Source: an uncultured Desulfurococcales archaeon
Lineage (GTDB): Archaea > Thermoproteota > Thermoprotei_A > Sulfolobales > WANQ01
Length of the DNA stretch: 57,413 nt
Assembly (NCBI GenBank): GCA_964448055.1
Contig: CAYUVB010000001.1
Location: 45,436 to 102,848 of the forward strand
Reading direction: 5' to 3'
Positions 1 through 57,413 of this stretch are shown here, in pieces. The notes below the pieces were generated by a model, which had not been told where the DNA came from, made no database searches, and was given only the letters and a program-made list of their open reading frames with translations. The translations under genes and the position numbers were made by a program. Positions within the stretch are counted from its first letter, which is position 1; every line of letters starts with the position of its first letter.

Positions 1-605
1 ACTAGCTCCTATGATAGCTATAGACTTCGGCTGAAAGAATGGTTTAAGTTCATCCCTGATGCCCAAGGATATTTACCCAGGTAGCATAAGAAGACATCTA
101 GGAAATAAGAGTTTAGCTTAAAAATAGTGCAATTCTTCTAGGAAACAAGGTTTTCTTGCGTATGTTATTTCTACCTAGTACGTGTAGAGCTTTACACCAT
201 TTGAGTAAATCCTTATAGGCTTCTTCATATGATACAGGAAGCTCGGGCTCGAGGTAAACTATATATCTAGGCAAAGTTTCATAATCATAACTTGTTTTTC
301 ATATTTTATCTTTCATACATGCTAAAGTGCTCCACATCCATTTTTGCCGTCCTTACCACTCATTCTTATACTCATGCTGCTTCACACTATGGTAGAATAT
401 TCTTAGTATAGGTATTTCACTAAGTGATTCGTAGACAAAGGTAATTTATTACCAACAAGTTTAAATCACCCTATAATTCCATGACGCGAAGAGATATTAA
501 CTATTTAGATGCCCATGGTTTGGCCAATTGTAGCTAAGTTTTTATTGTTGCTCGGCCTTGCTACCTTATACTGAAGTCTATGTTTTTTCATGTTAGGCGA
601 TTAGC

Positions 606-1037
606 ATGGAGAAAGACTCTGTGGGCAAGGAATACAAGGAGTATATGGTTCTTACACTCGTTCTAGGAGTTATTGTATTAGTTTCATCTATTGTGTTCTT
701 GCATGAAGGCTTAATTGCTGTAGCAATACCACTACTTATAATACCTTCTACATACTTAATAGGCTTAAAAATCAATTCTATAGAGCTACTACGACGTTAC
801 GTACTCTATGGTTTATTTTTATCGGTGATACTCGAACTTGTACTCTTTGTCATCTCTATGACTATTACTGGTAAAGCCTTTAGTCTGAGTATCGGCTTGG
901 GTATACTAATTTACTTACTATACCATGAAACATGTGCGTGGCTTAATGAACGTAGGAATAAGACATGTAAAAGAACTACTGAGTATGCTGAGCGTGGGGA
1001 GATGAAAGATAATGATAATGTTGAAACGTGTTGTTAG
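606..1037 (+). CDS. small polytopic membrane protein, function unknown
   Basis: 143-aa ORF with 3-4 hydrophobic helices (LVLGVIVLVSSIVFL, AVAIPLLIIPSTYLIGL, LFLSVILELVLFVISM, GLGILIYLLY). No recognisable family. Confidence 0.45.
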   Translation: MEKDSVGKEYKEYMVLTLVLGVIVLVSSIVFLHEGLIAVAIPLLIIPSTYLIGLKINSIELLRRYVLYGLFLSVILELVLFVISMTITGKAFSLSIGLGILIYLLYHETCAWLNERRNKTCKRTTEYAERGEMKDNDNVETCC

Positions 1038-1073
1038 AAAAACGCTTGTTTCTAGATATACAGTTGCTTTGAA

Positions 1074-2075
1074 TTATTTTAGTAGAGTGTATGTGGCTTT
1101 AACTAGATCAGCCATAGTTTTTAATCCTGGTTCTAGTTCAACAACTCTAGGAGCTATGTTTACTATTACTGCAGCTGTGCCTATGTCGCCTGGTGTTCCA
1201 GTGCTTCTCCAAGTAATTGTTGGCTCGCCTTCAATCTTTATTTCTTCATACTCGTCGTTGCCTACTATTGCGTGGAATTCTATCCTAATAACTTCTTTAT
1301 CTCCTACTAATCCTCTACCGAATCCTTTCACACCTTTTACTTGTCCAGGCTTTATCTCGTAGTATGGGGTCTTGAGTTCTTCTCCCTCGCCCGTTATTAC
1401 AGGCTCTTGGCCTTCTTCTACTTTTGTCAACTTTATTCCAAGCATTTCGGCAATTAAGTACACTGATTCAGCGTACCCTACATGAGCCGTAAGTTCACCT
1501 CTACTTAGCTTTTCCCTGAACTCCTCGGGTGTAAGGCTTAATCCTATCTTCTTTTGGAAACTCTTTCTTCTCTTACCAGCATCTATACTCCTAATAGCTA
1601 TTATTTTATCTACTCTTACATGAGGCAAGCTTAGTACAGCAGGTAATGTGTCTAGAAGAAATCCTGGATTAATCCCCGTACCCAACACTGTCACTCCATG
1701 TACCTTAGCATAGTTATCAAGCGGTTCTGCTAGATGTGGATATCGATAATAGGGGTAGCTTAGTGTTTCGCAAGTTGATACAATGTTTATTTTATTCTTT
1801 ATAGTTATAACTAGTTGAGGTAATGCTTTATCAAGCCAGCTGGTTGTGGCATGAAATACTATGTCAGGTTTAACTGGCCTAAATGCATGTTCTGGATTAG
1901 ATGTTACTATTACTCCAAGTTTTTCTCCTAAACCTACGACATCGCCTAAATCTCTACCCACTTTTGATGGGTCTATGTCTATCGCACCAACTATTTCATA
2001 ACCTTTCATAACAGCATATTTCGTTATAAGTGCACCTATAGGTCCTACACCATATATTACAGCTTTCAACGACAA
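1074..2075 (-). CDS. NAD(P)-dependent DapB-like amine dehydrogenase (2,4-diaminopentanoate dehydrogenase-type family)
   Basis: 333-aa ORF with an N-terminal Rossmann motif (VIYGVGPIGALI). The IVGAIDIDPSKVGRDLGD segment and overall length are typical of DapB-related amine dehydrogenases. Family assigned from memory. Confidence 0.6.
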   Translation of the reverse strand: MSLKAVIYGVGPIGALITKYAVMKGYEIVGAIDIDPSKVGRDLGDVVGLGEKLGVIVTSNPEHAFRPVKPDIVFHATTSWLDKALPQLVITIKNKINIVSTCETLSYPYYRYPHLAEPLDNYAKVHGVTVLGTGINPGFLLDTLPAVLSLPHVRVDKIIAIRSIDAGKRRKSFQKKIGLSLTPEEFREKLSRGELTAHVGYAESVYLIAEMLGIKLTKVEEGQEPVITGEGEELKTPYYEIKPGQVKGVKGFGRGLVGDKEVIRIEFHAIVGNDEYEEIKIEGEPTITWRSTGTPGDIGTAAVIVNIAPRVVELEPGLKTMADLVKATYTLLK

Positions 2076-2172
2076 GCCCTACACCCCTTAGTTTAAGAAA
2101 AAGGTCTAACCTAGTGCAATATGGTGGCGTGTGTTAATATTTCTTGTCTAATAGTTCAACACTAGTGGGTAG

Positions 2173-3702
2173 CTATATTAATGCTATTCCAGAGCTATCC
2201 CTGGGGTCACTAACTGCCTCTACAATATGCTTACTGTACAATACTCTAGCTGCATTTATAACGCCTAGGCTATCTGATGGATAAGCATAAATGTGTATAT
2301 GATAGCTCCATGTATCCAGTTGCATTAGATCTTCGTAGCCTTCCTCTACATCAACTATTAGTCCTGACCTATAACGTAATCTTGGTGATCCTATAGCTTC
2401 TGATAGACTCTGCTTATAGAACAAGTGTTTAAGAATTATTTGAGAATAGTATTGTTGTTTAAACCCTCCACCTCTACCAGCTAACCCTATAGTAAAGTTA
2501 TGTTCTCGATCTTCTATTATTGGTGATGAGAGAGTTGTTATAGGGTGTTTTGATGGTTCTAGTTTATTTATTCCTGCTGGACTAAATAATGCTGTACCAG
2601 CATTCAATGTTATACCTGTCTTTCTAACGGTAATACCTGAGCCAAAAGGTGTATACAGACTCTGTGTGCCTACAATTACATCGCCATTAATTGATGCAAT
2701 AATAAAGCCTGTGGATCCATGTTTAGGTATATTTATCTTTGCTTTAACGTCATCTACGCTATCATCTATTATAGAGTCTATTTTACTAATATTCTCTAGC
2801 AACGTGTCACGTAATGAATATGTTTTACGGTAGACCTCGGCTACGAATCTTACGTACTCCTTAGAATAAAGTCTAGGTCTATGTTCTTCAAGGATTCTAG
2901 ACATCAAAAGTAATGATGCTTGTACAAGTACTCCTTGACTTGGTGGGGGTATTTCATATACCTTAATTTTTCCATTGAGCTCTAGTATTAATGGCTCAGT
3001 TTTAATAGCATGATAGCTAGCTAGATCCTCTAACTCGAGTACTCCTCCCTTGCGTTTAACATGTTTAACTATTAGCTCAGCTATGTCGCCTTCATAAAAT
3101 CTTCTAGGATCTTCAGCTATTTTTTCAAGTGTTTCAGCTAGAAATTCAGGCCCTATCTTATCTCCTATATTGGGTATTCTCCCTTGATACATATATGCTC
3201 TAATAGTTTGAGGATCTCTTGATATATGAGTATACATTTCCTTTAGATATCTTATTAGTTTATGATCTGCTGGTATACCGTGACGTGCTATCCTAATAGC
3301 TGGTGCAACAAGATCTTTAAGATCTGTTTTAGAGTAATCCTTATGTAATAATCTTATTACGTCTATCATTCCTGGGACAAGAATACTTAATGGACCATAA
3401 TCGGGTATGGAATTGTATCCCATAGAGTAAATTAGTTCTAATGACAGTTTTCTTGGCGACTTACCTACTCCAAGATATGCTTTTATATTACCATTTTTCT
3501 TTACAAGTACTGCTAAGTCACCACCAATACCAGCAATATATGATTCAACGACGCTTAGTACTAGGCTGGTAGTGATAGCAGCATCTACTATATTACCTGT
3601 TTCTTCAAGAACCCTTAATCCTAGATATGATGCAATAGGATTACTCGAAACGACCAAGCCTTGAGTACCATATGCAGTGTACCCTTCTATGACCTTAATC
3701 AA
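2173..3702 (-). CDS. ggt: gamma-glutamyltranspeptidase family protein (Ntn hydrolase)
   Basis: 509-aa ORF with the GGT N-terminal pattern (GTQGLVVSSNPIASYLGLRVLEETGNIVDAAITT). A candidate autoprocessing/nucleophile Thr lies in HGSTGFIIASINGDVIV. No signal peptide seen. Confidence 0.8.
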   Translation of the reverse strand: MIKVIEGYTAYGTQGLVVSSNPIASYLGLRVLEETGNIVDAAITTSLVLSVVESYIAGIGGDLAVLVKKNGNIKAYLGVGKSPRKLSLELIYSMGYNSIPDYGPLSILVPGMIDVIRLLHKDYSKTDLKDLVAPAIRIARHGIPADHKLIRYLKEMYTHISRDPQTIRAYMYQGRIPNIGDKIGPEFLAETLEKIAEDPRRFYEGDIAELIVKHVKRKGGVLELEDLASYHAIKTEPLILELNGKIKVYEIPPPSQGVLVQASLLLMSRILEEHRPRLYSKEYVRFVAEVYRKTYSLRDTLLENISKIDSIIDDSVDDVKAKINIPKHGSTGFIIASINGDVIVGTQSLYTPFGSGITVRKTGITLNAGTALFSPAGINKLEPSKHPITTLSSPIIEDREHNFTIGLAGRGGGFKQQYYSQIILKHLFYKQSLSEAIGSPRLRYRSGLIVDVEEGYEDLMQLDTWSYHIHIYAYPSDSLGVINAARVLYSKHIVEAVSDPRDSSGIALI

Positions 3703-3756
3703 TCTTCGGCACTCTCCATATTAGTAAAATATTTTATGGTTTAGGGTCTAAGAGGG

Positions 3757-5103
3757 CTACTCCCCTACCAATCCCTCTACTGTTTTCAAGAATTCTTCAA
3801 ATGCTTCTAGGAATTCATTTGCGTCTTTTAATGTATGTGTTGATGCTAGTAGTAGGTGGCTAGTATCTTCTGTTAGGAATACTATTCCTTTTAGCAGCAT
3901 GTACTTGTGGAACACCTTATTTATCAATGGGTGTACCTTATTTTCATGAACTTCCCTTACATTCTTGGGCTTGTCTTTCATGAAATGTATCCCTATCATT
4001 GAGCCAGCACTGGTAATACTTACTGGTACTTTGGATCTCTGCCCTATGTCATCTAGTGCTGATGCCAGTTTACCACTAAGCCAATTTAAGTAATCATAGA
4101 ATCCCGGCTTTTCTAGTATTTCTAATGTAGCATATCCAGCAATCATTGATACAGGATTGCCTGCAAAAGTGCCGCCATGGAAGCTTCTCTTTTCTTTAGG
4201 CGTCTTAGTGTAATCTAATGTCTCCATAATTTCTCTTGTAGAAGCAAATGCACCTATAGGGAATCCTCCACCAATGATTTTACCGAAGACCACTACGTCT
4301 GCTCTAATGCCATAGTACTCTTGTGCGCCTCCTAAACCCAATCTAAAACCTGTTATTACTTCATCGAATATTAAGAGTGAACCATATTCATCACATAGCT
4401 CTCTTACTCTTTCAATGAATTCTTGTTCAGCCGGTATAACGCCTGCAGCACCTTGTACTGGTTCCATAATCACACCAGCTATGTCATTGCCGTGTTCACG
4501 GAATGTTTTCTCTAGCTCGTCTACATCGTTGAATTTAACAACGAGTGTATGTGCTACAGCTTCTTCGGGTAAGCCTGCAGATCCAAGCCATGTACCTGGC
4601 TTAACAGCTACATGTAGTTGATCATAACCTCCATGCCATCCTCCTTCGAATTTCACGATCTTTTTCCTTCCAGTATAGGCTCTTACAAGTCTTATGGCAT
4701 ACATGTTTGCCTCTGTTCCACTATTAGTAAAACGTATCATTTCTATGCTTGGTACATGTTTTATTATCTTCTCTGCAAGTTTTAGTGCATACTCGTGTTC
4801 AAATCCCCAGTGACTACCTTTGTCTAGTTGCTCCTTAACCTTAGACATTACTTGTTCATTAGCATGTCCTAGTATAAGTGCGCCATGACCCATCCAGTAA
4901 TCTGTGTATTCGTTGCCATCAACATCACGTACCTTTGAACCCTTGGCTTCAATAACATAGAATGGATAAGGCTCAAAGAATCGAATATGGTATGTAACGC
5001 CCATAGGGAGAAGGTTTCTAGCCTTACCGTATAGTTCTTGACTTTTTGGAGTCTTCTTCTTGTATTCAGACAAGAGCTTACCGTATAGCTCCTCAAGACC
5101 CAA
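3757..5103 (-). CDS. class III PLP-dependent aminotransferase / glutamate-1-semialdehyde aminomutase-like protein
   Basis: 448-aa ORF with a HemL-like layout (VRDVDGNEYTDYWMGHGALILGH, FDEVITGFR). The PLP-lysine motif is VVFGKIIGGGFPIGAF. Confidence 0.8.
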   Translation of the reverse strand: MGLEELYGKLLSEYKKKTPKSQELYGKARNLLPMGVTYHIRFFEPYPFYVIEAKGSKVRDVDGNEYTDYWMGHGALILGHANEQVMSKVKEQLDKGSHWGFEHEYALKLAEKIIKHVPSIEMIRFTNSGTEANMYAIRLVRAYTGRKKIVKFEGGWHGGYDQLHVAVKPGTWLGSAGLPEEAVAHTLVVKFNDVDELEKTFREHGNDIAGVIMEPVQGAAGVIPAEQEFIERVRELCDEYGSLLIFDEVITGFRLGLGGAQEYYGIRADVVVFGKIIGGGFPIGAFASTREIMETLDYTKTPKEKRSFHGGTFAGNPVSMIAGYATLEILEKPGFYDYLNWLSGKLASALDDIGQRSKVPVSITSAGSMIGIHFMKDKPKNVREVHENKVHPLINKVFHKYMLLKGIVFLTEDTSHLLLASTHTLKDANEFLEAFEEFLKTVEGLVGE

Positions 5104-5240
5104 GACTTAGACCTCGTGGAGTTTATTGGGATCAAGGTGTTCTGGGAGATAAGTAATGCCTAACCACTAATATATGCTAATGAGTCATTACCATAAGGTT
5201 TTGATAGGCTACATACAATAATATTATACAAGGTGTAAGT

Positions 5241-5822
5241 GTGACTGCAAGGTCAATAGATCCTCTTGAGAAGATAAGGAAATGGCTTCGAAGCGAACCC
5301 GCTGAATCATCATGGCATCCCGCAGATCAAGGATGGAAAACTATTATAGATGTAGATGAGAGAACAGGGTTAAGGGTATTAAAAGCTAGAAGTAATAAAC
5401 TACCTTTCGAGCTTTCAGCCTTCATTCTCCCAAGCGGTAAATGTATACGCTTAACTGTTTCAAGTGGTGTTGAAACTGAAGGTATAGATAAGAGTTTAAG
5501 AGTTCTAATATATCGTGAACTACTTATACTTAATTCTATAGTGGAATTAGTTAAATATGTTATTATTTCGCCTAAAGATACTCTTGCTGTAGCAGTAGAT
5601 CTTGAAGTAAGCGCATTAGATGAAAACATATTTAGAGATAGCTTGCTTGCACTGTTTGCAGGCTTAATAGTTATGATAGAAAGATTAGGGTTAACTGAGC
5701 TATTAACTCCCACAGCTCGAGGTGCTTTAGCTAAAATTCATGAAAGTCTATTACGTGAGTACAGTATACCGTCGCCATTAGACTTTATATCTAGAGTACA
5801 TGTACCTAAAGTAACAAGTTGA
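5241..5822 (+). CDS. hypothetical cytoplasmic protein
   Basis: 193-aa ORF with a GTG start, divergent from the aminotransferase gene. No motif recognised. The antisense ORF 5327-5713 is judged spurious. Confidence 0.4.
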   Translation: MTARSIDPLEKIRKWLRSEPAESSWHPADQGWKTIIDVDERTGLRVLKARSNKLPFELSAFILPSGKCIRLTVSSGVETEGIDKSLRVLIYRELLILNSIVELVKYVIISPKDTLAVAVDLEVSALDENIFRDSLLALFAGLIVMIERLGLTELLTPTARGALAKIHESLLREYSIPSPLDFISRVHVPKVTS

Positions 5823-5912
5823 ATAGAAGAGTATTTATTCTACTATTTAAAGTATTTAAAGCACAGTTAGCTAAGACAAGGAAATATTGGCTGTAGAGGC
5901 GCTGGCATAGCC

Positions 5913-6812
5913 TTGCCAATACTGGAGGCTCGAGGACTTGTAAAACGTTTTGGCAAAATCGTAGCGGTCGACAATTTGGATATAACCATAGGCAGAGGGG
6001 ATATCATAGGTTTAATAGGCCCAAACGGTGCTGGTAAGACTACAACTATTAGATTATGTCTTGGAATATTAAGAAGAGATAGAGGTATAGTTAAACTATT
6101 TGGATATGATCCATTCTATGAACCAAAATCTAGAGAGAGGGTAGGAGTAATATTTGAGAATCCTAGCTTTCCAGAGACAACTACAGTCGGGAAATTCTTA
6201 TCGCACACTGCTAGGATTTACGGTGTAGGCATTGAAAGAGTAAGAGAAGTACTTAAGGTAACTGGTTTAGTAGAGAAACAATCTTCTTCCATAAAAACAC
6301 TGAGTGCTGGGCAGAAACAAAGGCTTGCATTTGCTCATGCATTGATACACGAGCCTGAACTAATTATAACAGATGAGCCTACAAATAATCTTGATCCTCT
6401 AGGTAGAAGTGAAGTATTAGACTTATTATCAAATTTAAATAAAGATTATGGTATAACCATACTTATATCATCTCATGTTCTCCCAGAGCTTTCAAGAATA
6501 ATTAACCGTATTGCACTGATAAATAGAGGTAAGATAGTATTTCGGGGAAGTCCATCCGAAATCGAGAATATGTTAAAGGAGAAAATTATTAGAATTAGGG
6601 TAAACGACATAGATAGGATGATTAAATTATTATCACAATATTTCGATAGGGTAGAGGTTAGAGGAGCAAGTGTCATAGTCTACACTGATAATCCTGGAGA
6701 AGTCTATCGTATTGTAGGAGAAATTATGATAAGGCATAGAGTAATGGTATATGGCGTTGAAAGTCTTGAGATACAACTAGAGGAACTCCTACGTAAAATT
6801 ACTAGGAGTTGA
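5913..6812 (+). CDS. ABC transporter ATP-binding protein
   Basis: Walker A GPNGAGKTT, ABC signature LSAGQKQR and Walker B LIITDEP. TTG start. Confidence 0.9.
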   Translation: MPILEARGLVKRFGKIVAVDNLDITIGRGDIIGLIGPNGAGKTTTIRLCLGILRRDRGIVKLFGYDPFYEPKSRERVGVIFENPSFPETTTVGKFLSHTARIYGVGIERVREVLKVTGLVEKQSSSIKTLSAGQKQRLAFAHALIHEPELIITDEPTNNLDPLGRSEVLDLLSNLNKDYGITILISSHVLPELSRIINRIALINRGKIVFRGSPSEIENMLKEKIIRIRVNDIDRMIKLLSQYFDRVEVRGASVIVYTDNPGEVYRIVGEIMIRHRVMVYGVESLEIQLEELLRKITRS

Positions 6813-7555
6813 AGAACATGGGTAGAGCATTAGCATTTCTATCAATGGAATTAGAGGATATAACACGTCCACCTATATATGATGCTTTATTAGTAGTATC
6901 TATGATTTTAGGAGGTCTCTATGCTTCTGTAATACCACGTATTAGTGCAATTAAACTCGCAATAGATGTTACTAGCATACCCTTATTCATAGCAATAATA
7001 TACCTTGCTATCAGAGGTTCAGCTGGTTTAGCATCTCTGGTATCAAATAATGTATTTCAATTATATCTTACATATCCATTATCCAGAGGAATAATATTAA
7101 TGGTGCTTCTCATAACACGTATACTATTACCATCAATTCTAATTGTAGGGGCTCCTTTACTTATAACAAGTATAATAATGTTTGGTATAGTATCTGAGAA
7201 GCCTCTTGAAGTGTTAATTGTATTCACTGGTAGAATCATATACTTGTACTTCATAGGAGTAATATTCATGTTAATAGCACTAGGTACGAAAAGAACAGCA
7301 CTTGCAGGTGTATTATCCATCGTGTTTTACTTTGCATATACCTTCATAACAGGGATAATGACAACATTATCACTTGTACTAGAATTACAAGTGTTTAGAT
7401 ATATTGCTCTCTCATTAATGTTTTCAGATACATTAAATAACTACGTAATAGGATTGAATGTGCCTTATTGGACACTAATACCTATACCACTAGCATCAAT
7501 CATTCTAACAATTCTACTATACATATACTTTACAAGGAGGTTCGAGCCAACATGA
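6809..7555 (+). CDS. ABC-2 type transporter permease
   Basis: 248-aa polytopic membrane ORF of about 6 helices. It overlaps the ATPase stop by 4 nt, which suggests translational coupling. Confidence 0.65.
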   Translation: MKNMGRALAFLSMELEDITRPPIYDALLVVSMILGGLYASVIPRISAIKLAIDVTSIPLFIAIIYLAIRGSAGLASLVSNNVFQLYLTYPLSRGIILMVLLITRILLPSILIVGAPLLITSIIMFGIVSEKPLEVLIVFTGRIIYLYFIGVIFMLIALGTKRTALAGVLSIVFYFAYTFITGIMTTLSLVLELQVFRYIALSLMFSDTLNNYVIGLNVPYWTLIPIPLASIILTILLYIYFTRRFEPT

Positions 7556-8193
7556 TAAATATATTTAAAGAAATGTCATGGTTTCATAGAACATGTATTT
7601 GGATAGGCGTTGCATTGATAATACTTGTATTTCTAGGCACAAGTATTAGGGCAAGTCAAGCAACTAATATAGAATTATCACCTTTAAACATATTTAATAA
7701 TGGTAGTATAATTATAGCAGCTACTGGAGGTGAAGGTCTACTAAGTGTAAAGATCCATGGAGGAACATACGAGGTATACGAGTACTCCATTGAAGACGTT
7801 GATGCCACTAGGTTCATATTAAACATATCGATGGAGCAACCAATAGTTATCGAGGCTGACACGGATGTATTCTCTGGTACAACAATAATAGCGGCATCAT
7901 TCAACTACTACGTTAAGGATTTATTTGAGCAACTGGATAGTAAGGGAAAACATCTAGGATTAATAGAGCTGGGTCAAAACAAGGAATGGATATATAATAA
8001 ACATGTGGTTCTAGGGAAATTATTAGCATTATACATAGAAATCTATAATAGGACAAATACTAATATAGAGATAACATTTCATCCTATAATTTTAGGCATT
8101 ACTGGACCCGAAGCAACGATAGCGTTAGGTGCGATATTAATACTGATTCCATTAACACATACTCTATTTACTAAACGTGCAGCTAAGCAATGA
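7552..8193 (+). CDS. membrane-anchored extracytoplasmic protein, probable accessory subunit of the ABC-2 system
   Basis: The ORF track opens at 7468, but the in-frame ATG at 7552 forms an ATGA overlap with the permease stop. The product has an N-terminal TM (CIWIGVALIILVFLG), a beta-rich domain and a C-terminal TM (ATIALGAILILIPL). Confidence 0.5.
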   Translation: MINIFKEMSWFHRTCIWIGVALIILVFLGTSIRASQATNIELSPLNIFNNGSIIIAATGGEGLLSVKIHGGTYEVYEYSIEDVDATRFILNISMEQPIVIEADTDVFSGTTIIAASFNYYVKDLFEQLDSKGKHLGLIELGQNKEWIYNKHVVLGKLLALYIEIYNRTNTNIEITFHPIILGITGPEATIALGAILILIPLTHTLFTKRAAKQ

Positions 8194-8383
8194 GGTCATT
8201 AGACCCTCCATATTTCTATACTTGATGAAGTAGTGCAATATAATTAAGATAAAGTTGATAGAAATAGTGTGAATACCATATCCAATACAATTCCAATACT
8301 ATTCATGTATTATGTGTATTAGGGCTAGGTTTTATAGTTTAAACTTTAATCTAGTCACAATGTATTGGGGGACTGACGGCTCT

Positions 8384-9079
8384 ATGGGTATTGAGCATAA
8401 GCGTAGAGTTGAAGCATATATATCGAATGTTGAGCAAGCCTTAGAGAACATCAAGGTAATTGACGAAAAAGCACGGCAAATAGTAGAGCTTGCCAGGAAT
8501 TATCTAGATGACTCAAGATACTACCTTGAAAAAGGTGATGTTTTTACATCCTTAGCCTGTATCGCTTATGCTGAAGGATTACTTGACACTCTTGCTAGGT
8601 TGGGACTAGTAGAATTGTCTTGGAAACCATTGAGTAGTTTGATGAGTAGACCTAGAGTCCTAGTAGCAGGTACTTTTGAAATAATCCATCCAGGACACAT
8701 AGAGTTATTACATAAAGCTTGGGAAAAAGGCAGAGTGTATGTAATTGTTTCACGAGACGTTAATGCAGAGAAGTTTAAGAAAAGGAAAATAATTATACCG
8801 GAGGATCAAAGACTTAATGTTGTTTCAGCAATAAAGTATGTACATAAAGCTATTCTAGGCGATGAGAATGATATACTTAAGCCTTTAGAGGTGATTAAGC
8901 CAGACATAATTCTCTTAGGACCGGATCAAGGGGTTAATGAAGACTGGCTTAAACAAGAATTACGTAAACGTGGAATAAATGCTAAAGTTGAAAGACTTGA
9001 AAGCAAAGTAGAGTGTCCATTATGTAGTACTAGTAAGATCATTGAGAAAATAGCTAATATGAAGTGTAGGGAAAACTAG
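8384..9079 (+). CDS. ribL: DUF357-like helical domain fused to archaeal FAD synthase (FMN adenylyltransferase, cytidylyltransferase fold)
   Basis: Nucleotidyltransferase motif VLVAGTFEIIHPGHIELL followed by VYVIVSRD...IIPEDQRL. The N-terminal ~85 aa resemble DUF357. The ATG at 8384 is preferred over the 8312 ORF start. Confidence 0.7.
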   Translation: MGIEHKRRVEAYISNVEQALENIKVIDEKARQIVELARNYLDDSRYYLEKGDVFTSLACIAYAEGLLDTLARLGLVELSWKPLSSLMSRPRVLVAGTFEIIHPGHIELLHKAWEKGRVYVIVSRDVNAEKFKKRKIIIPEDQRLNVVSAIKYVHKAILGDENDILKPLEVIKPDIILLGPDQGVNEDWLKQELRKRGINAKVERLESKVECPLCSTSKIIEKIANMKCREN

Positions 9080-10023
9080 CTTTCACCTATCAAGTCTCCT
9101 AGTATAAGTGGGATTACTATCGTTGCATCACCATAAACTACAACATGCTTACTAGTAGGTTTCAATTTTCCCCAACTAATAGCTTCTCTAGGATGAGCAC
9201 CACTTAAACTACCATCATATTCTACAGCTGTTGTTATGTAGACTACATAGTCTAGTCCATCCATGAATTGGCTCCACCATATTACATGATGTTTACTAAT
9301 ACCACCGCCTACTATTAATGCAGTACTTTTACCCTTATTCGTAAAGACTATTTCGGCGAGCCTAGACATATCCTTGAAGTAATCTATCTTGAATCTATGA
9401 AGCTGGCTGTAAGTGAACAAGGCTGTACCAAAAGCACCATCAGGCCATCCTGGGACAAATACCGGTACTTTCTTCTCGTATGCGGCTCTAAGTATAGAGT
9501 TTTCATCATCTATTCTTGCCCCTATCTCCCATAATAACTCGTAAACACTCCATTCTTCTCTCTTTTGTGTAACTTCATCCAGTATTTGGTGAACAGCTTT
9601 TTCGATTGTAGGACCATAGCTTTCTACAGGTACGTAAATATTCCCTAGTCTATGTATGTCTAATTTTCTTAAGAAACCATCATCGGCTTCAAAGAACCCC
9701 TTATAGTACTTCGCCTTAAACCCTCTAGCAATATCATGGTCTATTGCGCCACATGTTGTGACAACGACATTAAATAACCCTTTACGTATAGCTTGTGCAA
9801 AAATCCCTCGAAGACCAGTTGCAATAAGATTTCCAGTAAATGAAATAAATCTTACATTGCTTTCCTTTAATCCTTCACTTAATATGTTTATAGCTCTTAC
9901 AATATGATTGGCCATGAACCCATGAATATTACTGTATATTTTAATTAATTCCTTCAATGTTATATTGCTATATACTTTTACATCCTTAACCGGCTCTTTT
10001 AATAATTCCTCCCTACTTCTCAA
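9076..10023 (-). CDS. dys: deoxyhypusine synthase
   Basis: 315-aa ORF with characteristic segments FTGNLIATGLRGIFAQAIRKGLFNVVVTTCGAIDHDIAR and LIVGGGISKHHVIW. Confidence 0.9.
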   Translation of the reverse strand: MRSREELLKEPVKDVKVYSNITLKELIKIYSNIHGFMANHIVRAINILSEGLKESNVRFISFTGNLIATGLRGIFAQAIRKGLFNVVVTTCGAIDHDIARGFKAKYYKGFFEADDGFLRKLDIHRLGNIYVPVESYGPTIEKAVHQILDEVTQKREEWSVYELLWEIGARIDDENSILRAAYEKKVPVFVPGWPDGAFGTALFTYSQLHRFKIDYFKDMSRLAEIVFTNKGKSTALIVGGGISKHHVIWWSQFMDGLDYVVYITTAVEYDGSLSGAHPREAISWGKLKPTSKHVVVYGDATIVIPLILGDLIGES

Positions 10024-10080
10024 GTCTAGTTATCACCCATGATGGAATGATGTGTTAGGGTTTATTAGACTGTCTTAGTA

Positions 10081-10851
10081 ATGAGTAGTGATGAGGCGTC
10101 TTTAACGGTGTTATTGCTGGAGGTTAAGGGTTTAGAAGTAGAGGTATCCGGTAGAAGGGTTCTAAAGGGGGTCAACTTAAGGGTAGGTGAAGGAGAAGTA
10201 CATGTTATAATGGGACCTAATGCTACTGGTAAATCAACATTACTCGCTAGCATAATGGGCCTTAGGAAGTACCGTGTAGTTAATGGTAAAATATTATTCA
10301 TGGGTAAAGATATAACTGATAAACCATCTTATGAGAGAGCTAAGATGGGTATAGCGTTAGGTCACCAAATACCACCAAGTGTTAAAGGGTTAAGGGTTAA
10401 AGATATTGTTTCAGCTATGTTATCTAAATATCATTGTAGTGACGAGACATTACTTGCCAAGATTCTCTCAGTAGACTATTTAATGGACAGATACTTGTTT
10501 GTAGGATTTAGTGGTGGTGAGAGGAAGAGACTTGAATTATATCTAACTCTGCTACAAAAACCTAGATTAGCAATGTTAGATGAACCTGATAGTGGTGTAG
10601 ATGTTGATAGCATTGATAAGATAGTTTCAGCTATAAAGATACTATCTGATAAAGGGGCATCTGTACTTTTAGTTACACATACTGGTCATATTCTATCAAA
10701 ACTTATGCAAAAACATAGGATAGATGTTGCACACTTAATGATTGATGGAAAAATAGTTTTCTCAGGTATACCTGATGAAGTTATAGCAATGGTATTTAAG
10801 TATGGATATCGTAAAGCAGTAGAGAAATTAGTAGGAGGCGTTATTCAATGA
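10081..10851 (+). CDS. sufC: Fe-S cluster assembly ATPase SufC
   Basis: Walker A GPNATGKST, signature FSGGERKR and Walker B LAMLDEPDSGVD. Length and neighbour match SufC. Confidence 0.9.
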   Translation: MSSDEASLTVLLLEVKGLEVEVSGRRVLKGVNLRVGEGEVHVIMGPNATGKSTLLASIMGLRKYRVVNGKILFMGKDITDKPSYERAKMGIALGHQIPPSVKGLRVKDIVSAMLSKYHCSDETLLAKILSVDYLMDRYLFVGFSGGERKRLELYLTLLQKPRLAMLDEPDSGVDVDSIDKIVSAIKILSDKGASVLLVTHTGHILSKLMQKHRIDVAHLMIDGKIVFSGIPDEVIAMVFKYGYRKAVEKLVGGVIQ

Positions 10852-12068
10852 GTCTTAAAGAAAAGGCTATAAAAGCATTATCTAAGAAGGCTAAGTATGG
10901 CCCCGATATAAGCTTAGAGGATTATATAATTGAGATGCATGAACCAAGTGTTTCTGAGGAGGAAGTACTTGAGAAGATAAGAGAGCCTGCCAGTAGACTT
11001 GGTATGAGCAATAAAGAATTAAGCCAAGCTAGTTATATACAAGTCAACGAGTTAATTCTCCATCGTGCATTAATAGAAGGACTTAGAAAACAAGGAGTAA
11101 TAGTGATGAGCACAGGTGAAGCACTAAGAAAGATACCATGGGTTAAAGAATATTATTGGAAGAATGTTGATGTATCACAGGATAAGTATACTGCTGCAGT
11201 AGAACTATATGGTAAGAGGCAAGGCTACTTCATATATGTTCCACCAGGAGTCAAGGTAAAATATCCCATATACACTTGTCTCCTAATAACAGATAATAGA
11301 CAAGCACAATTAGTCCATAACATAGTGATAGTTGATGAAGGAGCTGAACTGAATTTAGTAACAGGCTGTGCTACTGGACATAGGGTTAAGACAGCACTAC
11401 ATATAGGTGTATCAGAGTTCTATGTCAAGAAGAATGCTAAACTATCATTTGCTATGATACATGCCTGGGGCAGCGGTATTCACGTTAGACCTAGAACTAG
11501 TGTAAGGGTCTGGGAGGGAGGAGAATATATTAGCTATTACTTGATATACAGTGATGTAGCTAGTATTCAACAGTATCCATCAGTAAGATTAAGTCGTAAA
11601 GCAAAACTTCATACAGCCTCAATTATAGTTGGCTCAGGTAACTCCATATACGATGTAGGCTCAGAAGCAGTACTTGAAGATGAGGAAGCCAGTGCTGAAA
11701 TAATCTCAAGAGTTGTCGCTAAAGATGAAGCATGGGTTGCAGCTAGAGCACATATAATGGCGTACCATGGTGCTACGCGTGGTCACATAGAGTGCTTAGG
11801 GCTGCCATTATCAAGTAAGGCAACCATTAAGGCTTTACCGGAACTAGAAACCCATGTTGAAGGAGCAGAACTTACACATGAAGCAGCTATAGGCAAGATA
11901 GCTGAGGAGGAAATAGAGTACTTGATGTCACGTGGATTCACAGAGGATGAAGCACGTGCATTAATACTACGTGGATTCCTAAGGGTAGACATGCCTGGTC
12001 TACCACTCACTATACGCAAGACGATAGACCATGTAGCTCGTATGCTTGCTGAAAGAGCTACTGGTTAA
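10848..12068 (+). CDS. sufB: Fe-S cluster assembly scaffold, SufB/SufD family
   Basis: 406-aa ORF overlapping the sufC stop by 4 nt. It has beta-helix-type SufB/D core repeats (HNIVIVDEGAELNLVTGC..., IISRVVAKDEAWVAARAHI) and a C-terminal LTHEAAIGKI motif. Confidence 0.85.
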   Translation: MSLKEKAIKALSKKAKYGPDISLEDYIIEMHEPSVSEEEVLEKIREPASRLGMSNKELSQASYIQVNELILHRALIEGLRKQGVIVMSTGEALRKIPWVKEYYWKNVDVSQDKYTAAVELYGKRQGYFIYVPPGVKVKYPIYTCLLITDNRQAQLVHNIVIVDEGAELNLVTGCATGHRVKTALHIGVSEFYVKKNAKLSFAMIHAWGSGIHVRPRTSVRVWEGGEYISYYLIYSDVASIQQYPSVRLSRKAKLHTASIIVGSGNSIYDVGSEAVLEDEEASAEIISRVVAKDEAWVAARAHIMAYHGATRGHIECLGLPLSSKATIKALPELETHVEGAELTHEAAIGKIAEEEIEYLMSRGFTEDEARALILRGFLRVDMPGLPLTIRKTIDHVARMLAERATG

Positions 12069-12071
12069 ATC

Positions 12072-12623
12072 TTAACCAAAAACTATCTTTGACAGAAGCA
12101 ATGCGGATGCAGTAATACAGCGATAACCTCTATCCCTTAGATCATCACCTAACTTTGGCTCAGGTACACCACTTGCTTCAGCAAATCTTCTAAACGCTGT
12201 GCAGACGTCTTCTACGCCAACATTATCTATGTAGCCTTCATCGAATTCCTCCTTATAGATGAGTATTTTGCCTAATATCTCAAATAATTCGTCTTCACCC
12301 AATGATTCAATGATGGCTCCTTTATCTTTAGGTTTTATCTCTTCGTGCCATTTAATTAGATCAGGATAGTAGGGTAGCGGATGTAGTAGGTATATGTACT
12401 TGTTGACAAGGTTTTCTAGTAATAATCTTACATCGCCTACATCTTCTCCTAGTCCTTCAAGTACGCTCACTACGGAGAATGTGTATACTATGTCCTCTAA
12501 TAGGCTTGTATCCCATTCCCTCTCATACTCTTTAGCTAATTCTACACTTGGTGATGTTATTTGACTTGAAGGTTGGATTTCACTAATAGCCGTGTTAATC
12601 ATGTATATGTCTGAAGCATTCAC
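12072..12623 (-). CDS. hypothetical acidic cytoplasmic protein
   Basis: 183-aa ORF rich in D/E. No family recognised. Confidence 0.45.
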   Translation of the reverse strand: MNASDIYMINTAISEIQPSSQITSPSVELAKEYEREWDTSLLEDIVYTFSVVSVLEGLGEDVGDVRLLLENLVNKYIYLLHPLPYYPDLIKWHEEIKPKDKGAIIESLGEDELFEILGKILIYKEEFDEGYIDNVGVEDVCTAFRRFAEASGVPEPKLGDDLRDRGYRCITASALLLSKIVFG

Positions 12624-12893
12624 GCTTGCTCCACCACCGCATAAGACCTAGAGACCATGTAACGGTATAAATACTGGGCGCCCAATAATACTGTGGTAAT
12701 CCTTTAATCATAGATGTAGAATACTACTTCGTAGTAAACGAGGTTGTAAATGTTCAGAAGGGGCGGACTATTCGTCATCGCTCTACGTCTTCTCGGCTAT
12801 ATCGCTGGCGTAGTCATCATTCTCAGATAGTCCTAGATGGATATAGTCTTATAGCCCTATCTATTTATCGCTGATACACTAGAGGTTAACTAG

Positions 12894-13859
12894 ATGAAGA
12901 TTGTAGCTCTTGCACCAGGTAAGGTCATATTATTTGGTGAACATTTTGTTGTTAAAGGAAAGCCAGCTATAGCTGTAGCATTAGGGCTAAGACTGAAGGT
13001 TGAAGTACGAGAGTATACTGGTGGTATAGTAGTTATATCGAGAAATACTGGTGAGAGATTAGTAGTTGATCCAGGAACATTAAGCGCTAGTAGTAATAAC
13101 CTTAAACAGCTCATAGCTATACTAAGAAGGCTTAAAGACATGTGTGGCTCTCTTAAACCGGCTTATATTGAAATACATTCAGATATACCAATTGCTGCAG
13201 GATTAGGTTCAAGTGCTTCGTTAGCAGTAGCTTTCACAGCGGCGTTCTCAAGATACCTGGGACTACATCTCAACAAGTATGAAATATCCAATATAGCATA
13301 TGAAGCTGAGAAAATAGTACATGGCAAGCCTAGCGGTATAGATAATACTATAGCTTCTATTGGTGGAGCAATACTTTACCGTAAAGGCTCTATTCGAAGT
13401 ATAAGTATATCGAAATTAGATGAAGTAGCATTAATAATAGCTGATACTGGAATAGAAAGGTCAACACGTGAAGCTGTTCTTAAAGTTTTATCCCTATGTG
13501 AAAGACATCCAAAGGTTATGGAGAAAATATATGATGCCTCCGAGGAAATAGTCCATGAAGCTGAGCAAGCATTAAGGAACGGTGAATGGGAGCGTATAGG
13601 AGAACTAATGAATATAAACCATGGCTTATTATCAGCTATTGGTGTATCATTAATCGAATTGGAGAAACTAGTTTATGTTGCTCGTAAAGCAGGTGCTTTA
13701 GGTGCAAAGATTACTGGAGCAGGTATGGGCGGCTCAATCATAGCTTTAGCTTGGAAGAGAAAGGCTAACCAGGTGGTAGAAGCACTTAGAAGGGAGGCTA
13801 AATTAGTAATAAGTACGGGTATAGATAGAGAAGGAGTTATAGTAAGGGAAGAAAATTGA
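12894..13859 (+). CDS. mvk: mevalonate kinase (GHMP kinase)
   Basis: N-terminal APGKVILFGEHFVVKG and the GHMP ATP motif PIAAGLGSSASLAVA. 321 aa. Confidence 0.85.
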   Translation: MKIVALAPGKVILFGEHFVVKGKPAIAVALGLRLKVEVREYTGGIVVISRNTGERLVVDPGTLSASSNNLKQLIAILRRLKDMCGSLKPAYIEIHSDIPIAAGLGSSASLAVAFTAAFSRYLGLHLNKYEISNIAYEAEKIVHGKPSGIDNTIASIGGAILYRKGSIRSISISKLDEVALIIADTGIERSTREAVLKVLSLCERHPKVMEKIYDASEEIVHEAEQALRNGEWERIGELMNINHGLLSAIGVSLIELEKLVYVARKAGALGAKITGAGMGGSIIALAWKRKANQVVEALRREAKLVISTGIDREGVIVREEN

Positions 13860-14560
13860 TACTCGACGAAAGATATCTAGCAATAGACTTACTAAGAGCA
13901 TTAAAAAAGTACTTAACTTATAGCGAACTAGAAGAATATCTTCAAATACCTGCACCAGGATTATGGAGGTATGTTAATGCTAAAATAATCCCTACTCGTG
14001 AGAAAGCCCGTGAAATACTATCTAGGATCATAGAATACAAGCTCGTATCCAAGGTAATTAAAACTCGTTTAAGAATTGTTGAAGAAGGAATAGTGAATAC
14101 ATATAATGTAATATACGATCCAAGTATACTTAAACTACTAGGATACGAAGCTTACAGCATGTTCAAGGACTATAAGCCAACATTAATAATGAGTGCTGAA
14201 GTAGATGGTATACCGCTCGCTATTAGTGTAGCTGAATACTTTGATTCCAAGGTCCTTATAGTGAAGAAGCGTCGTGAGGCAGGATTTAAAGATTACATAG
14301 AATACGCTATGGTGTCTAGAGATATACCTGCTATAACTACACTGTATGCTCCTAAGGAACTCTTTAATCGTGGAGATAAGGTTCTAATAGTTGACGACCT
14401 ACTTCGTACAGGTAGAACATGTAATGCTCTCATAGAAATAGCTAGGGAAGCCAAGGTAGACATTGTAGGAGTTTTTGCAGCTATAGCAGTAGGCTACGAA
14501 TGGACTAAACATGTAAGGAATACAAGAGTACATGTAGTTTTTCAAGTTGAAGCTCTTTAA
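13856..14560 (+). CDS. winged-helix / phosphoribosyltransferase-domain protein (PurR/GfcR-like architecture)
   Basis: TTG start overlaps the mvk stop (TTGA). The N-terminal ~70 aa are HTH-like. The C-terminal type I PRTase PRPP loop is VLIVDDLLRTGRT. Confidence 0.65.
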   Translation: MILDERYLAIDLLRALKKYLTYSELEEYLQIPAPGLWRYVNAKIIPTREKAREILSRIIEYKLVSKVIKTRLRIVEEGIVNTYNVIYDPSILKLLGYEAYSMFKDYKPTLIMSAEVDGIPLAISVAEYFDSKVLIVKKRREAGFKDYIEYAMVSRDIPAITTLYAPKELFNRGDKVLIVDDLLRTGRTCNALIEIAREAKVDIVGVFAAIAVGYEWTKHVRNTRVHVVFQVEAL

Positions 14561-14958
14561 CGTCTTCTCCTCTTATAGTACCTTGTTCTCCAGATCCTAG
14601 AGTATACTATTGGACCTATGAAGTAAGCTATGAATAAAGTCACAACTAGTAGAGCAATATAACCACTATTAACACCTAGTAAAGCTAAATCATTAATTCT
14701 ACCTTTAAATACGTAAACTATTGCTGAAATACCTATACCGATAACATAGCCTATGCCGTAACCTATGACACTTGTTATTGGTATAATGTCTCGTGCACGA
14801 AGATATTCACCAGAATATGTGAAAGCAACAATTATTCCCGAGGCTATACTTGCAGCAATTATTGCTATATAGGCTAAATTTACGCTTAAGCTAGTTAAAA
14901 CGGCAACTAATATAGCTGTAATAATAATAGAATAGATTAATGTCTTGCTGTCATACAT
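14557..14958 (-). CDS. small membrane protein (4 TM), basic C-terminal tail
   Basis: 133-aa hydrophobic ORF ending in RTRYYKRRRR. Confidence 0.5.
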   Translation of the reverse strand: MYDSKTLIYSIIITAILVAVLTSLSVNLAYIAIIAASIASGIIVAFTYSGEYLRARDIIPITSVIGYGIGYVIGIGISAIVYVFKGRINDLALLGVNSGYIALLVVTLFIAYFIGPIVYSRIWRTRYYKRRRR

Positions 14959-15053
14959 TGATTTAACACCTTCCCGGTATAGCGTAGTATTGATATGTGC
15001 TAGAAGCCTAGTAGAAGCTGAGAAATAAAAGGTTCACTCCTAGAATATATTAG

Positions 15054-16184
15054 CTACTTGATTAAAGGTCTCCTACGTGTAACAGCTATTATGAAATGCC
15101 TAAGTATCTCCCTTATATTTTCGGGATGCTTATCTTCTCTTAAACCATCTATAATTACTTGCTCGTTTGTAACAACTATATTTCTAGCCTTAATTCTTAG
15201 ATATTCAAATAGATCGTAAAACCATTTGGTTTTTACTGTGGGTAATTCTCCTTTACCACATGGACCATATTTACAAGCATTACATGACAGCCTATGTGCC
15301 TCGATATTTGCTGCGCAAGCAGAAGGATACACCTTTATACCATAGGATTCGAGTACCCTTTTTACCTTAGCTTTAAGGTCTTGTTCAATAATTGTTACTT
15401 GATCACGATTACCTCTTGGTTTTCGTGGTAACCTCTTATTAACCTCGTTAACGGGATAACCTATCGATGCCAGCCTCTTAATAATTCCTGGGGTGACTCT
15501 AAGAGAACCTAATACAGCACCGTTAACTCCCACTTCCATAGCATATGCTGCTATTCTTTCTATTTCCTTATCAGTTATCCCTGGTATTATTGGGCGTACG
15601 AATAATGTAACATGTAGACCTGTTTTTCTCAACTCTCTTACCGATTCCAATCTCTTAATAGGTGATGGGGCATTAGGTTCTAATTGTTTAGCTTTTTCTA
15701 TGGTTACGACTGTTAATAGTATACTTAATCTTGGTTCAGCTTTCTTAAGCTTTCTAGCAGTATCAGAACTGAGTGGTATCTTAGTTGAAACTTGGCTAGG
15801 TAGTTTTAAATACTCGTATACTGTTCTAATGTATTCTATTGCTTTATCCATGGTTTCTGATAGAAAGGGTTCCGTAACACTACCATAGGCAGCAAGAGTA
15901 TATCCAGGAAATACGTAAGGATTTACTGCTAATGAATACACAAGTTCTAAGGGTGATAAAGGATAAGGTCTAGGTTTCATTTCAAAACCCATGTCAGGTA
16001 CATAGCAGTATAAGCAACCAAGACTACATCCTATACCTGTATGTATGGTCATACCACAAGGTCTAGGTTTACGCTTCGCGTGATGATCTCTTTTTGCCTT
16101 GGATATCGATTTATCATCCAGTAGTGATTCTAGAAATTCTATAATCTTCTTCTTCCCCTCAAATACACCCACCAAGGGGTTCAT
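15054..16184 (-). CDS. radical SAM protein
   Basis: CxxxCxxC motif (GCSLGCLYCY) near the N-terminus and a TIM-barrel-length core. There is an extra C-terminal Cys cluster (CAAN...CNACKYGPCGKG). It possibly belongs to the SplB-like COG1533 group. Confidence 0.8.
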   Translation of the reverse strand: MNPLVGVFEGKKKIIEFLESLLDDKSISKAKRDHHAKRKPRPCGMTIHTGIGCSLGCLYCYVPDMGFEMKPRPYPLSPLELVYSLAVNPYVFPGYTLAAYGSVTEPFLSETMDKAIEYIRTVYEYLKLPSQVSTKIPLSSDTARKLKKAEPRLSILLTVVTIEKAKQLEPNAPSPIKRLESVRELRKTGLHVTLFVRPIIPGITDKEIERIAAYAMEVGVNGAVLGSLRVTPGIIKRLASIGYPVNEVNKRLPRKPRGNRDQVTIIEQDLKAKVKRVLESYGIKVYPSACAANIEAHRLSCNACKYGPCGKGELPTVKTKWFYDLFEYLRIKARNIVVTNEQVIIDGLREDKHPENIREILRHFIIAVTRRRPLIK

Positions 16185-16336
16185 GGTGCTCTATCCTTAG
16201 CAGTGCCTCCTAGTTCAATAAATCTTAATACTTATGTAGACTATTTAGCAGTCATTAATACTTAACTTGTTTAGAACAAGAAAGTATATGAAAGTATGGG
16301 TTACTGTAACCCTAAGTAACGGTAGGAGAAGTAGGG

Positions 16337-16966
16337 ATGATATTCAAGTGCCTTGGCTGTGGCAATTGTTGTAGACTTTCACCAATAACATTGTTGCCTC
16401 ATGAAGTACATATACTTAGACGTGAGGCTCGGAGGCTCGATATTAATGTAGAAATAAAACCTGGATACATGGTTTACGATGCAGTATCAAGGTCGCTTAT
16501 AGTACTATCATATCATCTTGAATTAGACAGTAAAACTCGTAGATGTCCTTTCTTAATGAGCGACAATAAATGCTTACTGCATGGACGTTATAAACCGTAC
16601 ACATGTAAGAGCTTCCCTTACGTTCCAAGGGAAATACATTACATTGTTGATCGATTAACTAAGACTATAGCTCATAGATCAATCTATGGTATTTCTACAG
16701 CATGCTTGTTCGTCAAACAGCATAGCAAGAAAATCGAGGAACTAGTAAAACTCTATGGAATTCAAAAGATCTTTCCCAACGAATATAAGAGCGCTCATGA
16801 GGCAGAAACTTGGCGTAAATGGTATATGGCTGCATTAACGCTACTTTGGAGACATGGTTTAATAAACCTTTACAGTGACGTAAACGTAGAAGATGCAAGA
16901 AGAGTTAATGCCTATGATTTTATAGTTGCTAGAATGATAGTCCTACGTAGTATATTATTGAGATAA
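16337..16966 (+). CDS. YkgJ-type zinc/iron-chelating Cys-cluster protein
   Basis: N-terminal CLGCGNCC followed by CPFL...NKCLLH and YTCKSFP, typical of the UPF0153/YkgJ family. Confidence 0.6.
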   Translation: MIFKCLGCGNCCRLSPITLLPHEVHILRREARRLDINVEIKPGYMVYDAVSRSLIVLSYHLELDSKTRRCPFLMSDNKCLLHGRYKPYTCKSFPYVPREIHYIVDRLTKTIAHRSIYGISTACLFVKQHSKKIEELVKLYGIQKIFPNEYKSAHEAETWRKWYMAALTLLWRHGLINLYSDVNVEDARRVNAYDFIVARMIVLRSILLR

Positions 16967-17059
16967 TGTTCTTAGAAGAGATTAAGAGGAAAATCTTTTT
17001 CAGTAAAGACCTTCTAGCTCCCTTATAGTTCCGTAGAGAGTACCATATGGGGTTAAGTC

Positions 17060-18538
17060 TTGTCGACTATTGAGGTTGAGCAACGTAAGAAGATTAGAGA
17101 GGAATTGATAAAGGAAGGAGTAAACCCTTATCCGCATCAACCAAAGTATACTCCTATACCGGTTAAAGAGGTAGTAAGTTCCCCACATATAGGATCAAAA
17201 GTTAACATTGCTGGTAGGATCGTAGCAATTAGACGACATGGCAAAATAGTGTTCGTAGACTTAGTCGATGATGGTGTAAGAATACAATTATACATTTCAC
17301 CAAATACCATAAGTGATGAGAAATTCAAATGGTTCTTAGATAACATCGACCTAGGAGACTACATTAATGTTCATGGAGAGCTGTTTTACACTAAACGTGG
17401 TGAATTAACGGTTAAAATAGAAGACTATCAACTATTAGCTAAGGCATTACGTAGTCCGCCAGTAAAATATGGTCACCGTATAATGGATCCTGAAGTAAGA
17501 TATCGTAAGAGATACCTAGATATAATGTTAACTCCTAAGATAAGATGGATCTTTGAAGTAAGATTTAAGACAATAGAAGAGATAAGGAAGTTTATGTGGT
17601 CACGAGGATACATAGAAGTTGAGACACCGATACTACAACCTGTTTATGGAGGAGCTGTGGCAAGACCCTTTACAACGCGTGTATGGGCTTTAGATGAGGA
17701 GTGGTATCTACGTATAAGCCCAGAGCTCTATCTTAAGAGACTAATAGTGGCAGGGTTCAATAAGGTATTTGAGATAGGAAAGAACTTCCGTAACGAAGAC
17801 ATAGACGTTCATCATAATCCAGAGTTTACAATGATGGAAGCTTATAAAGCATACGCAGATTATCATGATATGATGAGACTTACAGAGGATCTAGTATCAA
17901 CTGTAGCATACCGTGTACTAGGTAAGACGAAAATAACTTATCCAATAGAATCTGAAGAGGGTAAAGTAGAAGAAGTCGAAATAAACCTCTCACCTCCATG
18001 GAAGAGAATAAGGCTTGTTGACGCGTTAAGGGAATACGCTAATCTTGATCCAGAAAAACTAAGCGATGACGAAATTAAAGAATTGTTAAGAAAGTATCAA
18101 CTTAAACTAGCTGGAGGCTATGATCGTGGTAGAGCAATAGTTAAATTATTTGATCGTCTTGTAGGTAGAAGGTTGATACAACCAACATTTGTAATAGACT
18201 TCCCAGCGTCTTCATCACCATTAACAAAGCCTCATCGTGAGAACCCAGAGTATGCTGAACGATTTGAAGCATATATTGCTGGCTTAGAATTAGCAAACGC
18301 TTATACTGAGCTAAATGATCCTATCCTCCAAGCAGAATACTTTAGAAGAGAAGAAGAAAGGAAGAAGCTAGGTGACGCTGAAGCACATCCTTATGACTGG
18401 GACTTCGTTGAAGCATTAGAGTATGGTATGCCCCCTACAGGAGGATTAGGCTTAGGAATAGATAGACTTGTAATGATATTAGTGGGTACAACGTCGATTA
18501 AAGAAGTGATACTATTCCCTATGATGAAGAGAGGATAA
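17060..18538 (+). CDS. lysS: lysyl-tRNA synthetase, class II
   Basis: 492 aa with an OB anticodon-binding domain (VNIAGRIVAIRRHGKIVFVDL). Class II motifs are present: FRNEDIDVHHNPEFTMME and GGLGLGIDRLVMIL. TTG start. Confidence 0.92.
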   Translation: MSTIEVEQRKKIREELIKEGVNPYPHQPKYTPIPVKEVVSSPHIGSKVNIAGRIVAIRRHGKIVFVDLVDDGVRIQLYISPNTISDEKFKWFLDNIDLGDYINVHGELFYTKRGELTVKIEDYQLLAKALRSPPVKYGHRIMDPEVRYRKRYLDIMLTPKIRWIFEVRFKTIEEIRKFMWSRGYIEVETPILQPVYGGAVARPFTTRVWALDEEWYLRISPELYLKRLIVAGFNKVFEIGKNFRNEDIDVHHNPEFTMMEAYKAYADYHDMMRLTEDLVSTVAYRVLGKTKITYPIESEEGKVEEVEINLSPPWKRIRLVDALREYANLDPEKLSDDEIKELLRKYQLKLAGGYDRGRAIVKLFDRLVGRRLIQPTFVIDFPASSSPLTKPHRENPEYAERFEAYIAGLELANAYTELNDPILQAEYFRREEERKKLGDAEAHPYDWDFVEALEYGMPPTGGLGLGIDRLVMILVGTTSIKEVILFPMMKRG

Positions 18539-18546
18539 AATATAAG

Positions 18547-19062
18547 ATGCGTAACCAGAATCTAGAGGAGGAATTCAAAAGAATTAAGATAAACTCTAAA
18601 GTTTATTTAAGGTTACTTATAGATTCTATAGATTCAGCTATACGTAGTATAAACAATAACGAGCTAGAAAACGCTATAAGATACACATGGGACTCGTTGG
18701 TCTATCTAGTACAATACCTTTCATCAAAATATGTAGACGAACTTTACAACAGGATTAATAAAAGAATAATATCATGGTTAATGAAGAGAGGAATAACCTT
18801 ACCATTAAACGAGGTATTAGATACAATAATAATACCAAGAGCACATCGACACCTAAGACCACGTGCACGCGATCTAGAAGAGGTAGTCAAAGAAGTAAAG
18901 GGCTTATATGAACTCGTACTGCACGCTGAAGCATTATATATAACGTTGAATGAAGGCTATGAGGATGAAGAAGAGATTAAAGAATTAGTTAGGCAAATAC
19001 TACATAGGCTATTAATATACATGAATGCTTTAAGAATAATCTCTCATAAGAATATCGCATAA
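18547..19062 (+). CDS. hypothetical all-helical protein (possibly PaREP1/HEPN-like)
   Basis: 171-aa ORF predicted helical. The resemblance to archaeal PaREP1-type proteins is weak. Its 3' end overlaps the convergent gene by 33 nt. Confidence 0.4.
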   Translation: MRNQNLEEEFKRIKINSKVYLRLLIDSIDSAIRSINNNELENAIRYTWDSLVYLVQYLSSKYVDELYNRINKRIISWLMKRGITLPLNEVLDTIIIPRAHRHLRPRARDLEEVVKEVKGLYELVLHAEALYITLNEGYEDEEEIKELVRQILHRLLIYMNALRIISHKNIA

Positions 19063-19548
19063 AGTTAAAGCTATGATTCTAGCTGACTCCATAACCTTGG
19101 CACTAGGTTTTGTCCCCAAATCTAAGCATTCAACTTGGATACCTAGTAAACATATTGATTTAATACTAGGAACCATAGTCTTAATGTATTTTACGTTTAT
19201 ATTCAATGGTATATAATGTGTAGTGACAGGCGTAAAATTCTCTAATGACTCAACATTACATGTGAAATATGCTTCACCAGGCTTTAAATTTGCTAAAACA
19301 CCATCAATTATTAATACATACCTAGGCTTATATTCAATTATTTTATGCGTACATAATTCTAGCCCGCCAGGACATTCAACGACATTTACTACATTGCTAC
19401 ATGTTTTTTCAAGAATTCTACAAACCTGTAAGCCCACAACATCATCACATCTCAATTCTGTACCCATGCACACTATCAATAAATCATCATTATTGCTCAC
19501 AGCATCTTTGATCCAGCTGGATAGTTCGCTAACCCAGCTCATATTCAT
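19030..19548 (-). CDS. hydrogenase maturation endopeptidase-like protein (HycI/HyaD family)
   Basis: 172 aa with LLIVCMGTELRCDDVVG matching the family GNxxxxDDGxG region. The later VLIIDGV motif also fits. Confidence 0.6.
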   Translation of the reverse strand: MNMSWVSELSSWIKDAVSNNDDLLIVCMGTELRCDDVVGLQVCRILEKTCSNVVNVVECPGGLELCTHKIIEYKPRYVLIIDGVLANLKPGEAYFTCNVESLENFTPVTTHYIPLNINVKYIKTMVPSIKSICLLGIQVECLDLGTKPSAKVMESARIIALTLCDILMRDYS

Positions 19549-19774
19549 CCCAAGGCTAGATGTAGACTGCTTCTCATTTAATTCCTACTTTTACATGCGT
19601 AGTAGGTAGGTCGTGACATTATGTTAATATTTTTGAAATTAAGTATGAACTATTTAGTATTCTACTTCACTCATTAATGTAATACCTTAAGTCTATTATA
19701 CTATTGGCCTTATCGATATCCATGTATACTAAATTGCGAAATATATAACATTACCTTTGCAAGTAGGGATTTAA

Positions 19775-19838
19775 AGCTCAGCGAAGGGCGATTGCTCCAC
19801 ACAAAATATTCGGTGAGGGAAAGCATCATCATTGCCAC
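19775..19838 (-). ncRNA. candidate C/D box guide sRNA
   Basis: The minus strand reads GGCA-AUGAUGA(C)-UGCUUUCCCUCA(12 nt)-CCGA(D' variant)-AUAUUUUG-UGUGGA(C' variant)-guide-CUGA(D)-GCU. It sits in a GC-enriched island in an AT-rich spacer. A short terminal GGC/GCU pairing is possible. Confidence 0.5.
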
Positions 19839-19918
19839 ATGTACGGGATCGCCCCCGGCCCGACGCCTTCATAGCCCAGGTTCGGGCTCGAAGAGTGATA
19901 CGCGAGGGGGCTCGCTCA
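19839..19918 (-). ncRNA. GC-rich structured RNA element of unknown class, directly 5' of the C/D candidate
   Basis: Nested perfect helices GCCCCC/GGGGGC and GCCCGA/UCGGGC. GC content is far above background. A TATA-like ATATTATAGATA (minus strand, 19924-19935) lies about 25 nt upstream of the outer helix. Strand and class are uncertain. Confidence 0.3.
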
Positions 19919-20042
19919 TCTCCTATCTATAATATGGAGTTAACATTCCTTAAAAGCAACATCGTCTTTAGAATACTATAAACTATAAATTATTGAGGAA
20001 CATTGTTGAATTAATTCCTGGAACATTTTGAGATGAAAGAAA

Positions 20043-20117
20043 TGTCCCCCGCTTGACCGACCACCATCATCCTCATCCCCCATATTGGGGTTTCAGGTGG
20101 TGTGAGACCAGCGGGGG
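20043..20117 (-). ncRNA. H/ACA box guide sRNA (single hairpin)
   Basis: Minus strand: 8-bp lower stem CCCCCGCU/AGCGGGGG, then an internal pocket of 9 nt (GGUCUCACA) and 7 nt (UCGGUCA). Above it are a 5-bp upper stem CCACC/GGUGG, a GA-rich asymmetric loop (UGAAA / AUGAGGAUGAU) and an apical CCCC/GGGG stem. ACA follows the lower stem immediately. ACA lies 15 nt from the top of the pocket, as in canonical archaeal H/ACA RNAs. Confidence 0.65.
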
Positions 20118-20246
20118 CTATTTACATAATACTCTTCATGGGTTTATTAGTCTTATAGTCTTAACCTATAACATACTTATAGCTCTGTACTAAGATATAC
20201 TTGTACGAGAATAAAAGGATAGATTGATGGTGGGGATTGATCATAC

Positions 20247-20642
20247 TTGACAACTAAACTATTCTGTGAGGTATATGTGAAATGTATACTTCCAGCATTC
20301 CGTGCACTTGTAGCTAAGATCATGGTTAAAGAATATGGTTTATCTCAACTTGATGCAGCTAAAATACTCGGTGTAACCCAGGCCTCAATAAACTACTACT
20401 TGTCTGGTAAGAGAGGTCAGAAAGTATTAGCAGAACTTGAACTTATAGATGAAGTACGTAGAATCGCTAATGAAATAGCTAGAAGGCTTATAGAAGAAAG
20501 GAGGCTAGACCCTACAGATTATTTTTGTGGACTATGTATGTTATTGAAGAATAATGAATCTCTGCTTACTAGTGTGCTAAAGGTTATTGGCGTATCAAGT
20601 GTTAGGGTAAGTCCTTCCAGGATTATTAGTGCTCAACACTGA
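20247..20642 (+). CDS. HTH-type transcriptional regulator (XRE/COG2522-like)
   Basis: 131 aa with the helix-turn-helix LSQLDAAKILGVTQASINYYLSGKRG. TTG start with an ATAAAAGG TATA-like box about 30 nt upstream. Confidence 0.6.
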   Translation: MTTKLFCEVYVKCILPAFRALVAKIMVKEYGLSQLDAAKILGVTQASINYYLSGKRGQKVLAELELIDEVRRIANEIARRLIEERRLDPTDYFCGLCMLLKNNESLLTSVLKVIGVSSVRVSPSRIISAQH

Positions 20643-20795
20643 TAGTGCTATAAGCATTAATGAGACGGGGGTCTATCTTTGCTCCTTGATATTATAGAAA
20701 GAGGTAAACATTAATAAACTATTTAGACTCTTACCTTAATTTAATGAGCGGGGATAACGTTAGTGCGAGACTTTTATAGTGAGGAATAGATAATT

Positions 20796-21362
20796 ATGTC
20801 TAAACATAGATTACTCATAATACTATCAGTATTGGTACCAATGTTACTTGTAACTATTGCAACAGTAGTAATTGTTGCTGGGACGAATGAATATCGTATT
20901 CCTGTAATGATTGATGGTCATTACGTTGAAGATAAAAACTTAATACATATACGTGGACTAATAGACATGAATATATATTTACCGGGATATCGTAGCTCTA
21001 TATACAGTATACAAGGTGAAGCTAATACATCAATAACCACTCTTACGGGTACCGCACAAGGTAAAGCGCTCAACCCTAAAAGTGGTGCAACAATACTAAC
21101 ATTCAGTAGTAGTTTCGTGTATGTATCAGCAACAAGTTATTGGTCTATATCCATTGCAGGCCTCCTATACATTTTAGGGATATTTGCTGGTATAGCTGGG
21201 ACAGGAGCGTTAATCTACAAAGGTAAAGACACTGAAATATACTTAGCGTTAATACCATTGATGATAGCAATAATGAGCTTTGCTTTAGCATTACTGTTAG
21301 CTAAAATGACTGGCAGTATAATGCCCATAGGTGGTAGAGGAGGCGGAAGCAGCTTAACATAA
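20796..21362 (+). CDS. membrane protein (N-terminal anchor, extracytoplasmic domain, two C-terminal TMs)
   Basis: 188-aa ORF, first gene of a tightly spaced plus-strand run. Confidence 0.5.
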   Translation: MSKHRLLIILSVLVPMLLVTIATVVIVAGTNEYRIPVMIDGHYVEDKNLIHIRGLIDMNIYLPGYRSSIYSIQGEANTSITTLTGTAQGKALNPKSGATILTFSSSFVYVSATSYWSISIAGLLYILGIFAGIAGTGALIYKGKDTEIYLALIPLMIAIMSFALALLLAKMTGSIMPIGGRGGGSSLT

Positions 21363-21363
21363 T

Positions 21364-23001
21364 ATGCTTATTAGCTTAATAGCAGAAGTTATCTGGTGGG
21401 AGTATAAGGTAATGCTTAATGCCACTAGGAGAATAGCATTAGTACTGATAATAATACTATTGTTTTCTAATATTTTGTGTTCAACTGGTATTCAAAGACA
21501 TGGCGAAGATGTAGGTTCTATACCATTAATCATAACCATAGATGATTACAAGGAAACTATTAAATCATTTTACGGCATTATAAACAATACATCAATATCA
21601 AGTAGTCTTCTAAGATTGCTAGCACTAAGTACAAGTATTACGAATAATACCTCCTTAAAGCTAACTAGCATACTACTGAACATTACTTCTAAGTTAAGAA
21701 AAATGTTATTGGAAAATCCAAATCCATTAATAAGCCGTTATGATTATACTCGCCTTGCTCTGGTTTTAAGCGTTGTAGATTACTATAATGGTTCATTAAT
21801 AGTAGATCCATTATTGTTTATAAAACTACTTAAATCTTATGAAAAAGCTCGTCAGCACTACATTCTAGAAAGCATAAGGACTAGGGATCCAGAACTAGCG
21901 ATATTAATAGAGAACTACCTTAAGCTAGCTCAATCAAATAATACGACGAGTTCGAATAAGCTGCTCGCTATTATAAGAAGTAAAGTAAAAGAATACGTGG
22001 AAAAAGGGAACCTAGATATTATCCCACTTGTAGTAGAGGTGCTAAAACAAGGTATTAGTGATATATTTATCGTTGATAGGGTAGTGTTTGCCGAATACGT
22101 AAATAATACATCAATCCTTCTAGAGAAGCAAGGCTTTATCGATATAGCTAGGAGATTACGTAGGATAGCTTCTCAACTTTATGGAGGATTTGTTGTTAAA
22201 GCTTGGAGAGATCTTAAATTACTTCAAGAAGAAGTTCTAAAACTTAACATAACGCTTACACAGGACTTAGCCTTCAAGTTAGCATCAATATTAGCAGTTA
22301 CCAGTATTACATATGATAGAATATACATAAACTTAAAGAACAAACCCGGTATCATTCAAACCATAGCTAATATCCTCATGTTGAGAGACTATACTCTTCG
22401 TAGAAAAATATATGAAACAATAATATTAGGATCTAGCCTTAAGCATTTTCCCTCCAATAAAGAGCAAACTGTTGATATAACAAGCTTTATGATTTCCCAA
22501 GTGCTTATGGAATCCAGCTCTGGTAGTCTTGAACTCCTTAGTCTAAGACAGCCATTACCAGTGAATTATCGTATAGAAGAAAATATGGTGGTTAAGCCTA
22601 TAGAGAATACAAGTACAATTCTTATAATTATAGTATCAAGCATGGGTATGCTTGCTATATTAATTCATAGTATTTTGGAAACATCTAAGCCTATACGCAA
22701 GATAGGAGAAAAGATAAGCCAAGGATACAAACCCAGTATATCATTTGAAGGCGCTAAAGCAAGAATTGTTGAAGCATATATCAAGGCTCTCTTACTATTA
22801 GAAGCTAAAGGTCATGGAAGAAAACCTTGGGAAACACCAAGGGAGCATCTTAATAGAATAAAGTCTATACCCTGCTATGAAGGGTTTAAGCGAATTGTAG
22901 AATACTATGAGGAAACCGTTTTTTCAGACCATGACATGAGGCTAAATGTAATCGATGAAGTTTACCACTACCTCAAAATGGTTGAAGAAAGTTGCGGCTA
23001 A
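21364..23001 (+). CDS. bitopic membrane protein with large sequon-rich extracytoplasmic domain and cytoplasmic DUF4129-like tail
   Basis: 545 aa with an N-terminal TM, many NxS/T sequons and a second TM (ILIIIVSSMGMLAILIHSIL). The C-terminal segment EAYIKALLLLEAKGHGRKPWETPREHL...IVEYYEETVFSDHD fits the DUF4129 pattern. Only 1 nt separates it from the upstream gene. Confidence 0.6.
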   Translation: MLISLIAEVIWWEYKVMLNATRRIALVLIIILLFSNILCSTGIQRHGEDVGSIPLIITIDDYKETIKSFYGIINNTSISSSLLRLLALSTSITNNTSLKLTSILLNITSKLRKMLLENPNPLISRYDYTRLALVLSVVDYYNGSLIVDPLLFIKLLKSYEKARQHYILESIRTRDPELAILIENYLKLAQSNNTTSSNKLLAIIRSKVKEYVEKGNLDIIPLVVEVLKQGISDIFIVDRVVFAEYVNNTSILLEKQGFIDIARRLRRIASQLYGGFVVKAWRDLKLLQEEVLKLNITLTQDLAFKLASILAVTSITYDRIYINLKNKPGIIQTIANILMLRDYTLRRKIYETIILGSSLKHFPSNKEQTVDITSFMISQVLMESSSGSLELLSLRQPLPVNYRIEENMVVKPIENTSTILIIIVSSMGMLAILIHSILETSKPIRKIGEKISQGYKPSISFEGAKARIVEAYIKALLLLEAKGHGRKPWETPREHLNRIKSIPCYEGFKRIVEYYEETVFSDHDMRLNVIDEVYHYLKMVEESCG

Positions 23002-23948
23002 CACCCTACATTATAGGATTAATAGTAATAGGTCTTATTGCAGCTCTCCTATCACCTGGAACACTTGTTGAAATAGAATATGCATTACATTATGGAATTC
23101 CCTCAATGTATAATATTGAGTGGAACGGCACGTCAATGCTTGCATCAATATTAACTAGTAATGGTTTTAAGGTAGTTGAAGCATATACTGTAGTAGACCC
23201 CATAATATTAGCCGAGGTCCATAATCCAGAAAGGATAATATATGTTTACATAGCACCGCAGTATCCATTAACCTCTAGAGATGTTAATATAGTTGAGACG
23301 TTAATGAATAAATATGCTTTAAGTTTACTGGTCTGTGATGAAGCCAATACATCCAACATTCTACTATCAAAGTATGGACTATGGGTTTCTGGAAGAATAA
23401 TTTATACAAGCTATGGATCACCTTACCCATTAGCCTACTTCAAAATAGGTAATTATAGCGGCTTATTTGTGCTAAACTATGCTTCAAGTATAGGCTATGC
23501 GGGACATGTGCGAGTAATAGGTGAAACACTTGATGGAGATATAGTAGGAGTTATGTTAAGAAAAGGAGATGACATCGTAGCGGTGATTTCTGATAGTTCT
23601 CTATTCATAAACTTAATGTTATCTAAGTCGACTTCCTACATGAACTATAGTAAACTAGTGGAAGAATTATTTAAGTACTTAACTGGAGGTTCTAGTCCCA
23701 GGAAAACACTTGTTATAATAGACTTAACTCATTATAGTGGACCTAGTCCAAGAAAAATAGCTGAAATTACAGGTAAAGGTTACGCTATTCTTCATCCACT
23801 AGTTATAGTACAATTATTATCTACGTACACTTTGTATGTAGAAGAAGTGATGGTTAGAGAATTAGTAGAAAATTATCCAATTATACTAACATATATCTTC
23901 ATTACGCTCTTATCGCTTCTTGTAATCTACAATATACTTAGACCTTAA
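22992..23948 (+). CDS. DUF4350-like membrane-anchored protein
   Basis: 318 aa with a TTG start overlapping the upstream gene by 10 nt. It has N- and C-terminal TMs and a periplasmic-type alpha/beta domain (NGTSMLASILTSNGFKVVEAY). The DUF4350 call rests on architecture and neighbours. Confidence 0.5.
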   Translation: MRLTPYIIGLIVIGLIAALLSPGTLVEIEYALHYGIPSMYNIEWNGTSMLASILTSNGFKVVEAYTVVDPIILAEVHNPERIIYVYIAPQYPLTSRDVNIVETLMNKYALSLLVCDEANTSNILLSKYGLWVSGRIIYTSYGSPYPLAYFKIGNYSGLFVLNYASSIGYAGHVRVIGETLDGDIVGVMLRKGDDIVAVISDSSLFINLMLSKSTSYMNYSKLVEELFKYLTGGSSPRKTLVIIDLTHYSGPSPRKIAEITGKGYAILHPLVIVQLLSTYTLYVEEVMVRELVENYPIILTYIFITLLSLLVIYNILRP

Positions 23949-24678
23949 GCTTAGCTAGTGCCTCAAATACTATTCTCGAAGCTTTCTCAACTCTAGGTGC
24001 AAGCTCCTTAGCGCCAGCGAAACCACTTGGTTCAACTAAGCTATCACTTACTATGAGCATTGCTGCAGCTTTAAATCCGCGCATAAGGCCTAGTGCAAAT
24101 AATGTAGCACATTCCATTTCAACACAAATTACTCCCCTACTACCCCAGCGCTTAGCGAAATCTGGGTCTTCAGCATAGAAGGCATCGCTACTAAACACTG
24201 GTCCTATGTATATTTTCTCACCTTGTTTCTCAGCTTCCTCTACGAGTAGTTTAGTGAGTTCAAAATCTGGAACAGCAGCCATACTTCCATCCGGTACATA
24301 CATACCAAGAGTAGCACCGCCATGAGGATATGCCGCACCAGTTGCAACAATAAAATCACCTATCTTCAATCCCTTAACCATTGCACCACATGTACCAAGT
24401 CTTATCATAGCTTTTGCTCCAAGCATGAAGAGTTCTTCGAAAACTATTGCAGCTGATGGTGCACCTATGCCATGAGTTGCAACGGTTATTGGTACACCCT
24501 TATATTCTCCCGTATATACTAGGAATCCACGGTTCTCGTTAACTAACCGTGGATTATCTAAGAACTCTACTAATTGTTTTACTCTTGCAGGATCACCAGC
24601 AACAACTACACGTTCAGCTATATCTCCTTTTTTAGCCTTTATATGAACTGGTTCATGAAACACCATAACTAGAACCAC
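23938..24678 (-). CDS. purine/uridine nucleoside phosphorylase, PNP/UDP family 1 (DeoD/MTAP-I type)
   Basis: VVVAGDPARV, GVPITVATHGIGAPSAAIVFEEL, IRLGTCGA and CVEMECATLF are typical family motifs. The true start may be the ATG at 24666. Confidence 0.85.
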   Translation of the reverse strand: MVLVMVFHEPVHIKAKKGDIAERVVVAGDPARVKQLVEFLDNPRLVNENRGFLVYTGEYKGVPITVATHGIGAPSAAIVFEELFMLGAKAMIRLGTCGAMVKGLKIGDFIVATGAAYPHGGATLGMYVPDGSMAAVPDFELTKLLVEEAEKQGEKIYIGPVFSSDAFYAEDPDFAKRWGSRGVICVEMECATLFALGLMRGFKAAAMLIVSDSLVEPSGFAGAKELAPRVEKASRIVFEALAKLKV

Positions 24679-24814
24679 CTCCTCTACAATTTTATCTGTC
24701 CTTCATAAATTAATATATCCTAGTATCTAAGTCTATCCCGAGTAAAGTTTGTAGATATAGTTAATACATAATACTCCTGGTATGATTAACATATGCTAAT
24801 CTGGAGGAAGTAAT

Positions 24815-26089
24815 TTGAATAGAAGTAAGATAGCATACTTTATTCATAAATTTGTGGTAAAAGTATTTGGGCTCACTAATTATGTATTATCAATGAAGCT
24901 TACATTAACTTTAAGTTTAACCCTATTATTTATTCCACTAGCTATAGTCTTTGCTAATAGGGATGTCTACCCGTTTATAGCTGCTTTGCAAATACCTTTA
25001 CTTCTTCTTCCACTTATTATCAAGAATACAATAGATAATACTACTATTTCGGTTACAAGGATAGTGCATAGGGGTGTGGAGAGACATGGAGCAAAAGCTA
25101 GGATTATATTACGTAATAGCTCAAATAATATTGTAAAGATAAGTGTAGAGGAAAGAATTACGGACAAAGTAATTATTAAGCCCAGCAAGCTTGAAGCTCT
25201 TATTGGACCATATGAGGAATCCACCGTAGAATACAACATATATGCTCCGATAGGCAAACATATTCTTAAGCCATCAACCATAGTAGTATATGATCAGATA
25301 GGTCTCATGGGCAAAGAGATAGAGGCAGAAATACTAGGCGACAATGAGGTAAGAATTAAGCCCGAAATAGCTGAGGCAGAAATTCCTAGAGGATCACTAG
25401 TAGTATATCCTGTCATAGGTGAAGGTTTTAGGAGTAGATTACGTGGAGTAGGCTTTGATTTTCAAGGCCTTAGGGAATACACTTATGGTGATCCCGTTAA
25501 ACTAATTGACTGGAAAACTAGTGCTAAATTACAAAAACTTTACATCAAGGAATATGCTATAGAATCAGGTATTCTATTAATACTAGGTCTTATGGTAGAC
25601 GTGGAGGATTTTCAAGGTAAACCTTCAAACTACGAGTTGTTTGCCAGGAGTATTTCCACGATATCATATTACTTACTACTTCGTGGAGCAAGTATTGGTT
25701 TAGCAATAGTATCGCCAGGTAACCTAATAACAGTGCCACCAGGACGTGGACTAAAATACATTGATAGTATACTTAACGCCTTCTCAGAAGTACCCTGGAT
25801 TAAGGATTCAGTTGATATAGCAGGATTCTTTTCCGGGATAACTAAGATGACATTACATCATACTAGGCCGAGAACTCTATTAATATTTGGCGAAGGCTCT
25901 AGGAAATACACTCAAGTAATAGTAGAGAATGTAAGAAAAAGTAGATTGCTCGGACTAAGTGATATCCGTGTAGCAGTATTAAATAATGATAAAATAACAG
26001 GGATGCTTACTAGACTAGGATTTCATGCAGGATCTATAAGTTCTCCTGATGATCTATATGAGTTGCTAAAGTTAGCGGTGATTATGTGA
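24815..26089 (+). CDS. DUF58 domain protein (vWA-like, MoxR-associated family)
   Basis: DUF58 signature LREYTYGDPVKLIDWKTSAKLQKLYIKEY and two N-terminal TMs. The ATG at 24893 (MKLTLTL...) is a likelier start than the TTG at 24815. Confidence 0.7.
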   Translation: MNRSKIAYFIHKFVVKVFGLTNYVLSMKLTLTLSLTLLFIPLAIVFANRDVYPFIAALQIPLLLLPLIIKNTIDNTTISVTRIVHRGVERHGAKARIILRNSSNNIVKISVEERITDKVIIKPSKLEALIGPYEESTVEYNIYAPIGKHILKPSTIVVYDQIGLMGKEIEAEILGDNEVRIKPEIAEAEIPRGSLVVYPVIGEGFRSRLRGVGFDFQGLREYTYGDPVKLIDWKTSAKLQKLYIKEYAIESGILLILGLMVDVEDFQGKPSNYELFARSISTISYYLLLRGASIGLAIVSPGNLITVPPGRGLKYIDSILNAFSEVPWIKDSVDIAGFFSGITKMTLHHTRPRTLLIFGEGSRKYTQVIVENVRKSRLLGLSDIRVAVLNNDKITGMLTRLGFHAGSISSPDDLYELLKLAVIM

Positions 26090-27078
26090 GGTATGTTATC
26101 TTAAAGTTAAGTAGGATAGCGTATCCTTTAATAATGGCCATGGGCGTTTATATAGCTTTAGCTTCTTCTAGGCTTACTCCTTCACCATTACTATTTATTA
26201 TAACTACTACTATAAGTTTAGCACTGGTTCTTGAATCTATTCGTATAGCACTTTTAGATGAAATAGGTCTAGGTGATGTAGGTCTACTAATATTATCAGC
26301 TAACATATTAGGCTTCATAGGTCTACTTGATGAAGTACTAACACTTATGTATTCTTTAGCAATACTATTGGTGTTAATTGATGGATCTAAGGTTTTGTTT
26401 ACTAGAAATGTGTTTAATTTCTTAAAAAGCAATAAGCTGTTAATAATGTTTATGTTAATGTACTTAATTATGGTTTTTGTTATTATCCATTTAGATATTT
26501 TAGCAGTATTAGCTGGCATGCTTGGACTAGAGAGTGTTAGGAGTTTCATAACCTTACTTTTGGCATCTAAGTCTTCATATATGCTTTTGGGTGTACTTAT
26601 AGGGTTGGCATTGGTAGTAATAGCAAATACGGTAATAGTACGTAAGTCAATCAAGGAGTCATTGCATGAGCTAGAACTTAGCTTAGAAAACGAACTGTAT
26701 AGTACAAGTATTGGGCAAGTAATTGTAGTTGAGTTTATGTTGATATTAATAGCATTTATTATTTATCCATTAGTAATCTATTCATTGATGTTGGTGCGGT
26801 TACCTAGTGGCCTACCTTACATAATGGGTGTAATTATATCCTTTATTGTATGGGTTATCCTACGTAAAGCAGTTTATGGGTTAATATCATTAAGTATAGG
26901 TGGGGAAAGCAGAAAGTTAAAGGTGTTATGGGTTACTGTAGGTTGCATTGTATCAATCTATATTATTGTATCTGAGGTTCTCGGCTATGATCTAAGCATA
27001 TTTAATGAAGTATACAAGGGTATAACTAGGTTAGAAATTAAGTCTATAAAATTATTAATAGAATTACTATGGGGTTGA
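26086..27078 (+). CDS. polytopic membrane protein
   Basis: 330 aa with about 8 TMs. The GTG start overlaps the DUF58 stop by 4 nt. Confidence 0.5.
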   Translation: MRYVILKLSRIAYPLIMAMGVYIALASSRLTPSPLLFIITTTISLALVLESIRIALLDEIGLGDVGLLILSANILGFIGLLDEVLTLMYSLAILLVLIDGSKVLFTRNVFNFLKSNKLLIMFMLMYLIMVFVIIHLDILAVLAGMLGLESVRSFITLLLASKSSYMLLGVLIGLALVVIANTVIVRKSIKESLHELELSLENELYSTSIGQVIVVEFMLILIAFIIYPLVIYSLMLVRLPSGLPYIMGVIISFIVWVILRKAVYGLISLSIGGESRKLKVLWVTVGCIVSIYIIVSEVLGYDLSIFNEVYKGITRLEIKSIKLLIELLWG

Positions 27079-27082
27079 CGAT

Positions 27083-27292
27083 TTGGTTAATGGGTCGGCT
27101 AGGATTCCATTAGTACTAGGCATATTCTTGATACTTGTCTCTCTATACTTTTTCTCGATGGGAGTAACACTTGTGTCTAATGGAGATGTTGCTAGTGGTT
27201 TATTGGCTGCTTTAATAGGCTTTGCCTTACTTGCTACTAGTATTACATTAATAAAACTATGGGGTTTAATGAAGATTAAAGGTAAGGAGTAG
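27083..27292 (+). CDS. small two-TM membrane protein
   Basis: 69-aa hydrophobic ORF with a TTG start, directly after the polytopic protein. Confidence 0.3.
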   Translation: MVNGSARIPLVLGIFLILVSLYFFSMGVTLVSNGDVASGLLAALIGFALLATSITLIKLWGLMKIKGKE

Positions 27293-29437
27293 TTACCTGA
27301 TCTTTGCTCTGATCACTATGATTATAGCTGTAATTATGACTCCTAGTACCAGTCCTAGGAGTAGTCCTAGTATTAAGTTATTTAGTGTGGTTGTGGTTAC
27401 AGGTATTGTTATTGTTTTTTCTGCAGTATGTGTTTCAGTTACAGTTACTGTAGCAGTTTTCTCCTTAGTTTCAGTAGTTGTAATAGCTGTTGTCGTTACT
27501 GTTGTTGCTGTAGTAGTCTTTGTTATGTTTTTCTCAATAGTATGTGTTATGTTTACATAACTTGTTCTTGTTACTGTAACTGTTACAGTTTCTCTATGGA
27601 TAATAGTGACTGTTGGTAAGGCTGTTATTGTTATACCTACTTGAGGTTTAGGTATACTTGCCTCTACAAGCGCTTTTAGCACTTGCGCATGTAGTGAAGC
27701 TAGCATGTAGTAATATATTGTAGTAGCCCAGTCTTCTTCTATACCTTTATGCGCTTCAGCCAGCTCCATATAATTCAATGCTATTAGCGGTATTGCTCCT
27801 ACATCGAATGCATCTCTTATAGAGGCCTTGGTTTCCTTCTCAACTACTTGAATTATACCTCCTATACCTGTTTTAAATAATTCATGTATAGCTACAACAC
27901 TAGAGGCTACAGCATGTATTGATGCAGCTATGCTACCATAGGTGTCATTGTTTGAGAAGGCTTTCATAGCTAAATCAACATTCATTAGAGCCTCGTCATA
28001 GCTTGAAGGCTTACTGCCAATATCTGATACCAGTGTTTCAAGATAGCTAAAGCTACTTTTAGCCATAGCTAGTAGGCTTTCAGCTATATCTTTAACAGCT
28101 TGTGAGTTTATCATAGACGTGCTTACTCTTGACATTAATAACCATTGTTTAGCGCTATCGGCCCTGGCCTTTGCAAAAGCTAACATATATATTAGTTTAT
28201 CTAGATCACTCCAGCTGGTAACTTTCTTAAGCATATTTATTGACTCATTAAATATTAGTTCAGATAAGTAATAACGGTATCTTGCAGCCAGCAGTGCTTC
28301 AAACTCTGAGAATGTTTCAGCTTTACTAGCCATTACTATGTAGCGTGTAGCTATTATAGTGTTATTTACCTCATTCACAAACTCAGCTAACCTACTATCA
28401 TCGAGATACACTTTAGCATACTCAAGTGCAGTCAACCCCTCAATATAGCTTGTAAATGCATAGCTAGCAGCCTCATAGTACATTTTTGATAATAAGGAAG
28501 ATGATGCTTGTTCCGCATAATTCAAGGATTCATTTATATGTCTTTCAATTATATATCTCACAGGGTATGGTATCTTCTTAGCCAGTTCAAGTGCTTGTTT
28601 CCTAGCATCTTCGCTTCTAGTGAGATAGCTATGTGTCCAGCTAATGACTATGTTAACGGCTTCGCTGGGAAGTTGTGGTAGAGTTATACCACTTGGTAAG
28701 CTTATGTTCATTCCAGTAAAATAGTAAAATGCTTCACGAACGCTTGCAACCTCTACAACTGTAACATTTAATTGTTTTCCAAGCTCTACCACATCTACTG
28801 GTACATATTCTGTTCTAACAAGATATCCTCCGGGTATAGGTTCTCTTACAATCTTTCTAACGTATACTACTCTCTGCCCTATAGGTATGAGGAATACCTT
28901 TGTACCAACTTCTGCAGCAGCTTTAAGCTTAGCAGGAATACCTCCTACGGGTCCTATACTTCCATCGGGACATATCATGCCTGTCATCATTACGTCTGGT
29001 CTAAGGGTCTTATTTAGGAACAAACTTAGTAGTGCGATAGTCATTGCTCCTCCTGCACTAGGACCACCTATTATGAGACTACTGCTCTTCATCCTTATGA
29101 AATAGTCATAGCTATTGAAGCTCTTGCCTGCAATGGTAGCTGCTATTAGAGCGGCTATCCTAGCAGTGGCTTGGGTATCAAGTTCTGTCAATGGTTCTGC
29201 GCTGAAGTATACAATACCATTACCTGGATAAGCTATTGATACATAAAGATCCGCAACAACTCCTCCTTCCTCTTCGCCCCCTATAGTTGTAACAGCTGGA
29301 ACTTTAATGTGTGTACTCTTTATCCATATATAGGATGTACTTGTCTCTGTAACTGCTATGACAGTTAATAATGGTGATACCATAGAGATTAATAGAATAA
29401 TAGCAATAAGCGACTTATATGCCGAAGCCAATATCAT
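27293..29437 (-). CDS. surface-anchored Lon-like (S16) serine protease with helical domain, Thr-rich stalk and C-terminal TM anchor
   Basis: 714 aa with an N-terminal signal/anchor. The Lon proteolytic motif is LIIGGPSAGGAM (Ser127), with GGIPAKLKAAAEVG (Lys170) following. The Ser-Lys spacing of 43 residues equals that of E. coli Lon S679/K722. The C-terminal part is a T/V-rich stretch plus the TM LILGLLLGLVLGVIITAIIIVI. Confidence 0.75.
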   Translation of the reverse strand: MILASAYKSLIAIILLISMVSPLLTVIAVTETSTSYIWIKSTHIKVPAVTTIGGEEEGGVVADLYVSIAYPGNGIVYFSAEPLTELDTQATARIAALIAATIAGKSFNSYDYFIRMKSSSLIIGGPSAGGAMTIALLSLFLNKTLRPDVMMTGMICPDGSIGPVGGIPAKLKAAAEVGTKVFLIPIGQRVVYVRKIVREPIPGGYLVRTEYVPVDVVELGKQLNVTVVEVASVREAFYYFTGMNISLPSGITLPQLPSEAVNIVISWTHSYLTRSEDARKQALELAKKIPYPVRYIIERHINESLNYAEQASSSLLSKMYYEAASYAFTSYIEGLTALEYAKVYLDDSRLAEFVNEVNNTIIATRYIVMASKAETFSEFEALLAARYRYYLSELIFNESINMLKKVTSWSDLDKLIYMLAFAKARADSAKQWLLMSRVSTSMINSQAVKDIAESLLAMAKSSFSYLETLVSDIGSKPSSYDEALMNVDLAMKAFSNNDTYGSIAASIHAVASSVVAIHELFKTGIGGIIQVVEKETKASIRDAFDVGAIPLIALNYMELAEAHKGIEEDWATTIYYYMLASLHAQVLKALVEASIPKPQVGITITALPTVTIIHRETVTVTVTRTSYVNITHTIEKNITKTTTATTVTTTAITTTETKEKTATVTVTETHTAEKTITIPVTTTTLNNLILGLLLGLVLGVIITAIIIVIRAKIR
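27370..27600. repeat. low-complexity GTT/ACT-rich coding repeat (encodes the Thr/Val-rich stalk)
   Basis: Imperfect reiteration of GTTACTGTT/ACAGTTAC-type units. The opposite strand yields spurious V/C-rich ORFs. Confidence 0.7.
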
Positions 29438-29596
29438 TCACCTGTACCCGGTTAGCAAGTTGTTTAGACCTGGATCAGAGTTATGTAATAGCATATTAAA
29501 ACCTCATCGGATATTATCGGATATTGGAAGACAAATATTAAAAACCATTGTTAATTAAGTTTCGTATGAGACTACGATAGCGAGTGATATAGTTAG

Positions 29597-30337
29597 GTGT
29601 TAATAGTGATGGATTTGTTCTCAATTATACTGGTAATCACAGTTATACTATATGTTGTGCTACTAATTATGATTTCAGAGTACATTCGTTCCAGGAAGGG
29701 GTTATCATCTTACTTTACTAGGAGAATAATCCACCTCTTAGCAGGGGACTCCATTGTAGTTTTACCTTTATTCAAGCATGTAGTGTATCCCGTAGTAATT
29801 ACAATAATACTTGCGTTAATGGTTTTTATAGGTCTTAGTAGACCTGGTAATCCCTTCTCAAAGACCATGGTTGTAACAGAATATGATAAATTACATGTAT
29901 ATGGTCCTTTGTATTACATATTAGCTATAATGATCTTGGTAATATTGTTCTATAATCACCCTGAGATAGTCATAGCATCAACCATGATAATGGCCTGGGG
30001 TGATGGTTTTGCATCATTAGTACCCAAATATATTAGTAATCCTCATATGATATTCAATAGTGGCGTGAGATATCGTAAAAGCATTGAAGGTACACTAAGT
30101 ATGATTATAATGGGATTTCTTGGAGCAATTGTAGGCTTGTTTCTGAGCAATATTTTAACAGGTTACAGCTTCAACATAGTAGGTTTGATACCTATCGTAT
30201 TGATTGCAAGTATTGTATCTGGTATAGTGGAAATGCTGAGTGTTGGACCACTGGCTAGCTTTGACAACCTAACTGTACCTATGGCATCAACTGTAACAAT
30301 ACTCTTATTAGAGCATATGCTCCCAAGCATTACTTAA
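29597..30337 (+). CDS. CTP-dependent polyprenol (dolichol/phytol) kinase family membrane protein
   Basis: 246 aa and polytopic. RRIIHLLAGD, AWGDGFASLV and RKSIEGTLSM resemble the COG0170 Sec59/VTE5 family. Confidence 0.65.
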   Translation: MLIVMDLFSIILVITVILYVVLLIMISEYIRSRKGLSSYFTRRIIHLLAGDSIVVLPLFKHVVYPVVITIILALMVFIGLSRPGNPFSKTMVVTEYDKLHVYGPLYYILAIMILVILFYNHPEIVIASTMIMAWGDGFASLVPKYISNPHMIFNSGVRYRKSIEGTLSMIIMGFLGAIVGLFLSNILTGYSFNIVGLIPIVLIASIVSGIVEMLSVGPLASFDNLTVPMASTVTILLLEHMLPSIT

Positions 30338-30452
30338 ATAATATTACTTTATAGAAGCCTTAATACCTTCTAAGATGATATAGTTTAAATAGGTGTGTCA
30401 AGGGGAGTCCAGGTAAAGTAATCTAGAAGTCCTTAATGCAAGGGGCTACCCA

Positions 30453-31283
30453 TTGGCTATACTGTTGATAGTTGACTATGTACTTAGAGTACTAGTGGTA
30501 CTACTGTTCGGTATAATATCTTTAAAGAAAAAACTTGTTGATATTACTGGTTTCATTGCCGGACTATTTGTGGGCTTATCTGTTATTCTCCTAGGTGGCT
30601 GGAACTGGTTTATCATTATATTATTATTCCATTTAGTAGCAGGCATTGCTACTAAATGGAAATACGAATATAAGAGAAGTCTTGGTGTGGCAGAAGAAAA
30701 AGGTGGTGCAAGAAGTTGGAAGAACGTATTAGCAAATGGCATTATTGCATCAATAGCGGTTATGCTTGAATACATGGTTGGTGGACAAATATGGGCTTAT
30801 GCATACCTTGCTGCTGTTGCAACAGCTATGGGTGATACCCTTGCTACCGAGATAGGATTACTGAGCCCTAGTAAGCCTAAGTTAATAGTTAAGCCTTGGA
30901 TAGAGGTAGAACCTGGTACCTCAGGTGGTGTAAGTCTTCTTGGATATATTGCGTCGGCATTAGCAGGCTTAATAGTAGGGCTTATAGGCTGCATGCTTGG
31001 CGTTGTACCTTCCACAGAAGTACCCAGTCCCAACCCACTATACCTTATAGGGGTAATAACCCTAGCCACACTTATCGGTGTAACAATTGATAGTATAATT
31101 GGTGCAACAATTCAAGCACAGTATCGTTGTACCGTATGCGGCAAGCTTACAGAAAGACCCGTACACTGTGGAAAACAAGCTATATTAATTAAAGGTGTAC
31201 GATGGGTAGATAACCATGTAGTGAATATACTAGGTATAGCTAGCGGTGCACTATCAGCCATGATAATAGTATTACTAACATAA
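30453..31283 (+). CDS. DUF92/TMEM19 (COG1836, VTE6-like) membrane protein with C-terminal Cys/His knuckle
   Basis: GGARSWKNVLANG, ATAMGDTLATEIG and GTSGGVSLLG are DUF92-type motifs. An inserted segment CTVCGKLTERPVHCG is present. TTG start. Confidence 0.65.
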   Translation: MAILLIVDYVLRVLVVLLFGIISLKKKLVDITGFIAGLFVGLSVILLGGWNWFIIILLFHLVAGIATKWKYEYKRSLGVAEEKGGARSWKNVLANGIIASIAVMLEYMVGGQIWAYAYLAAVATAMGDTLATEIGLLSPSKPKLIVKPWIEVEPGTSGGVSLLGYIASALAGLIVGLIGCMLGVVPSTEVPSPNPLYLIGVITLATLIGVTIDSIIGATIQAQYRCTVCGKLTERPVHCGKQAILIKGVRWVDNHVVNILGIASGALSAMIIVLLT

Positions 31284-31319
31284 ACATAAATATAGAATAG
31301 ATAAAATGGCTAGGATATT

Positions 31320-31634
31320 TTAGGTATATTGGGCTGTTCTCTCACTAGCTCTAAGCTGTGCTACTATTTCATCAAGACCTAATCCACTATTCACTAGTTC
31401 AACTACACGGCTACGTTCATCTACACCTAATTTACGGTTTAATAATCTCTCAACCTCATCTATTAATAGTAATGGTATGTATTGATCTAATACTTTCTCT
31501 AATAACTTTGGTATTGCTTGTGATAGGTTCGCTACAGCTTGTGATAAATCACGTATGGTCTTAACGATATCATCGCCTTCATCTGCTTGTGAATGTTTGT
31601 CTAGGTTTATTTGCTTCCTTTCATCCTCTATCAA
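31320..31634 (-). CDS. hypothetical small helical protein
   Basis: 104-aa ORF with no motif recognised. Confidence 0.4.
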   Translation of the reverse strand: MIEDERKQINLDKHSQADEGDDIVKTIRDLSQAVANLSQAIPKLLEKVLDQYIPLLLIDEVERLLNRKLGVDERSRVVELVNSGLGLDEIVAQLRASERTAQYT

Positions 31635-31755
31635 GAATTTAACACCCAGTTAAGTATAGTATACAATATCTTGTCTCTAAAACGTCTCCACCTGATAACA
31701 CTCTAAAAATAATATTATAGCTAAAGACTATGTAGTAGTTAGTAGGGACTGAGAC

Positions 31756-32625
31756 GTGGTTTCAAGAGTATCAATGTGTCTATTAGTACTAGTGTTTATC
31801 CTACTATTTACATTAGCGTATTATATGCCTTATTATAGTGGTGGGTTTGGCAAAATAGCGTATGAGCATCCTGTGGTAGTTGAGAAACCTAAACCCTTGT
31901 TCACATCAGTGTCACGTAAAACAAATATATACATTCCATTAGTGAACAATACTAGTAGTATGGGTGTTAAGGAGAATGTGAGTGGGTTCTGGAAAAACCT
32001 ACGTGATGTATGGTGGATTAAGGCTTTAACACAAGTATTCTTATCAATTATGTCAATTATATCGTCCATTATAAAGTTCCTTATAGATTTAACGATAATT
32101 GATATACCTAGACCTAGCGTTCATGAAGTAAGTGGTGAAGTTAATACAACTGTATTGGTGAATCCTCGAAGACTATTGATGGTAGGTGTATTAGGCTTAA
32201 TATCAGCTGTTATTGTATTAGCTATTATAGCTAGGTCTAGGTTGAAGAAATACGATATGACAGGTTACTTCTTAAGTAAAAGGTTTGAAGAGTACTCTTC
32301 CGAGGAGCTTGTAGATAAAGCTCGGTATAATATTAGCTTACTAGATCTTAAAGAAAAGGACATTAGCAAAATAATACTACATGCTTTTAGCCGTGTATAT
32401 TCATGGGGTAAGGAGTTACTCGGGATAGGAGAATCTATTACACCTCGTGAACTTGCATACCTATATGACGTTAAAGGTCTTAGTGATAAAGTATGGGTTA
32501 TTTCATCTGCATTTGAGGAACTAAAATATGGAAAACGTATTCCCTCATGGGTCAATGTTAATGATATCCTTGGCGCTCTACGTGATGTCGAGGTGAAGAT
32601 TAGGGAATGGTCTTCGAAGAAATAG
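31756..32625 (+). CDS. bitopic membrane protein with cytoplasmic DUF4129-like tail
   Basis: 289 aa with two TMs. The C-terminal ILHAFSRVYSWGKELLGIGESITPRELAYLYD...AFEELKYGKR fits the DUF4129 pattern. GTG start. Confidence 0.5.
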   Translation: MVSRVSMCLLVLVFILLFTLAYYMPYYSGGFGKIAYEHPVVVEKPKPLFTSVSRKTNIYIPLVNNTSSMGVKENVSGFWKNLRDVWWIKALTQVFLSIMSIISSIIKFLIDLTIIDIPRPSVHEVSGEVNTTVLVNPRRLLMVGVLGLISAVIVLAIIARSRLKKYDMTGYFLSKRFEEYSSEELVDKARYNISLLDLKEKDISKIILHAFSRVYSWGKELLGIGESITPRELAYLYDVKGLSDKVWVISSAFEELKYGKRIPSWVNVNDILGALRDVEVKIREWSSKK

Positions 32626-33128
32626 TCCTCCTACTTTTACCTATAGGTATTGTTTCAACAGTGCTAGCCTACTATTACTATACTAAAATAGCCAGTTATT
32701 GTTGCTTATCTTTTGGTGTATTAGAAGATAGTAGAAGAGAAGAGGTGTTAAAACCTCCTCGTTGGAGTAATGTTTTGGCTTCGAGAATAGAATTCATTGA
32801 TGAGACTGTATTGGATATACTACGTAGTATGATAAGGAGAACAGAGTCACGTTCCACCACATTATTGGGGATACATGTTTTTCCACATGGTGTAGGTTCT
32901 CTTCAATTATTGAGATTATATATTGGATCGTTCATAAGGTTGTGGAGACGTGTAGGCTTTTTCAATTCGGTTACTTTCTACTTAAAGACTATTAAGGTAA
33001 GAATGCTCTATAGTAAAGTTTTAAGACTTCATAGGTCTAACAAGCTTCATGGGTATAGACTCATTGCTTCAAGGTTGTTTAATGAAATAATTGAGTTGAA
33101 CAAGATCATTGAGGCGTATAGTAGTTGA
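32607..33128 (+). CDS. N-terminally anchored basic protein, function unknown
   Basis: 173 aa. It overlaps the upstream gene by 19 nt and the moxR start by 4 nt. Confidence 0.4.
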   Translation: MVFEEIVLLLLPIGIVSTVLAYYYYTKIASYCCLSFGVLEDSRREEVLKPPRWSNVLASRIEFIDETVLDILRSMIRRTESRSTTLLGIHVFPHGVGSLQLLRLYIGSFIRLWRRVGFFNSVTFYLKTIKVRMLYSKVLRLHRSNKLHGYRLIASRLFNEIIELNKIIEAYSS

Positions 33129-34099
33129 ATCCACGTGATGTATACATAATTGCTGAGAAAGTGAGGAGACAGGTTTCAAGAGTTATTGTGGGTAAAGAGG
33201 ATGTTGTTGATCGACTATTAATAGCATTACTTGTCGGAGGACACGTATTGTTAGAAGGTGTTCCAGGTGTTGCTAAGACGTACCTAGCTAGATCCTTTGC
33301 AAAAACTCTAGGATTGAAGTTTAAAAGAATTCAGCTCACGCCAGATCTACTACCAAGCGATATAATTGGTGTTAAGGTATACAATTATAAGACAATGGAG
33401 TTTGAATTTAGGCCTGGACCAGTATTCACTAATATATTATTAGCTGATGAAATAAACCGTACACCTCCTAGAACTCAAGCAGCGTTACTCGAGGCAATGC
33501 AGGAGAAACAGGTAACTGTTGATGGTGAAACCTATAAATTACCTGAACCATTTGTTGTAATAGCTACTCAAAATCCTGTTGAAACAGAAGGTACTTACCC
33601 GTTACCTGAAGCACAACTTGATCGATTTTTGTTTAGAGTAATAGTAAATTACCCCTCAAGGAATGAAGAAGTTGAGATGCTTAGGATTAAGAGGGTTAAA
33701 GGTGAAGTAATAGACGTGGACCAGATAGCTGGTCCTAAAGAAGTGTTAGAGGCTTCAAAGACTGTTGCCGAGAAAGTTAAGGTCGATGATGCTATACTTG
33801 AATACATAGTTGATCTCGTAAGAGCTACACGTGAACATCCATCAGTACTTTTGGGTGGTAGCCCTAGAGCCGAGGTAATGCTTCTTTATGCTTCAAGAGC
33901 TTATGCAGCTATTAGTGAGGGTAGAGATTACGTGGTTCCTGATGATGTGAAAGCGGTTTTCTTTGATGTAATGAACCATAGGATTATACTAAGACCGGAA
34001 TATGTTATAGGCACGTATAGTCGTGAACCTTTATGGAGTTACCGTGCAATACATGGTATACTTAGCTCAGTAGTAGAGAAGGTTAGGGTCCCCAAGTAA
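33125..34099 (+). CDS. moxR: MoxR-family AAA+ ATPase
   Basis: Walker A LLEGVPGVAKT, Walker B ILLADEINR and VIATQNPVETEGTYPLPEAQLDRF. 324 aa is the typical MoxR length. Confidence 0.92.
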   Translation: MNPRDVYIIAEKVRRQVSRVIVGKEDVVDRLLIALLVGGHVLLEGVPGVAKTYLARSFAKTLGLKFKRIQLTPDLLPSDIIGVKVYNYKTMEFEFRPGPVFTNILLADEINRTPPRTQAALLEAMQEKQVTVDGETYKLPEPFVVIATQNPVETEGTYPLPEAQLDRFLFRVIVNYPSRNEEVEMLRIKRVKGEVIDVDQIAGPKEVLEASKTVAEKVKVDDAILEYIVDLVRATREHPSVLLGGSPRAEVMLLYASRAYAAISEGRDYVVPDDVKAVFFDVMNHRIILRPEYVIGTYSREPLWSYRAIHGILSSVVEKVRVPK

Positions 34100-35409
34100 T
34101 GGTTTTATTAACTTCTAAAGCACAAATACTAATTATTGTGTCACTCCTAACATTACCATTAGGGTTACTAACTCTTAGAATGGAAGTAATACTATTTTCA
34201 CTAATAATCCTTATATCTATCGCACTAGATGTAATTTACTTTACACATAGTATTAGAGAAGTTGAAGTTAATGCTTGGAGAGATAGGATCCCAGAAAGAG
34301 TTATAGTTGACTCGATAATACCTGTTAAAGTCTATGTGAAGATCAAGGGTTTCCGAGGAATAGTTAGTGTTCATGACCATGTACCTGATGTTTTCCAAAT
34401 TACTGAAGGCAGAACAAGCTTGTATACAAGAGTACATGAGAACCAAGTTATCAAGTTAGAATATGTATTCAAAGCCGTTGTCCGCGGAGATCATAGAATT
34501 GGGCCCCTAACGGTAATACTACATAGTCCTCTAGGCCTGGTAGGTAAACGTATAGACTTACCTAAGAACACTATCAATTACATTAAAGTAGTTCCACAAT
34601 TCTATGCGTATAGGTTTAAGACTAGAGAGACTATTGCTAGGTACATTATGCCTCCTGGTGGACATCCAGTTAGGATGCGTGGTCTAGGTGTAGATCTCGA
34701 ATACATACGTAACTATCTACCAGGTGATGATGTTAGGAAAATTGCCTGGAAGGTTTCAGCTAAGAACCCTAGAAGAGAACTTATGGTTAAGGAGACTAGT
34801 AGTGAGGTAAGATTAAGCTTATTTATAGTACTAGATGCCGGAATAGAATCAAGCTTAGGTTATCCTCGTAGGCTTATAGACTACTATGTTGAAGCTGCAG
34901 GGTCTTTGATTCTTGCTGCTCTTGATCATGGTGATCTCGTAGGGTTATATATCTCAGGTACGCCGAGTCTCCTAGTACCATTAACAAGGAGGAAAGAGTA
35001 CTTATACATGGCCCTCAAGTTCCTTGAAACACTTAACCCTAGCAATACTAGATCAATACTTCATCGAGTACCTAGTGTACTAGCATCAGCTTTACCAAGA
35101 AGGTCTATAGTCTTCTACTTTTCAAGCCTTGAGAACATTATCGATGTAAAAGGCATAGCTGAGAAGACTAGAGCCTTAGGGCATAAACCAGTCTTCATGA
35201 TACCCTATACACCATCCTTTATAAGAATAAGCGTAGATAAATTACCATTAAAATACTTCTATAATAAGGTGCTTATCGATGAAATTAACAGGTTAAAACA
35301 AGTAGTTAATGAACTGGTAGCTGCTGAAGCTGAAGTAGTAATACTTAAACCCGTAGATTTTGTCTCCAAGGTTCTAAAAATCTATTATTCACTAAGGGAG
35401 CTTGCATGA
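34099..35409 (+). CDS. DUF58 domain protein (vWA-like, MoxR partner)
   Basis: TAATG overlap with moxR. Two N-terminal TMs and the signature IRNYLPGDDVRKIAWKVSAKNPRRELMVKE. Confidence 0.8.
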   Translation: MVLLTSKAQILIIVSLLTLPLGLLTLRMEVILFSLIILISIALDVIYFTHSIREVEVNAWRDRIPERVIVDSIIPVKVYVKIKGFRGIVSVHDHVPDVFQITEGRTSLYTRVHENQVIKLEYVFKAVVRGDHRIGPLTVILHSPLGLVGKRIDLPKNTINYIKVVPQFYAYRFKTRETIARYIMPPGGHPVRMRGLGVDLEYIRNYLPGDDVRKIAWKVSAKNPRRELMVKETSSEVRLSLFIVLDAGIESSLGYPRRLIDYYVEAAGSLILAALDHGDLVGLYISGTPSLLVPLTRRKEYLYMALKFLETLNPSNTRSILHRVPSVLASALPRRSIVFYFSSLENIIDVKGIAEKTRALGHKPVFMIPYTPSFIRISVDKLPLKYFYNKVLIDEINRLKQVVNELVAAEAEVVILKPVDFVSKVLKIYYSLRELA

Positions 35410-36146
35410 AGGCTAGCATAATCTCAATCCTTAGAATAATTACCGTAAGCCCAGTGTTCATTTTATGGTTATACAGTATCTTGGAAGTCTCTAGTGAGAT
35501 ATATGGTTTATATCATGTTATAACCGGTATATTCATAATCGTACTAGCTTGGTATTTAAGGAAACATAACTACGTTGACTACCCAGTATTCTTTCTATTT
35601 GCGTTTTTATTCTTTGGTTTAATAGCTCAGCTAGGTGTAGGTTTCTGGATAGAATCTCTATTTCTTATACTGCCAGGTTTTCATGTCATCGTGGCTTTAG
35701 ATACAAAGAAATTTCATCACCTAATAGCATTATTAACTTTGACTTATATCTACACGATTCTACAAGCATATCTCGTAGATATAGGTCTATCATATAAGGC
35801 TGGCCTAGCAGCGATACCAGCATTCTTTTCTTCAATACGTGTAGTACTCTATGGTGGGATACCAGAGATTATGTTCTACGAGCCTGTGCCAGGGTTAATA
35901 ATAATATACGCCTTAGCTACAATATCATTAATACTATTAATGATTCATGAGGAGAACATTATAGAAGCAGGCCCCAAGGTAATATTGGACTCTATGAAGA
36001 TACTCATAATTTCTTCGTTGATAGCATTCTCAATTGTTGCAGTATCAGTTGTTGTTCAAGGATCATTAATAGTATTCTGGACAATTACTATACTATCAAT
36101 ATCAGTGTTAGCAATAATAGCTTATAGAAAATTAGCTAAAGCATGA
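35406..36146 (+). CDS. polytopic membrane protein
   Basis: 246 aa with about 7 TMs. ATGA overlap with the DUF58 gene. Confidence 0.55.
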   Translation: MKASIISILRIITVSPVFILWLYSILEVSSEIYGLYHVITGIFIIVLAWYLRKHNYVDYPVFFLFAFLFFGLIAQLGVGFWIESLFLILPGFHVIVALDTKKFHHLIALLTLTYIYTILQAYLVDIGLSYKAGLAAIPAFFSSIRVVLYGGIPEIMFYEPVPGLIIIYALATISLILLMIHEENIIEAGPKVILDSMKILIISSLIAFSIVAVSVVVQGSLIVFWTITILSISVLAIIAYRKLAKA

Positions 36147-36465
36147 CCCCTCCCTAAGTCTTTGTCGATGTTGTTCTGCATCGATATATCTATGATCCCG
36201 TGTCCCCGGTCATCGGGGTCTAACAGTTAAAACTAATATCTAGCTTATTAAAGTATACTTGAAACTTGGGGATGAAGGTATTATTGTCCGGTCATCCGAA
36301 GGATTATGTGGAAGCCGGACCCAGCTGACCCGTCTATTGCCTTGTAATGGAATCTGGTATGCAATTCAAGTTTATAGTAAATCATGAAGATTGCTAATAG
36401 GTCTATGGTTCGATGTACAGAGTTATAGGTAAAATATTAAGTTCCTAGTCTAAAGATACACTCTA

Positions 36466-36813
36466 TTGGGAAATACCATGGGTAAGGTTAGATCGGCGCC
36501 TATAGTAGTTTTAGTCACAACACCTAATAGAGAGGTTGCTGAGAGGATAGCTAGAAGACTAGTAGAAGCTAGATTAGCAGCATGTATAAACATTGTTGAC
36601 GGTATTAAAAGTACGTATTGGTGGAAGGGTAAAATTGAGGAAGATAATGAGGTTCTAATGATAATAAAGACCAGGTTAGATCTATTTAATGAACTAGTAG
36701 AAGAAGTGAAGAAGAACCATGTTTATGAGGTCCCAGAAGTAATAGCTTTGCCTATAATCATCGGATATCGTGATTACATTGATTGGTTAGAGGAAGAAAC
36801 CAAGAGTCAGTAA
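36466..36813 (+). CDS. cutA: divalent-cation tolerance protein CutA
   Basis: VVLVTTPNREVAERIARRLVEARLAACINIV...STYWWKGKIEEDNEVLMIIKT...YEVPEVIALPI. The ATG at 36478 is the probable start. Confidence 0.85.
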   Translation: MGNTMGKVRSAPIVVLVTTPNREVAERIARRLVEARLAACINIVDGIKSTYWWKGKIEEDNEVLMIIKTRLDLFNELVEEVKKNHVYEVPEVIALPIIIGYRDYIDWLEEETKSQ

Positions 36814-36880
36814 TGGGACCTTTCATCATGTAAATCCTTTTTACCTAGGCTTCCTCAGCCTGTAGGCGCTTCATCAACCT
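36803..36880 (-). ncRNA. C/D box guide sRNA
   Basis: Minus strand: UUGAUGA (C, 36877-36871), a 12-nt guide AGCGCCUACAGG, then CUGA (D', 36858-36855). A 25-nt spacer follows. Then come AUGAUGA (C', 36829-36823), a 12-nt guide AAGGUCCCAUUA and CUGA (D, 36810-36807). All four boxes are canonical at the core, and both guides are exactly 12 nt. Confidence 0.6.
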
Positions 36881-36894
36881 TTATGTGATATCTG

Positions 36895-37140
36895 TTATTC
36901 TACAAGTTCATATACTTTGAATTTAACGTCTTTATATCTAAATGAACAAATATTAGAAAGAGGACATGTACTACAAGAACATTGTTCTTCAACAACTCTT
37001 ATCTTTCCCTGAGATAGCAATATGCCTATAATTGCTTCAACTTCTCTCTTATCCATACCAAGTACTTGGGCAAGCACATCTGGTGTGAATACACGTATCT
37101 TACGTACAGTCCTGAGTAGTTTTTCTATGGAGTTACTCAA
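36895..37140 (-). CDS. FeoC-like winged-helix protein with Cys cluster
   Basis: 81 aa directly downstream of feoB. The wHTH segment is PDVLAQVLGMDKREVEAIIGILLSQGKI and the Cys cluster is CSCSTCPLSNIC. Confidence 0.55.
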   Translation of the reverse strand: MSNSIEKLLRTVRKIRVFTPDVLAQVLGMDKREVEAIIGILLSQGKIRVVEEQCSCSTCPLSNICSFRYKDVKFKVYELVE

Positions 37141-37160
37141 TACCTAAGACACCGGAAGCC

Positions 37161-39314
37161 CTATGCTATAATTAATAGTAGATAGTATATTACTGTTGAA
37201 AGTATAGTTGCTAGTACTAACATGTATACTACTGCTATGATCGTTAGCTTCAAGTTCTTTAATTCTTGATACATTACAGCTATTGTTGCAAGACATGGAA
37301 CGTATAATGTCATGTATGCTAGTATTGCTATTGCCTGGTGAATAGATATGCCTAAGCCTAGTAATGCTTCATCGACACCTTCAGCTCCTTCAAGTAATGT
37401 TATTGCTTCAATTAAAGCTTCCTTAGCTATAAATCCATGTATTAAAGCAAAACTCACCTTCCATGCAGATTCGTCATTTAGACCCCATAGAGCCTTGAAT
37501 ATAGGGGCAAGACTATGGCCTAGAATTGCGCCATAACTTTTGGTAGGATCTTCTGCTAGGCCTTGAGGACCATAAGTTAGTAGTAGCCATGTGATAATAC
37601 TTAATAGAAATATTATTATGCCTGCTTTCTTTAAGAAGTGTTTACTGTAATCCCATGTAATCCACCATACGACTTTAGCGCTAGGCTTATGCAAAGGTGG
37701 TATTTCTATAATGAACTCTGGGGCTTCTTTCCTCTTAAACAGAGCTTTCCTAGCTACTAGCGATGTTATTAAGAATACCAGTATACCAAGTACATATAGC
37801 CCTGCAATTAGTAGTGCTTGATTTAATGGTGATTTGAAGAAGGCTGTAGCAAATGCTAGTATTACTACTAGTCTTGCTTGGCAAGGGATGAAAGGTGTAC
37901 TCAGTATTATCTCTACGCGTTCCTCTTCTTCCGTTGCAGTACGACTTGCTAAGACTCCTGGAACATTGCATCCAAGACTTATTATCATTGGGAATATGGC
38001 TTTACCTGAAAGGCCAAAACTCGAGAAGAAATTATGAAATGATGTAGCCATTCTTGGCGCTAATCCTGAATCTTCTAGCATTGCTATAAATAATGATATG
38101 AGTATTATTAATGGTAGGAATGTTAGTACGCTACCTACGCCAGGTATTATTCCATCAGCTATGAGGCTTACAAGCCATTCAGGTGCATTGCTCTCCATAG
38201 CTGTTCTGGCAGCATCGGATAGCCATGAGAATAAGCTGTCAAGTAGACTGCTGAAACTAAATTCTTCAACTACTTCAGCTGCTTCTATAAACCCTAATTC
38301 AGATAATAATATGTTTAATGGAAAACCTGTATTTATGGCAAAGGCTAGGAAGAACACAGCGATCAGTACTGATAGACTGGTAATGGGCCCTATGATGGGG
38401 TGTTGAAATACTTTATCAATTAAGCTAGTAGTCATCGGTGCTTTATGTTCTACTCGTACAATTACGTCCCTCATAAGTTTCTCAGCATACTCGAATCTAA
38501 TAGTTATGGTTACGTCTTCAGGAGTTTTGCCGACACCCTTCGTTATCGCTTCACGTAGTTCATTTACCTTAGTGATTATGTATTCTTCGCCAGCTTTACG
38601 TAATAATTCTTCAAGTCTATGATCACCTTCAAGAAGTCTTATGGATGCCCATCGCGGATTATAGTTTCTTAACGCTTTACTCTTCCTAACTAATGGTTCT
38701 AGTTCAGCTATGTAGGGTTCTAATCCATCATAATCTATTCTTAGAGGGGTACTTCTTCCACGTTTTCCTTCAACAACATCTATTATTGCATCAAGTAGCT
38801 CACGTATACCAACACCATGAACAGCTGATACAGGTATAACTGGTACACCTAGTTTAGCTTCAAGCTTATCAACATGTATATGTATACCCATGCTATGTGC
38901 TAAGTCTATTTTGGTTAATGCTATTACGACTTTGGGCGTTAATTCTAGTATCTGAAGTGCTAGATATATGGTTCTTTCAGGTGCAGTAGAGTCTACTAGA
39001 ACCAATACTAGGTCAGCTTCGCCGCCAACTATGTATTCTCGTGCAATTACTTCGTCAATACTAGAAGCAGTTATACCATACGTTCCAGGTAAATCAACGA
39101 AGCAGATCTTTTTATTACGATGAATAATGTCTCCAACCTTTAATTCAACAGTTACACCTGGCCAATTGGCTACATGTGCTGTTTCACCAGTTAGTACGTT
39201 AAATAGAGTCGACTTACCAACATTAGGATTACCGGCTACAGCTACGACAATGTTGCATTTACGTTGTTCTCTTATGCCTAGACGGCTCCAGTCTTTGTTC
39301 AAAACTGTAATCAC
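37161..39314 (-). CDS. feoB: ferrous iron transporter FeoB
   Basis: N-terminal G domain (VAVAGNPNVGKSTLFNVLTG, DLPGTY, TKIDL) followed by a large polytopic permease domain. GTG start. Confidence 0.92.
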   Translation of the reverse strand: MITVLNKDWSRLGIREQRKCNIVVAVAGNPNVGKSTLFNVLTGETAHVANWPGVTVELKVGDIIHRNKKICFVDLPGTYGITASSIDEVIAREYIVGGEADLVLVLVDSTAPERTIYLALQILELTPKVVIALTKIDLAHSMGIHIHVDKLEAKLGVPVIPVSAVHGVGIRELLDAIIDVVEGKRGRSTPLRIDYDGLEPYIAELEPLVRKSKALRNYNPRWASIRLLEGDHRLEELLRKAGEEYIITKVNELREAITKGVGKTPEDVTITIRFEYAEKLMRDVIVRVEHKAPMTTSLIDKVFQHPIIGPITSLSVLIAVFFLAFAINTGFPLNILLSELGFIEAAEVVEEFSFSSLLDSLFSWLSDAARTAMESNAPEWLVSLIADGIIPGVGSVLTFLPLIILISLFIAMLEDSGLAPRMATSFHNFFSSFGLSGKAIFPMIISLGCNVPGVLASRTATEEEERVEIILSTPFIPCQARLVVILAFATAFFKSPLNQALLIAGLYVLGILVFLITSLVARKALFKRKEAPEFIIEIPPLHKPSAKVVWWITWDYSKHFLKKAGIIIFLLSIITWLLLTYGPQGLAEDPTKSYGAILGHSLAPIFKALWGLNDESAWKVSFALIHGFIAKEALIEAITLLEGAEGVDEALLGLGISIHQAIAILAYMTLYVPCLATIAVMYQELKNLKLTIIAVVYMLVLATILSTVIYYLLLIIA

Positions 39315-39322
39315 CTAAGCAT

Positions 39323-39340
39323 ATTTAGATTAGTCTAAAT
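39323..39340. promoter_or_regulatory. candidate DtxR-family operator (iron box) in the divergent feoB / dtxR-like promoter
   Basis: Inverted repeat ATTTAGA-TTAG-TCTAAAT. The core TTAGATTAGTCTAAAT resembles the DtxR box TTAGGTTAGCCTAACC. It lies between a TTTTTAAAC TATA-like element (39342-39350) and the feoB GTG. Confidence 0.5.
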
Positions 39341-39369
39341 CTTTTTAAACAGTTTTATCTTATTACAAT

Positions 39370-40080
39370 GTGAGGCTAGAGTCCATGTTAACGCAGTCAA
39401 AGAACTCATTAAAGAGTGGTGAAGTAACTTCAGCTGTTGAGGATTATCTTGTAACAATTTATAGACTCGAAGAAGCCTTTGGGATAGCACGTACTACTAT
39501 TATAGCTAAGGAATTGAATGTAAAGCCAGGTACTGTTTCAAAGATTATATCCAAGCTAGAGTTGAAGGGACTTGTAGAAAGAACAAAGTATCGTGGTGTT
39601 AAGCTAACTAAGGAAGGACGAAAGATAGCTGAGAAAATAGTTTGGAAACATCGTATAATAGAACGATTTCTATACGATTACGTAGGTTTGGATCCAATAA
39701 AAGCTCATGATTATGCACATCTAATGGAGCATTTACCAGATGAAATAATAGAGAGAATCTATGATAAACTTGGAAGACCACCAACATGTCCCCTAGGTAA
39801 TCCTATTCCAGGATCACCTTTACCCCAAGAATTAAGGGTAGCTAAACCTTTAACAGAAGCAGATTTAGCATCTTGTGTGAAGGTTGTAAGAATAGCAGGT
39901 GTACTTAAGGAGGGATTGAAAGTATTACTGGACTTAGGACTCATGATAGGCGTTATATTAAATATAGTCTATGTAAGTAATAGCCATGTAGTCGTAGATA
40001 TTATGGATAAAAATAAAATAGTAGAGATACCATCAAAGTATGCACGTATGGTCTATGTAGTTGAAAATGATAATTGTTAG
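39370..40080 (+). CDS. DtxR/MntR-family metal-dependent transcriptional repressor with C-terminal FeoA/SH3-like domain
   Basis: VEDYLVTIYRLEE, the wHTH TIIAKELNVKPGTVSKIISKLELKGLVER, and the metal/dimerisation helix KIVWKHRIIERFL. The ATG at 39385 is a possible start. Confidence 0.85.
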   Translation: MRLESMLTQSKNSLKSGEVTSAVEDYLVTIYRLEEAFGIARTTIIAKELNVKPGTVSKIISKLELKGLVERTKYRGVKLTKEGRKIAEKIVWKHRIIERFLYDYVGLDPIKAHDYAHLMEHLPDEIIERIYDKLGRPPTCPLGNPIPGSPLPQELRVAKPLTEADLASCVKVVRIAGVLKEGLKVLLDLGLMIGVILNIVYVSNSHVVVDIMDKNKIVEIPSKYARMVYVVENDNC

Positions 40081-40098
40081 CCTATAGGTGATGCGAGT

Positions 40099-40338
40099 AT
40101 GCAAGGACTTCCTAGGACTACGCGACTGGTATTCTTACCACCAGGTTCACGAGCAAGAGTGATAAGTATTGATAGTGGTTATGGGCTTAGAACAAGGCTC
40201 CTACAAATGGGGCTTACACCAGGAGCCATAGTGGAAATAGTTGATAATACGCGTGGCCCAGTAATAGTAAGAGTACGTGGTGTAACTATAGCGCTTGGAA
40301 GAGGTATGGCAGCACGTATAATAGTTGAACCATTATGA
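40099..40338 (+). CDS. feoA: FeoA-domain protein
   Basis: 79-aa SH3-like protein with LQMGLTPGAIVEIV...GPVIVRVRGVTIALGRGMA. Confidence 0.8.
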   Translation: MQGLPRTTRLVFLPPGSRARVISIDSGYGLRTRLLQMGLTPGAIVEIVDNTRGPVIVRVRGVTIALGRGMAARIIVEPL

Positions 40339-40345
40339 CCTTATT

Positions 40346-41155
40346 TTAAGCTGATAGGAATCCTCCGTCAACAGGTATTATTGCTCCATGGACATAGCTT
40401 GCGAGATCTGATGCAAGGACAAGTACTATTCTGGCAACTTCATCTGGTTCTCCAAGCCTACCTAGTGGAAGTCTATTCATAAAGTCTACTCCAGTTTTAA
40501 TAATGTCTATCTTAAGCTTTAGTAATGCTTCTCTTCTAAGCTTCTCTACGCCAGGAGTCTTAATACCTCCAGGAACTATAGCGTTAATTCTAAAGCCTTG
40601 CTTACCGTACTCTCTTGCTAAAGCACGTGTGAGGGCTATAACACCCATCTTGCTTACATCATAGTGTACTAGCCCTTTAGCAAAGGGTAGTATGGCTTCA
40701 ATAGAACCAATATTAATTATAACACCACCTTTCTTAAGTCTACGCTTAATCATGTACTGGCACATCCAGAAAACAGCCTTAAGGTTAACAGCTAATGTTT
40801 TTTCAAGCAGTGGTTCATCTACTTCGATGAAATCCTTGAACGAGTATACGCCAGCATTATTTACAAGAATATCAGGCTCGCGCCCACGAATATTGTTCCA
40901 TAATCTATCTATCTCTTCCCTCTTAGACAAGTCCACTTTGAACAATTCTACATCAACATTAAATAACTCCTTAACCTTATCGCCAACCCTTCTAAGTCCA
41001 TCAGAGTCTATGTCAACTAGATACAAATTAGAACCAGCTTCAGCAAATCGCAATGCTATTGCCTCACCTATGCCGGAGGCCGCGCCGGTTATAAGAGAGA
41101 CCTTATTTTTCAGAGATAAAAGCTCCATGAGAGATTTAGGCAAAGGTACTATCAC
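40346..41155 (-). CDS. short-chain dehydrogenase/reductase (SDR)
   Basis: TGAASGIGEAIA cofactor motif, NNAG, and catalytic YDVSK. Confidence 0.85.
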   Translation of the reverse strand: MIVPLPKSLMELLSLKNKVSLITGAASGIGEAIALRFAEAGSNLYLVDIDSDGLRRVGDKVKELFNVDVELFKVDLSKREEIDRLWNNIRGREPDILVNNAGVYSFKDFIEVDEPLLEKTLAVNLKAVFWMCQYMIKRRLKKGGVIINIGSIEAILPFAKGLVHYDVSKMGVIALTRALAREYGKQGFRINAIVPGGIKTPGVEKLRREALLKLKIDIIKTGVDFMNRLPLGRLGEPDEVARIVLVLASDLASYVHGAIIPVDGGFLSA

Positions 41156-41333
41156 CTCTAAGGCTTAGAACAAATTTCTGTAGATATATCTGAAGACACA
41201 GACTTATATATCCTTGATATTATCCCTTAGATAAAACATTACTCTATTCTATGGTTAGGGTACGTTTAACTAACTTTTTAAGTACTGGGTATAGTAGTAT
41301 GGGTTTAGAAGATAATAGCTTAGGGTTAAGACT

Positions 41334-42329
41334 ATGGGCTTTAAGTCAAAGCTATTTACCTCTATGACACTTACACTAATATTATTTATAGGGTTAACTA
41401 GCTTAGCCTTAGCAGTTATACTTAGCTTACTTGGAGTTGATCTCCTAGGTATTGCCTTGATAATAGTATCGGTTAACTTGTTTGAATGGATGATTGCACC
41501 ATATGTTATAGAAGCAATATACCATGTAAGACCACTGCAACCTAACGAGTATCCATGGCTACATAGAATTATACGAGAGTTGTCTAGGAGGATGGGTGTA
41601 AAAACACCTAAGCTAATGTTAGCTGAAATAAATGTACCTAATGCCTTCGCCTATGGGTCACCTTTAAGTGGTCCTAGAGTAGCTGTAACCAAAGGGCTAG
41701 TAGAGAATCTTACTAAGGAGGAAATTGAAGCAGTATTGGGTCACGAGCTAGGGCATCTTAAACACCATGATGTAGGCATAATGATGTTCTTATCACTTAT
41801 ACCATCAATGTTCTTCTTGATTGCAAGGTATGCTATGTTCGCATCACTCTTCGGTGGAATGGATCGTAGGGATAGAGGTGGAGGAATAGTAGCGTTAATA
41901 CTAATCGCTGGTATAAGCTACCTCATATACTTTGCACTAATACTCTTACTCTTAAGGCATAGTAGGCTAAGAGAACTCTATGCCGACTATGAATCAGCTG
42001 TAAATATACCATTGGGTGCCCGTAAACTTGCAGCAGCATTGGCAAAAATAGCTTTGGTTACGGGTAGGTTGGGTAAAATTGCTGAAAGAGAACTAGCTAG
42101 AGCTAGCGCTTTTAAAGCTCTATTAATAGCTGATCCAGAATCATATAATCTTAAAGGAATTGGATGGAGTAGAAGCTGGGAAGAAGACTATATGTTAGCT
42201 GTTAAGCTAGCCTCGGAAAAAGTGAGGGAAGTAGCCTTATTCTCAACGCATCCACCGTTAAGGGAAAGGTTGCGTAGATTAATAGAGCTTGACAAAGAGC
42301 TTTCAAGTAAACCTGATTATTATAGATGA
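41334..42329 (+). CDS. htpX: HtpX-like M48 zinc metalloprotease
   Basis: HELGHLKHHD zinc motif and four TMs. The C-terminal STHPPLRERL is typical of HtpX. Confidence 0.85.
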   Translation: MGFKSKLFTSMTLTLILFIGLTSLALAVILSLLGVDLLGIALIIVSVNLFEWMIAPYVIEAIYHVRPLQPNEYPWLHRIIRELSRRMGVKTPKLMLAEINVPNAFAYGSPLSGPRVAVTKGLVENLTKEEIEAVLGHELGHLKHHDVGIMMFLSLIPSMFFLIARYAMFASLFGGMDRRDRGGGIVALILIAGISYLIYFALILLLLRHSRLRELYADYESAVNIPLGARKLAAALAKIALVTGRLGKIAERELARASAFKALLIADPESYNLKGIGWSRSWEEDYMLAVKLASEKVREVALFSTHPPLRERLRRLIELDKELSSKPDYYR

Positions 42330-42375
42330 ACTTTTAAACTATATTGAAGTGGTTTAGAAGCGGGAATGATAGGGT

Positions 42376-43137
42376 ATGTCTTCAACTAAGATATACTTCC
42401 GTAAGCCAGTAGACTTAAGGGAATACATCGTTATCTCGGGCTTTCCCGGTATGGCTTTAGTAGGCAAGGTGTCAGTAGATTTTCTCGTAGATGCATTGAA
42501 TGCCTCTCCTGTAGCTGAGATCTATAGTTATGGTTCACCATCATATATAACAGTTGAAGATGGGTTAGGCGAGTTACCTGTAGCAAAACTATACGTGGTT
42601 AAAGATAAAAGAATAGCAATATTAACGGGGAACTATCAACCTTTAACAAGCGAGTTACAGCATGAATTTGCTGATAAGGTTGTTAGCGAATTAGCTTCAA
42701 GGGGCGTTTCAAGAATTATAACCATGGCGGCATATGTAACGGAGGTAATCAGTGGTGAAAGGAAAGCTTACATAGCATCAAATGATGAGAGACTTCTACG
42801 TGAGCTAGTAGAGAATGGTGGTATCCCTATGAGTGAAGGAGGTGTAACGGGGCTTAATGGACTAATAGTTGGATGGGCTAAGGTATATGGTATACCAGCA
42901 GCATGCGTTATGGGTGAAACAACAACAGCCTACGCAGAGTCAACACTAGCTGATTACCGTGCAGCAAAAACCGCGTTAAAAGTAGTATTAGGGTTACTTA
43001 AACTAGATATCGATTTATCTGAGCTAGATGTAAAAGCCAAGGAGGTAGAAGAAGAAGCTAAGAAGATAAGAGAAGAATTATTAAAGAAAATGTTCACGTT
43101 CGCTGAGAAAACAGGTAGACCAACTACATATCTATAA
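42376..43137 (+). CDS. PAC2-family proteasome assembly chaperone-like protein
   Basis: The N-terminal YIVISGFPGMALVGKVSVDFLV pattern is characteristic of archaeal PAC2 proteins. The C-terminus is coiled-coil. Confidence 0.7.
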   Translation: MSSTKIYFRKPVDLREYIVISGFPGMALVGKVSVDFLVDALNASPVAEIYSYGSPSYITVEDGLGELPVAKLYVVKDKRIAILTGNYQPLTSELQHEFADKVVSELASRGVSRIITMAAYVTEVISGERKAYIASNDERLLRELVENGGIPMSEGGVTGLNGLIVGWAKVYGIPAACVMGETTTAYAESTLADYRAAKTALKVVLGLLKLDIDLSELDVKAKEVEEEAKKIREELLKKMFTFAEKTGRPTTYL

Positions 43138-43176
43138 CGAGCATAATGAAGTACTTCTTAGTAACAGTGTTCAGCC

Positions 43177-43590
43177 TTAAAAACAATATTGTGGTAACGC
43201 ATCCTTTTTCAAGCTTACAAGAATTCTAACTAAATCACCATCTTTTAAGCCAAACAATTTTCTAAGATTCTCCTTAGCTATAATTTCAATAACATTAAGG
43301 CTGTAAATAGTCTTCTCTGGACGTATGATGTAAACCTTAGTACACTTTATGAACCCGGGCCAAGCATAAACTCTACCATAACCCTTTATAGGAGGTTCTA
43401 TTATATATACAGGTTTACTTAGTAATTCTTTAATTATCTGAGTACTATTAGGTTCTAAGCGTATGTTTAATGTTCCAGGGAAGGGTCTAAGACCCAAAAC
43501 ACGTTGTATATTCTTAGAATAGAGGTTAACATAGAATTCTCCTTCACCCTTACCACTAAAAACGGTACCCAATACCTCAATGAAATCCAT
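43177..43590 (-). CDS. ribK: archaeal CTP-dependent riboflavin kinase
   Basis: GTVFSGKGEGEFYV...LGLRPFPGTLNIRL, as in MJ0056-type RibK. 137 aa, kinase domain only. Confidence 0.75.
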   Translation of the reverse strand: MDFIEVLGTVFSGKGEGEFYVNLYSKNIQRVLGLRPFPGTLNIRLEPNSTQIIKELLSKPVYIIEPPIKGYGRVYAWPGFIKCTKVYIIRPEKTIYSLNVIEIIAKENLRKLFGLKDGDLVRILVSLKKDALPQYCF

Positions 43591-43742
43591 AGTGATGGTT
43601 TTTCACCTCAATAGTTATCTTAAGCTTTAGTCGCAAACCCCTAATTACTGAAACACAGCCAGTGTGGAAAGCATGTAAGTATAGGTAAAAGAATATTATA
43701 CTTCCCTACTAACATAAACATACGTAGGGTGACTTAGTCGAT

Positions 43743-44684
43743 TTGAAAACAGTATCGATATCTCATGGCGATATCGATGGAGTGGTTTCAGCAGCTCTTA
43801 TAGCGAGGTATACTGATAATGTAGCAGTTAGATTATCAGCTACGTCGGCTTTACCGAAGGTTATAGAGAGCGCTATGTTTGATATAGTTGTTAGAGGAGC
43901 AGATACAATAATAATCAGTGATCTCAATCCTAGCGAAAGTAATCATAAAAGGATAAGGGATATACTTAACCAATACGTAATGGCAGGTATTAGAGTCATA
44001 TGGTTAGATCATCATGAATGGCCTGAAGGAATAATGGATGAATACCGCGGACTAGGTGTTGAGGTAATAGTGGATGAGACTAGAGTAGCAGCAGAAATAG
44101 TACTAGAATACTTATCTAATAAGATCAAGAATATACTTGAGGATAGATTTGCTCAAGCATTAGTAGACCTAGCTGTAGATGACGATAAGTTCCTTAATAA
44201 GAATCCGCTAACATTAAGATGGCGAAGACTACTTAGATGGTATGATTGGGAATTTCGTCGTAAAACTGTTAGAGCATTCGCAGCAGGAGATCTATGGCCT
44301 TTATGGGCTCAAGAGGCCTATGATAAAATTAAAGATGAGTATGACTATCTTCTTGAAAAGACTATTGAGAATACTCGTATAGTAGATGTCAAGGGATACA
44401 AAATAGTGATAGTACCTCCTCCATCAGATAAGGTCCATCCTGGAGACATACAATTAGAACTTAACCGTAAAGGTATACATGGTGACATCTTCGTAATAAT
44501 ATATAGTAGAGGAATAAGTCTTAGAAGCGAGAAAGTAAATGTAGCAGGTATAGCTAGAGCCTTGGGTGGTGGAGGCCATACATATTCTGCTGGAGCACCA
44601 ATAGATAATGCTGATGTGAATTCAATAATAGAAGTTATTTCAAGATATCTTGAGCCCTTAAAACCTTCTCAAATAAGTCAGTAG
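43743..44684 (+). CDS. DHH/DHHA1-family phosphoesterase
   Basis: Motif I SHGDIDG, motif III WLDHHEW and the DHHA1 motif GGGGHTYSAGA. TTG start. Confidence 0.75.
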   Translation: MKTVSISHGDIDGVVSAALIARYTDNVAVRLSATSALPKVIESAMFDIVVRGADTIIISDLNPSESNHKRIRDILNQYVMAGIRVIWLDHHEWPEGIMDEYRGLGVEVIVDETRVAAEIVLEYLSNKIKNILEDRFAQALVDLAVDDDKFLNKNPLTLRWRRLLRWYDWEFRRKTVRAFAAGDLWPLWAQEAYDKIKDEYDYLLEKTIENTRIVDVKGYKIVIVPPPSDKVHPGDIQLELNRKGIHGDIFVIIYSRGISLRSEKVNVAGIARALGGGGHTYSAGAPIDNADVNSIIEVISRYLEPLKPSQISQ

Positions 44685-46422
44685 TTGAGTAAATTATCTC
44701 TCTAAACCTAATTTTTAATAATTTAAGCCATCTACGATCACTATATCTTTTATCAGCTAACACTATGATAACGTTGTCTCCATCCTTACGAATAGATCTA
44801 CCAATAGCTTGTCTGATAGTTATAGATGTTATCCTCATTAAAGCATCATAGTAGCTTACTTTGAGTTTTTCAGCGAGTATACTTACCCTCTTACGGGTAT
44901 AATCATCGGGTTGAGGAAACGGTATGCCAGCAATAACAACAATATCTACTAAACTATGTCCGTTTTCATCCACGAATTCTACTCCTTCACTAAGTTTACC
45001 TGAGGCTACAGCTACTATAACACCTCTATCTCTTCGTGCAAATTCTACTGCTTCAGCAAGAATAGTATCCCTTTCTTCAACAAATAGTGGAATGCTACCA
45101 CTAATTCTAGATGTGATATTTCTTGCCTCAGTATAACTCGTAGTTATAACTAATACATTTTTCCTTGACAACTTATGTGCTTTCTCAATTAACTTCGCAT
45201 ACTTAGACCACATTTCCTCTCCACGATAATCCCATTTACTAGTAACATCCCATACGATGACCCAAAATCTACGGCTATTAGGGAAAACGGGTCCGTACTC
45301 TAATTCAACATCTATATAATCATAATCACCACTGATACCCCATGAGCTACAAATATACTCTACATCCGGTAAAGTACCACTCATGAATATAAGTCTTTTA
45401 GGAATAGATAATACATTTGTGAGAATACTAGGATCAAGAGGTTTAACTACCAAGAGCTTTACATTACCTTGAATTGAACGATATACGTGGAATCCTGGAA
45501 GCGTAACATGATACAAGAACTCATATACACGTTTAACCCAATTAGCTTCAACAACATACTCTAACATTATATGTTGGGCTACATCACTAGCAGCTTCGCC
45601 GAGCAGCTCTAGCTCATCCTCACCAAGCCTTAATGGTAGTCTTACCTCCTCATACCATTCCCTACTAGCACCATCAACTATGTCGACTATACTATCTCTA
45701 ATGTTTTTCAATAATTCTACAACATTTTTCCTGATTGAATCACTTACACGTTTTTCAGCTTGCCTTATAGCTTGTTCTATGATTCCACGGGTAATCTTTT
45801 TCTCATACATATCTGGGATCTTATCAATGTTATGTGCTTCATCTATTACTAACACACTATCACTTAGTATATCAGCTATGGTTGGTTCACGTACACTAGG
45901 ATCAAATATATAGGGGTATGAAACAACTATCACGTGAGCTTCGCTTATTAATTGACGGAGAGAATGATAAGTACATATTGGTGGAGTACTACTATTGAGC
46001 TTAAATACAGCAAGTAGGACATCATCAGCTTCACTTAAAGCTCTTATAACCCTTGAGGTACTAATACTGTTTCTTAATGGACATTTTTGGCAATCAATAT
46101 CTATACTCTCAATACCATCCCTCCCAGAGTATAGAGGGCAAGCATCTTTCTTAGCGATAAGGAATGTAGGTATTACATCCTTAAACCATCTCTTTAATTC
46201 CTTCAGATACATATCCATTTGTGATCTAGTTCTAACACTTACTATGAGCTTTAAGCCTTCTCTAAGAGCGTATTTTAGTCCAGCATAAAGGATCATAAGA
46301 GTCTTACCACTACCTGTAGGACTGTCAAGAAGTACAATTCTATTATTAATTAAATCCTCGTATACCCTATCAACAACGGGTTTCTGATATCTTCTCCAAA
46401 CAATACCTCCTTCGCCTAGCAA
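44635..46422 (-). CDS. xpd: XPD/Rad3-family 4Fe-4S DNA helicase
   Basis: Walker A DSPTGSGKT and DEAH box VIDEAHNI. Four Cys lie between motifs I and II (DACPLY, CQKCPL, PPICTYH). The C-terminal motif is QAIGRSIR. Confidence 0.85.
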   Translation of the reverse strand: MLGEGGIVWRRYQKPVVDRVYEDLINNRIVLLDSPTGSGKTLMILYAGLKYALREGLKLIVSVRTRSQMDMYLKELKRWFKDVIPTFLIAKKDACPLYSGRDGIESIDIDCQKCPLRNSISTSRVIRALSEADDVLLAVFKLNSSTPPICTYHSLRQLISEAHVIVVSYPYIFDPSVREPTIADILSDSVLVIDEAHNIDKIPDMYEKKITRGIIEQAIRQAEKRVSDSIRKNVVELLKNIRDSIVDIVDGASREWYEEVRLPLRLGEDELELLGEAASDVAQHIMLEYVVEANWVKRVYEFLYHVTLPGFHVYRSIQGNVKLLVVKPLDPSILTNVLSIPKRLIFMSGTLPDVEYICSSWGISGDYDYIDVELEYGPVFPNSRRFWVIVWDVTSKWDYRGEEMWSKYAKLIEKAHKLSRKNVLVITTSYTEARNITSRISGSIPLFVEERDTILAEAVEFARRDRGVIVAVASGKLSEGVEFVDENGHSLVDIVVIAGIPFPQPDDYTRKRVSILAEKLKVSYYDALMRITSITIRQAIGRSIRKDGDNVIIVLADKRYSDRRWLKLLKIRFREIIYSTTDLFEKVLRAQDILK

Positions 46423-46574
46423 TACAGCTCACTATCATGAAGCTATAGGTTAAGTAAAGGGTAATATAGGTTGTAGCTTAGAATTTTATAATCCAGGATC
46501 TGTAGTTCCGTAAATCTCTTATATTATAACTAGTACATGTTTTTCTAAAAGAAGTTGAGCCAAGGGAGTCATCC

Positions 46575-47159
46575 TTGGGAAAAACAATACTAGGCATAGG
46601 TTACATCCTAGCGGCGATACCATACGTGAACATTATAGGGATATTGCTTGTAGCTATAGGGTGGTTTACGTTAGGTAAAGAACGTGATAGAGGTTTATGG
46701 AAGGTAACTGGTATTCTAGGGATAGTTTCATTCATACTAATGATTGCCGCTATAGCCATTGCAACATCAATATTCTTTGCAGCTATGGGCAGTCCAGCAG
46801 CAATAGAGCGTGCGCTTGCGGCAGGTATAGGTTCTCTTGCAGCATTAATAATTGCAGGTATATTTATCATAATATTCGGTATACTACAGCTTATATGCTT
46901 ATGGCAATTTGCTAATGTTTATGATTCTAAGTTAGTCAAAATAGCAGTAATACTATACATATTAACAATTATAGCTGCACTAGCAGCTATACCCCTAGTA
47001 GCAACCATGGGGTATGGAGCACTTCTTGGTTTTATAGGATTAGGAATTCTAGGATTCATAGCTGGTATCCTAGCAGGTATAGGTATTCTCACAGCCAAGG
47101 AACAAGCACCAGCTCCGACGCCAGTAACCACAGAAGCTCCTCCACCTCCTCCACCATAA
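46575..47159 (+). CDS. polytopic membrane protein (DUF996-like) with Pro-rich tail
   Basis: 194 aa with 5-6 TMs. The C-terminus is QAPAPTPVTTEAPPPPPP. TTG start. Confidence 0.5.
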   Translation: MGKTILGIGYILAAIPYVNIIGILLVAIGWFTLGKERDRGLWKVTGILGIVSFILMIAAIAIATSIFFAAMGSPAAIERALAAGIGSLAALIIAGIFIIIFGILQLICLWQFANVYDSKLVKIAVILYILTIIAALAAIPLVATMGYGALLGFIGLGILGFIAGILAGIGILTAKEQAPAPTPVTTEAPPPPPP

Positions 47160-47309
47160 TAATGTAATGTAGTCCGATAACATAACAATATTTTTCCTCA
47201 CTTCTCTCCATTCGTATTGGCAGGATATTAACATCTCATGTACATCCTAACTAATTAAACCATCAAGATATATCTGTGTTTATATAACAATTTTACGAGG
47301 GATAGAATT

Positions 47310-47453
47310 ATGTCTTCCCAAGAGATAGCTGAATTAAGAGAACGAATAGCCAAATTAGAAGCAAGGCTAGAAGTACTTGAGAAACGTGTAGAAAGAAGTA
47401 ATTATCTAAGAGAATTATATGTGTACCTACAAAGAACCTTAGGCAGTAGATAA
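47310..47453 (+). CDS. small coiled-coil protein (47 aa), not in the ORF track
   Basis: ATG preceded by GAGGGA. The heptad-like sequence is MSSQEIAELRERIAKLEARLEVLEKRVERSNYLRELYVYLQRTLGSR, ending at a TAA stop at 47451-47453. Confidence 0.3.
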   Translation: MSSQEIAELRERIAKLEARLEVLEKRVERSNYLRELYVYLQRTLGSR

Positions 47454-47471
47454 GATATTACCAAGTTATAA

Positions 47472-47771
47472 CTACCTCCTAATAGTATCAATAAGTTTTA
47501 ATGGATCCAAGTCTCTTCTATGTAGTACTAAATGTGCTTTATTCTTAGTTGTATCATATGATATAACTATACCGCCTTTAAGCTGATGTACTTCTACTTT
47601 AACTAGGTTTGCATCTAATCCTATTAGACTTTTAACATAGGTTTCATAGTAATCATGTAAGCACTCGTTTTCAAGGCAGTTTAATATTAGTTCTGGATCA
47701 ACTGGTACCTTCTCAACTCTATCATTGTAGACTAAGTGTACTTCAAGCCATGAGGGGATAGGTTCTTCCAA
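47472..47771 (-). CDS. hypothetical protein
   Basis: 99-aa ORF with no motif recognised. Confidence 0.4.
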   Translation of the reverse strand: MEEPIPSWLEVHLVYNDRVEKVPVDPELILNCLENECLHDYYETYVKSLIGLDANLVKVEVHQLKGGIVISYDTTKNKAHLVLHRRDLDPLKLIDTIRR

Positions 47772-47904
47772 GATATTTCATCCTCAAAGGAATACAACTT
47801 ATGCAATATATCGTAGTATACTTTGGAGTACTTATATCTTATCGTATAACATTGGGAATTAGTAATATTTAGCTAAATAACAAGATTATAGCTAGGTTAA
47901 GACT

Positions 47905-48666
47905 ATGGTTGAAATAAATGGATTAAGGGCTATAGTTACAGGTGCATCTAAAGGCGTAGGTAGATTATTATCCATTAAACTTATTGAGAAAGGTGCCAAG
48001 GTCCTAGGTGTTGCTCGTAGCCGAGAACCATTGGGAGAACTTGAGAAGAAATACAATGGTATGTTTTATGGTGTACAATGTGATTTAGCTTCTACTACAT
48101 GTACATGTTGTGGAAAGATCATTGAGGAAGCATATAAGGTTCTCGGAGGAATAGATGTATTAGTAAATAATGCTGGGTATGCTGTTTATGGTAGAATCTG
48201 GGAACAGTCATGGGAGGACGTTTATGGTCAAGTAATGGTTAACATGGTTTCAGCTATGTATTTAACCCATCTAGTATTAAAAGAGATGTTTAAGCAAAGA
48301 AAGGGTGTTATAGTCTTTGTCTTAACTGGTGCAGTTTATGCATACATCATGGGGTTAGCAGTTTATGGCGCAAGTAAGGCCGGGTTAAGCTACTATGCTG
48401 AAACACTTAAACATGAACTTGAAGGTAGTGGAATTAGAGTTGTAACCGTCTATCCAGGATCAATTAAGGGTACGGAATTCTTTGGTCATCCAAGCTTTCG
48501 TCGTAAAGATTTTACTAAGGTTAGGTGGGACACTAATGTAGAGAAAGTCGTAAATAAGATAATAGAAGCAATAGAAAGGGATAACGTAACTAAAGTGTAC
48601 ATACCATGGTGGATTGGCGTAGCCAGTAAAGTAGCGCAATTATTTGGGATGACAGTATCCTTATAA
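47905..48666 (+). CDS. short-chain dehydrogenase/reductase (SDR)
   Basis: TGASKGVGRLL, NNAG, and catalytic YGASKAG. Confidence 0.85.
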   Translation: MVEINGLRAIVTGASKGVGRLLSIKLIEKGAKVLGVARSREPLGELEKKYNGMFYGVQCDLASTTCTCCGKIIEEAYKVLGGIDVLVNNAGYAVYGRIWEQSWEDVYGQVMVNMVSAMYLTHLVLKEMFKQRKGVIVFVLTGAVYAYIMGLAVYGASKAGLSYYAETLKHELEGSGIRVVTVYPGSIKGTEFFGHPSFRRKDFTKVRWDTNVEKVVNKIIEAIERDNVTKVYIPWWIGVASKVAQLFGMTVSL

Positions 48667-48705
48667 CTCTTTGGAAAGCATTATTCCCTAGAGGTTATGT
48701 AAATA

Positions 48706-49239
48706 GTGTTAAATCCCAAGAGTATTGGTATAATAGGTTCCATAGCGACATTTGTTGGGTTACTATTCTTATTAATCGTCCCATTAATAGGTCTAGTCAT
48801 ATTATTTGCTGCGAGAATAGGTTTACTAATAGCATTTAAGGATCTCTCAAAGACATTAAATGATACAAAGATATTCAAATACAAGTTTAAGTCAATTGTT
48901 CTAGGCGTAGTAGCCTTAATGATATTCATGCTATCCCTATACACAACATCCTACCTTGTAGGACCTGAAGGTATGCCTGAAAGCATAGAGGACATACTAA
49001 GTGGAGGCGCCATGAATATACTGCTTCTAGGCTCAATAATTGCATGGATAATCATTATTGTATCGATAATATATATTAAGAAAGCTTATGACCTACTAGC
49101 GTCATTGTTGAATATAAGGTATTTTCGATGGATAGGCTTAGTTTACTTAGTAAGCGTGGTGTCCATTGTAACAGGATTAGGCATACTAATAGCGCTTGTA
49201 GGCGCCTTAGTAGAGTTATTATCATGGATTCATGTATAA
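48706..49239 (+). CDS. DUF996-like membrane protein
   Basis: 177 aa with 4-5 TMs. The loop AFKDLSKTLNDTKIF is typical of the archaeal DUF996 pattern. Confidence 0.5.
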   Translation: MLNPKSIGIIGSIATFVGLLFLLIVPLIGLVILFAARIGLLIAFKDLSKTLNDTKIFKYKFKSIVLGVVALMIFMLSLYTTSYLVGPEGMPESIEDILSGGAMNILLLGSIIAWIIIIVSIIYIKKAYDLLASLLNIRYFRWIGLVYLVSVVSIVTGLGILIALVGALVELLSWIHV

Positions 49240-49241
49240 CG

Positions 49242-49826
49242 TTATATTATTAGTATTTTTGTAGATCCATGTGGCTGCATATATTTAGCTGTAATGTAGC
49301 CTACTACAGCACCAACTACATGCGCGATATTATTTATCCTGCCTGGATAGGCTAGATTGCTTAGCAAGATTACTATCATAAGAAATACTAGTACAGCTAT
49401 GGCTGTTCCAGTAACCCTTTTCTCTACAACTACCAATGCACCAAATAAACCGAATACAGCACCACTTGAACCTGCACTAAAAGCAGGTAATAGTAAGCTA
49501 GCAATATTTCCTGCAACACCAGATATGAAGTATATTCCAAGGGTTTTCAAATGACCATAATATGTTTCAACTATCCTACCAGCAATATACAATGCATACA
49601 TATTGAAGAATAAATGTAATGGATCTATGTGAACGAATAATGCTGTTGCTATTCTCCACCATTCACCCTTAAACAATACCAGGTATGGATGAAGAGCCAA
49701 CATGTATATGGCATTAACGTTTGGTCCAAAATCCCCGTTTATACCGTAGAATGCAATCAATAGTGTATACACTAAAATGTTACATGCAATTAGTAGTACT
49801 GTAGTCTTTGTGTACACATAAGGCAC
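49242..49826 (-). CDS. rhomboid-family intramembrane serine protease
   Basis: WWRIATALFVHIDPLHLFFNMYALY, catalytic GSSGAVFGLFGA and AHVVGAVVGY. Confidence 0.8.
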   Translation of the reverse strand: MPYVYTKTTVLLIACNILVYTLLIAFYGINGDFGPNVNAIYMLALHPYLVLFKGEWWRIATALFVHIDPLHLFFNMYALYIAGRIVETYYGHLKTLGIYFISGVAGNIASLLLPAFSAGSSGAVFGLFGALVVVEKRVTGTAIAVLVFLMIVILLSNLAYPGRINNIAHVVGAVVGYITAKYMQPHGSTKILII

Positions 49827-49945
49827 CTTGGATCTGAAGTATTAGTGTTCTACAGTTCTATTTATGTGCAGATATCTCTGTTACAGTATATTGCTACATT
49901 AAATATCTAATACTTGCTAGATATTAAAATTGTTGAGATGATATT

Positions 49946-50665
49946 TTGAATAAAATAGGGCTAACGTTAGTACTAATGGTAGTATTCATTATTGGTGTTG
50001 TGCTTACTAGTACAGAGTTGTATAGACCGTCTATGTTTAAGAGTATATCATGGAATAAAGCTGTGACATTAACAGATGACAACATAATAATAGATATAGA
50101 GTACGCTAAACCTTTAAGCCCGAGACAAATAGTCATAATGGTTCATAGTACAGTATATGAATCAGATAAGAAAATATGGCATGAACTAGGTATAGCCCGA
50201 AGACTATTAAATTATGATAGTGCTGTAGTTCTATTCGACTTGAGATTCCATGGTAACAGTACACCTGCCTTAGCTAGTGGGCCAGTAACGTTACCTCAGG
50301 AAAACATGAAATACTATGGTGAAGACCTAGAATCAGTTATCAAATGGGCCAAGAAAAATCTTGGATCACTACCAATAATAATAGTATGCTACGGTGATTC
50401 CAGTAAAATCGTCCTAGAACATGCGCTAAAGGATAGCAGTATTAAAGGCATTGTATTAATACTTGCTAAGTATGCCGATATAGTGGATCTTATAGAAAAG
50501 AATCATAAACCGATACTAGTATTATCAGACGATAATTCATGGCACAATATAGGAAATGTACTATATGTAGGCATATATCGTGATTATCAAGGTAAACCTC
50601 TATGGGATGAATCGGATCTCGATATACTATTCAACTGGATTAAAAACATAGGATTGACGTCCTAA
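49946..50665 (+). CDS. membrane-anchored alpha/beta-hydrolase-fold protein (degenerate)
   Basis: N-terminal TM, FDLRFHGNS, and paralogy to the next gene. No clean GxSxG motif (CYGDSSK). Confidence 0.45.
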   Translation: MNKIGLTLVLMVVFIIGVVLTSTELYRPSMFKSISWNKAVTLTDDNIIIDIEYAKPLSPRQIVIMVHSTVYESDKKIWHELGIARRLLNYDSAVVLFDLRFHGNSTPALASGPVTLPQENMKYYGEDLESVIKWAKKNLGSLPIIIVCYGDSSKIVLEHALKDSSIKGIVLILAKYADIVDLIEKNHKPILVLSDDNSWHNIGNVLYVGIYRDYQGKPLWDESDLDILFNWIKNIGLTS

Positions 50666-50786
50666 GCTATATTCAGAATAAGTCCACTTCTTCCAAATAA
50701 AGTTCTTCATAAACTTAATACAGAATAGATAAAGTAATTAGGGTGTCTAACCAGTTATTTTCGTACTAAAGCTTCCGGGATCCTAC

Positions 50787-51620
50787 GTGTCCAAGAACGT
50801 AATCGTTATCGTATTGTTGTTATCTGCATTAGTTGTAATACTATTGCTCTCTCATTTACATCTAGTAAACCTTACATGGAGAGGAAATAGTCAAGTTGAA
50901 TGGAAGGTCATGAGTTTGCAGATAGGTGAGGACATAATATTATCAGTGTATTATTCTGAGGTAGGCTTTCAGCCTAAGGCATTAATTGTGATTATTCCTG
51001 GATTTCGTGAAACATGCAGTATGTGGAATACTACGGGGCTTCCACAAGAATTAGCTAGTAAAGGCTTTGCCACTGTTTCATTTGATTTAAGAGGGCATGG
51101 TGGTAGTATTCGAAGACCTAATGGTGTATTTGTTAGCATAGAAGAATTATCTGAGAGGGATTATAATAGAATGAATTTTGATGTTAAAGCAGTTGTAGAA
51201 ATATTTAAGGAGTACTTTCATGTGAATAAGGTTTACTTGATAGGCTCTGACATTGGGGCTTCATTAGCAGTAGCATATGCTGTAAAAGATAAGGATGTAA
51301 AAGGCTTGATACTAATTTCACCTAACTTCGAGTCGGCAATACCATTCCCTGTGGAGTTTTTAGAGAAATATGTAGAACGTGGTGGAAAAGCAATATTTAT
51401 TTACAGCCGGGAGGACTCATTATCTATCAATGTTATAAATAATGTTATAAATACGGTAAGGAATATTAGTGGAATAAATGAAACCGTAGGCAACATATTC
51501 TATTATGCATCAAATAAGGTGGGTCATGGCATATCACTAATGCTTAATGACAATAAAATCTTATCGAAAATATTACAGTTCATAGACCTATTTTATGTGG
51601 AGAATTCTAGAAATACCTAG
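50787..51620 (+). CDS. membrane-anchored alpha/beta hydrolase
   Basis: N-terminal TM, IIPGFRE, and FDLRGHGGS. The nucleophile elbow is LIGSDIGAS (Asp at the nucleophile position). A late GHG is also present. Confidence 0.6.
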   Translation: MSKNVIVIVLLLSALVVILLLSHLHLVNLTWRGNSQVEWKVMSLQIGEDIILSVYYSEVGFQPKALIVIIPGFRETCSMWNTTGLPQELASKGFATVSFDLRGHGGSIRRPNGVFVSIEELSERDYNRMNFDVKAVVEIFKEYFHVNKVYLIGSDIGASLAVAYAVKDKDVKGLILISPNFESAIPFPVEFLEKYVERGGKAIFIYSREDSLSINVINNVINTVRNISGINETVGNIFYYASNKVGHGISLMLNDNKILSKILQFIDLFYVENSRNT

Positions 51621-51678
51621 GAGAATACTTGTTTGATTAGAAAATATTGTTTTGGGAAGGGGGTTATTCGTCATAGGG

Positions 51679-53304
51679 CTAGGCTGGCTTGATGCTTAAT
51701 TGTTCTAGGTCTATTCTAAACCTTAGAATTCCTTTACTACTTGATACTAGTGCTTCAGCGTATCGTGCACTTGTATTCTTTAGCCTTAGTATATTGTAGC
51801 TTCTTATTCCATTGTATTTTAGTACGTAGTCTATTAGGTTTTCTATTATCTTCGAATCATAGTTATATCCTGTAACTCTAACTCTTCCATCAATACCTGC
51901 ATGTATGCTTATGTTTACAGCACCTATTATCCATGAGATAACCCATCCACCATTTCCATCGTCTTCTATATTTCTTAGCTTCGGCTTAGTGAATCCTAGT
52001 CTGGCTAGTAGTTTAAGTGATTGTTCTAGAGCGTATCTACGTGAAAGTTCAACTCTACGTAGCTGTGGTACTAGTGGATACTCTACTAGGTAAACATAGT
52101 TTCTTATACCATCTGTGGCAGCAGCAACGAAACTTGAACCAGCTCTACGTATACTTGTGACCCTTAATCCATTGGATTCTAGTAGTTTCTTAACAGCTTC
52201 CTCATTAACATCTATATCCATTGATAATACTCTATTCTCTTCAACATCGATCAAGGCTTTAACGTTCACACCTATACCTGAAAGCTCTACTAGCATTTGA
52301 AGAGGTTTTTCTGATTCAATACTCCACTTACTAACATCTAGTTCAATGCCTCTAAGGCCTCTTCGTGAAATTTCTTCTTTGATCTTCTCTATTATTTCTC
52401 TTAATGTTCTGTACTTTCTAATTTCTATTATTCCTTCATCTCCTACTAATACCTTGTATAAACCACCAGGTGTAGATGCAACTACATGAGTTATTTCAGG
52501 AGATTCTGTATTAACTATAGTTAGTGATTCTATTGTTGTTCCAAGTATATCACTTAATAATTCTTCAAGCTTGTCTATTCTTATTCTACGCTTATTAAGA
52601 GTTACTTTACCACTATATTTATTAACAATAAAGTGGAGTTCATAGTAACTTGACTTAACCTTAACGTTATAGTGTATTTCTTTCTCACTAATTTCCACTT
52701 GGTATTCCTCTTCATTTTCTTCTCCAACAAGCTCTTCTATTAGGTCGTCTATAGCTCTTTCAACTATCTTCCTTTTACTATTCTTTTCCCTAAATACTTT
52801 ATCAAGTTTTTTAGCTTCATCAATTACTAGTTCAATAACTTCTTCCTTATTTAATGGCTTAATGTTCCTTACTATGGTTGATTCCCATTCATCTATTTCT
52901 ATTAATCCATTTCTACCATTAATACTTAATCCTATTCTCCACCTAAGTACGACAAGAACAGCTAGCTTTGATTCATTGTATTCTTTTGTTGGATTCATAA
53001 ATATGTTAATATTGTTAAGTTTTAGGGCAATAGCTGATTGTTCTCCAGGCATTATAAGCCTTCCATGGTTTTTCTCAAGCCATTTCTCACCAAACCACTT
53101 CATAAGAGCTATTTTAGCCTTGTATTCGAGTTTCTTTGTACCCGTCTTTTCTACTTCTACGGGTTCAACAAGTACCTCTATACCGTTAACTATAGTCTCT
53201 TCTTTACTAATACCTAGCTCTTCTAATATGCTATATACTTGATCTAGTACTTCTATTGGAGTTCTTTTAGCGTATATTGGTTTTGAGTAGGGAAATGTTA
53301 TCAA
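51679..53304 (-). CDS. 541-aa cytoplasmic repeat protein of unknown function, partner of the BrxL-like ATPase
   Basis: Long ORF with no TM and no catalytic motif recognised. It starts 6 nt after the upstream stop. It appears built from 5-6 beta-rich modules of about 60-70 aa. Confidence 0.55.
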   Translation of the reverse strand: MITFPYSKPIYAKRTPIEVLDQVYSILEELGISKEETIVNGIEVLVEPVEVEKTGTKKLEYKAKIALMKWFGEKWLEKNHGRLIMPGEQSAIALKLNNINIFMNPTKEYNESKLAVLVVLRWRIGLSINGRNGLIEIDEWESTIVRNIKPLNKEEVIELVIDEAKKLDKVFREKNSKRKIVERAIDDLIEELVGEENEEEYQVEISEKEIHYNVKVKSSYYELHFIVNKYSGKVTLNKRRIRIDKLEELLSDILGTTIESLTIVNTESPEITHVVASTPGGLYKVLVGDEGIIEIRKYRTLREIIEKIKEEISRRGLRGIELDVSKWSIESEKPLQMLVELSGIGVNVKALIDVEENRVLSMDIDVNEEAVKKLLESNGLRVTSIRRAGSSFVAAATDGIRNYVYLVEYPLVPQLRRVELSRRYALEQSLKLLARLGFTKPKLRNIEDDGNGGWVISWIIGAVNISIHAGIDGRVRVTGYNYDSKIIENLIDYVLKYNGIRSYNILRLKNTSARYAEALVSSSKGILRFRIDLEQLSIKPA

Positions 53305-53310
53305 GGGGAG

Positions 53311-54762
53311 TTAACCCCATCTTACATTGTATTCTAAGCTAGGAGAGGGGTATTCATTAGGTAAGAGTAAGTGAAGTAATTGTTTAACATAGATGCGTGA
53401 CCTTATTGCAATATCTACTATTTCCTTAAACAGTTGTTTATCTAGTTCACCGTGAGGTGCTATTACTTTTATTAGCCCAGATATAGTACGTGCTATTGCT
53501 TTTTCGTCACGGATTGTAAAGCTCCTCCCCAGTTCAACGTAGTCTAATACCATCTTCCTATAGTCTATTCTACGCAGCTGATGAAGTATTTCTGCATAGA
53601 AGTCTATTACTAGCCCTATAGTCTTTGACAAATGAATACTGCTGACCATGATCTTGGGCAATCTCCACCCGGGTATGAAGCCATGTATACGATCAAGTAA
53701 TGCCGGGTCCTTCATGAATCCTGGTAAGACATTTAACAAGTACTTTACCGAGTTCTCATCAACTAAAATTTCATCGTCTACATTTCCTATGAATACCAAG
53801 CTACAATCACTATGTGCTTGTTTGGGCCCTCGTTCAAAGAACCCGCTTTCCATGTAGTCTTTGAGCTTACCTACTACTTCGTCTTCGTTAGTAAATCTTA
53901 TCCTATTAACTTCGTCGAATACTACAACGTCTTTAATAGCTATAAGACCTGGCTGCTTAGTGACAATATTATAGAATAATTGTGCTGGACTTACTCTTCC
54001 ACCACTTATTATCCGTGAGTAATAGCTTATGTTACGGTATAGGAATGTTTTACCTGTAGCTCGCGGACCAAATTCTGCTAGATTAGAATTAGCTTCAACG
54101 AATGGTACAAGTCTTAGAAGTAGTACTAGTTTCTCCTCCCAGCTATATGCGGCAGGATTCAAACCTATAGTGCTAATAACTACGTCAACCCATTCTCGTG
54201 GATTGAATTTACGTGTAGCTTCAAGGAACCAGTCAAGATCCACACGTGATACTTGGAATGGTGTGAACCCTGTGACTATGACCTTGAACTCGTTATCGGG
54301 TTTGTATGATAACTCTATTATACCCCACATACCTGTTCTCAATAAGTTCTCATGTTCAGCAACAATACTATCATATATTCCAGCATCCTTTAATCCAAGA
54401 CTAGGTATGATTGCTTTTAGAATACCTTTACGTACGTCAACCGTTACCTTCAATTCATCTATTATCTTTATTTTACCTTTAACCATAAGTTCATGTAGAT
54501 ACTTATCACGGTCAGCTGGATCTGGATAATATTTTCTAATAAAGTCAACTAATTTGCGGCAATCATTTTTACGACAGAGTTTTGATACAAGGTATTCCGA
54601 TACATAACGTGGTAGTTTTGAGATATACTGGTTATGTACAAGTGTTTTGTCAACAACTAATCCTTTGAATACCTCTGCAAACCTGACCCATAAGTCCTGC
54701 TTGCCAATCGTAATCCTATTAACACCTACAAAATCCTCGGAGCCAGTAATAATAGTAGACAT
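53311..54762 (-). CDS. short BrxL-like AAA+ ATPase (TIGR02688-type, no Lon protease domain)
   Basis: Walker A FGPRATGKT and Walker B VVVFDEV. The N-terminal ~200 aa follow the BrxL N-domain pattern (FKGLVVDK, LPRYVSEYL, KIKIIDE, GMWGIIELSY, FTPFQ). The ORF ends at 483 aa without a protease domain. Confidence 0.7.
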   Translation of the reverse strand: MSTIITGSEDFVGVNRITIGKQDLWVRFAEVFKGLVVDKTLVHNQYISKLPRYVSEYLVSKLCRKNDCRKLVDFIRKYYPDPADRDKYLHELMVKGKIKIIDELKVTVDVRKGILKAIIPSLGLKDAGIYDSIVAEHENLLRTGMWGIIELSYKPDNEFKVIVTGFTPFQVSRVDLDWFLEATRKFNPREWVDVVISTIGLNPAAYSWEEKLVLLLRLVPFVEANSNLAEFGPRATGKTFLYRNISYYSRIISGGRVSPAQLFYNIVTKQPGLIAIKDVVVFDEVNRIRFTNEDEVVGKLKDYMESGFFERGPKQAHSDCSLVFIGNVDDEILVDENSVKYLLNVLPGFMKDPALLDRIHGFIPGWRLPKIMVSSIHLSKTIGLVIDFYAEILHQLRRIDYRKMVLDYVELGRSFTIRDEKAIARTISGLIKVIAPHGELDKQLFKEIVDIAIRSRIYVKQLLHLLLPNEYPSPSLEYNVRWG

Positions 54763-54905
54763 AACCAGCCTAGCCCTCAGCTAAGAACCTTGTTATATGA
54801 TATGGAGAGTATATAAGACGGTCTCCACATCTATACTAAACTACGTATTTAAGTAATACTCATCAATAACTACCATAGGGTGATAGTACTACTTGTACGG
54901 AGAAT

Positions 54906-55859
54906 TTAATTAATGTGTTTGAAGCGTTCTTCAAGCCATACATTACCGCGTGGATGATACCCTAATTTCTCCCAATATCCCTCAATATACTTATCTGTAA
55001 ACTCTATTGTTTTAACCCATTTTACACCCTTCCATCCATACAAGTGAGGTATAATTATCCTAGCAGGAAAGCCTTGTTCCAAACTTAGTGGTCTACCATT
55101 TAATTTCAATGCTAATAACGAGTCTTCGTGAATAAAGTCTTCTAACGGTATTATCGTTGTGTATCCATCTAATCCTTCAACGAAAACCCATCTAGCTTTA
55201 GGCGAAACACCTGTCATTAAAGCTAGGTGCTTAAGAGGAACACCTGTCCATCGAACGTTCTTTACACTCCAACCTGTTACACAGTGAAAATCATATACTA
55301 TTTCCTTGCAAGGCATATACAATAAATCTTCGTATGTAATCTCAAGCTCTTTTGCTACAAGTCCTTTGACCTTAAGCCTCCATGTACTTAAATATATTCT
55401 AGGTTGACCTAGTATACGGTAGATTATGAAGTAGGGTATTATTTTCTGGCCAGGCGGTAGTTCTCTAATAGGCTCTTTCAACCTTGTATGTTTAATTGAT
55501 GGTTCTTTATCCTCTCCTACTCTTACATTGAATTTTTTAACTAACTCTAGGTCCATAGTGCATATAGTTGCTAGTACATTATTTTCATATGTTATGACTC
55601 TACAACTTATGTAGTTTCCTTTGTCTAGTTCTAAGTGGTACTTATACAGGATGAATTTATCGCCTATAGGCTCATTTTCGCTAAAAACTATATGTCTAAT
55701 ATCTACTTCTAAGTTATCCTTAATCCATTCTGCTACCTCATTAACTACATCATAGATGTCATTTAAGCTACTATACGTTTTGTTACGTGATATGCATTCG
55801 ACTACTGCTCCAATGTCCTTATGTATTAAGGATCCAGGGCCTTTAACGTAGCATTCCAT
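54906..55859 (-). CDS. sulfite-oxidase-family molybdopterin oxidoreductase domain protein (MsrP/YedY-like) with extra N-terminal domain
   Basis: The C-terminal ~190 aa carry YDFHCVTGWSVKNVRWTGVPLKHL, LNGRPL...GFPARIIIP and GWKGVKWV. The N-terminal ~125 aa are unassigned. No signal peptide. Confidence 0.75.
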   Translation of the reverse strand: MECYVKGPGSLIHKDIGAVVECISRNKTYSSLNDIYDVVNEVAEWIKDNLEVDIRHIVFSENEPIGDKFILYKYHLELDKGNYISCRVITYENNVLATICTMDLELVKKFNVRVGEDKEPSIKHTRLKEPIRELPPGQKIIPYFIIYRILGQPRIYLSTWRLKVKGLVAKELEITYEDLLYMPCKEIVYDFHCVTGWSVKNVRWTGVPLKHLALMTGVSPKARWVFVEGLDGYTTIIPLEDFIHEDSLLALKLNGRPLSLEQGFPARIIIPHLYGWKGVKWVKTIEFTDKYIEGYWEKLGYHPRGNVWLEERFKHIN

Positions 55860-55960
55860 GACTTGTGGCTACCTCAAAGAGTACTACTTGAGCATTATTC
55901 TCGTTATTAACGTTTATATTCTTCTCTGGCTTCCAAGCTCTCTGTGGTGAAAAGTCTATT

Positions 55961-57391
55961 GTGTTGAGAGTCTATAATACTCTTAGTAGGAGTTTAGAAG
56001 TATTTGAGCCATTAAGACCTGGTATTGTACGAATGTATACTTGTGGGCCAACAGTTTATGACTATACACATTTAGGGCATGCAAGAACATATGTAGCTTT
56101 TGATGTTATTAAGAGATACCTAAGGCTTAAGGGTTATGATGTAATACATGTACAAAATATTACTGACATAGATGATAAGATAATTAATCGTGCAAAAGAA
56201 GAAGGGGTTTCTTGGAAAGAAATAGCGGACTACTATACTAAAGACTATCTTGAAGCATTGGAGAAACTTAACATAAAGATACATATACATCCAAGAGTAT
56301 CAGAGCATATCCAGGAAATAATAGAGTTCATTCAAGCTCTAATAGATAAAGGATATGCATATGTTGCACCCAGTGGTAGTGTTTACTTTGAAGTAGACAA
56401 GTACCCCTATTATGGTGAACTGAGTAGACGTTTTGAGAAAGAACATTGGAGACAAGAAACAGATGTATTAGCTGAAAAGAAGAAACCCTATGACTTCGCA
56501 TTATGGAAAGCAGCTAAGCCTGGCGAGCCTTGGTGGCCTAGTCCCTGGGGTAAGGGTAGGCCTGGATGGCACATAGAATGCAGTGCCATGAGTTCTAAGT
56601 ACTTAGGAGAACAATTTGATATACATGGTGGTGGCCAAGACCTTATATTTCCTCACCATGAAAACGAGAGAGCACAAAGTGAGGCTAGGTTTGGTAAAAG
56701 ACCATGGGTAAAATACTGGCTTCATACAGGATACCTCATGATACGTGGAGAGAAGATGAGTAAAAGCTTAGGCAATATTATAATACTAAAAGACTTATTC
56801 AAAGAATATGATCCAAGAATTATAAGACTTTGGCTAGCAACAGTGCATTACCGTAAACCAGTAGACTTTAACGAAGAAGCTATGGAGCAAGCCAAAAAGA
56901 ATCTTGAGCGTTTAATAGCATCAGTTGAATTATTAAAAAGGAAAATCAAAGAGACACCAGTAGCTCATAGACTAGGAGATAAAGAGTTAAAGATAATGTT
57001 AGAATTAGAGGAAATGAGAAGAGGATTCTATGAAGCAATGGATAATGATTTTAATGCTAGTGAAGCATTTAGCTATGTTTATAAGCTAACAACGATAGTA
57101 TTCCGTGATATACAATATATTGAAACCAATGCTCTGGCATTAAGAGCTTACCAGATACTATACGAGTTTAACCAAGTACTAGGAGTTCTTGACAAGGAAT
57201 TCGAGGAGAAAGCTATAGGTGAAGTAGCTATGGTGGAAGACCTCATAAACTTAATAGTAAAGGTTAGAAGTGAGTTAAGGAAAAGAAAGATATATGATTT
57301 AGCAGATAGTATTCGAAGCGAATTATCAAACCTTGGAATACAATTGATGGATAAAGGAGAAAAGACTACGTGGATTATCAGAAGGAAGTAG
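55961..57391 (+). CDS. cysS: cysteinyl-tRNA synthetase
   Basis: Class I HIGH variant ([17 protein letters not shown]), a zinc-site Cys (WHIECSAM) and KMSKS. GTG start. Confidence 0.93.
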
Positions 57392-57413
57392 CCTAATCTA
57401 TATGATCTATAGT

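Follow-up and report, generated by a model that had tools for sequence, protein, structure and literature searches.

An archaeal DUF4129/DUF4350/DUF58 membrane module without a linked MoxR gene, and an orphan MoxR as its candidate partner in trans

The arCOG01314-associated MoxR-vWA gene clusters have been described as a 'predicted secretion or membrane remodelling complex', with the MoxR ATPase (COG0714) in the majority of operons (Makarova, Galperin & Koonin 2015, PMC5898192). In the genome of an uncultured hot-vent archaeon of the Desulfurococcales, a stretch of 57,413 nucleotides (the window) carries a cluster of this type (module A, 20796-27292), which a preliminary description regarded as the accessory genes usual around a MoxR ATPase, with the ATPase itself missing. 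This observation stands, as there is no AAA_3 gene within 20796-27292, the nearest being located at 33125-34099. The locus raises the question of whether such a module works with an ATPase encoded elsewhere, works without one, or is decaying.

The six plus-strand ORFs and the opposite-strand phosphorylase ORF of the preliminary description were all confirmed. The first gene, A1 (20796..21362), encodes a membrane protein of 188 aa with about three TM segments and no Pfam or NCBIfam match; its orthologues (L040, L041, L113-L115) are restricted to genera g1 and g2 and lie immediately 5' of the DUF4129 gene. The latter, A2 (21364..23001, plus strand; likely start at 21409, matching the gene call in a 98%-identical strain, L144), encodes a bitopic protein with an N-terminal anchor, an alpha-helical, sequon-rich ectodomain of about 380 aa, a TM segment (residues 419-437) and a cytoplasmic tail, in which DUF4129 (PF13559) was detected at residues 471-526 (27.1 bits, cut-off 24.8). 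Its sequon richness was borne out, since 13 N-x-S/T sequons were counted, compared with 3.8 +/- 1.7 in shuffled sequences, and all are within the predicted ectodomain. The AF2 model of A2 (pLDDT 66) gave no fold match in the PDB, and no Pfam family other than DUF4129 was matched, so that the transglutaminase core domain of TgpA-type operons was not found.

ORF A3 (22992..23948, plus strand) was predicted to be a DUF4350 ectodomain protein of the arCOG01314 type. Here the profile was of little help, as DUF4350 (PF14258) scored 24.1 bits, under the gathering cut-off of 30.4, but the assignment held on other grounds. Homology to DUF4350 is secure because DUF4350 proteins of relatives match A3 with phmmer E values of 1e-29 to 2e-32 and one homologous relative clears the cut-off (32.4 bits); the tree also places A3 in this family. 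The protein has TM segments at residues 7-25 and 297-315, stops one residue past the second, and is devoid of the cytoplasmic tail (~120-160 aa) of canonical large-class DUF4350 proteins. Its WNGTS and NTSN sequons are conserved.

The second half of the module begins with A4 (24815..26089, plus strand), in which DUF58 (PF01882) scored 38.6 bits (cut-off 23.4); the DUF4129 and DUF58 assignments of the preliminary description are therefore both above the Pfam cut-offs. A4 has a TM hairpin, and its AF2 model (pLDDT 77.8) shows an Ig-like beta-sandwich followed by a vWA domain; Foldseek matched the vWA domains of TFIIH p44, Rpn10, NorD and BatB (E 1e-6 to 1e-4). A5 (26086..27078, plus strand) is a polytopic membrane protein with about 8-10 TM segments by hydropathy. 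It is the positional equivalent of the polytopic gene following DUF58 in canonical modules, and is probably its homologue, judging from the hhalign comparison with the canonical set (probability 80%, E 1.4e-5). The small 2-TM protein A6 (27083..27292, plus strand) corresponds to the final gene of canonical modules throughout the order (profile matches in 21 loci).

Convergent with A6 lies a gene for an AAA-less, membrane-anchored protein resembling Lon_C (S16) proteases (27293..29437, minus strand; Pfam Lon_C). It adjoins module A in every locus of the family that extends that far, and was treated as a neighbour of the module. A gene of this kind was also seen near a MoxR-bearing module in genome G034. 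No family of the PADLOC anti-phage defence models matched any of the eight proteins of modules A and B that were searched (E <= 0.001).

In the genomes of 40 relatives, every one of the 28 DUF4350 genes that fall outside the module A clade has a MoxR gene within 3.8 kb, usually between DUF4350 and DUF58, and 20 of 20 further large-class DUF4350 loci show the same MoxR-bearing arrangement. Module A matches this order-wide order, DUF4129-DUF4350-(MoxR)-DUF58-polytopic-2TM, and shares with the arCOG01314 system (PMC5898192) a DUF4350 protein with an N-terminal signal or anchor and a C-terminal TM segment, an Ig-like plus vWA (DUF58) protein and additional membrane proteins, all encoded in one cluster. 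It differs in the absence of a COG0714 MoxR from the cluster, with an unrelated phosphorylase in the ATPase slot, in a vWA domain without the MIDAS aspartate, and in the missing DUF4350 tail. Because the homologous clusters of relatives outside the family do include moxR, its absence here represents an ordinary loss or rearrangement at the level of the family, an outcome for which the preliminary description had allowed, and a fundamentally ATPase-free kind of system was rejected for the same reason.

Module A forms a clade of nine genomes from three genera, restricted to one uncultured Desulfurococcales family (f1), with support of 100/98-100/99 in the DUF58 and DUF4350 trees and a long stem branch in both. 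None of the nine orthologous loci contains an AAA_3 gene. One might argue that the module is what is left of an operon now decaying after the loss of its motor, with ORFs that are open by chance or through recency of the loss, as it lacks both a cis-encoded ATPase and the MIDAS and is interrupted in the middle by a foreign gene. However, the genes are intact in all nine genomes even though the DUF58 proteins share only 27-36% identity, and sequons and motifs are conserved. The dN/dS ratios of A1-A5 were 0.11-0.27 against the 98% strain, and comparison with an 87% relative gave 0.15 and 0.24. By gene, the ratios were 0.17 for A1, 0.15-0.21 for A4 and 0.24-0.27 for A5; the values resemble those of module B and neighbouring genes. 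Module A is under purifying selection, and these data leave decay with virtually no credibility and effectively refute it.

The phosphorylase gene (23938..24678, minus strand; likely ATG start at 24666) clearly belongs to the PNP/UDP family (PNP_UDP_1, 163 bits), and by sequence it is DeoD- or uridine-phosphorylase-like; the NCBIfam scores for DeoD-type (174.9, cut-off 230) and uridine phosphorylase (155.8, cut-off 280) are both below the equivalog level. Its 3' end overlaps that of A3 convergently by 11 nt (23938-23948), as had been noted, and the overlap is identical in all seven PNP-bearing loci. The insertion, for which the preliminary description had suggested a comparison of synteny, is lineage-specific and occurs in two genera of the family; the third (g3) has its PNP orthologue elsewhere, and in the two of nine genomes without the wedge DUF4350 and DUF58 overlap by 4 nt. 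The phosphorylase came to occupy the vacated moxR position at a later stage, in the common ancestor of two genera.

The cluster is now divided into A1-A3 and A4-A6. Noncontiguous operons, reportedly described by Saenz-Lahoya and colleagues in 2019, likewise have an opposite-strand gene inside one functional unit, and the retention of the 11-nt convergent overlap in seven loci adds to the likeness. The AT-rich sequence that separates the divergent PNP and DUF58 genes (24679..24814, 136 nt), presumably the site of a new promoter, is poorly conserved across genera. Since this spacer, with a ribosome-binding site (GGAGG, 7 nt upstream of the TTG start), precedes A4, transcription of A4-A6 may simply start from a separate promoter.

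In A4, the sequence MVDVEDF occupies the exact position of the D-x-S/T-x-S/T motif that follows vWA strand beta-1 in MoxR-linked DUF58 proteins, as seen in both alignment and model (short-type MoxR-linked proteins have D-x-S-x-S). The replacement of the MIDAS motif, as first described, extends to all five module A orthologues aligned, none of which has the aspartate (M-V-D-V-E in the window; F-I-D-D-K, L-L-T-K-A, L-F-S-N-E and I-V-S-S-K in the others). The DUF58 signature L-R-E-Y-x-Y-G-D-P-x-K-L-x-D-W-K is retained in A4; R220, Y222, G225, D226, W233, K234 and A237 are invariant, and the DUF58 alignment of modules A and B has 21 invariant columns, 12 of them within residues 204-246, just N-terminal of the vWA domain.

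The loss of the MIDAS could mean that module A is now ATPase-independent, the complex having continued as a structural element or scaffold of the envelope, with no need of AAA+ remodelling, after moxR was lost. The aspartate is present in most MoxR-linked DUF58 proteins, and the missing DUF4350 tail (a conserved element of ~130 aa in the large class) and the long stem branches point the same way. A possible precedent is the PA2875-PA2874-tgpA cluster of Pseudomonas aeruginosa, which we take to consist of a MoxR-type gene (presumably PA2875), a DUF58 gene and a gene for a DUF4129-tailed membrane protein. The cells tolerated disruption of PA2875, which lies upstream, but tgpA was essential (Milani et al. 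2012, PMC3507681), suggesting that accessory proteins may work without the ATPase. The likeness is partial: A2 has no transglutaminase domain, and the tgpA cluster lacks genes for DUF4350, polytopic and 2TM proteins, while its ATPase is still encoded in cis.

Several observations argue against ATPase-independence. MIDAS-less DUF58 proteins also occur beside MoxR (e.g. G034 L051, G013 L088/L089), and small-class DUF4350 proteins are tail-less yet accompanied by MoxR. The signature that remains invariant at 27-36% overall identity shows the strongest conservation in a family found almost always beside MoxR, and an orphan MoxR with intact motifs is retained in every genome of the family. The vWA domain of the A4 model matches the fold of NorD, which acts with NorQ in Paracoccus denitrificans (Kahle et al. 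2023, PMC9976466; cryo-EM 9qhd/9qhe). In that system the vWA adaptor docks on the MoxR ring, and what the MIDAS binds is the target rather than the ATPase; mutating the MIDAS abolishes activation of the target without abolishing ATPase binding (PMC9976466), so the loss of the MIDAS is no argument against MoxR docking. NorD is soluble, has an intact MIDAS, is encoded beside NorQ and serves the client cNOR, whereas A4 is membrane-anchored and MIDAS-less, with its ATPase gene unlinked. On balance, ATPase-independence is considered unlikely.

Which MoxR might then serve module A? The preliminary description proposed modelling DUF58 with the MoxR at 33125-34099, calling it the single one, which is true of the window only. 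The 95%-complete genome (G000) contains three AAA_3 MoxRs (in module B and on contigs C22 and C26) and one bpMoxR, together with one DUF4350 gene and three DUF58 genes (module A, module B, C22). Module B (31756..36146, plus strand) encodes a protein with a DUF4129-like tail, an anchored protein of 173 aa, the MoxR (33125-34099), a DUF58 protein (34099-35409) and a polytopic protein. Its MoxR could be borrowed from 6 kb downstream, with paralogous accessory sets sharing one ATPase in an envelope super-locus: the modules are close together and share a strand here, in a MAG of the same genus and in the 98% strain, and both are confined to the same family. The adjacency, however, is seen in one genus only (g1); G002 has a contiguous DUF92-o104-cutA and carries module B on another contig, and in G003 the modules are on separate contigs. 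The module B MoxR also overlaps its own DUF58, has a long private branch (0.6-0.7) and is less close to the MoxRs of canonical DUF4350 operons than the orphan is. As the genome has MoxRs to spare, sharing with module B is rated a poor prospect, weaker than ATPase-independence.

A better candidate lies on another contig. The MoxR on C22 is paired divergently with a DUF58-like gene of its own, while that on C26 (G000:C26:16673-17620) is solitary and alone among the MoxRs of the genome in lacking its own DUF58. By sequence, the Walker A, Walker B, sensor and Arg-finger motifs of this orphan are all retained. The gene is flanked by a BtpA-like and a Dtd-like (DtdA-like) gene in seven of eight genomes of the family; in the eighth it adjoins BtpA and the contig stops short of Dtd. 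Constraining the orphan MoxRs to one clade gave a likelihood slightly above that of the free tree.

In five related Desulfurococcaceae MAGs (G026, G080, G116, L150, L163), the same BtpA gene has beside it, in divergent orientation, a complete operon of the order DUF4129-DUF4350-MoxR-DUF58-polytopic-2TM. The far end of this operon is bordered by Dtd in three (G026, G080, L150), and in L150 the gene orientations are identical to those flanking the orphan. The best match in G000 for the MoxR of these operons was the orphan (E 7e-113, compared with 2e-102 for that of module B), and for their DUF58 and DUF4350 proteins the best matches were those of module A. The shared BtpA neighbour, joined by Dtd in three genomes, and the lack of a DUF58 of its own favour the orphan as the partner.

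These results suggest, with about an even chance of being correct, that module A is the ATPase-unlinked membrane half of a canonical operon of the arCOG01314 type (DUF4129-DUF4350-MoxR-DUF58-polytopic-2TM) and that the orphan MoxR is its likely partner in trans. The ATPase gene would have become unlinked in this one family, likely by duplication followed by reciprocal loss or by an equivalent rearrangement. The module A proteins may still assemble a trans-envelope complex, with glycosylated A2 and A3 ectodomains, the cytoplasmic DUF4129 tail and DUF58 Ig-vWA domains, and a membrane core of A5 and A6, which a MoxR hexamer, most likely the orphan, would remodel in trans.

Some findings count against a split operon. 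Genus g3 additionally has two operons, one large-class and complete (L060), the other small (L063), which could supply or confuse partners, and the losses of the MIDAS aspartate and the DUF4350 tail would equally fit a complex that no longer uses an ATPase. No relics of accessory genes are left at the orphan locus, so the proposed history requires several deletions. That all eight genomes of the family have both the orphan MoxR and module A counts as one evolutionary event, not eight, and AU tests neither reject nor establish the proposed sister groups for the attachment of module A and the orphan (p 0.32-0.56).

The best reading is nevertheless that MoxR-less module A is a variant of a known, uncharacterised system whose operon came apart. 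Put more tentatively, and with less than even odds, the family has either split the system into an orphan ATPase and a MIDAS-less accessory complex that still cooperate in trans, or reveals an accessory function that never needed the ATPase. If true, this would be a natural experiment that parts the motor from the membrane portion of a widespread, uncharacterised system.

Module A (window 20796-27292) consists of six plus-strand ORFs, A1 to A6, and one minus-strand ORF, and the families named in the preliminary description were borne out by the ORF calls, by Pfam matches to DUF4129, DUF58 and PNP_UDP_1 and, for A3, by homology. The window (G+C about 37%) comes from a 1.7-Mb, 95%-complete MAG. 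A1 (188 aa) has about three TM segments, A2 (545 aa, but 530 aa if it starts at 21409) is matched by Pfam DUF4129, A3 has 318 aa, A4 (424 aa) is matched by Pfam DUF58, A5 (330 aa) is polytopic, and A6 (69 aa) has two TM segments. The opposite-strand ORF between A3 and A4 (23938-24678, minus strand; PNP) encodes a 246-aa phosphorylase matched by PNP_UDP_1. A3 scored 24.1 bits with DUF4350, below the Pfam cut-off of 30.4, but by sequence it is plainly homologous to the DUF4350 proteins of relatives, one of which is above the cut-off. A5 occupies the position that the polytopic gene has in canonical modules, i.e. operons with moxR in the cluster, and the two are probably homologs (hhalign 80%, E 1.4e-5).

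A2 contains 13 sequons against 3.8 +/- 1.7 in shuffles, all between its two TM segments; no fold was assigned to this ectodomain, whose model had a pLDDT of 66 and matched nothing in the PDB below E 0.26. Weak HEPN-like signals were seen in the DUF4129 tail, both in a relative (C-terminus of L043:5357-6859; Pfam HEPN, E 0.0014) and in the A2 model (residues 471-526; Foldseek 7bxo_D, probability 0.57 over 87 columns). In the AlphaFold model of A4 (pLDDT 77.8), a TM hairpin is accompanied by an Ig-like sandwich and by a vWA domain with matches to TFIIH p44, Rpn10, NorD and BatB. A word-indexed protein search gave only two close homologs of A4, and a single-protein scan of genome contigs gave one chance bacterial match and nothing else. 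NCBIfam provided names for PNP and Lon only among the module proteins, and a defence-system reading was discarded on the lack of any PADLOC match to them. No tRNA genes were found in the window. A small HTH_3 gene upstream of A1 (20247-20642, plus strand) is kept in two genera of the family, g1 (that of the window) and g2, and is a possible regulator of module A.

DUF4129/DUF4350/MoxR/DUF58 clusters are widespread among bacteria as well as archaea, and no function is known for them. Every reachable DUF58, MoxR and DUF4350 locus was fetched from 40 genomes of the window's order and annotated with profiles made from the window's proteins. The usual gene order was DUF4129, DUF4350, MoxR, DUF58, polytopic, 2TM; some lineages had MoxR, DUF4129, 2TM, DUF4350, DUF58. 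The DUF4350-MoxR-DUF58 architecture of the relatives is that of the arCOG01314-centred "predicted secretion or membrane remodelling complex" proposed by Makarova et al. 2015 (PMC5898192). In the DUF58 tree as in the DUF4350 tree, module A came out as one clade with strong support, present only in the window's family (nine genomes, three genera). The earlier claim that the accessory set lacks its ATPase held throughout this clade: moxR was absent from the cluster in all nine genomes, but lay within 3.8 kb of the DUF4350 gene in 28/28 cases outside it. A separate scan of public genomes found MoxR within the same range at 20/20 loci of the large DUF4350 class, whose proteins carry a cytoplasmic tail.

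Decay of module A is as good as ruled out by the conservation data. Because its genes are intact across genera at a DUF58 identity of only 27–36%, and dN/dS is low (0.11–0.27 against the 98%-identical strain; 0.15 for A4 and 0.24 for A5 against an 87% relative), the module, as judged from sequence, is maintained under selection rather than dead. The values lie within the range of module B, a second such gene set in the window, and of neighbouring genes.

Two features of the maintained proteins have changed. Most MoxR-linked DUF58 proteins have Asp as the first residue of the MIDAS motif; another residue takes its place in each of the five module A orthologs aligned, in agreement with the earlier reading of a lost MIDAS. 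The module A DUF4350 protein stops directly after its last TM segment, whereas the large class has a conserved cytoplasmic tail of about 120–160 aa. This tail (L043:6847-8391, L045:7000-8595, L060:4278-5729 and others; alignment A6) amounts to a conserved domain of some 130 aa at the C-terminus, marked by the motifs GKRRFxPIVxxWxRT and LGYTLTxKEGxKGxEY; the Pfam DUF4350 matches obtained cover only the N-terminal part of these proteins, and the domain is missing from small-class as well as module A proteins. Both losses would fit a complex with no further need of an ATPase, for which the P. aeruginosa PA2875-PA2874-tgpA unit, with a dispensable first gene and an essential tgpA (PMC3507681), is a partial precedent. 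However, module A keeps an invariant DUF58 signature immediately before the vWA domain (residues 204-246 hold 12 of the 21 invariant columns of the module A/B alignment) and an orphan MoxR is retained in the genome, leaving ATPase independence a rather doubtful reading. Nor is the MIDAS loss evidence against MoxR docking, since ATPase binding in NorQ/NorD survives MIDAS mutations (PMC9976466).

The preliminary description had named the "single" MoxR at 33125-34099 for modelling together with the module A DUF58 protein. That gene exists, in module B (31756-36146), where it overlaps its own DUF58 gene, but the genome encodes three AAA_3 MoxRs and one bpMoxR, and the orphan is the better candidate. 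Module B, seen in the same family only, encodes a DUF4129-like tail protein, a 173-aa anchored protein, MoxR, DUF58 and a polytopic protein, and lies between o104 and cutA in genus g1 only. Sharing of its MoxR with module A is unlikely: the two modules adjoin only in g1, and in another genome (G002) the flanking genes DUF92, o104 and cutA directly adjoin one another, module B being on a different contig. The second MoxR (G000:C22:6141-7070, minus strand) forms a divergent pair with a DUF58-like gene (4306-5604, plus strand), whose 432-aa product is unrecognised by Pfam; the pair is kept in g1 and g2 (L059, L070). In genome G005, MoxR and DUF58 occur as single ORFs of 689 and 648 aa (L071:137-2206 and L067:4610-6556, both minus strand), which may be real fusions or assembly frameshifts.

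The orphan MoxR (G000:C26:16673-17620) lies between BtpA-like and Dtd (DtdA-like) genes, with no accessory gene nearby; a bpMoxR/RavA-like AAA_5 ATPase (G000:C26:9395-10540, minus strand; Pfam bpMoxR, 222 bits) is found 6 kb away. The BtpA-MoxR-Dtd arrangement was present in 7/8 family genomes; in the eighth, MoxR is beside BtpA and the contig stops short of Dtd. Constraining the orphan MoxRs to a single clade gave a slightly better fit than leaving the tree free. In five Desulfurococcaceae-type genomes (G026, G080, G116, L150, L163) a complete large-class operon is divergent from the same BtpA gene, with Dtd at its other end in G026, G080 and L150 and, in L150, gene orientations as around the orphan; no Dtd-BtpA neighbourhood was found elsewhere in the order. 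The best matches of these operons in the window genome were the orphan for MoxR, and module A for DUF58 and DUF4350. Judged by synteny, best hits and gene counts, the orphan ATPase seems to be the missing complement of the orphan accessory set, the two together making up one type of operon. Their origin would be a duplication followed by reciprocal loss, or an equivalent rearrangement. We infer this history rather than read it from the loci because the trees leave module A and the orphan MoxR in polytomies (none of the groupings tried was rejected by AU tests, p 0.32–0.56), tblastn (E up to 10) found no relics of DUF4350, DUF4129, DUF58 or 2TM around the orphan loci, and the third genus, g3, holds further complete operons. 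Pairing of the orphan MoxR with module A proteins in trans would have about an even chance of being correct.

The phosphorylase wedge proved lineage-specific, as suspected. In g1 and g2, PNP occupies the exact slot of moxR in other lineages, and the 3' ends of A3 and PNP overlap by 11 nt, the same length in 7/7 PNP-bearing loci; in g3, DUF4350 and DUF58 overlap directly by 4 nt and the PNP ortholog (59–60% identity) is on another contig. As all three trees have g3 branching off before g1 and g2 separate, a single insertion in the g1+g2 ancestor would be most parsimonious. The PNP surroundings in g3 are fully shuffled relative to the window genome, and the ancestral position is not readable from them; the PNP-DUF58 spacer, searched for a conserved promoter, was not alignable between genera. 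For PNP (23938-24666, minus strand), dS against the 98%-identical strain was 0.172, with all neighbouring genes at 0.00–0.08, which may reflect a short recombination tract or a separate history of this gene. In another family, L136 (G010:C6:53900-73899) has the PNP ortholog, a homolog of window ORF 13856-14560, BtpA and a Lon_C-like gene within 10 kb, a hint that the neighbourhoods now found apart, in the window and on C26, used to be near each other.

In all module A loci long enough to show it, the 2TM gene is directly followed by a gene for a membrane-anchored, AAA-less protein resembling Lon_C proteases (27293-29437, minus strand; L042:11892-13871; L051:13239-15185); in G034, of another family, such a gene is found 2.4 kb downstream of a DUF4350 operon that includes MoxR. 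The protease may be functionally linked to the DUF4350 module.

Apart from the points that follow, the event underlying the MoxR-less module A is ordinary operon fission in an uncultured lineage, at the level of one family. For annotation, a "MoxR-less" cluster calls for a genome-wide search for orphan MoxRs. In A4 and either the orphan MoxR or that of module B, the lineage also offers concrete protein pairs that may interact. Module A is a variant of an already known, uncharacterised system, and a natural separation of its motor from its membrane part. A membrane half under selection whose ATPase gene is unlinked bears on how the system works, and a MIDAS-less vWA adaptor with a tail-less DUF4350 protein suggests which components are motor-dependent and which contacts are dispensable.

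Follow-up and report, generated by a model that had tools for sequence, protein, structure and literature searches.

Within a 57,413-nt stretch of DNA from an uncultured Desulfurococcales archaeon (hereafter the window, meaning the whole stretch analysed), positions 20796-36146 hold two sets of membrane-protein genes, module 1 (A-B-C-[PNP]-E-F-s69) and module 3 (J-K-MoxR-DUF58b-N), together with genes for a Lon-like protease (G), two candidate prenol kinases (H and I) and a small protein, X (Table 1). All of the open reading frames were confirmed at these coordinates, in agreement with gene calls made independently on the source contig. The 15-kb region comprises seven or more transcription units, spread over both strands, an unrelated PNP gene among them; the PNP gene (D), the protease gene and X lie on the strand opposite to the modules. 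The original prediction identified two DUF58 proteins, one MoxR and one S16 protease here, and Pfam agrees with each, the MoxR being the only one in the window; Pfam also identifies a DUF92 protein. The prediction's description of nearly all products as membrane-bound or extracytoplasmic was overstated: the soluble products include PNP, MoxR and X, and the bulk of the DUF58 proteins is predicted to be cytoplasmic.

Table 1. Genes of the 15-kb region, with positions in the window.
Gene	Coordinates	Strand	Product
A	20796..21362	+	188-aa membrane protein; N-terminal TM, ~80-aa ectodomain, two C-terminal TMs (TM profile)
B	21364..23001	+	545-aa bitopic protein; ~370-aa sequon-rich ectodomain, predicted cytoplasmic DUF4129 tail
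C	22992..23948	+	318-aa DUF4350-like (arCOG01314-type) protein; signal/anchor helix, ectodomain, C-terminal TM
D	23938..24678	-	Purine/uridine nucleoside phosphorylase (PNP); PNP_UDP_1, E = 8e-48
E	24815..26089	+	DUF58a, 424 aa; DUF58, E = 8.5e-10 (Pfam)
F	26086..27078	+	330-aa polytopic membrane protein; multiple TM segments (TM profile)
s69	27083..27292	+	69-aa two-TM ORF 3' of F
G	27293..29437	-	ATPase-less Lon-like S16 protease, predicted surface-exposed; Lon_C, E = 1.4e-12 (Pfam)
H	29597..30337	+	246-aa polytopic protein; CTP-dependent prenol (phytol/dolichol-type) kinase candidate
I	30453..31283	+	DUF92 protein; DUF92, E = 1.4e-67 (Pfam)
X	31320..31634	-	104-aa acidic soluble protein; outside both modules
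J	31756..32625	+	289-aa membrane protein; first gene of module 3
K	32607..33128	+	173-aa single-TM protein; basic cytoplasmic domain
L	33125..34099	+	MoxR-type AAA+ ATPase, cytoplasmic; AAA_3, E = 2.3e-67; AAA_lid_2, E = 1.2e-17
M	34099..35409	+	DUF58b, 436 aa; DUF58, E = 1.9e-16 (Pfam)
N	35406..36146	+	246-aa polytopic membrane protein; last gene of module 3

Module 1 begins with A, a clade-specific gene whose product has no match in Pfam or NCBIfam; its orthologues lie 5' of B in L082, L083, L088 and L089 (L numbers denote the archaeal loci compared), and none was found in L003 or L086. The TM profile of B places membrane segments at about residues 19-45 and 415-440, the tail (residues 471-526) matches DUF4129 directly in Pfam (E = 4.5e-6), and orthologues of B occur in L003, L082, L083 and L086. 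C, with TMs at 1-29 and 291-317, is of the arCOG01314/DUF4350 family described in PMC5898192. It had been called the region's one DUF4350 protein, and its Pfam match covers 168 of 181 model positions (E = 4.9e-5) but scores 24.1 bits against a gathering score of 30.4; the L003 orthologue matches at E = 8e-7. D, an unrelated housekeeping gene, splits the module from the opposite strand; no PNP gene lies between C and E in L003 or L086, where B-C-E-F are contiguous and lack MoxR. A TM hairpin at residues 24-73 of E precedes a predicted cytoplasmic Ig-like/vWA-like body, and F, the last large gene, shares its first 4 nt with the end of E. F has no Pfam match and has a homologue in L086 (30.6% over 121 aa, E = 7e-5). 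The stop of s69 abuts that of the protease gene, and genes of 69-84 aa were called at its position in L001, L082, L083, L088 and L089. A/B/C and E/F are packed about as tightly as the genes of module 3.

Module 3 is a tight five-gene operon with overlaps of 19 nt (J/K), 4 nt (K/L), 1 nt (L/M, DUF58b start on MoxR stop) and 4 nt (M/N). In J, a small ectodomain bearing sequons is accompanied by a conserved hydrophobic stretch (88-118) and a predicted cytoplasmic DUF4129-like tail with a TPRE...EELKYG motif in the family alignment. Two DUF4129-tailed bitopic proteins had been proposed, and for B the assignment is direct. A direct Pfam search of the window's own J gave no DUF4129 match; five of six J-family members match it (best E = 3.8e-5), and an hhalign comparison of the J and B families gave E = 7e-4 with a probability of 26%, so that J is linked to DUF4129 solely by its orthologues and a weak match between profiles. 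With J admitted through its family, a bitopic protein with a DUF4129 tail is common to both modules. K, which has no Pfam match, was found in module 3 only, where it lies between J and MoxR in L082, L084, L085 and L090; YCC and PPRWS..LAS motifs are conserved in its family alignment. MoxR carries a Walker A motif at residue 45 (GVPGVAKT) and a Walker B motif read from the sequence as ILLADE, and is 83% identical to its L084 orthologue. DUF58b has an N-terminal TM hairpin, a predicted cytoplasmic vWA-like body and, by sequon count, zero sequons, and N, polytopic by its TM profile, is conserved in the four loci that hold K.

Pairwise alignment of E with M gave 28% identity over 203 aa (E = 9e-15), and by this measure DUF58a and DUF58b are true, ancient paralogues, whose split predates that between the window and L003 clades. 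They share the core motif R.Y..GD...I.WK.SA. In the alignment the MIDAS motif is degenerate in both copies, the position being unconserved in DUF58a and reading D-A-G-I-E-S-S in DUF58b, so a NorD-like mode may not apply. The proposal of two paralogous sets thus stands for the DUF58 pair but not for the polytopic proteins, as no relatedness was detectable between F and N; C and K are likewise unrelated, and K is unrelated to DUF4350. Because each DUF58 body follows an N-in hairpin with basic flanks and shows no sequon excess, the bulk of both proteins, behind the two-helix hairpin, is probably cytoplasmic. We infer this placement in place of that of Makarova et al. (PMC5898192), who took the Ig-vWA protein as secreted; for DUF58 proteins in general, PMC12067865 reports that there are no experimental data for any member.

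Sequon-rich and Thr-rich ectodomains were correctly anticipated: sequons are in excess in the ectodomain of B (11 against 3.4 expected; none of 5,000 shuffles reached 11), in the protease (7 against 2.6, P = 0.009) and in J (4 against 1.1, P = 0.013), and a protease linker at 599-688 is 40% Thr. In the model of the protease (AF2 pLDDT 81.8), a signal/anchor helix is followed by the Lon proteolytic domain at residues 38-241, an all-alpha domain at 258-593, this linker and a C-terminal TM. Foldseek matches it to the E. coli Lon P domain (TM 0.77-0.81), Ser127 and Lys170 are invariant across 20 homologues, and the family is widespread in archaea. With extracytoplasmic ATP-independent S16 peptidases of the bacterial SepM/YlbL type and with archaeal Lon proteolytic domains it shares the Lon_C fold, a Ser-Lys dyad, the lack of an AAA+ module and a predicted membrane anchorage outside the cell; its match to NF041438 SepM (E = 9.6e-9) is below cut-off. 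It differs in having no PDZ domain, in carrying an all-alpha domain of ~340 aa, a stalk rich in Thr and an anchor at the C-terminus, and in belonging to an archaea-specific family. It would act as an independent, glycosylated, membrane-anchored surface protease.

The full layout of the 15-kb region is retained in L082. Three sister genomes (L083, L088 and L089) keep A-B-C-PNP-E-F-s-Lon-H-I-X-CutA and have no module 3 between X and CutA. In L084, L085 and L090 the same five module 3 genes are preceded by an Fe-repressor gene, with a PMT_2 gene overlapping their 3' end and no protease, DUF92 or module 1 within 10 kb. The operonic joining of a PMT_2 (GT-C) glycosyltransferase to module 3 in another clade fits a surface or glycoconjugate role. 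A search of 80 other archaeal protease loci, covering 964 kb of flanking sequence and including 34 loci with 5 kb or more on each side, found no MoxR within 10 kb of the protease. Module 1 stood beside it only in L003, which the protease tree places as sister to the window clade; this adjacency is limited to one clade. DUF92 adjoins the protease in 16 Archaeoglobi-type loci, and module 1, protease and DUF92 are close together in two lineages with otherwise wholly different flanks (one of them L086).

We favor, with a probability of roughly 0.6, a reading of the region as a neighborhood in which at least four gene units are inherited separately, as opposed to one new machine: module 1; module 3, as a complete, self-contained operon of the MoxR-proper (MRP)/DUF58 type; the surface Lon-like S16 protease; and the H/I prenol-salvage kinase pair. 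This reading discounts the functional coupling that the proximity of module 1, protease and DUF92 could reflect. In module 3, a cytoplasmic MoxR hexamer would dock on the vWA-like body of DUF58b, which the two-helix hairpin would keep at the inner membrane face. Remodeling driven by ATP would then pass to a membrane platform built by J (through its DUF4129 tail), K (through its basic domain) and the polytopic N, and we infer that this platform serves the assembly or maturation of a client in the membrane or at the surface. Module 1 would be an ancient paralogue of the arCOG01314 (DUF4350) type, lacking MoxR and bearing large glycosylated ectodomains (B and C), and may use a MoxR borrowed in trans.

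The original prediction envisaged instead a single super-locus, in which one MoxR acts through two alternative DUF58/DUF4129 adaptors to build a glycosylated surface complex including the protease, with the kinases supplying the lipid carrier. One MoxR for two such sets, the layout kept in L082, the adjacency of module 1, protease and DUF92 in L086 despite unrelated flanks, the sequon-rich ectodomains and the PMT_2 gene joined to module 3 are consistent with this. However, module 3 is missing from the site in three sister genomes and sits elsewhere without the other parts in L084, L085 and L090, which argues against a single super-locus, and none of the 80 other protease loci had a MoxR within 10 kb. 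The confinement of module 1-protease adjacency to one clade, the PNP gene and an aaRS gene inserted between parts, and the unrelated F and N also count against it, and we consider such integration improbable. If module 1 instead worked without any MoxR, as a structural membrane complex that had degenerated or been re-purposed and had no functional relation to module 3, its lack of MoxR in every instance seen (window, L082, L083, L088, L089, L003 and L086), the unconserved MIDAS position of the DUF58a subfamily and the age of the DUF58 split would be accounted for; the retention in DUF58a of the core motif of the MoxR-linked DUF58b and the presence of MoxR in most DUF4350 operons elsewhere (PMC5898192) make this rather unlikely.

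Both modules might alternatively be parts of the novel archaeal secretion apparatus proposed for arCOG01314, with DUF4350 as a GldG-like outer component and the Ig-vWA protein secreted (PMC5898192, section 3.2 and Table 2). C, for which a signal/anchor helix and a C-terminal TM are predicted, and the ectodomains of B, C and J accord with that proposal, but a Pfam search of the region found no S-layer-like or COG4743/pfam07760 components, no translocon-like pore was found, module 3 has no DUF4350 protein and the DUF58 bodies probably face the cytoplasm; we hold it to be unlikely, if the least so of the alternatives. A role for the MoxR/vWA genes in biological conflict or defense, like that of MoxR-vWA ternary systems, seems very improbable: the presence/absence polymorphism of module 3 among sister genomes and the weak secondary hit that MoxR gives to PF20030 bpMoxR (E = 5e-13) would suit it, but the AAA_3 match is far stronger (2e-67), MoxR is 83% conserved between clades, unlike fast-evolving defense genes, PADLOC returned no match for any module protein, and neither beta-propeller nor effector domains were found.

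The two modules are distantly related to each other and of an already predicted MoxR/DUF58 type. The system had been thought undescribed, but its DUF4350, MoxR and Ig-vWA core was predicted by Makarova, Galperin and Koonin (2015, Biochimie; PMC5898192) from arCOG01314 neighborhoods, as a putative archaeal secretion or membrane-remodeling system known, like the modules here, from comparative genomics alone. Common to both are a DUF4350 protein with signal peptide and C-terminal TM, a COG0714 MoxR, a DUF58-type Ig-vWA protein and variable small membrane proteins. The region is a variant of that kind, in which the parts are split (DUF4350 in a MoxR-less operon, MoxR in one without DUF4350), S-layer-like Ig proteins (arCOG02884, COG4743) are absent, DUF4129-tailed bitopic proteins are prominent and the predicted location of the vWA bodies is cytoplasmic as opposed to secreted.

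DUF58 adjacency marks the MRP subfamily (PMC12067865), whose operons with DUF58 include the mycobacterial moxR1 operon and the Bifidobacterium PFNA cluster (PMC12067865, PMC8430577). Module 3 resembles them in having its DUF58 gene directly 3' of MoxR, followed by membrane proteins. The Bacteroides Bat operon, another MRP operon with DUF58, shares this order. Module 3 differs from all three in lacking canonical vWA (BatA/BatB-type), TPR, FN3, kinase and transglutaminase genes, and in being archaeal with lineage-specific partners J, K and N. It also pairs an AAA+ MoxR with a vWA-fold adaptor, as do the chaperone pairs NorQ/NorD, RavA/ViaA and CbbQ/CbbO (PMC9976466, PMC13036017, PMC10585395); for MoxR/VWA pairs in general, it has been proposed that a VWA domain plugs the MoxR hexamer (PMC9976466). 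As in those pairs, the vWA protein would engage the hexamer and a specific client would be remodeled; unlike them, module 3 has a membrane-tethered DUF58 with a degenerate MIDAS and no metal-enzyme gene nearby.

Direct Pfam and NCBIfam searches gave no match for H. Among the 3060 relatives found, two match CTP_transf_1 weakly (5.7e-4 and 1.7e-3) and in family members of ~500 aa (three Pfam-scanned) DUF92 follows the H-like part; two homologues are annotated 'phytol kinase' by JGI, and the best fold matches, CdsA 4q2g/4q2e, are weak (E = 0.06, TM 0.35). On this remote evidence, H is probably a CTP-dependent prenol kinase. I, presumably of the VTE6/TMEM19 family, matches TIGR00297 below cut-off (E = 1e-44) and is probably a prenyl-phosphate kinase; H-like and DUF92 domains are fused in P0160, P0162 and P0165. 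Plant VTE5 is a phytol kinase and VTE6 (DUF92) a phytyl-phosphate kinase, and geranylgeraniol and geranylgeranyl-phosphate kinase activities have been reported in Sulfolobus. H and I look like a VTE5/VTE6-like pair, with the H-like domain and DUF92 as neighbors or fusions, and would perform a two-step salvage, prenol kinase then prenyl-phosphate kinase, which fits a route from prenol to prenyl-diphosphate; H differs from VTE5 in being too diverged for Pfam. Of the suggestion that the kinases regenerate a dolichyl/prenyl-phosphate carrier, the prenol kinase pair is likely, but nothing marks a dedicated dolichyl-phosphate supply for the locus, and the pair has no specific tie to dolichyl-phosphate or glycosylation. 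Beside them, X, which has no Pfam match, is kept at the same position in L082, L083, L088 and L089.

The region at 20796-36146 had been proposed to encode a single undescribed 15-kb system, in which one MoxR ATPase serves two paralogous DUF58/DUF4129 sets together with a surface protease and kinases. The genes and layout behind this proposal proved largely real: the sixteen open reading frames (ORFs) of the region agree with independent gene calls on a hot-spring-type metagenome contig (ENA ERZ27248349). They fall into at least seven transcription units, listed in the table below. Module 1 comprises A, B (with a DUF4129 tail), C (DUF4350-like), E (the DUF58a protein), F (polytopic) and the small protein s69, and is split by a PNP gene (D); module 3 comprises J (with a DUF4129-like tail), K, the MoxR ATPase L, the DUF58b protein M and the polytopic protein N. 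Between them lie an ATPase-less Lon-like S16 protease (G), a putative prenol kinase (H), a DUF92 protein (I) and a 104-aa soluble protein (X). The window is AT-rich (~37% GC), and ARAGORN and Rfam identified no RNA genes in it. A simple motif scan (TATA-like boxes, T-runs) placed a TATA-like box at -23 upstream of A and was otherwise uninformative.

Transcription units and other features of the region and of related loci (window positions unless a locus is named)
Feature	Position	Strand	Arrangement and remarks
A-B-C (module 1)		+	A/B gap 1 nt; B/C overlap 10 nt
D (PNP)	3' end at 23938-23948	-	3' end overlaps end of C by 11 nt
E-F-s69 (module 1)		+	E/F overlap 4 nt; F/s69 gap 4 nt
s69	27083-27292	+	69 aa, two transmembrane helices, 3' of F; stop codon abuts protease stop codon (convergent)
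G (Lon-like protease)		-	tail to tail with s69, zero gap
H and I		both +	115 nt between
X		-	
J-K-L-M-N (module 3)		+	overlaps 19, 4, 1 and 4 nt
J, residues ~88-118	32020-32110		hydrophobic segment between ectodomain and last transmembrane helix
K	32607-33128	+	single transmembrane helix
131-aa ORF	20247-20642	+	helix-turn-helix-like segment; 154 nt upstream of A
CutA1	36466-36813		downstream of the region
FeoB	37161-39314	-	downstream of the region
Repressor-like ORF	39370-40080		34% identity to Fe-dependent repressor of L084
PMT/PMT_2 (GT-C) gene	L084:14349-16100		583 aa; overlaps end of N by 4 nt
PMT/PMT_2 (GT-C) gene	L085:14364-16115		583 aa; overlaps end of N by 4 nt
PMT/PMT_2 (GT-C) gene	L090:12888-14639		583 aa; overlaps end of N by 4 nt
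Second, orphan MoxR	L085:2491-3453	-	~50% identical to the MoxR of the window; DUF58 not adjacent
Second, orphan MoxR	L091:2424-3398	-	~50% identical to the MoxR of the window; DUF58 not adjacent

Pfam models matched DUF58 in protein E (E-value 8.5e-10) and protein M (1.9e-16), PNP_UDP_1 in D (8e-48), and AAA_3 (2.3e-67) and AAA_lid_2 (1.2e-17) in L, whose sequence also contains Walker A (GVPGVAKT) and Walker B (ILLADE) motifs. As claimed for the two sets, L is the only MoxR in the window. The tail of B after its last transmembrane helix matched DUF4129 (PF13559; E-value 4.5e-6, 27.1 bits against a cut-off of 24.8), and C gave a weak match to DUF4350 (4.9e-5, below the gathering score), its orthologue in the related locus L003 reaching 8e-7. 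Searches of Pfam and NCBIfam returned no match even at E-values up to 10 for J, K, H, A, F, N or X, and nothing was obtained from Pfam, NCBIfam or PADLOC for s69, A, F, K, N or X; the defence-system models of PADLOC gave zero matches for proteins of either module. None of these three collections places K in a family. In K, an invariant YCC directly follows the single transmembrane helix, PPxWS..LAS is likewise invariant, and the remainder of the protein is basic; the two cysteines may serve for lipidation or as a metal site. Five related contigs have called genes of 69-84 aa at the position of s69.

Comparison of the two modules upheld their paralogy in part. The DUF58 proteins E and M share 28% identity over 203 residues (E-value 9e-15). 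B and J show no similarity by BLASTP. However, when J was aligned with five of its relatives a conserved tail (TPRE...EELKYG) emerged, and DUF4129 was matched by five of these six sequences (best 3.8e-5), the J of the window being the one without a match. Profile-profile comparison of the J and B families with hhalign aligned the last transmembrane helix and the tail colinearly (E-value 7e-4, probability 26%). We thus have moderate confidence that J carries a DUF4129 tail. On comparison, the polytopic proteins F and N are unrelated, as are K and the DUF4350 protein C, and neither A nor s69 has an equivalent in the opposite module; what the sets have in common is therefore two components and not the whole set. 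The DUF58 protein of the related locus L086 is 32% identical to E and just 22% identical to M; judging from sequence, the split between the a and b types is old.

The protease G matched Lon_C (E-value 1.4e-12) and no other Pfam domain. Its AlphaFold model (pLDDT 81.8) contains an N-terminal helix, a Lon proteolytic domain (residues 38-241), an all-alpha domain (258-593) and a disordered linker (599-688, 40% Thr) followed by a C-terminal transmembrane helix, and Foldseek matched the E. coli Lon proteolytic domain (3wu3, 1rr9) with TM-scores of 0.77-0.81. Like Lon proteases (S16), G has the Lon proteolytic fold and a Ser-Lys dyad, Ser127 and Lys170 being invariant in 20 homologues; unlike them, it lacks the fused AAA+ ATPase module (absent by Pfam, NCBIfam and the model, with just the protease domain matching) and has instead the all-alpha domain, Thr-rich stalk and transmembrane helix. 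The deposited gene call starts two codons downstream of the start of the 714-aa protease ORF. This family is widespread in archaea, among them Desulfurococcales, Korarchaeota, Archaeoglobi, Methanomethylicia and Methanoperedens.

We collected 80 protease loci from species-representative genomes with up to 10 kb of flank (964 kb in total; 34 loci with at least 5 kb on both sides) and searched the flanks with single sequences and iterated profiles. MoxR was found beside the protease in none of the 80 loci, a search whose sensitivity is shown by the recovery at an E-value of 1e-93 of a 50%-identical second MoxR in L085. Among the 80, L003 alone has DUF58, DUF4350 or DUF4129 near the protease. The sole family found to adjoin the protease across lineages is DUF92, which is convergent with it in 16 Archaeoglobi-type loci (L021, L023, L024, L028, L030, L031, L035, L037, L046, L049, L052, L055, L066, L072, L075, L081). 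In these 16, an ORF of 385-490 aa lies tail to tail with the protease, often overlapping it, with DUF92 in its C-terminal half where scanned. An H-like N-terminal extension in the Archaeoglobi DUF92 genes was considered and rejected, as their N-terminal 160-200 residues show no detectable similarity to H by BLASTP.

Module 3 is tightly arranged, the final base of MoxR also serving as the first of M, and this MoxR-DUF58 adjacency is repeated in L082, L084, L085 and L090. The protein collection searched contained five homologues of J. On L084, L085 and L090 the five-gene operon recurs with similar lengths (L091 is truncated), with an Fe-dependent repressor gene upstream and an overlapping PMT_2 GT-C glycosyltransferase gene downstream. 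In this clade, the Lon-like protease, DUF92 and module 1 are all missing within 10 kb of module 3. Because the same five-gene operon occurs elsewhere without these partners, module 3 behaves as an autonomous block. Between the window and the L084 clade, MoxR is 83% identical, DUF58b 52% and J 34%. Loci L083, L088 and L089, whose protease is ~56% identical, keep the order A-B-C-PNP-E-F-s-Lon-H-I-X-CutA and have nothing between X and CutA, the site of module 3 in the window; L082, whose protease is 75% identical, has the full layout of the window. Genomes with module 1 and the protease but without module 3 at this site are GCA_053988575.1, GCA_054011635.1 and the SRR33939667 bin, whereas GCA_054007875.1 and GCA_054035795.1 have module 3 together with PMT_2. 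The PMT_2 gene is probably the sixth gene of the L084, L085 and L090 operon. No homologue of it was found in the window, and its operonic link in the sister clade offers a concrete lead to a surface-glycoconjugate client. The orphan MoxR of L085 and L091 is oriented divergently to a cluster that encodes a 1200-aa S8 subtilisin along with two unknown proteins (~211 and ~325 aa). The whole group lies upstream of the MoxR/DUF58 operon, at a distance of a few kb.

Taken together, these comparisons do not support a single integrated super-locus: MoxR is missing from the 80 protease loci searched, module 3 is absent from its site between X and CutA in L083, L088 and L089, and in L084, L085 and L090 it lies apart from the other parts. 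The arrangement most likely reflects the chance proximity, in one lineage, of two anciently paralogous membrane modules whose type is known but uncharacterised; one has MoxR and the other lacks it, and between them lie the protease, a widespread surface enzyme, and a pair of prenol kinases. The super-locus would then be mostly a product of neighbourhood. A rival reading is that module 1 is a transmembrane relay linking a cytoplasmic MoxR, supplied in trans from module 3, to the convergently encoded extracytoplasmic protease, such that ATP inside the cell would control the assembly or activity of an ATP-less surface protease. We kept this reading because the window has a single MoxR and because module 1, protease and DUF92 stay neighbours in two lineages whose flanks are otherwise unrelated. 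In L003 and L086, B-C-E-F is contiguous, without PNP or MoxR, and convergent with the protease, and the polytopic gene of this block is a homologue of F (E-value 7e-5); L086 has an aminoacyl-tRNA synthetase gene between protease and DUF92, and its remaining flanks are all unlike the window. The MoxR nearest to module 1 in the window is 9 kb off in a separate operon, and DUF58a is encoded inside module 1.

A neighbour-joining tree of 81 protease sequences places L003 as sister to the clade of the window, and in the next outgroups module 1 is not beside the protease, so a single ancestral arrangement in one clade can explain the adjacency. A metagenome scan with the DUF4350 alignment returned two loci, both of the L003 lineage. 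The adjacency of module 1 and protease is weak evidence of functional coupling, and we regard the relay as very unlikely. The PNP gene sits in what we take to be the MoxR slot of the canonical order DUF4129-DUF4350-MoxR-DUF58 and is missing from the contiguous operon of L003 and L086.

Nor is the system undescribed. Neighbourhoods of arCOG01314 (DUF4350) include a COG0714 MoxR ATPase, an Ig-vWA protein and variable membrane proteins, and were proposed to represent a novel secretion or membrane-remodelling complex (Makarova, Galperin, Koonin 2015, PMC5898192). C resembles this system in its DUF4350 match and its helices at both ends. However, MoxR is not in the DUF4350 operon in the window, L003 or L086, and Pfam identified no S-layer-like Ig proteins (arCOG02884, COG4743/pfam07760) among the ORFs of the region. 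The context of the MRP subfamily is defined by DUF58, which is without known function, next to MoxR (PMC12067865). Module 3 likewise has an AAA_3 MoxR and DUF58 directly adjacent in one operon, but canonical BatA/BatB-like vWA proteins were not found downstream by Pfam among N, F and their neighbours. In NorQ/NorD, a VWA domain was proposed to plug the MoxR hexamer, a mode proposed as general for MoxR/VWA pairs (PMC9976466).

The locus offers a clean natural dissection: MoxR, DUF58 and DUF4129 without DUF4350 on one side, and DUF4129, DUF4350 and DUF58 without MoxR on the other. This split defines two minimal cores and raises the question of whether a DUF58 adaptor can use a MoxR encoded elsewhere. 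To our knowledge, clusters of MoxR, DUF58, DUF4129 and DUF4350 rank with the most widespread prokaryotic neighbourhoods without known function; as leads, the split architecture and the PMT_2 link are useful though unsurprising, and they do not overturn current views.

Topology was read from hydropathy and flanking charges. This suggests that B is N-in, its ectodomain spanning 370 residues and its DUF4129 tail lying in the cytoplasm, and that in C a signal/anchor helix (1-29) and a C-terminal transmembrane helix (291-317) enclose an ectodomain. Both DUF58 proteins are predicted to start with a hairpin of two helices that has basic residues on its flanks, so their Ig/vWA-like bodies should be cytoplasmic, on the MoxR side; alignment revealed that both DUF58 subfamilies lack the canonical DxSxS MIDAS. 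The predicted sequon-rich ectodomains were borne out: that of B has 11 sequons against 3.4 expected (0 of 5,000 shuffles reached 11), the protease 7 against 2.6 (P=0.009) and the J ectodomain 4 against 1.1 (P=0.013), with no excess in the DUF58 bodies, MoxR or PNP. These counts agree with the topology inferred from sequence. The most conserved part of J is the hydrophobic segment at residues ~88-118 (I..FIKFLIDLTII.IP.P), its DUF4129 tail being less conserved; an even number of transmembrane helices in J would require the segment to be re-entrant or interfacial.

The kinases had been suggested to regenerate the dolichyl/prenyl-phosphate carrier needed for glycosylation. I is clearly a DUF92 protein (E-value 1.4e-67 by Pfam), a family that we take to be VTE6/TMEM19. 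H has a small set of close relatives, two of them named phytol kinase by JGI, and Pfam matched neither H nor 11 close relatives. A profile of the H family recovered 3060 relatives, and the matches listed include many of ~500 residues; in all three of these that were scanned with Pfam (P0160, P0162, P0165), DUF92 lies behind the H-like part. Fusions of ~480-530 aa such as these three, with an H-like N-terminal half and a DUF92 C-terminal half, provide a Rosetta-stone link between the two families, of which the H-type lacks a Pfam model. The fusions make it likely that H and I act in a common pathway, and the pair presumably resembles plant VTE5/VTE6; this resemblance points to prenol salvage rather than to dolichyl phosphate provided specifically for the locus. 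Distant relatives of H (P0161, P0289) gave weak matches to CTP_transf_1 (PF01148; 5.7e-4 and 1.7e-3, below the cut-off). Searches of the PDB with the single sequence and with a profile of H returned nothing, and the best fold match of its model (pLDDT 84.3) was the CDP-DAG synthase CdsA, which was not significant (E-value 0.06, TM-score 0.35).

At the edges of the region, the 131-aa helix-turn-helix-like ORF upstream of A has an equivalent 130-aa gene that adjoins A in L082, and in L083 a PAPS-reductase gene separates A from its equivalent (HTH_3, faint); it is possibly a regulator of module 1. Downstream, CutA1 and FeoB are followed by the repressor-like ORF, and a repressor of the L084 type lies directly upstream of J in L084, L085 and L090.

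Follow-up and report, generated by a model that had tools for sequence, protein, structure and literature searches.

Among the genes of the 57,413-nt stretch of DNA analysed here (hereafter the window), one on the minus strand raises the question of what a Lon-type proteolytic domain does when it has no ATPase motor, on which side of the membrane it works, and whether its place beside MoxR-type modules says anything about its function. Little is understood about energy-independent proteolysis on the outer side of the archaeal membrane. The open reading frame is a genuine protein-coding gene, and its product is arranged, in order, as a signal sequence, a Lon (S16) domain, a helical domain, a Thr-rich stalk, a transmembrane (TM) helix and a basic tail, with the following features (coordinates are positions in the window):

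27293..29437, minus strand: complete coding sequence of 714 aa, the span including the stop codon (27293-27295)
29354..29437, minus strand: N-terminal Sec-type signal sequence, residues 1-28 (n-region with K8, h-region 9-27, candidate cleavage between VIA and V)
28715..29326, minus strand: Lon (S16) proteolytic domain, residues 38-241 (delimited by Pfam Lon_C, phmmer, Foldseek and pLDDT)
29057..29059, minus strand: codon of Ser127, predicted nucleophile in GGPSAGG, aligned with S679(A) of 1rr9 (codon checked)
28928..28930, minus strand: codon of Lys170, predicted general base in GGIPAK, aligned with K722 (codon checked)
27659..28666, minus strand: family-specific all-alpha domain, residues 258-593, with 12 long helices in two homologous halves (AF2 domain model)
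28043..28045, minus strand: codon of Tyr465, the sole invariant residue of the helical domain
27392..27601, minus strand: Thr/Val-rich low-complexity stalk, residues 613-682, with two N-X-T sequons (from composition; pLDDT 40-60)
27311..27376, minus strand: C-terminal TM helix, residues 688-709 (hydropathy 3.2)
27296..27310, minus strand: basic cytoplasmic tail RAKIR, residues 710-714 (read from the sequence)

The gene caller's database version of the protein has 712 aa and begins at a TTG (29431) two codons downstream, which is better spaced from the GGTGA (29438-29442) than the start of the 714-aa form; residue numbers refer to the latter.

A preliminary description of this locus had read the protein as a Lon-type Ser-Lys protease lacking the ATPase, a reading that is borne out by our analyses. 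Lon_C (PF05362) matched residues 102-186 (E = 1.4e-12; 48 bits, cut-off 21.1), Pfam gave no AAA match at E-values up to 1 along the 714 residues, and the predicted dyad (S127 in GGPSAGG, 124-130, and K170 in GGIPAK, 165-170; 43 residues apart) aligned with S679(A)/K722 in 1rr9, the P-domain of E. coli Lon, and also with 6on2. The E. coli Lon P-domain was likewise matched among PDB sequences (phmmer, E = 1.2e-9). The AF2 model (pLDDT 87.9, mostly >90 in the protease domain) resembled the Lon P-domains 3wu6/1rr9 in a Foldseek search of the PDB (TMt 0.79-0.82, E = 5e-10, rmsd ~2.5 Å), and a family-specific beta-hairpin insertion was found in the protease domain at about residues 190-215. Conservation of the dyad in orthologues, which had been proposed as a check on the assignment, holds throughout: Ser127 and Lys170 are invariant in 118/118 homologues as well as in a divergent paralogue clade. 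Judging by sequence and model, the 714-aa protein belongs to peptidase family S16 as an ATPase-less member with predicted proteolytic activity, and its active-site motif (GPSAG) is similar to that of LonA.

The equivalog models TIGR00763, TIGR00764 and TIGR02902 matched only the protease part of the protein (37-47 bits against cut-offs of 516-723). With LonA and the archaeal membrane-bound LonB it shares the proteolytic fold and the catalytic dyad, but it has neither the AAA+ ATPase nor the LonB-type membrane insertion, and its predicted topology is the opposite one (outside, rather than cytoplasmic); a review of archaeal membrane-associated proteases includes under S16 only the ATP-dependent, cytoplasm-facing LonB (PMC4343526). 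LonC (Meiothermus/Thermus, 4fwd) is also independent of ATP hydrolysis and has an extra, largely helical module replacing a working motor; however, it is cytoplasmic, retains a degenerate AAA-like domain, and shows marginal similarity (E = 0.2), its equivalog model (TIGR02903) reaching 45.3 bits against 678.8 over the protease part only. The extracytoplasmic enzymes YlbL (Bacillus subtilis) and SepM (Streptococcus) have in common with our protein a Lon_C Ser-Lys domain, the lack of AAA+, a membrane tether and a catalytic domain placed outside (PMC6051672), yet they combine an N-terminal anchor with a PDZ domain, whereas here a C-terminal anchor is combined with a 340-aa helical domain that follows the protease. 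No PDZ domain was matched in Pfam along the 714 residues (the region after the protease being all-helical), and the SepM model NF041438 scored 34.7 bits against a cut-off of 200 (E = 9.6e-9). In streptococci the target of SepM is a competence peptide. The B. subtilis YlbL, an extracytoplasmic Lon-domain protease without an ATPase, acts on YneA, and its purified form devoid of the TM helix was inactive in vitro (PMC6051672), so that the activity of such enzymes may depend on their context.

As regards the side of the membrane, the preliminary description had put the protease and helical domains outside the cell, on a Thr-rich stalk leading to a C-terminal TM helix that is followed by a basic tail. 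The stalk, the helix and the tail are confirmed from the sequence. The contrary arrangement, with a cytoplasmic Lon domain (either in an N-in/C-in hairpin that keeps both domains inside, or in a protein that is not exported at all), is hardly credible, since it is opposed by several features. Strongly hydrophobic segments were found only at residues 1-33 and 680-714 (Kyte-Doolittle, cut-off 1.6; a borderline window at 121-139, with 1.61, falls within the folded protease domain), and because these two segments occupy the extreme ends and the C-terminal tail is basic, the 650-residue middle has to face the side opposite to the tail. The protein has nine N-X-S/T sequons (3.5 +/- 1.6 in shuffles), i.e. 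1.2 per 100 aa, a density close to the mean of the signal-peptide-class ORFs of the same genome (1.04) rather than to that of its 539 cytoplasmic-type ORFs (0.29), only 1.9% of which reach 1.2. The Thr-stalk module is found on at least six exported proteins of this genome besides the protease; on a SBP_bac_5 solute-binding protein and a met-zincin it comes with the TM helix and basic tail as well. Moreover, some of the Thermococcales/Thermococcus orthologues end in CGP-CTERM (PF27854), a surface-sorting signal (Haft preprint 10.1101/2023.06.07.544157), and canonical AXA-type signal peptides are present in relatives. Together with the signal-like N-termini, these observations uphold the extracellular placement of both domains.

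A C-terminal TM helix is present in 104/118 homologues and basic tails are common family-wide, while the Thr-rich stalk (30 Thr in 70 residues, 43%, with no tandem DNA repeat found beneath its coding region) is confined to the closest relatives (P0003-P0008, Thr fraction 0.38-0.49) and some other lineages. The 714-aa protein (P0001) was not matched by PF27854 and its pre-TM sequence (...PVTTTTLNN) is without Cys; what it has in common with CGP-CTERM/archaeosortase-type signals is limited to the general order in which a Thr-rich region precedes a TM helix and a basic tail. The stalk is probably glycosylated; O-linked glycans and an association with the S-layer, to which the preliminary description alluded, are putative.

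The suggestion that the protein is doubly anchored was not supported. A hydrophobic N-terminal segment is present in 114/118 homologues; here its hydropathy peaks at 2.7 (Kyte-Doolittle), and the AF2 model shows a helix at residues 4-24 followed by a low-confidence linker (25-33). Judged by eye, the n-h-c layout with small residues at -3/-1 (VIA before V in this protein; ALA before Q, ISA before D, VNA before A and ASA before S in relatives) is of the cleavable type both here and across the family. Since these N-termini resemble a cleavable Sec signal peptide, the mature protein is more likely of type I and singly C-anchored: we reason that the N-terminal helix is probably a cleavable signal peptide and that the mature protein is anchored once, at its C-terminus, although the segment could alternatively be retained as a signal anchor.

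The gene is flanked on one side by a DUF4129/DUF4350/DUF58 set and on the other by a MoxR/DUF58 operon, and so the position ascribed to it in the preliminary description, between two MoxR-type modules, is correct. The meaning read into that position is another matter: a protease acting as the working part of these envelope modules, for instance by processing them or being activated by them, is very improbable. Besides physical placement, such a tie could draw on the persistence of the arrangement in a Pyrodictiaceae MAG (L001, 75% identity), but that synteny carries no functional weight because the two genomes are too close. The protease gene, which is monocistronic, runs on the other strand behind an intergenic region of its own; it is convergent with its downstream neighbour and divergent from the other, and MoxR/DUF58/DUF4129 genes were found near it in none of 28 other loci (Thermococci, methanogens, Hadarchaeota) and none of 10 further Thermoproteota genomes; the synteny is seen in L001 and in none of these 38. 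The MoxR-flanked position is thus a lineage-specific synteny, and no functional tie to the neighbouring MoxR/DUF58 genes is demonstrable. More generally, no conserved gene neighbourhood was found among 39 loci, the sole recurrent neighbour being a thioredoxin-like lipoprotein gene (4 Thermococci-like MAGs), and so the context offers no functional clue. An apparent thioredoxin-protease fusion in one locus (L016) is an assembly artefact spanning a run of N/X.

The preliminary description had called the region that follows the protease an all-helical domain of about 400 aa with unknown function; it is indeed all-helical, but closer to 340 aa (helices at 258-593), and structure prediction and fold search, which had been suggested for it, left it without a known family. 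The domain is modelled with high confidence (pLDDT 96.3, pTM 0.93) and is probably duplicated internally (residues 250-345 against 441-523, 95.7% probability by hhalign). It has no Pfam match, no PDB sequence match by phmmer and no significant fold match in the PDB or BFVD (best E 0.11 and 0.055, TM <=0.3), while its profile gave weak matches (E 0.03-0.4) to TPR and designed-repeat proteins among PDB sequences. Among 1.84 billion representatives, the domain was recovered only in proteins of the same layout and in fragments. On the basis of the models, we regard it as a confidently predicted fold without structural relative that is restricted to one family. BepA, a periplasmic M48 metalloprotease whose TPR domain is thought to bind substrates or partners, offers a functional analogy only (an extracytoplasmic protease with an alpha-helical repeat domain), as sequence and fold are unrelated. 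Lon P-domains usually work as hexamers, a ring that the bulky helical domain might preclude.

Tyr465 is conserved in 100% of 118 sequences and kept also in five divergent second-copy paralogues, and the helical domain bears a conserved surface motif besides it. This genome has two paralogues, each of which keeps Ser, Lys and Tyr465; two copies are retained in several genomes of the order, where they form two paralogous subfamilies, and the copy described here belongs to the ‘long’ one. Forms of some 300 aa that comprise the protease alone occur in other Thermoproteota families. Conservation of this kind, in a Tyr that never varies and in a surface motif, would fit a specific (predicted) binding site, a pair of paralogues in one genome could reflect two specificities, and the studied bacterial extracytoplasmic Lon-domain proteases, YlbL and SepM, do have specific targets. 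Hence, the enzyme may be dedicated to processing or maturing one class of surface proteins or peptides (S-layer, pilin-like precursors, or a signalling peptide as with SepM). We hold this to be possible but doubtful, considering that no conserved partner gene adjoins the protease in any lineage, the SepM model scores far below its cut-off and the PDZ domain is absent.

The protein is not of a new kind: by sequence it is a member of the known ‘archaeal serine protease’ family of the PF1438 type (MEROPS S16.A12; ‘S16 family serine protease’ at NCBI, ‘Archaeal serine protease’ in UniProt). Full-length homology to Thermococcus/Pyrococcus members extends over ~550 residues (tblastn, query ~44-600, ~28-33% identity, E 1e-53 to 1e-57), and the proteins of the Thermococcus loci share in turn 63-76% identity (over 86-100% of the query) with named entries from P. 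abyssi, P. horikoshii, T. gammatolerans and T. onnurineus; the PF1438-type assignment runs indirectly, via the orthologues of P. abyssi, T. gammatolerans and T. onnurineus, the clustering in PMC2605481, and PMC3625958. By locus numbering, the T. kodakarensis orthologue is probably TK2168. The layout is that of the S16.A12/PF1438 type (signal sequence, Lon_C, helical domain, Ser/Thr linker, C-terminal TM helix), though in this copy the stalk is far longer and consists almost entirely of Thr/Val, and CGP-CTERM is lacking. The claim that such a protease is barely studied is fair. [quoted passage not shown]

S16.A12 ranges over Crenarchaeota, Euryarchaeota and Korarchaeota (PMC3625958), and its carriers bear on whether the enzyme feeds the cell. 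As a nutritional exoprotease, it would digest environmental protein at the surface and supply peptide transporters. Peptide fermentation is common among the carriers (Thermococcales, Staphylothermus, Thermogladius, Korarchaeum), the same genome encodes the surface-anchored SBP_bac_5 peptide-type binding protein, tg2111 was listed among enzymes assimilating proteinaceous substrates (PMC2718504), and in one screen a recombinant ‘PF1438 holotype’ peptidase freed protein from the biomass of Arthrospira (PMC11742843). We nevertheless judge a feeding role unlikely. The family is also present in Methanothermococcus, Methanofastidiosia, Methanoperedens and Archaeoglobus/Geoglobus, so that its carriers include methanogens and Archaeoglobi/Methanoperedens that are not known to use external protein; the enzyme is tethered rather than released, and no peptide transporter genes were found adjoining it in 39 loci. 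Known archaeal feeding proteases, moreover, are subtilases such as pyrolysin. Carriers that are methanogens or otherwise do not feed on peptides, occurrence in all genomes sampled from several Thermoproteota families (e.g., 8/8, 15/15) and the two retained paralogues favour a housekeeping role over a nutritional one.

We consider it quite probable that the gene encodes an ATP-independent Lon-fold Ser-Lys endopeptidase, exported by Sec and held outside by a C-terminal TM helix on a probably glycosylated Thr stalk. In the mechanism that we propose, the Sec pathway would export the protease, the N-terminal helix would be cleaved to give a type I protein, and the C-terminal TM helix would hold it on the outer face of the cytoplasmic membrane. 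The helical domain, a predicted tandem duplication with one invariant Tyr that would pack on the protease domain (pTM 0.81), may stand where Lon has its AAA+ ring, or YlbL/SepM their PDZ domain, and could capture substrates or act as a gate, possibly also as an oligomerisation scaffold. Substrates might be unfolded or loosely structured exported polypeptides between membrane and S-layer, and cleavage of such polypeptides would make the enzyme a housekeeping protease of envelope quality control or processing, not a feeding enzyme.

For the 57,413-nt window, the gain is an accurate annotation, and the functional connection with the MoxR modules that had been implied falls away. With regard to what is new, the family was known and catalogued, whereas the fold of its helical domain has no match in the PDB or BFVD. 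More tentatively, the family may represent the long-missing general extracytoplasmic quality-control protease of S-layered archaea (a counterpart of DegP/BepA/YlbL), in which a hitherto unseen, duplicated helical fold would serve as an ATP-independent device for substrate capture or gating on a Lon core; we rate this as conceivable, short of an even chance. Considering that the family is spread widely among hyperthermophilic and methanogenic archaea, that its dyad is strictly conserved and that its helical domain, confidently modelled, stands without structural relatives, it lends itself well to structure determination and to Thermococcus genetics.

The reading frame that the preliminary description had delimited for the surface protease was confirmed and encodes 714 aa:

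27293..29437, minus strand, Lon-type (S16) protease, 714 aa

The public gene call (712 aa) uses a TTG start two codons inside this frame, and a GGTGA motif lies 6 nt before the TTG while directly abutting the ATG. The window (G+C content 36.8%) is part of a 1.7 Mb assembly that is 95% complete, and the closest relative bearing an organism name was a Pyrodictiaceae MAG (75% identity).

Pfam searches placed Lon_C at residues 102-186 (E 1.4e-12, 48 bits against a cut-off of 21.1) and matched no AAA family in the 714 aa, while the NCBIfam Lon, LonB and LonC equivalogs stayed far under their cut-offs and matched the Lon_C segment only. By phmmer against the PDB, residues 46-188 aligned with the E. 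coli Lon P-domain, with G-P-S127-A-G over G-P-(S679A)-A-G and K170 over K722. Conservation of the dyad was complete in an alignment of 118 family sequences, in which S127, K170, G124-P126, G162-G166, D87 and Q89 were invariant. Lon P-domains superposed on the AF2 model of the protease (pLDDT 87.9, pTM 0.81) with a TMt of about 0.8; relative to E. coli Lon, a conserved beta-hairpin of ~25 residues (190-215, G204 in 98%) is an insertion. The Lon_C match, the lack of an AAA match and the aligned dyad bear out the proposed AAA+-less Lon-type protease, and we commit to a predicted ATP-independent Ser-Lys endopeptidase.

Residues 258-593 (window 27659-28666) form 12 long helices, which modelled by themselves reached a pLDDT of 96.3 and a pTM of 0.93. 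The domain had no Pfam family and no sequence match in the PDB, its HMM gave only weak matches to TPR or designed repeats (best E 0.0025), and fold searches found no match in the PDB (best E 0.11, TM 0.21 or less) or in BFVD, in agreement with its earlier description as a domain of unknown function. Among 1.84 billion representatives (phmmer) it occurred in 70 proteins, most of them 540-700 aa long with the domain at about 230-600, and roughly ten shorter ones resembling fragments. Profile comparison points to an internal tandem duplication within the domain: hhalign related residues 250-345 to 441-523 (95.7%) and the first half to the second (93%). Tyr465, its sole invariant residue in the 118-sequence alignment, is also kept by a divergent paralogue clade.

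Strongly hydrophobic stretches (Kyte-Doolittle) were restricted to residues 1-33 and 680-714, with one borderline window (121-139) inside the protease fold, and the chain ends in RAKIR. Across the family, a hydrophobic segment was found at the N-terminus of 114 of the 118 sequences and at the C-terminus of 104, the latter mostly with a basic tail. The N-termini resemble cleavable Sec signal peptides (K/R n-region, h-region of 12-20 residues, small residues at -3/-1), with VIA|VTE as the candidate cleavage site here. The ectodomain holds nine N-X-S/T sequons (3.5 +/- 1.6 in shuffles), equivalent to 1.2 per 100 aa, a density reached by 1.9% of 539 cytoplasmic-type ORFs of the same genome (mean 0.29); ORFs with a signal-peptide-like start averaged 1.04. 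The CGP-CTERM sorting signal (PF27854) is present in some orthologues from Thermococcus and Pyrococcus; Thr/Ser-rich stretches, read as O-glycosylation sites, typically precede this signal (preprint 10.1101/2023.06.07.544157). Further ORFs of the genome, at least six in number, combine a signal sequence with a Thr-rich stalk, a TM helix and a basic tail; one encodes an SBP_bac_5 solute-binding protein and another a protein bearing a HEIGHxxGxxH met-zincin motif (contigs of the window's genome):

C5:8032-8973, stalk/TM/basic-tail ORF
C14:217-3063, stalk/TM/basic-tail ORF
C7:34352-36022, stalk/TM/basic-tail ORF
C2:80172-81164, stalk/TM/basic-tail ORF
C64:4255-6624, stalk/TM/basic-tail ORF
C6:23712-25646, stalk/TM/basic-tail ORF

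The stalk/TM junctions of these six showed no obvious sorting motif, and the module appears to be a general way of anchoring proteins at the surface in the host organism. Hydropathy, N-termini, sequons, CGP-CTERM orthologues and the layout shared with the solute-binding protein together place the protease and helical domains, by prediction, outside the membrane, as previously proposed. The same data make a single C-terminal anchor likelier than the double anchor formerly suggested, which is probably wrong given the signal-peptide character of the N-termini.

The 399 homologues scored (600-720 aa) came from Korarchaeota, Desulfurococcales, Methanomethylicia, Archaeoglobi, Methanosarcinales/Methanoperedens, Thermococci, Methanothermococcus, Methanofastidiosia and Hadarchaeota. 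Within the phylum, 80 of 201 sampled genomes had a match (E 1e-20 or better), some families in every genome and others in none. One Hadarchaeota homologue (locus L028:5411-9307; 1298 aa) has ~650 extra residues between the helical domain and the C-terminal TM helix. Orthologues in two genomes of one genus contain in-frame stops (2 TAA in genome G118, C1:1365902-1367608; 1 TAG in G177, C1:788448-790199) and may be pseudogenes or sequencing errors; the sole bacterial match (L029:1632-2288, Campylobacterales MAG, 271 aa, 35% identity with residues 28-247) may reflect a transfer or contamination during binning. Many other Thermoproteota families have forms of about 290-330 aa matching the protease part only (profile positions about 35-235), possibly secreted Lon-domain-only proteases, and the window's genome has a second family copy:

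G017:C2:5480-6106, protease-part-only form
G192:C19:16058-16666, protease-part-only form
C69:2141-3985 (= L031:172-2016), minus strand, second copy, 614 aa, 28% identity

This paralogue shares the layout of the window's protease (signal peptide, Lon_C retaining Ser and Lys, helical domain retaining the invariant Tyr, C-terminal TM helix) but not its Thr stalk; comparable second copies, all keeping Ser, Lys and Tyr465, occur in several genomes of the order. Canonical LonB was not detected in the 95% complete genome (TIGR00764 and Lon_C searches), the only matches being the two ATPase-less extracytoplasmic paralogues. Entries for Thermococcales members read 'S16 family serine protease', 'Archaeal serine protease' or, in error, 'ATP-dependent protease'. 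In MEROPS the family appears as S16.A12, 'PF1438 (P. furiosus)', under the uncharacterised peptidases (PMC3625958). It is not listed in a review of archaeal membrane proteases (PMC4343526), and we found no biochemical or genetic study of it in the literature; the protease adds a member to a family that is known and catalogued, though uncharacterised.

To its left lie genes for a DUF4129 protein, a DUF4350 protein, a nucleoside phosphorylase (on the strand opposite to the other left-hand neighbours), a DUF58 protein and a polytopic protein; to its right a 246-aa protein, a DUF92 protein and a MoxR (AAA_3) + DUF58 operon. The protease gene, opposite in strand to all of these save the nucleoside phosphorylase, is convergent with the gene at 26086-27078 and divergent from that at 29597. 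This arrangement recurred only in L001 (the 75%-identical MAG), and no MoxR, DUF58 or DUF4129 homologue occurred within about 10 kb at 28 other loci or in 10 more Thermoproteota genomes. Synteny therefore does not support a functional unit of protease and flanking envelope genes, and the placement of the protease between two MoxR-type modules carries no functional weight. Thermococcus copies neighbour a CitMHS transporter, Usp proteins and a nitroreductase, and in four Thermococci-like MAGs the gene immediately upstream encodes a thioredoxin-like (CxxC) lipoprotein, which weakly hints at a setting of protein folding outside the cytoplasm:

L002:3667-4116, thioredoxin-like lipoprotein gene
L013:9318-9869, thioredoxin-like lipoprotein gene
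L015:5827-6342, thioredoxin-like lipoprotein gene
L016:9419-..., thioredoxin-like lipoprotein gene

An apparent thioredoxin-protease fusion in L016 crosses a run of N and was rejected as an artefact.

Overall, the protease type, outside location and orphan helical domain of the preliminary description stand, while the double anchoring (probably) and the implied MoxR link do not. In its mode of working the protease may be likened to YlbL/SepM, bacterial extracytoplasmic, ATPase-less Lon-domain proteases (PMC6051672); it does not belong to that family, since it has no PDZ domain, is anchored at the other end and scores under the cut-off of the SepM-type model. We propose that it would act at the membrane surface and cleave exported polypeptides that are unfolded or flexible, with the helical domain as a putative substrate-binding or gating element. 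A housekeeping role (quality control or processing) is moderately favoured over feeding, because methanogens and other archaea not known as peptide feeders retain the family and because the protease is tethered rather than released. The locus itself is of moderate to low interest, and the family as a whole is of more, as an experimental target.

Follow-up and report, generated by a model that had tools for sequence, protein, structure and literature searches.

A narrowly distributed two-gene module of a short BrxL-family ATPase and a PepSY-like repeat protein in uncultured Desulfurococcales

A short BrxL-family AAA+ ATPase and a 541-aa partner protein are encoded side by side in an uncultured Desulfurococcales archaeon, and together they form a real, undescribed and narrowly distributed two-gene BrxL module. 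The two ORFs lie 6 nt apart on the minus strand of the window, the 57,413-nt stretch of contig DNA that was analyzed (Table 1). The peptides quoted in a preliminary description, which had proposed a candidate undescribed module from the letters alone, are all present in their translations. The literature searched contains no description of this pairing, and nothing relevant was found there on TIGR02688, on BrxL together with PepSY or on orphan BrxL. That description had also named in advance what would speak against it, and none of this was found: an ATPase clustering with an unrelated AAA+ clade, a partner not conserved beside homologues, a partner with a known housekeeping fold, or full BREX genes just beyond the window.

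Table 1. Features of the BrxL-partner locus, in window positions.
Feature	Position (nt)	Strand	Residues	Remarks
Putative promoter	54809..54826	(-)		Purine-rich BRE-like GTGGAGAC, then TATA-like box; from sequence
TATA-like box	54817-54809	(-)		CTTATATAC, 46-55 nt upstream of BrxL ATG
Leader	54763..54786	(-)		TTAGCTGAGGGCTAGGCTGGTT, near-invariant, ~24 nt, abutting ATG
Short BrxL-family AAA+ ATPase	53311..54762	(-)	483 aa	Pfam, NCBIfam, PADLOC; TIGR02688 type
BrxL_N region	54304..54675	(-)	30-153	Pfam PF20442, E 1.1e-28
MCM-like AAA+ ATPase domain	53344..54279	(-)	162-473	Pfam PF13337 (BrxL_ATPase), E 5e-109
Walker A	54046-54069	(-)	232-239	GPRATGKT
Walker B	53908-53928	(-)	279-285	VVVFDEV
Presumed sensor-1 and arginines		(-)	N327; R358, R418	Within AAA+ domain
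Spacer	53305..53310	(-)		CTCCCC, 6 nt, BrxL stop to partner TTG start
Partner	51679..53304	(-)	541 aa	TTG start; soluble, cytoplasmic; no Cys, TM segment or signal peptide
Partner N-terminal alpha+beta domain	52777..53304	(-)	1-176	Most conserved part
Partner acidic linker	52705..52776	(-)	177-200	Low confidence; candidate docking helix
Six PepSY-like modules of partner	51682..52704	(-)	201-242, 243-298, 299-367, 368-421, 422-483, 484-541	AF2: each a helix + 4-stranded antiparallel sheet
Modules M2-M3	52204-52578	(-)		Hypervariable, acidic

Judged by its sequence, the 483-aa ATPase is a bona fide short BrxL in which all AAA+ motifs are intact and the Lon domain is missing. The preliminary description had recognized by eye a BrxL-type N-domain, an AAA+ core and the short TIGR02688 family, and profile searches bear this out. 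Pfam places BrxL_N ahead of BrxL_ATPase, while the NCBIfam model TIGR02688 matches at 487.7 bits (curated cutoff 329.3, E 2.9e-146) over profile positions 3-447 of 449. The long-BrxL model TIGR02653 is matched in part, at 343.7 against a cutoff of 628.25. This match covers profile positions 6-459 of 675, and its end at position 459 indicates that the Lon domain is missing. The 482-aa BrxL models of PADLOC also match, and residues 14-456 of Acinetobacter BrxL (8EMC) align at E 7.9e-77. Residues K238, D283, E284, N327, R358 and R418 are invariant across 121 family members, with the Walker B Glu being the equivalent of the essential E280 in 8EMC. The sensor-1 and arginine-finger labels follow the MCM motifs, and the ALLDR motif resembles the MCM arginine-finger motif. 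Diagnostic substitutions specific to the clade of partner-linked BrxLs were sought and none were found.

BrxL's N-terminal region is HTH-like plus OB-fold and binds DNA (PMC12839542, PMC10164562). ATP-dependent assembly of rings on DNA is known only for the long BrxL of Acinetobacter (PMC10164562). In the solved protein, the pore holds DNA rather than polypeptide, and restriction requires the ATPase site (PMC10164562). The MCMs are its nearest structural relatives, although a helicase activity of BrxL could not be demonstrated (PMC10164562).

The partner represents a new protein family, in which an N-domain without fold relatives precedes PepSY-like repeats in a cytoplasmic protein. As had been proposed, it is soluble and carries no recognizable catalytic motif, and none of Pfam, NCBIfam, PADLOC and PHROGs contains a family that matches it. 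The N-domain contains the motifs FPY, VEPV, MKWFGxxW, PGEQ and EW, and its sequence identity is 57-60% with the L001 clade and 29% with the homologue P0134. Modeled alone, it reaches a pLDDT of 82 and a pTM of 0.71. Foldseek found no match for it in the PDB (best E 0.036, TM about 0.2), so there is no evidence of a nuclease or other enzyme fold. The linker that follows has a charge of -6, with residues 177-198 below a pLDDT of 50 (AF2). Its motif VERxxDxxxxEL (V181-E182-R183-x2-D186-x4-E191-L192) is invariant in all clades including P0134, and the linker may serve in docking.

The partner had been described as seemingly built from five to six beta-rich modules. The full-length AF2 model (pLDDT 81, the modules mostly 80-90) resolves six, of which, by per-module identities, M4-M5 are conserved and M2-M3 are not. 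These modules had also been called “loosely PepSY-like”. Pfam PepSY (PF03413) finds nothing in the partner or in its isolated modules even at E<=10, whereas P0134 (25% identity, E 4e-23 to the partner) reaches 30.9 bits where the cutoff is 24, in two stretches. Residues 248-297 of P0134, which align to M2 of the partner, match the domain. The PepSY-like nature of the partner is thus supported indirectly, via this homologue. The modules show no significant likeness to one another by hhalign (probability <=4%), so internal duplication is not demonstrable from sequence. Whole-chain Foldseek searches against PDB and BFVD gave beta-propeller, WD40 and clamp matches at a TM of about 0.1 and an rmsd >30 Å, which were rejected as local 3Di repeat artefacts, so this search gave no confirmation of the helix-and-sheet modules. 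A search of the partner profile against PDB sequences gave noise alone, e.g., ORC3 at E 0.5.

Most known PepSY proteins are secreted or anchored in the membrane and have 1-3 copies of a domain that occurs in peptidase propeptides and YpeB. The partner shares with the PF03413 proteins (M4 peptidase propeptides, YpeB) and with BLIP-like inhibitors the helix on a 4-stranded antiparallel sheet. It differs from them in being cytoplasmic, in its six highly diverged copies, in an N-domain without a fold relative, and in being coupled to a DNA-type AAA+ ATPase.

The layout of the two genes is that of a tight operon. The gap between BrxL and partner is 1-6 nt across all homologous loci, and the spacer is consistent with co-transcription and possibly with translational coupling. 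The pair had been credited with its own TATA-like box, and this is indeed conserved. The position and A/T-rich character of the promoter are kept in seven relatives (L099, L100, L005, L010, L001, L003 and L014), and the BRE-like/TATA-like element probably functions as a promoter. The leader includes a GAGGG that is SD-like, as well as the small inverted repeat TAGC-N5-GCTA. Its core, GCTGAGGGCT, is identical in 8/8 core-clade loci while the remaining intergenic DNA has diverged. This core occurs once in the window and is absent from L006, L016, L008 and L009.

A profile search run exhaustively against 1.84 billion (1.84e9) representatives of 50%-identity clusters, covering about 15 billion proteins, yielded just 3 real partner clusters, all from uncultured Desulfurococcales/Thermoproteota MAGs. 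One further candidate, P0135, proved to be a spurious low-complexity repeat protein. In the searches run, no cultured member of the Desulfurococcales has the partner, and nearly all archaea lack it. Three clusters in about 15 billion proteins mark a lineage-specific feature rather than a widespread system. The partner recurs beside short BrxL, 1-6 nt downstream of it at every locus whose upstream DNA is present. This adjacency persists at 25-90% partner identity and in two genomic contexts. BrxLs linked to the partner group together in a single clade (42/50 bootstraps), and the comparison of sequences argues that the pair is single-origin and co-diverging. Purifying selection acts on both genes, as dN/dS is 0.064 for BrxL and 0.16 for the partner, compared to 0.056 for CysRS.

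At L016, a 509-aa protein is encoded downstream of a 48%-identical BrxL. Aligned to the partner by hhalign, it gives a probability of 25% (E 7.6e-4), and the WR and VER..D matches are collinear, while 12 control proteins reach <=1.2%. It is a possible remote relative of the partner, an ORFan from which no profile can be built, and is left out of the partner count.

BrxL ordinarily belongs to larger systems. The short form is that described for type-4 BREX, where it is coupled to BrxP (PAPS reductase/DUF4007), BrxC and PglZ (PMC12839542). The type-4 protein and the window ATPase share an HTH/OB N-terminal region, an MCM-like AAA+ domain, a length of about 470-480 aa and the absence of a C-terminal domain. 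In contrast to type 4, BrxP, BrxC and PglZ were not found in the scanned ORFs of the window or in the 10-kb flanks of syntenic relatives, and a PepSY-repeat protein follows BrxL. The BrxL of type-1 BREX (Acinetobacter, PDB 8EMC/8EMH) has the identical Walker A/B logic, and DNA-encircling rings would be expected of the window ATPase as well. However, the type-1 protein possesses an inactive Lon-like C-terminal domain for tail-to-tail ring dimerization that the window ATPase does not have (PMC10164562), and the window pair is without BrxA, BrxB, BrxC, PglX and PglZ. Archaeal and eukaryotic MCM helicases share the OB region and AAA+ domain, as known from the solved BrxL (PMC10164562), but the window ATPase has no sequence-level MCM membership.

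The preliminary statement that the window holds no BREX gene agrees with a scan of its ORFs, which took in every one of at least 330 aa and all but a few of 150-290 aa. No PglZ was found among these ORFs, nor, in L001, L003, L005 and L099, in any gene called within 10 kb. No BrxC/PglY was found in the window, where only two ORFs exceed 700 aa, namely FeoB with 717 aa and a Lon_C-domain protein of 714 aa. Neither a methyltransferase/PglX nor a BrxP/PAPS reductase was found in the scanned window ORFs or the relatives' flanks, and the flanks yielded no nuclease near the pair. Besides BrxL, the PADLOC matches in the window are generic, namely an ABC-type ATPase and an XPD/DinG helicase.

Other archaeal short BrxLs, of the same ATPase family at 45-51% identity, are found in different company. 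Unlike the window pair, their cassettes carry a methyltransferase/restriction module and lie in variable defence-like regions, and the proteins encoded next to these BrxLs are not related to the partner. A DNA methyltransferase is present in 6/7 of the contexts sampled, while TA genes surround the seventh, which makes the short-BrxL family defence-linked. The cassettes include a Type IIG RE-MTase with BrxL; a DUF1156/HmaB-like MTase with a ~1,090-aa protein, BrxL and two small proteins; and an MTase with an SMC-like ATPase and BrxL.

The best explanation, held tentatively at a little under even confidence, is that the operon encodes a BREX-independent BrxL machine of two parts, an MCM-like AAA+ ring ATPase that is catalytically competent and a cytoplasmic adaptor dedicated to it. 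Homology with the solved BrxL of Acinetobacter predicts ATP-dependent assembly of the ATPase around double-stranded DNA, in this case without the Lon-like domain through which two rings of the long form are joined tail-to-tail. The conserved N-domain of the adaptor and its invariant acidic linker helix would dock on the ATPase. The six PepSY-like modules, of a protein-binding or inhibitor type and with two of them hypervariable, may bind or sense protein ligands, and this binding would control where or when the ring engages DNA. The physical complex, the DNA loading and the adaptor role are all proposed features of the machine. As to its purpose, we lean slightly toward methylation-independent surveillance of foreign DNA, now inherited vertically over the long term in a Desulfurococcaceae-like lineage; the defence link of the short-BrxL family is counted in its favor. 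Against the best explanation, neither a methylase as self/non-self component nor an effector nuclease was found, a viral-contig scan and PHROGs gave no viral relatives of the partner, and the window partner has no PepSY match of its own, with modules mutually dissimilar in sequence.

The genomic neighborhood brings in a serious rival, possible though somewhat doubtful, in which BrxL has been domesticated. It would descend from a defence ATPase that has lost its immunity role and now acts as a lineage-specific chromosome-maintenance factor (replication, repair or chromatin), with ring and adaptor working on host DNA. The flanks (CysRS, Mo-oxidoreductase, hydrolases, rhomboid, SDR, XPD, DHH, PAC2, M48 and FeoB) are housekeeping genes unrelated to the pair, as first described, and are syntenic in L001, L003, L005, L010 and L099. 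In these relatives, whose CysRS is 83-90% identical, the pair lies in every case between cysS and the rhomboid/SDR/XPD block, a regularity that is ascertainment-biased as all loci were retrieved with the pair as query. The hydrolases (missing in L099/L100), a PIN pair and the Mo-oxidoreductase come and go while the pair stays. A CysRS-anchored search for empty sites in metagenome contigs returned outgroups alone, at 56-71% identity and with synteny already broken. The GC content of the window is uniform, with no tRNA or integrase found, and the locus does not lie in a defence island or mobile defence cassette. At L006, the pair is contiguous and apparently co-oriented in one operon with dCTP deaminase (dcd) and an AGOG-like glycosylase, hinting at DNA metabolism and not immunity.

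This syntenic setting is atypical for defence genes, and counts both against surveillance and for domestication. The conserved promoter and leader, the near-equal constraint on BrxL and CysRS, and the lack of a detected methylase or nuclease also favor domestication. However, the high conservation of short BrxLs extends to those in R-M contexts, which makes the low dN/dS a family trait. The pair-based retrieval of loci weakens the argument from fixed position, and the two lineages (L006 and the syntenic core) hold the pair at different genomic sites. The absence of the partner from all cultured Desulfurococcales and nearly all archaea searched argues against a general housekeeping function. 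An antiviral role is plausible, but the stand-alone antiviral system first suggested is without support from context, and no modification or effector enzyme was found.

A proteostasis module, in which proteins are what the AAA+ ring acts on and a protease is regulated by the PepSY array, of peptidase-inhibitor type, is improbable. The peptidase-propeptide and YpeB associations of PepSY would suit it, as would the rhomboid, M48 peptidase, PAC2 and S33-type hydrolases in the window region and the Lon_C-domain protein 24 kb off. However, the protease-rich context is not conserved, given the hydrolases missing in L099/L100 and the differing surroundings of L006, and the solved BrxL, with MCMs as its nearest structural relatives, has DNA and not polypeptide in its pore (PMC10164562). 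A decaying remnant of a type 4-like BREX locus, suggested by the short form being that of type 4 (PMC12839542), or a chance adjacency of unrelated genes, is already disfavored and very improbable in view of the purifying selection on both genes, the intact motifs, the adjacency and co-divergence noted above, and flanks in which no BREX pseudogenes or large ORFs were found.

The significance of the pair is limited by its very narrow distribution in a few uncultured, heat-loving Desulfurococcales/Thermoproteota lineages, where it is known here from sequence and models. The archaeal short BrxLs plug into several different R-M-type cassettes, which suggests that BrxL serves as a modular accessory and is not specific to BREX. 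It is conceivable, though somewhat doubtful, that BrxL rings work without BREX methylation, PglZ and BrxC, and have here been captured with a bespoke seven-domain adaptor (the novel N-domain plus six PepSY-like modules) as either a minimal methylation-independent immune module or a domesticated chromosome-maintenance factor. BrxL is the least understood among the BREX components. As other BREX genes were not found nearby, the pair may reveal the ATPase's own action, and a stable two-gene module that is under selection and lacks methylase, PglZ and BrxC would demonstrate an autonomous activity of this ATPase. If so, the pair would be the simplest natural system for learning how BrxL acts on DNA, offering minimal biochemistry with one ring and one adaptor.

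The pair is encoded by two co-directional open reading frames (ORFs) with a 6-nt spacer (CTCCCC) between them, as they were first described, and all of the peptides quoted at that stage are found in the translations. A molybdopterin oxidoreductase gene lies 143 nt upstream of BrxL on the same strand, and an alpha/beta-hydrolase gene is convergent with the partner downstream. In the BrxL upstream region, a purine-rich GTGGAGAC stands before the TATA-like CTTATATAC. The two genes are shown to make up a genuine operon, and its putative promoter is conserved. It was also noted that a leader of about 24 nt, TTAGCTGAGGGCTAGGCTGGTT-ATG, lies before BrxL within 54763-54826 (minus strand), preceded by a conserved BRE/TATA-like element. 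It is nearly unchanged across the window and seven homologous loci (L099, L100, L005, L010, L001, L003 and L014), the other intergenic DNA having diverged. Within the leader are an SD-like GAGGG and a small TAGC-N5-GCTA inverted repeat; the leader core, GCTGAGGGCT, occurs once in the window. This leader may be an operator or a 5′-UTR regulatory element.

The 483-aa product matches the Pfam families BrxL_N (residues 30-153, E 1.1e-28) and BrxL_ATPase (residues 162-473, E 5e-109), and the PADLOC BrxL models are concordant. The protein passes the curated cutoff of the short-family model TIGR02688 (487.7 bits against 329.3), and the long-BrxL model TIGR02653 scores below its cutoff and reaches only to position 459 of 675; the first identification as a short, Lon-less BrxL was therefore correct. 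The solved Acinetobacter structure (8EMC) can be aligned over its residues 14-456 (E 7.9e-77). In a 121-member family alignment, K238 of Walker A, D283/E284 of Walker B, N327, R358 and R418 are invariant, and all are present in the window protein. By sequence, this is a bona fide short BrxL with intact catalytic motifs. The ATPase family is known and has been annotated as BrxL before; a member of its 90% cluster is publicly named [quoted passage not shown]. The BrxL ring changes from heptameric to hexameric on DNA and holds dsDNA in its central pore, its ATPase site is required for phage restriction, its rings dimerize tail-to-tail via the Lon-like C-terminal domain, and its nearest structural relatives are the MCMs (PMC10164562).

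Coordinates of the pair, its promoter element, the partner regions and other archaeal short-BrxL loci
Feature	Position	Strand	Remarks
BrxL ORF	53311-54762	minus	483 aa, ATG start
Partner ORF	51679-53304	minus	541 aa, TTG start
TATA-like CTTATATAC	54817-54809	minus	46-55 nt 5′ of BrxL ATG
Partner N-domain	residues 1-176		alpha+beta (AF2 model)
Partner linker	residues 177-198		acidic, low confidence (AF2 model)
Partner modules M1-M6	residues 201-242, 243-298, 299-367, 368-421, 422-483, 484-541		helix packed on four antiparallel strands (AF2 model)
Type IIG + BrxL loci	L008 4228-9428; L018 4380-9428; L101 277-5055		Type IIG protein 1,120-1,255 aa
Five-gene cassette	L009 3506-10783; L017 1774-10749		large protein 1,079-1,099 aa; small proteins 270-282 aa and 167-168 aa
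BrxL + ORFan locus	L016 7311-13132		

The partner has no match in Pfam, NCBIfam, PADLOC or PHROGs; it lacks transmembrane segments, a signal peptide and cysteines. AF2 modelling from 10 homologues gave a mean pLDDT of 81.3 and a pTM of 0.49. A distant homologue, P0134, is collinear with it for about 490 residues (25% identity, E 4e-23) and scores 30.9 bits with Pfam PepSY, above the gathering cutoff of 24, with two matching stretches, the best of which (residues 248-297) aligns to module 2. The description of the modules as loosely PepSY-like therefore holds, for the fold topology and through transitive homology; the window protein itself does not match PepSY, and no mutual sequence similarity was found among its six modules. 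Modelled alone, the N-domain reaches a pLDDT of 82 and a pTM of 0.71, and no PDB structure resembles it significantly (best E 0.036, TM about 0.2). Whole-chain Foldseek matches were rejected as beta-propeller artefacts (TM about 0.1). The partner is a new family with PepSY-like repeats.

Conservation along the partner is uneven. Against the L001 clade, identity is 57-60% in the N-domain, 44-52% in M4 and M5, 36-43% in M1, 28-30% in M6, and only 11-22% in the acidic M2 and M3. Residues invariant in all clades include VEPV, G72/W75, P86-G87-E88-Q89 and E139-W140, and likewise the block V181-E182-R183-x2-D186-x4-E191-L192, which sits inside the disordered linker. Docking helices are typically short conserved motifs embedded in disorder, and the V181-L192 block is a candidate for one.

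The distribution of the pair is very narrow. A word-indexed search of 5.8 billion proteins returned 13 partner homologues. When 1.84 billion representatives at 50% identity were searched exhaustively with an HMMER profile, only three real clusters emerged, a fourth match being a spurious repeat protein. In a scan of species-representative genomes, the partner occurs only in MAGs labelled Pyrodictiaceae, Desulfurococcales, Thermoprotei and Thermoproteota. Every locus with upstream DNA present has a short BrxL ending 1-6 nt ahead of the partner. In a neighbour-joining tree of 121 short BrxLs, the partner-linked ones (the window clade and P0018 from L006, a distant lineage) group in 42 of 50 bootstraps, which indicates that the pair arose once and co-diverged afterwards. 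Strict linkage and co-divergence of the two genes are shown.

Amino-acid identities between the window and the L001/L003 clade are 83% for CysRS, 72% for PAC2, 71-72% for BrxL, 70-71% for M48, 57-59% for XPD, 42% for the partner and 32% for abH1. Against L099 (dS about 0.3-0.5), dN/dS is 0.056 for CysRS, 0.064 for BrxL, 0.14 for both MoOx and SDR, 0.16 for the partner (N-domain 0.11, modules 0.18) and 0.165 for rhomboid. Both genes of the pair are functional and under purifying selection, and dN/dS at this scale gives no arms-race signature in either.

The pair is flanked by housekeeping genes: CysRS and a Mo-oxidoreductase on one side, and on the other two alpha/beta-hydrolases, a rhomboid, an SDR, an XPD-type helicase, a DHH phosphoesterase, PAC2, an M48 peptidase and FeoB. 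Synteny of this block extends to L001, L003, L005, L010 and L099. L099 and L100 lack the hydrolases, L005 carries an inserted PIN toxin pair, and L001 and L003 have no Mo-oxidoreductase; the pair is constant while these genes vary, its constant presence being ascertainment-biased. GC content is uniform across the window, where no tRNA or integrase was found. No PglZ, BrxC, PglX or BrxP was found among about 30 other window ORFs scanned, including every ORF of at least 330 aa, and PADLOC matches among them were generic only. Within the 57 kb of genome covered, no BREX, methylase or nuclease genes were found near the pair among the ORFs scanned. The pair is unlikely to be a BREX remnant.

Several further observations were made. 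The two S33-like hydrolase genes (49946-51620) are missing in relatives whose partner proteins are 90% identical (compare L099 11627-11940 and L005 11102-11850), and in L005 the PIN/antitoxin pair is inserted between them; a small variable spot directly adjoins the invariant pair. A 714-aa ORF of unusual Lon_C architecture (27293-29437, minus strand), about 24 kb from the Lon-less BrxL, has, close to its N-terminus, the proteolytic domain of S16 Lon proteases (residues 102-186, E 1.4e-12), with no AAA+ domain detected and no PADLOC match. A DUF58-containing gene set is present in two copies (21364-27078 and 33125-35409), the DUF58 proteins (424 and 436 aa) each lying beside an ORF of about 320-330 aa and one near a DUF4129 protein. 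These look like duplicated MoxR/DUF58-type operons.

In L006 the pair occupies a different site, again amid housekeeping genes. There (Thermoproteota MAG JAPDJV010000032.1, 6807-11482), genes for a dCTP deaminase and an AGOG-like 8-oxoguanine glycosylase come after those for the short BrxL and a 573-aa partner, in the same orientation and at gaps of 14 nt and -4 nt, an arrangement that suggests a four-gene operon tied to DNA metabolism.

Seven archaeal short BrxLs from non-partner contexts (46-51% BrxL identity) were sampled. Three lie directly downstream of a Type IIG restriction-methyltransferase; the assignment comes from a PADLOC scan for L008 (1188 bits) and, for L018 and L101, from 43% identity to the L008 protein (L018) and from Pfam domains. 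No PglZ or BrxC is in view at these loci, and the BREX survey consulted does not mention the two-gene arrangement. Two others (L009, L017) belong to a conserved five-gene cassette of a DUF1156/HmaB-like methylase, a protein of about 1,090 aa, BrxL and two small proteins. The large protein has a weak HmaC-like AAA+ match, and the L009 copy is near an integrase; the cassette may represent a BREX-related or Hma-like system, not yet described, that uses BrxL. In L102, BrxL follows a methylase and an SMC-like ATPase. In L016, it lies between VapBC and HEPN/nucleotidyltransferase genes. A gap of 6 nt separates this BrxL from a downstream 509-aa ORFan, which aligns collinearly with the partner in hhalign at a borderline level (probability 25%, E 7.6e-4; 12 controls at or below 1.2%). 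This ORFan may be a very fast-evolving partner relative in a defence-like setting.

It is proposed that BrxL and its partner form one complex. The short BrxL ring would load on DNA as Acinetobacter BrxL does, with the partner N-domain and linker helix docking onto it. The PepSY array, a protein-binding/inhibitor-type fold, would sense or tether protein ligands, with M2-M3 as its variable surface. Of the possible roles, methylation-independent surveillance against mobile genetic elements is put slightly ahead, because known or sampled relatives are all defence-linked, the large-scale distribution is patchy and two modules are hypervariable. Next comes a domesticated DNA-maintenance role, favoured by the fixed housekeeping synteny, the CysRS-like constraint on BrxL, the conserved leader, the absence of any self/non-self component and the apparent L006 operon, which includes dcd and AGOG. 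A role in proteostasis is unlikely.

The literature searched yielded neither the pairing nor the partner family, nor the BREX-free context amid housekeeping genes; the BrxL ATPase family was already known. Given the varied methylase and R-M contexts of the sampled loci, archaeal short BrxL seems to be a modular accessory to several R-M-type cassettes. The partner-type loci are the ones without a DNA-modification gene.
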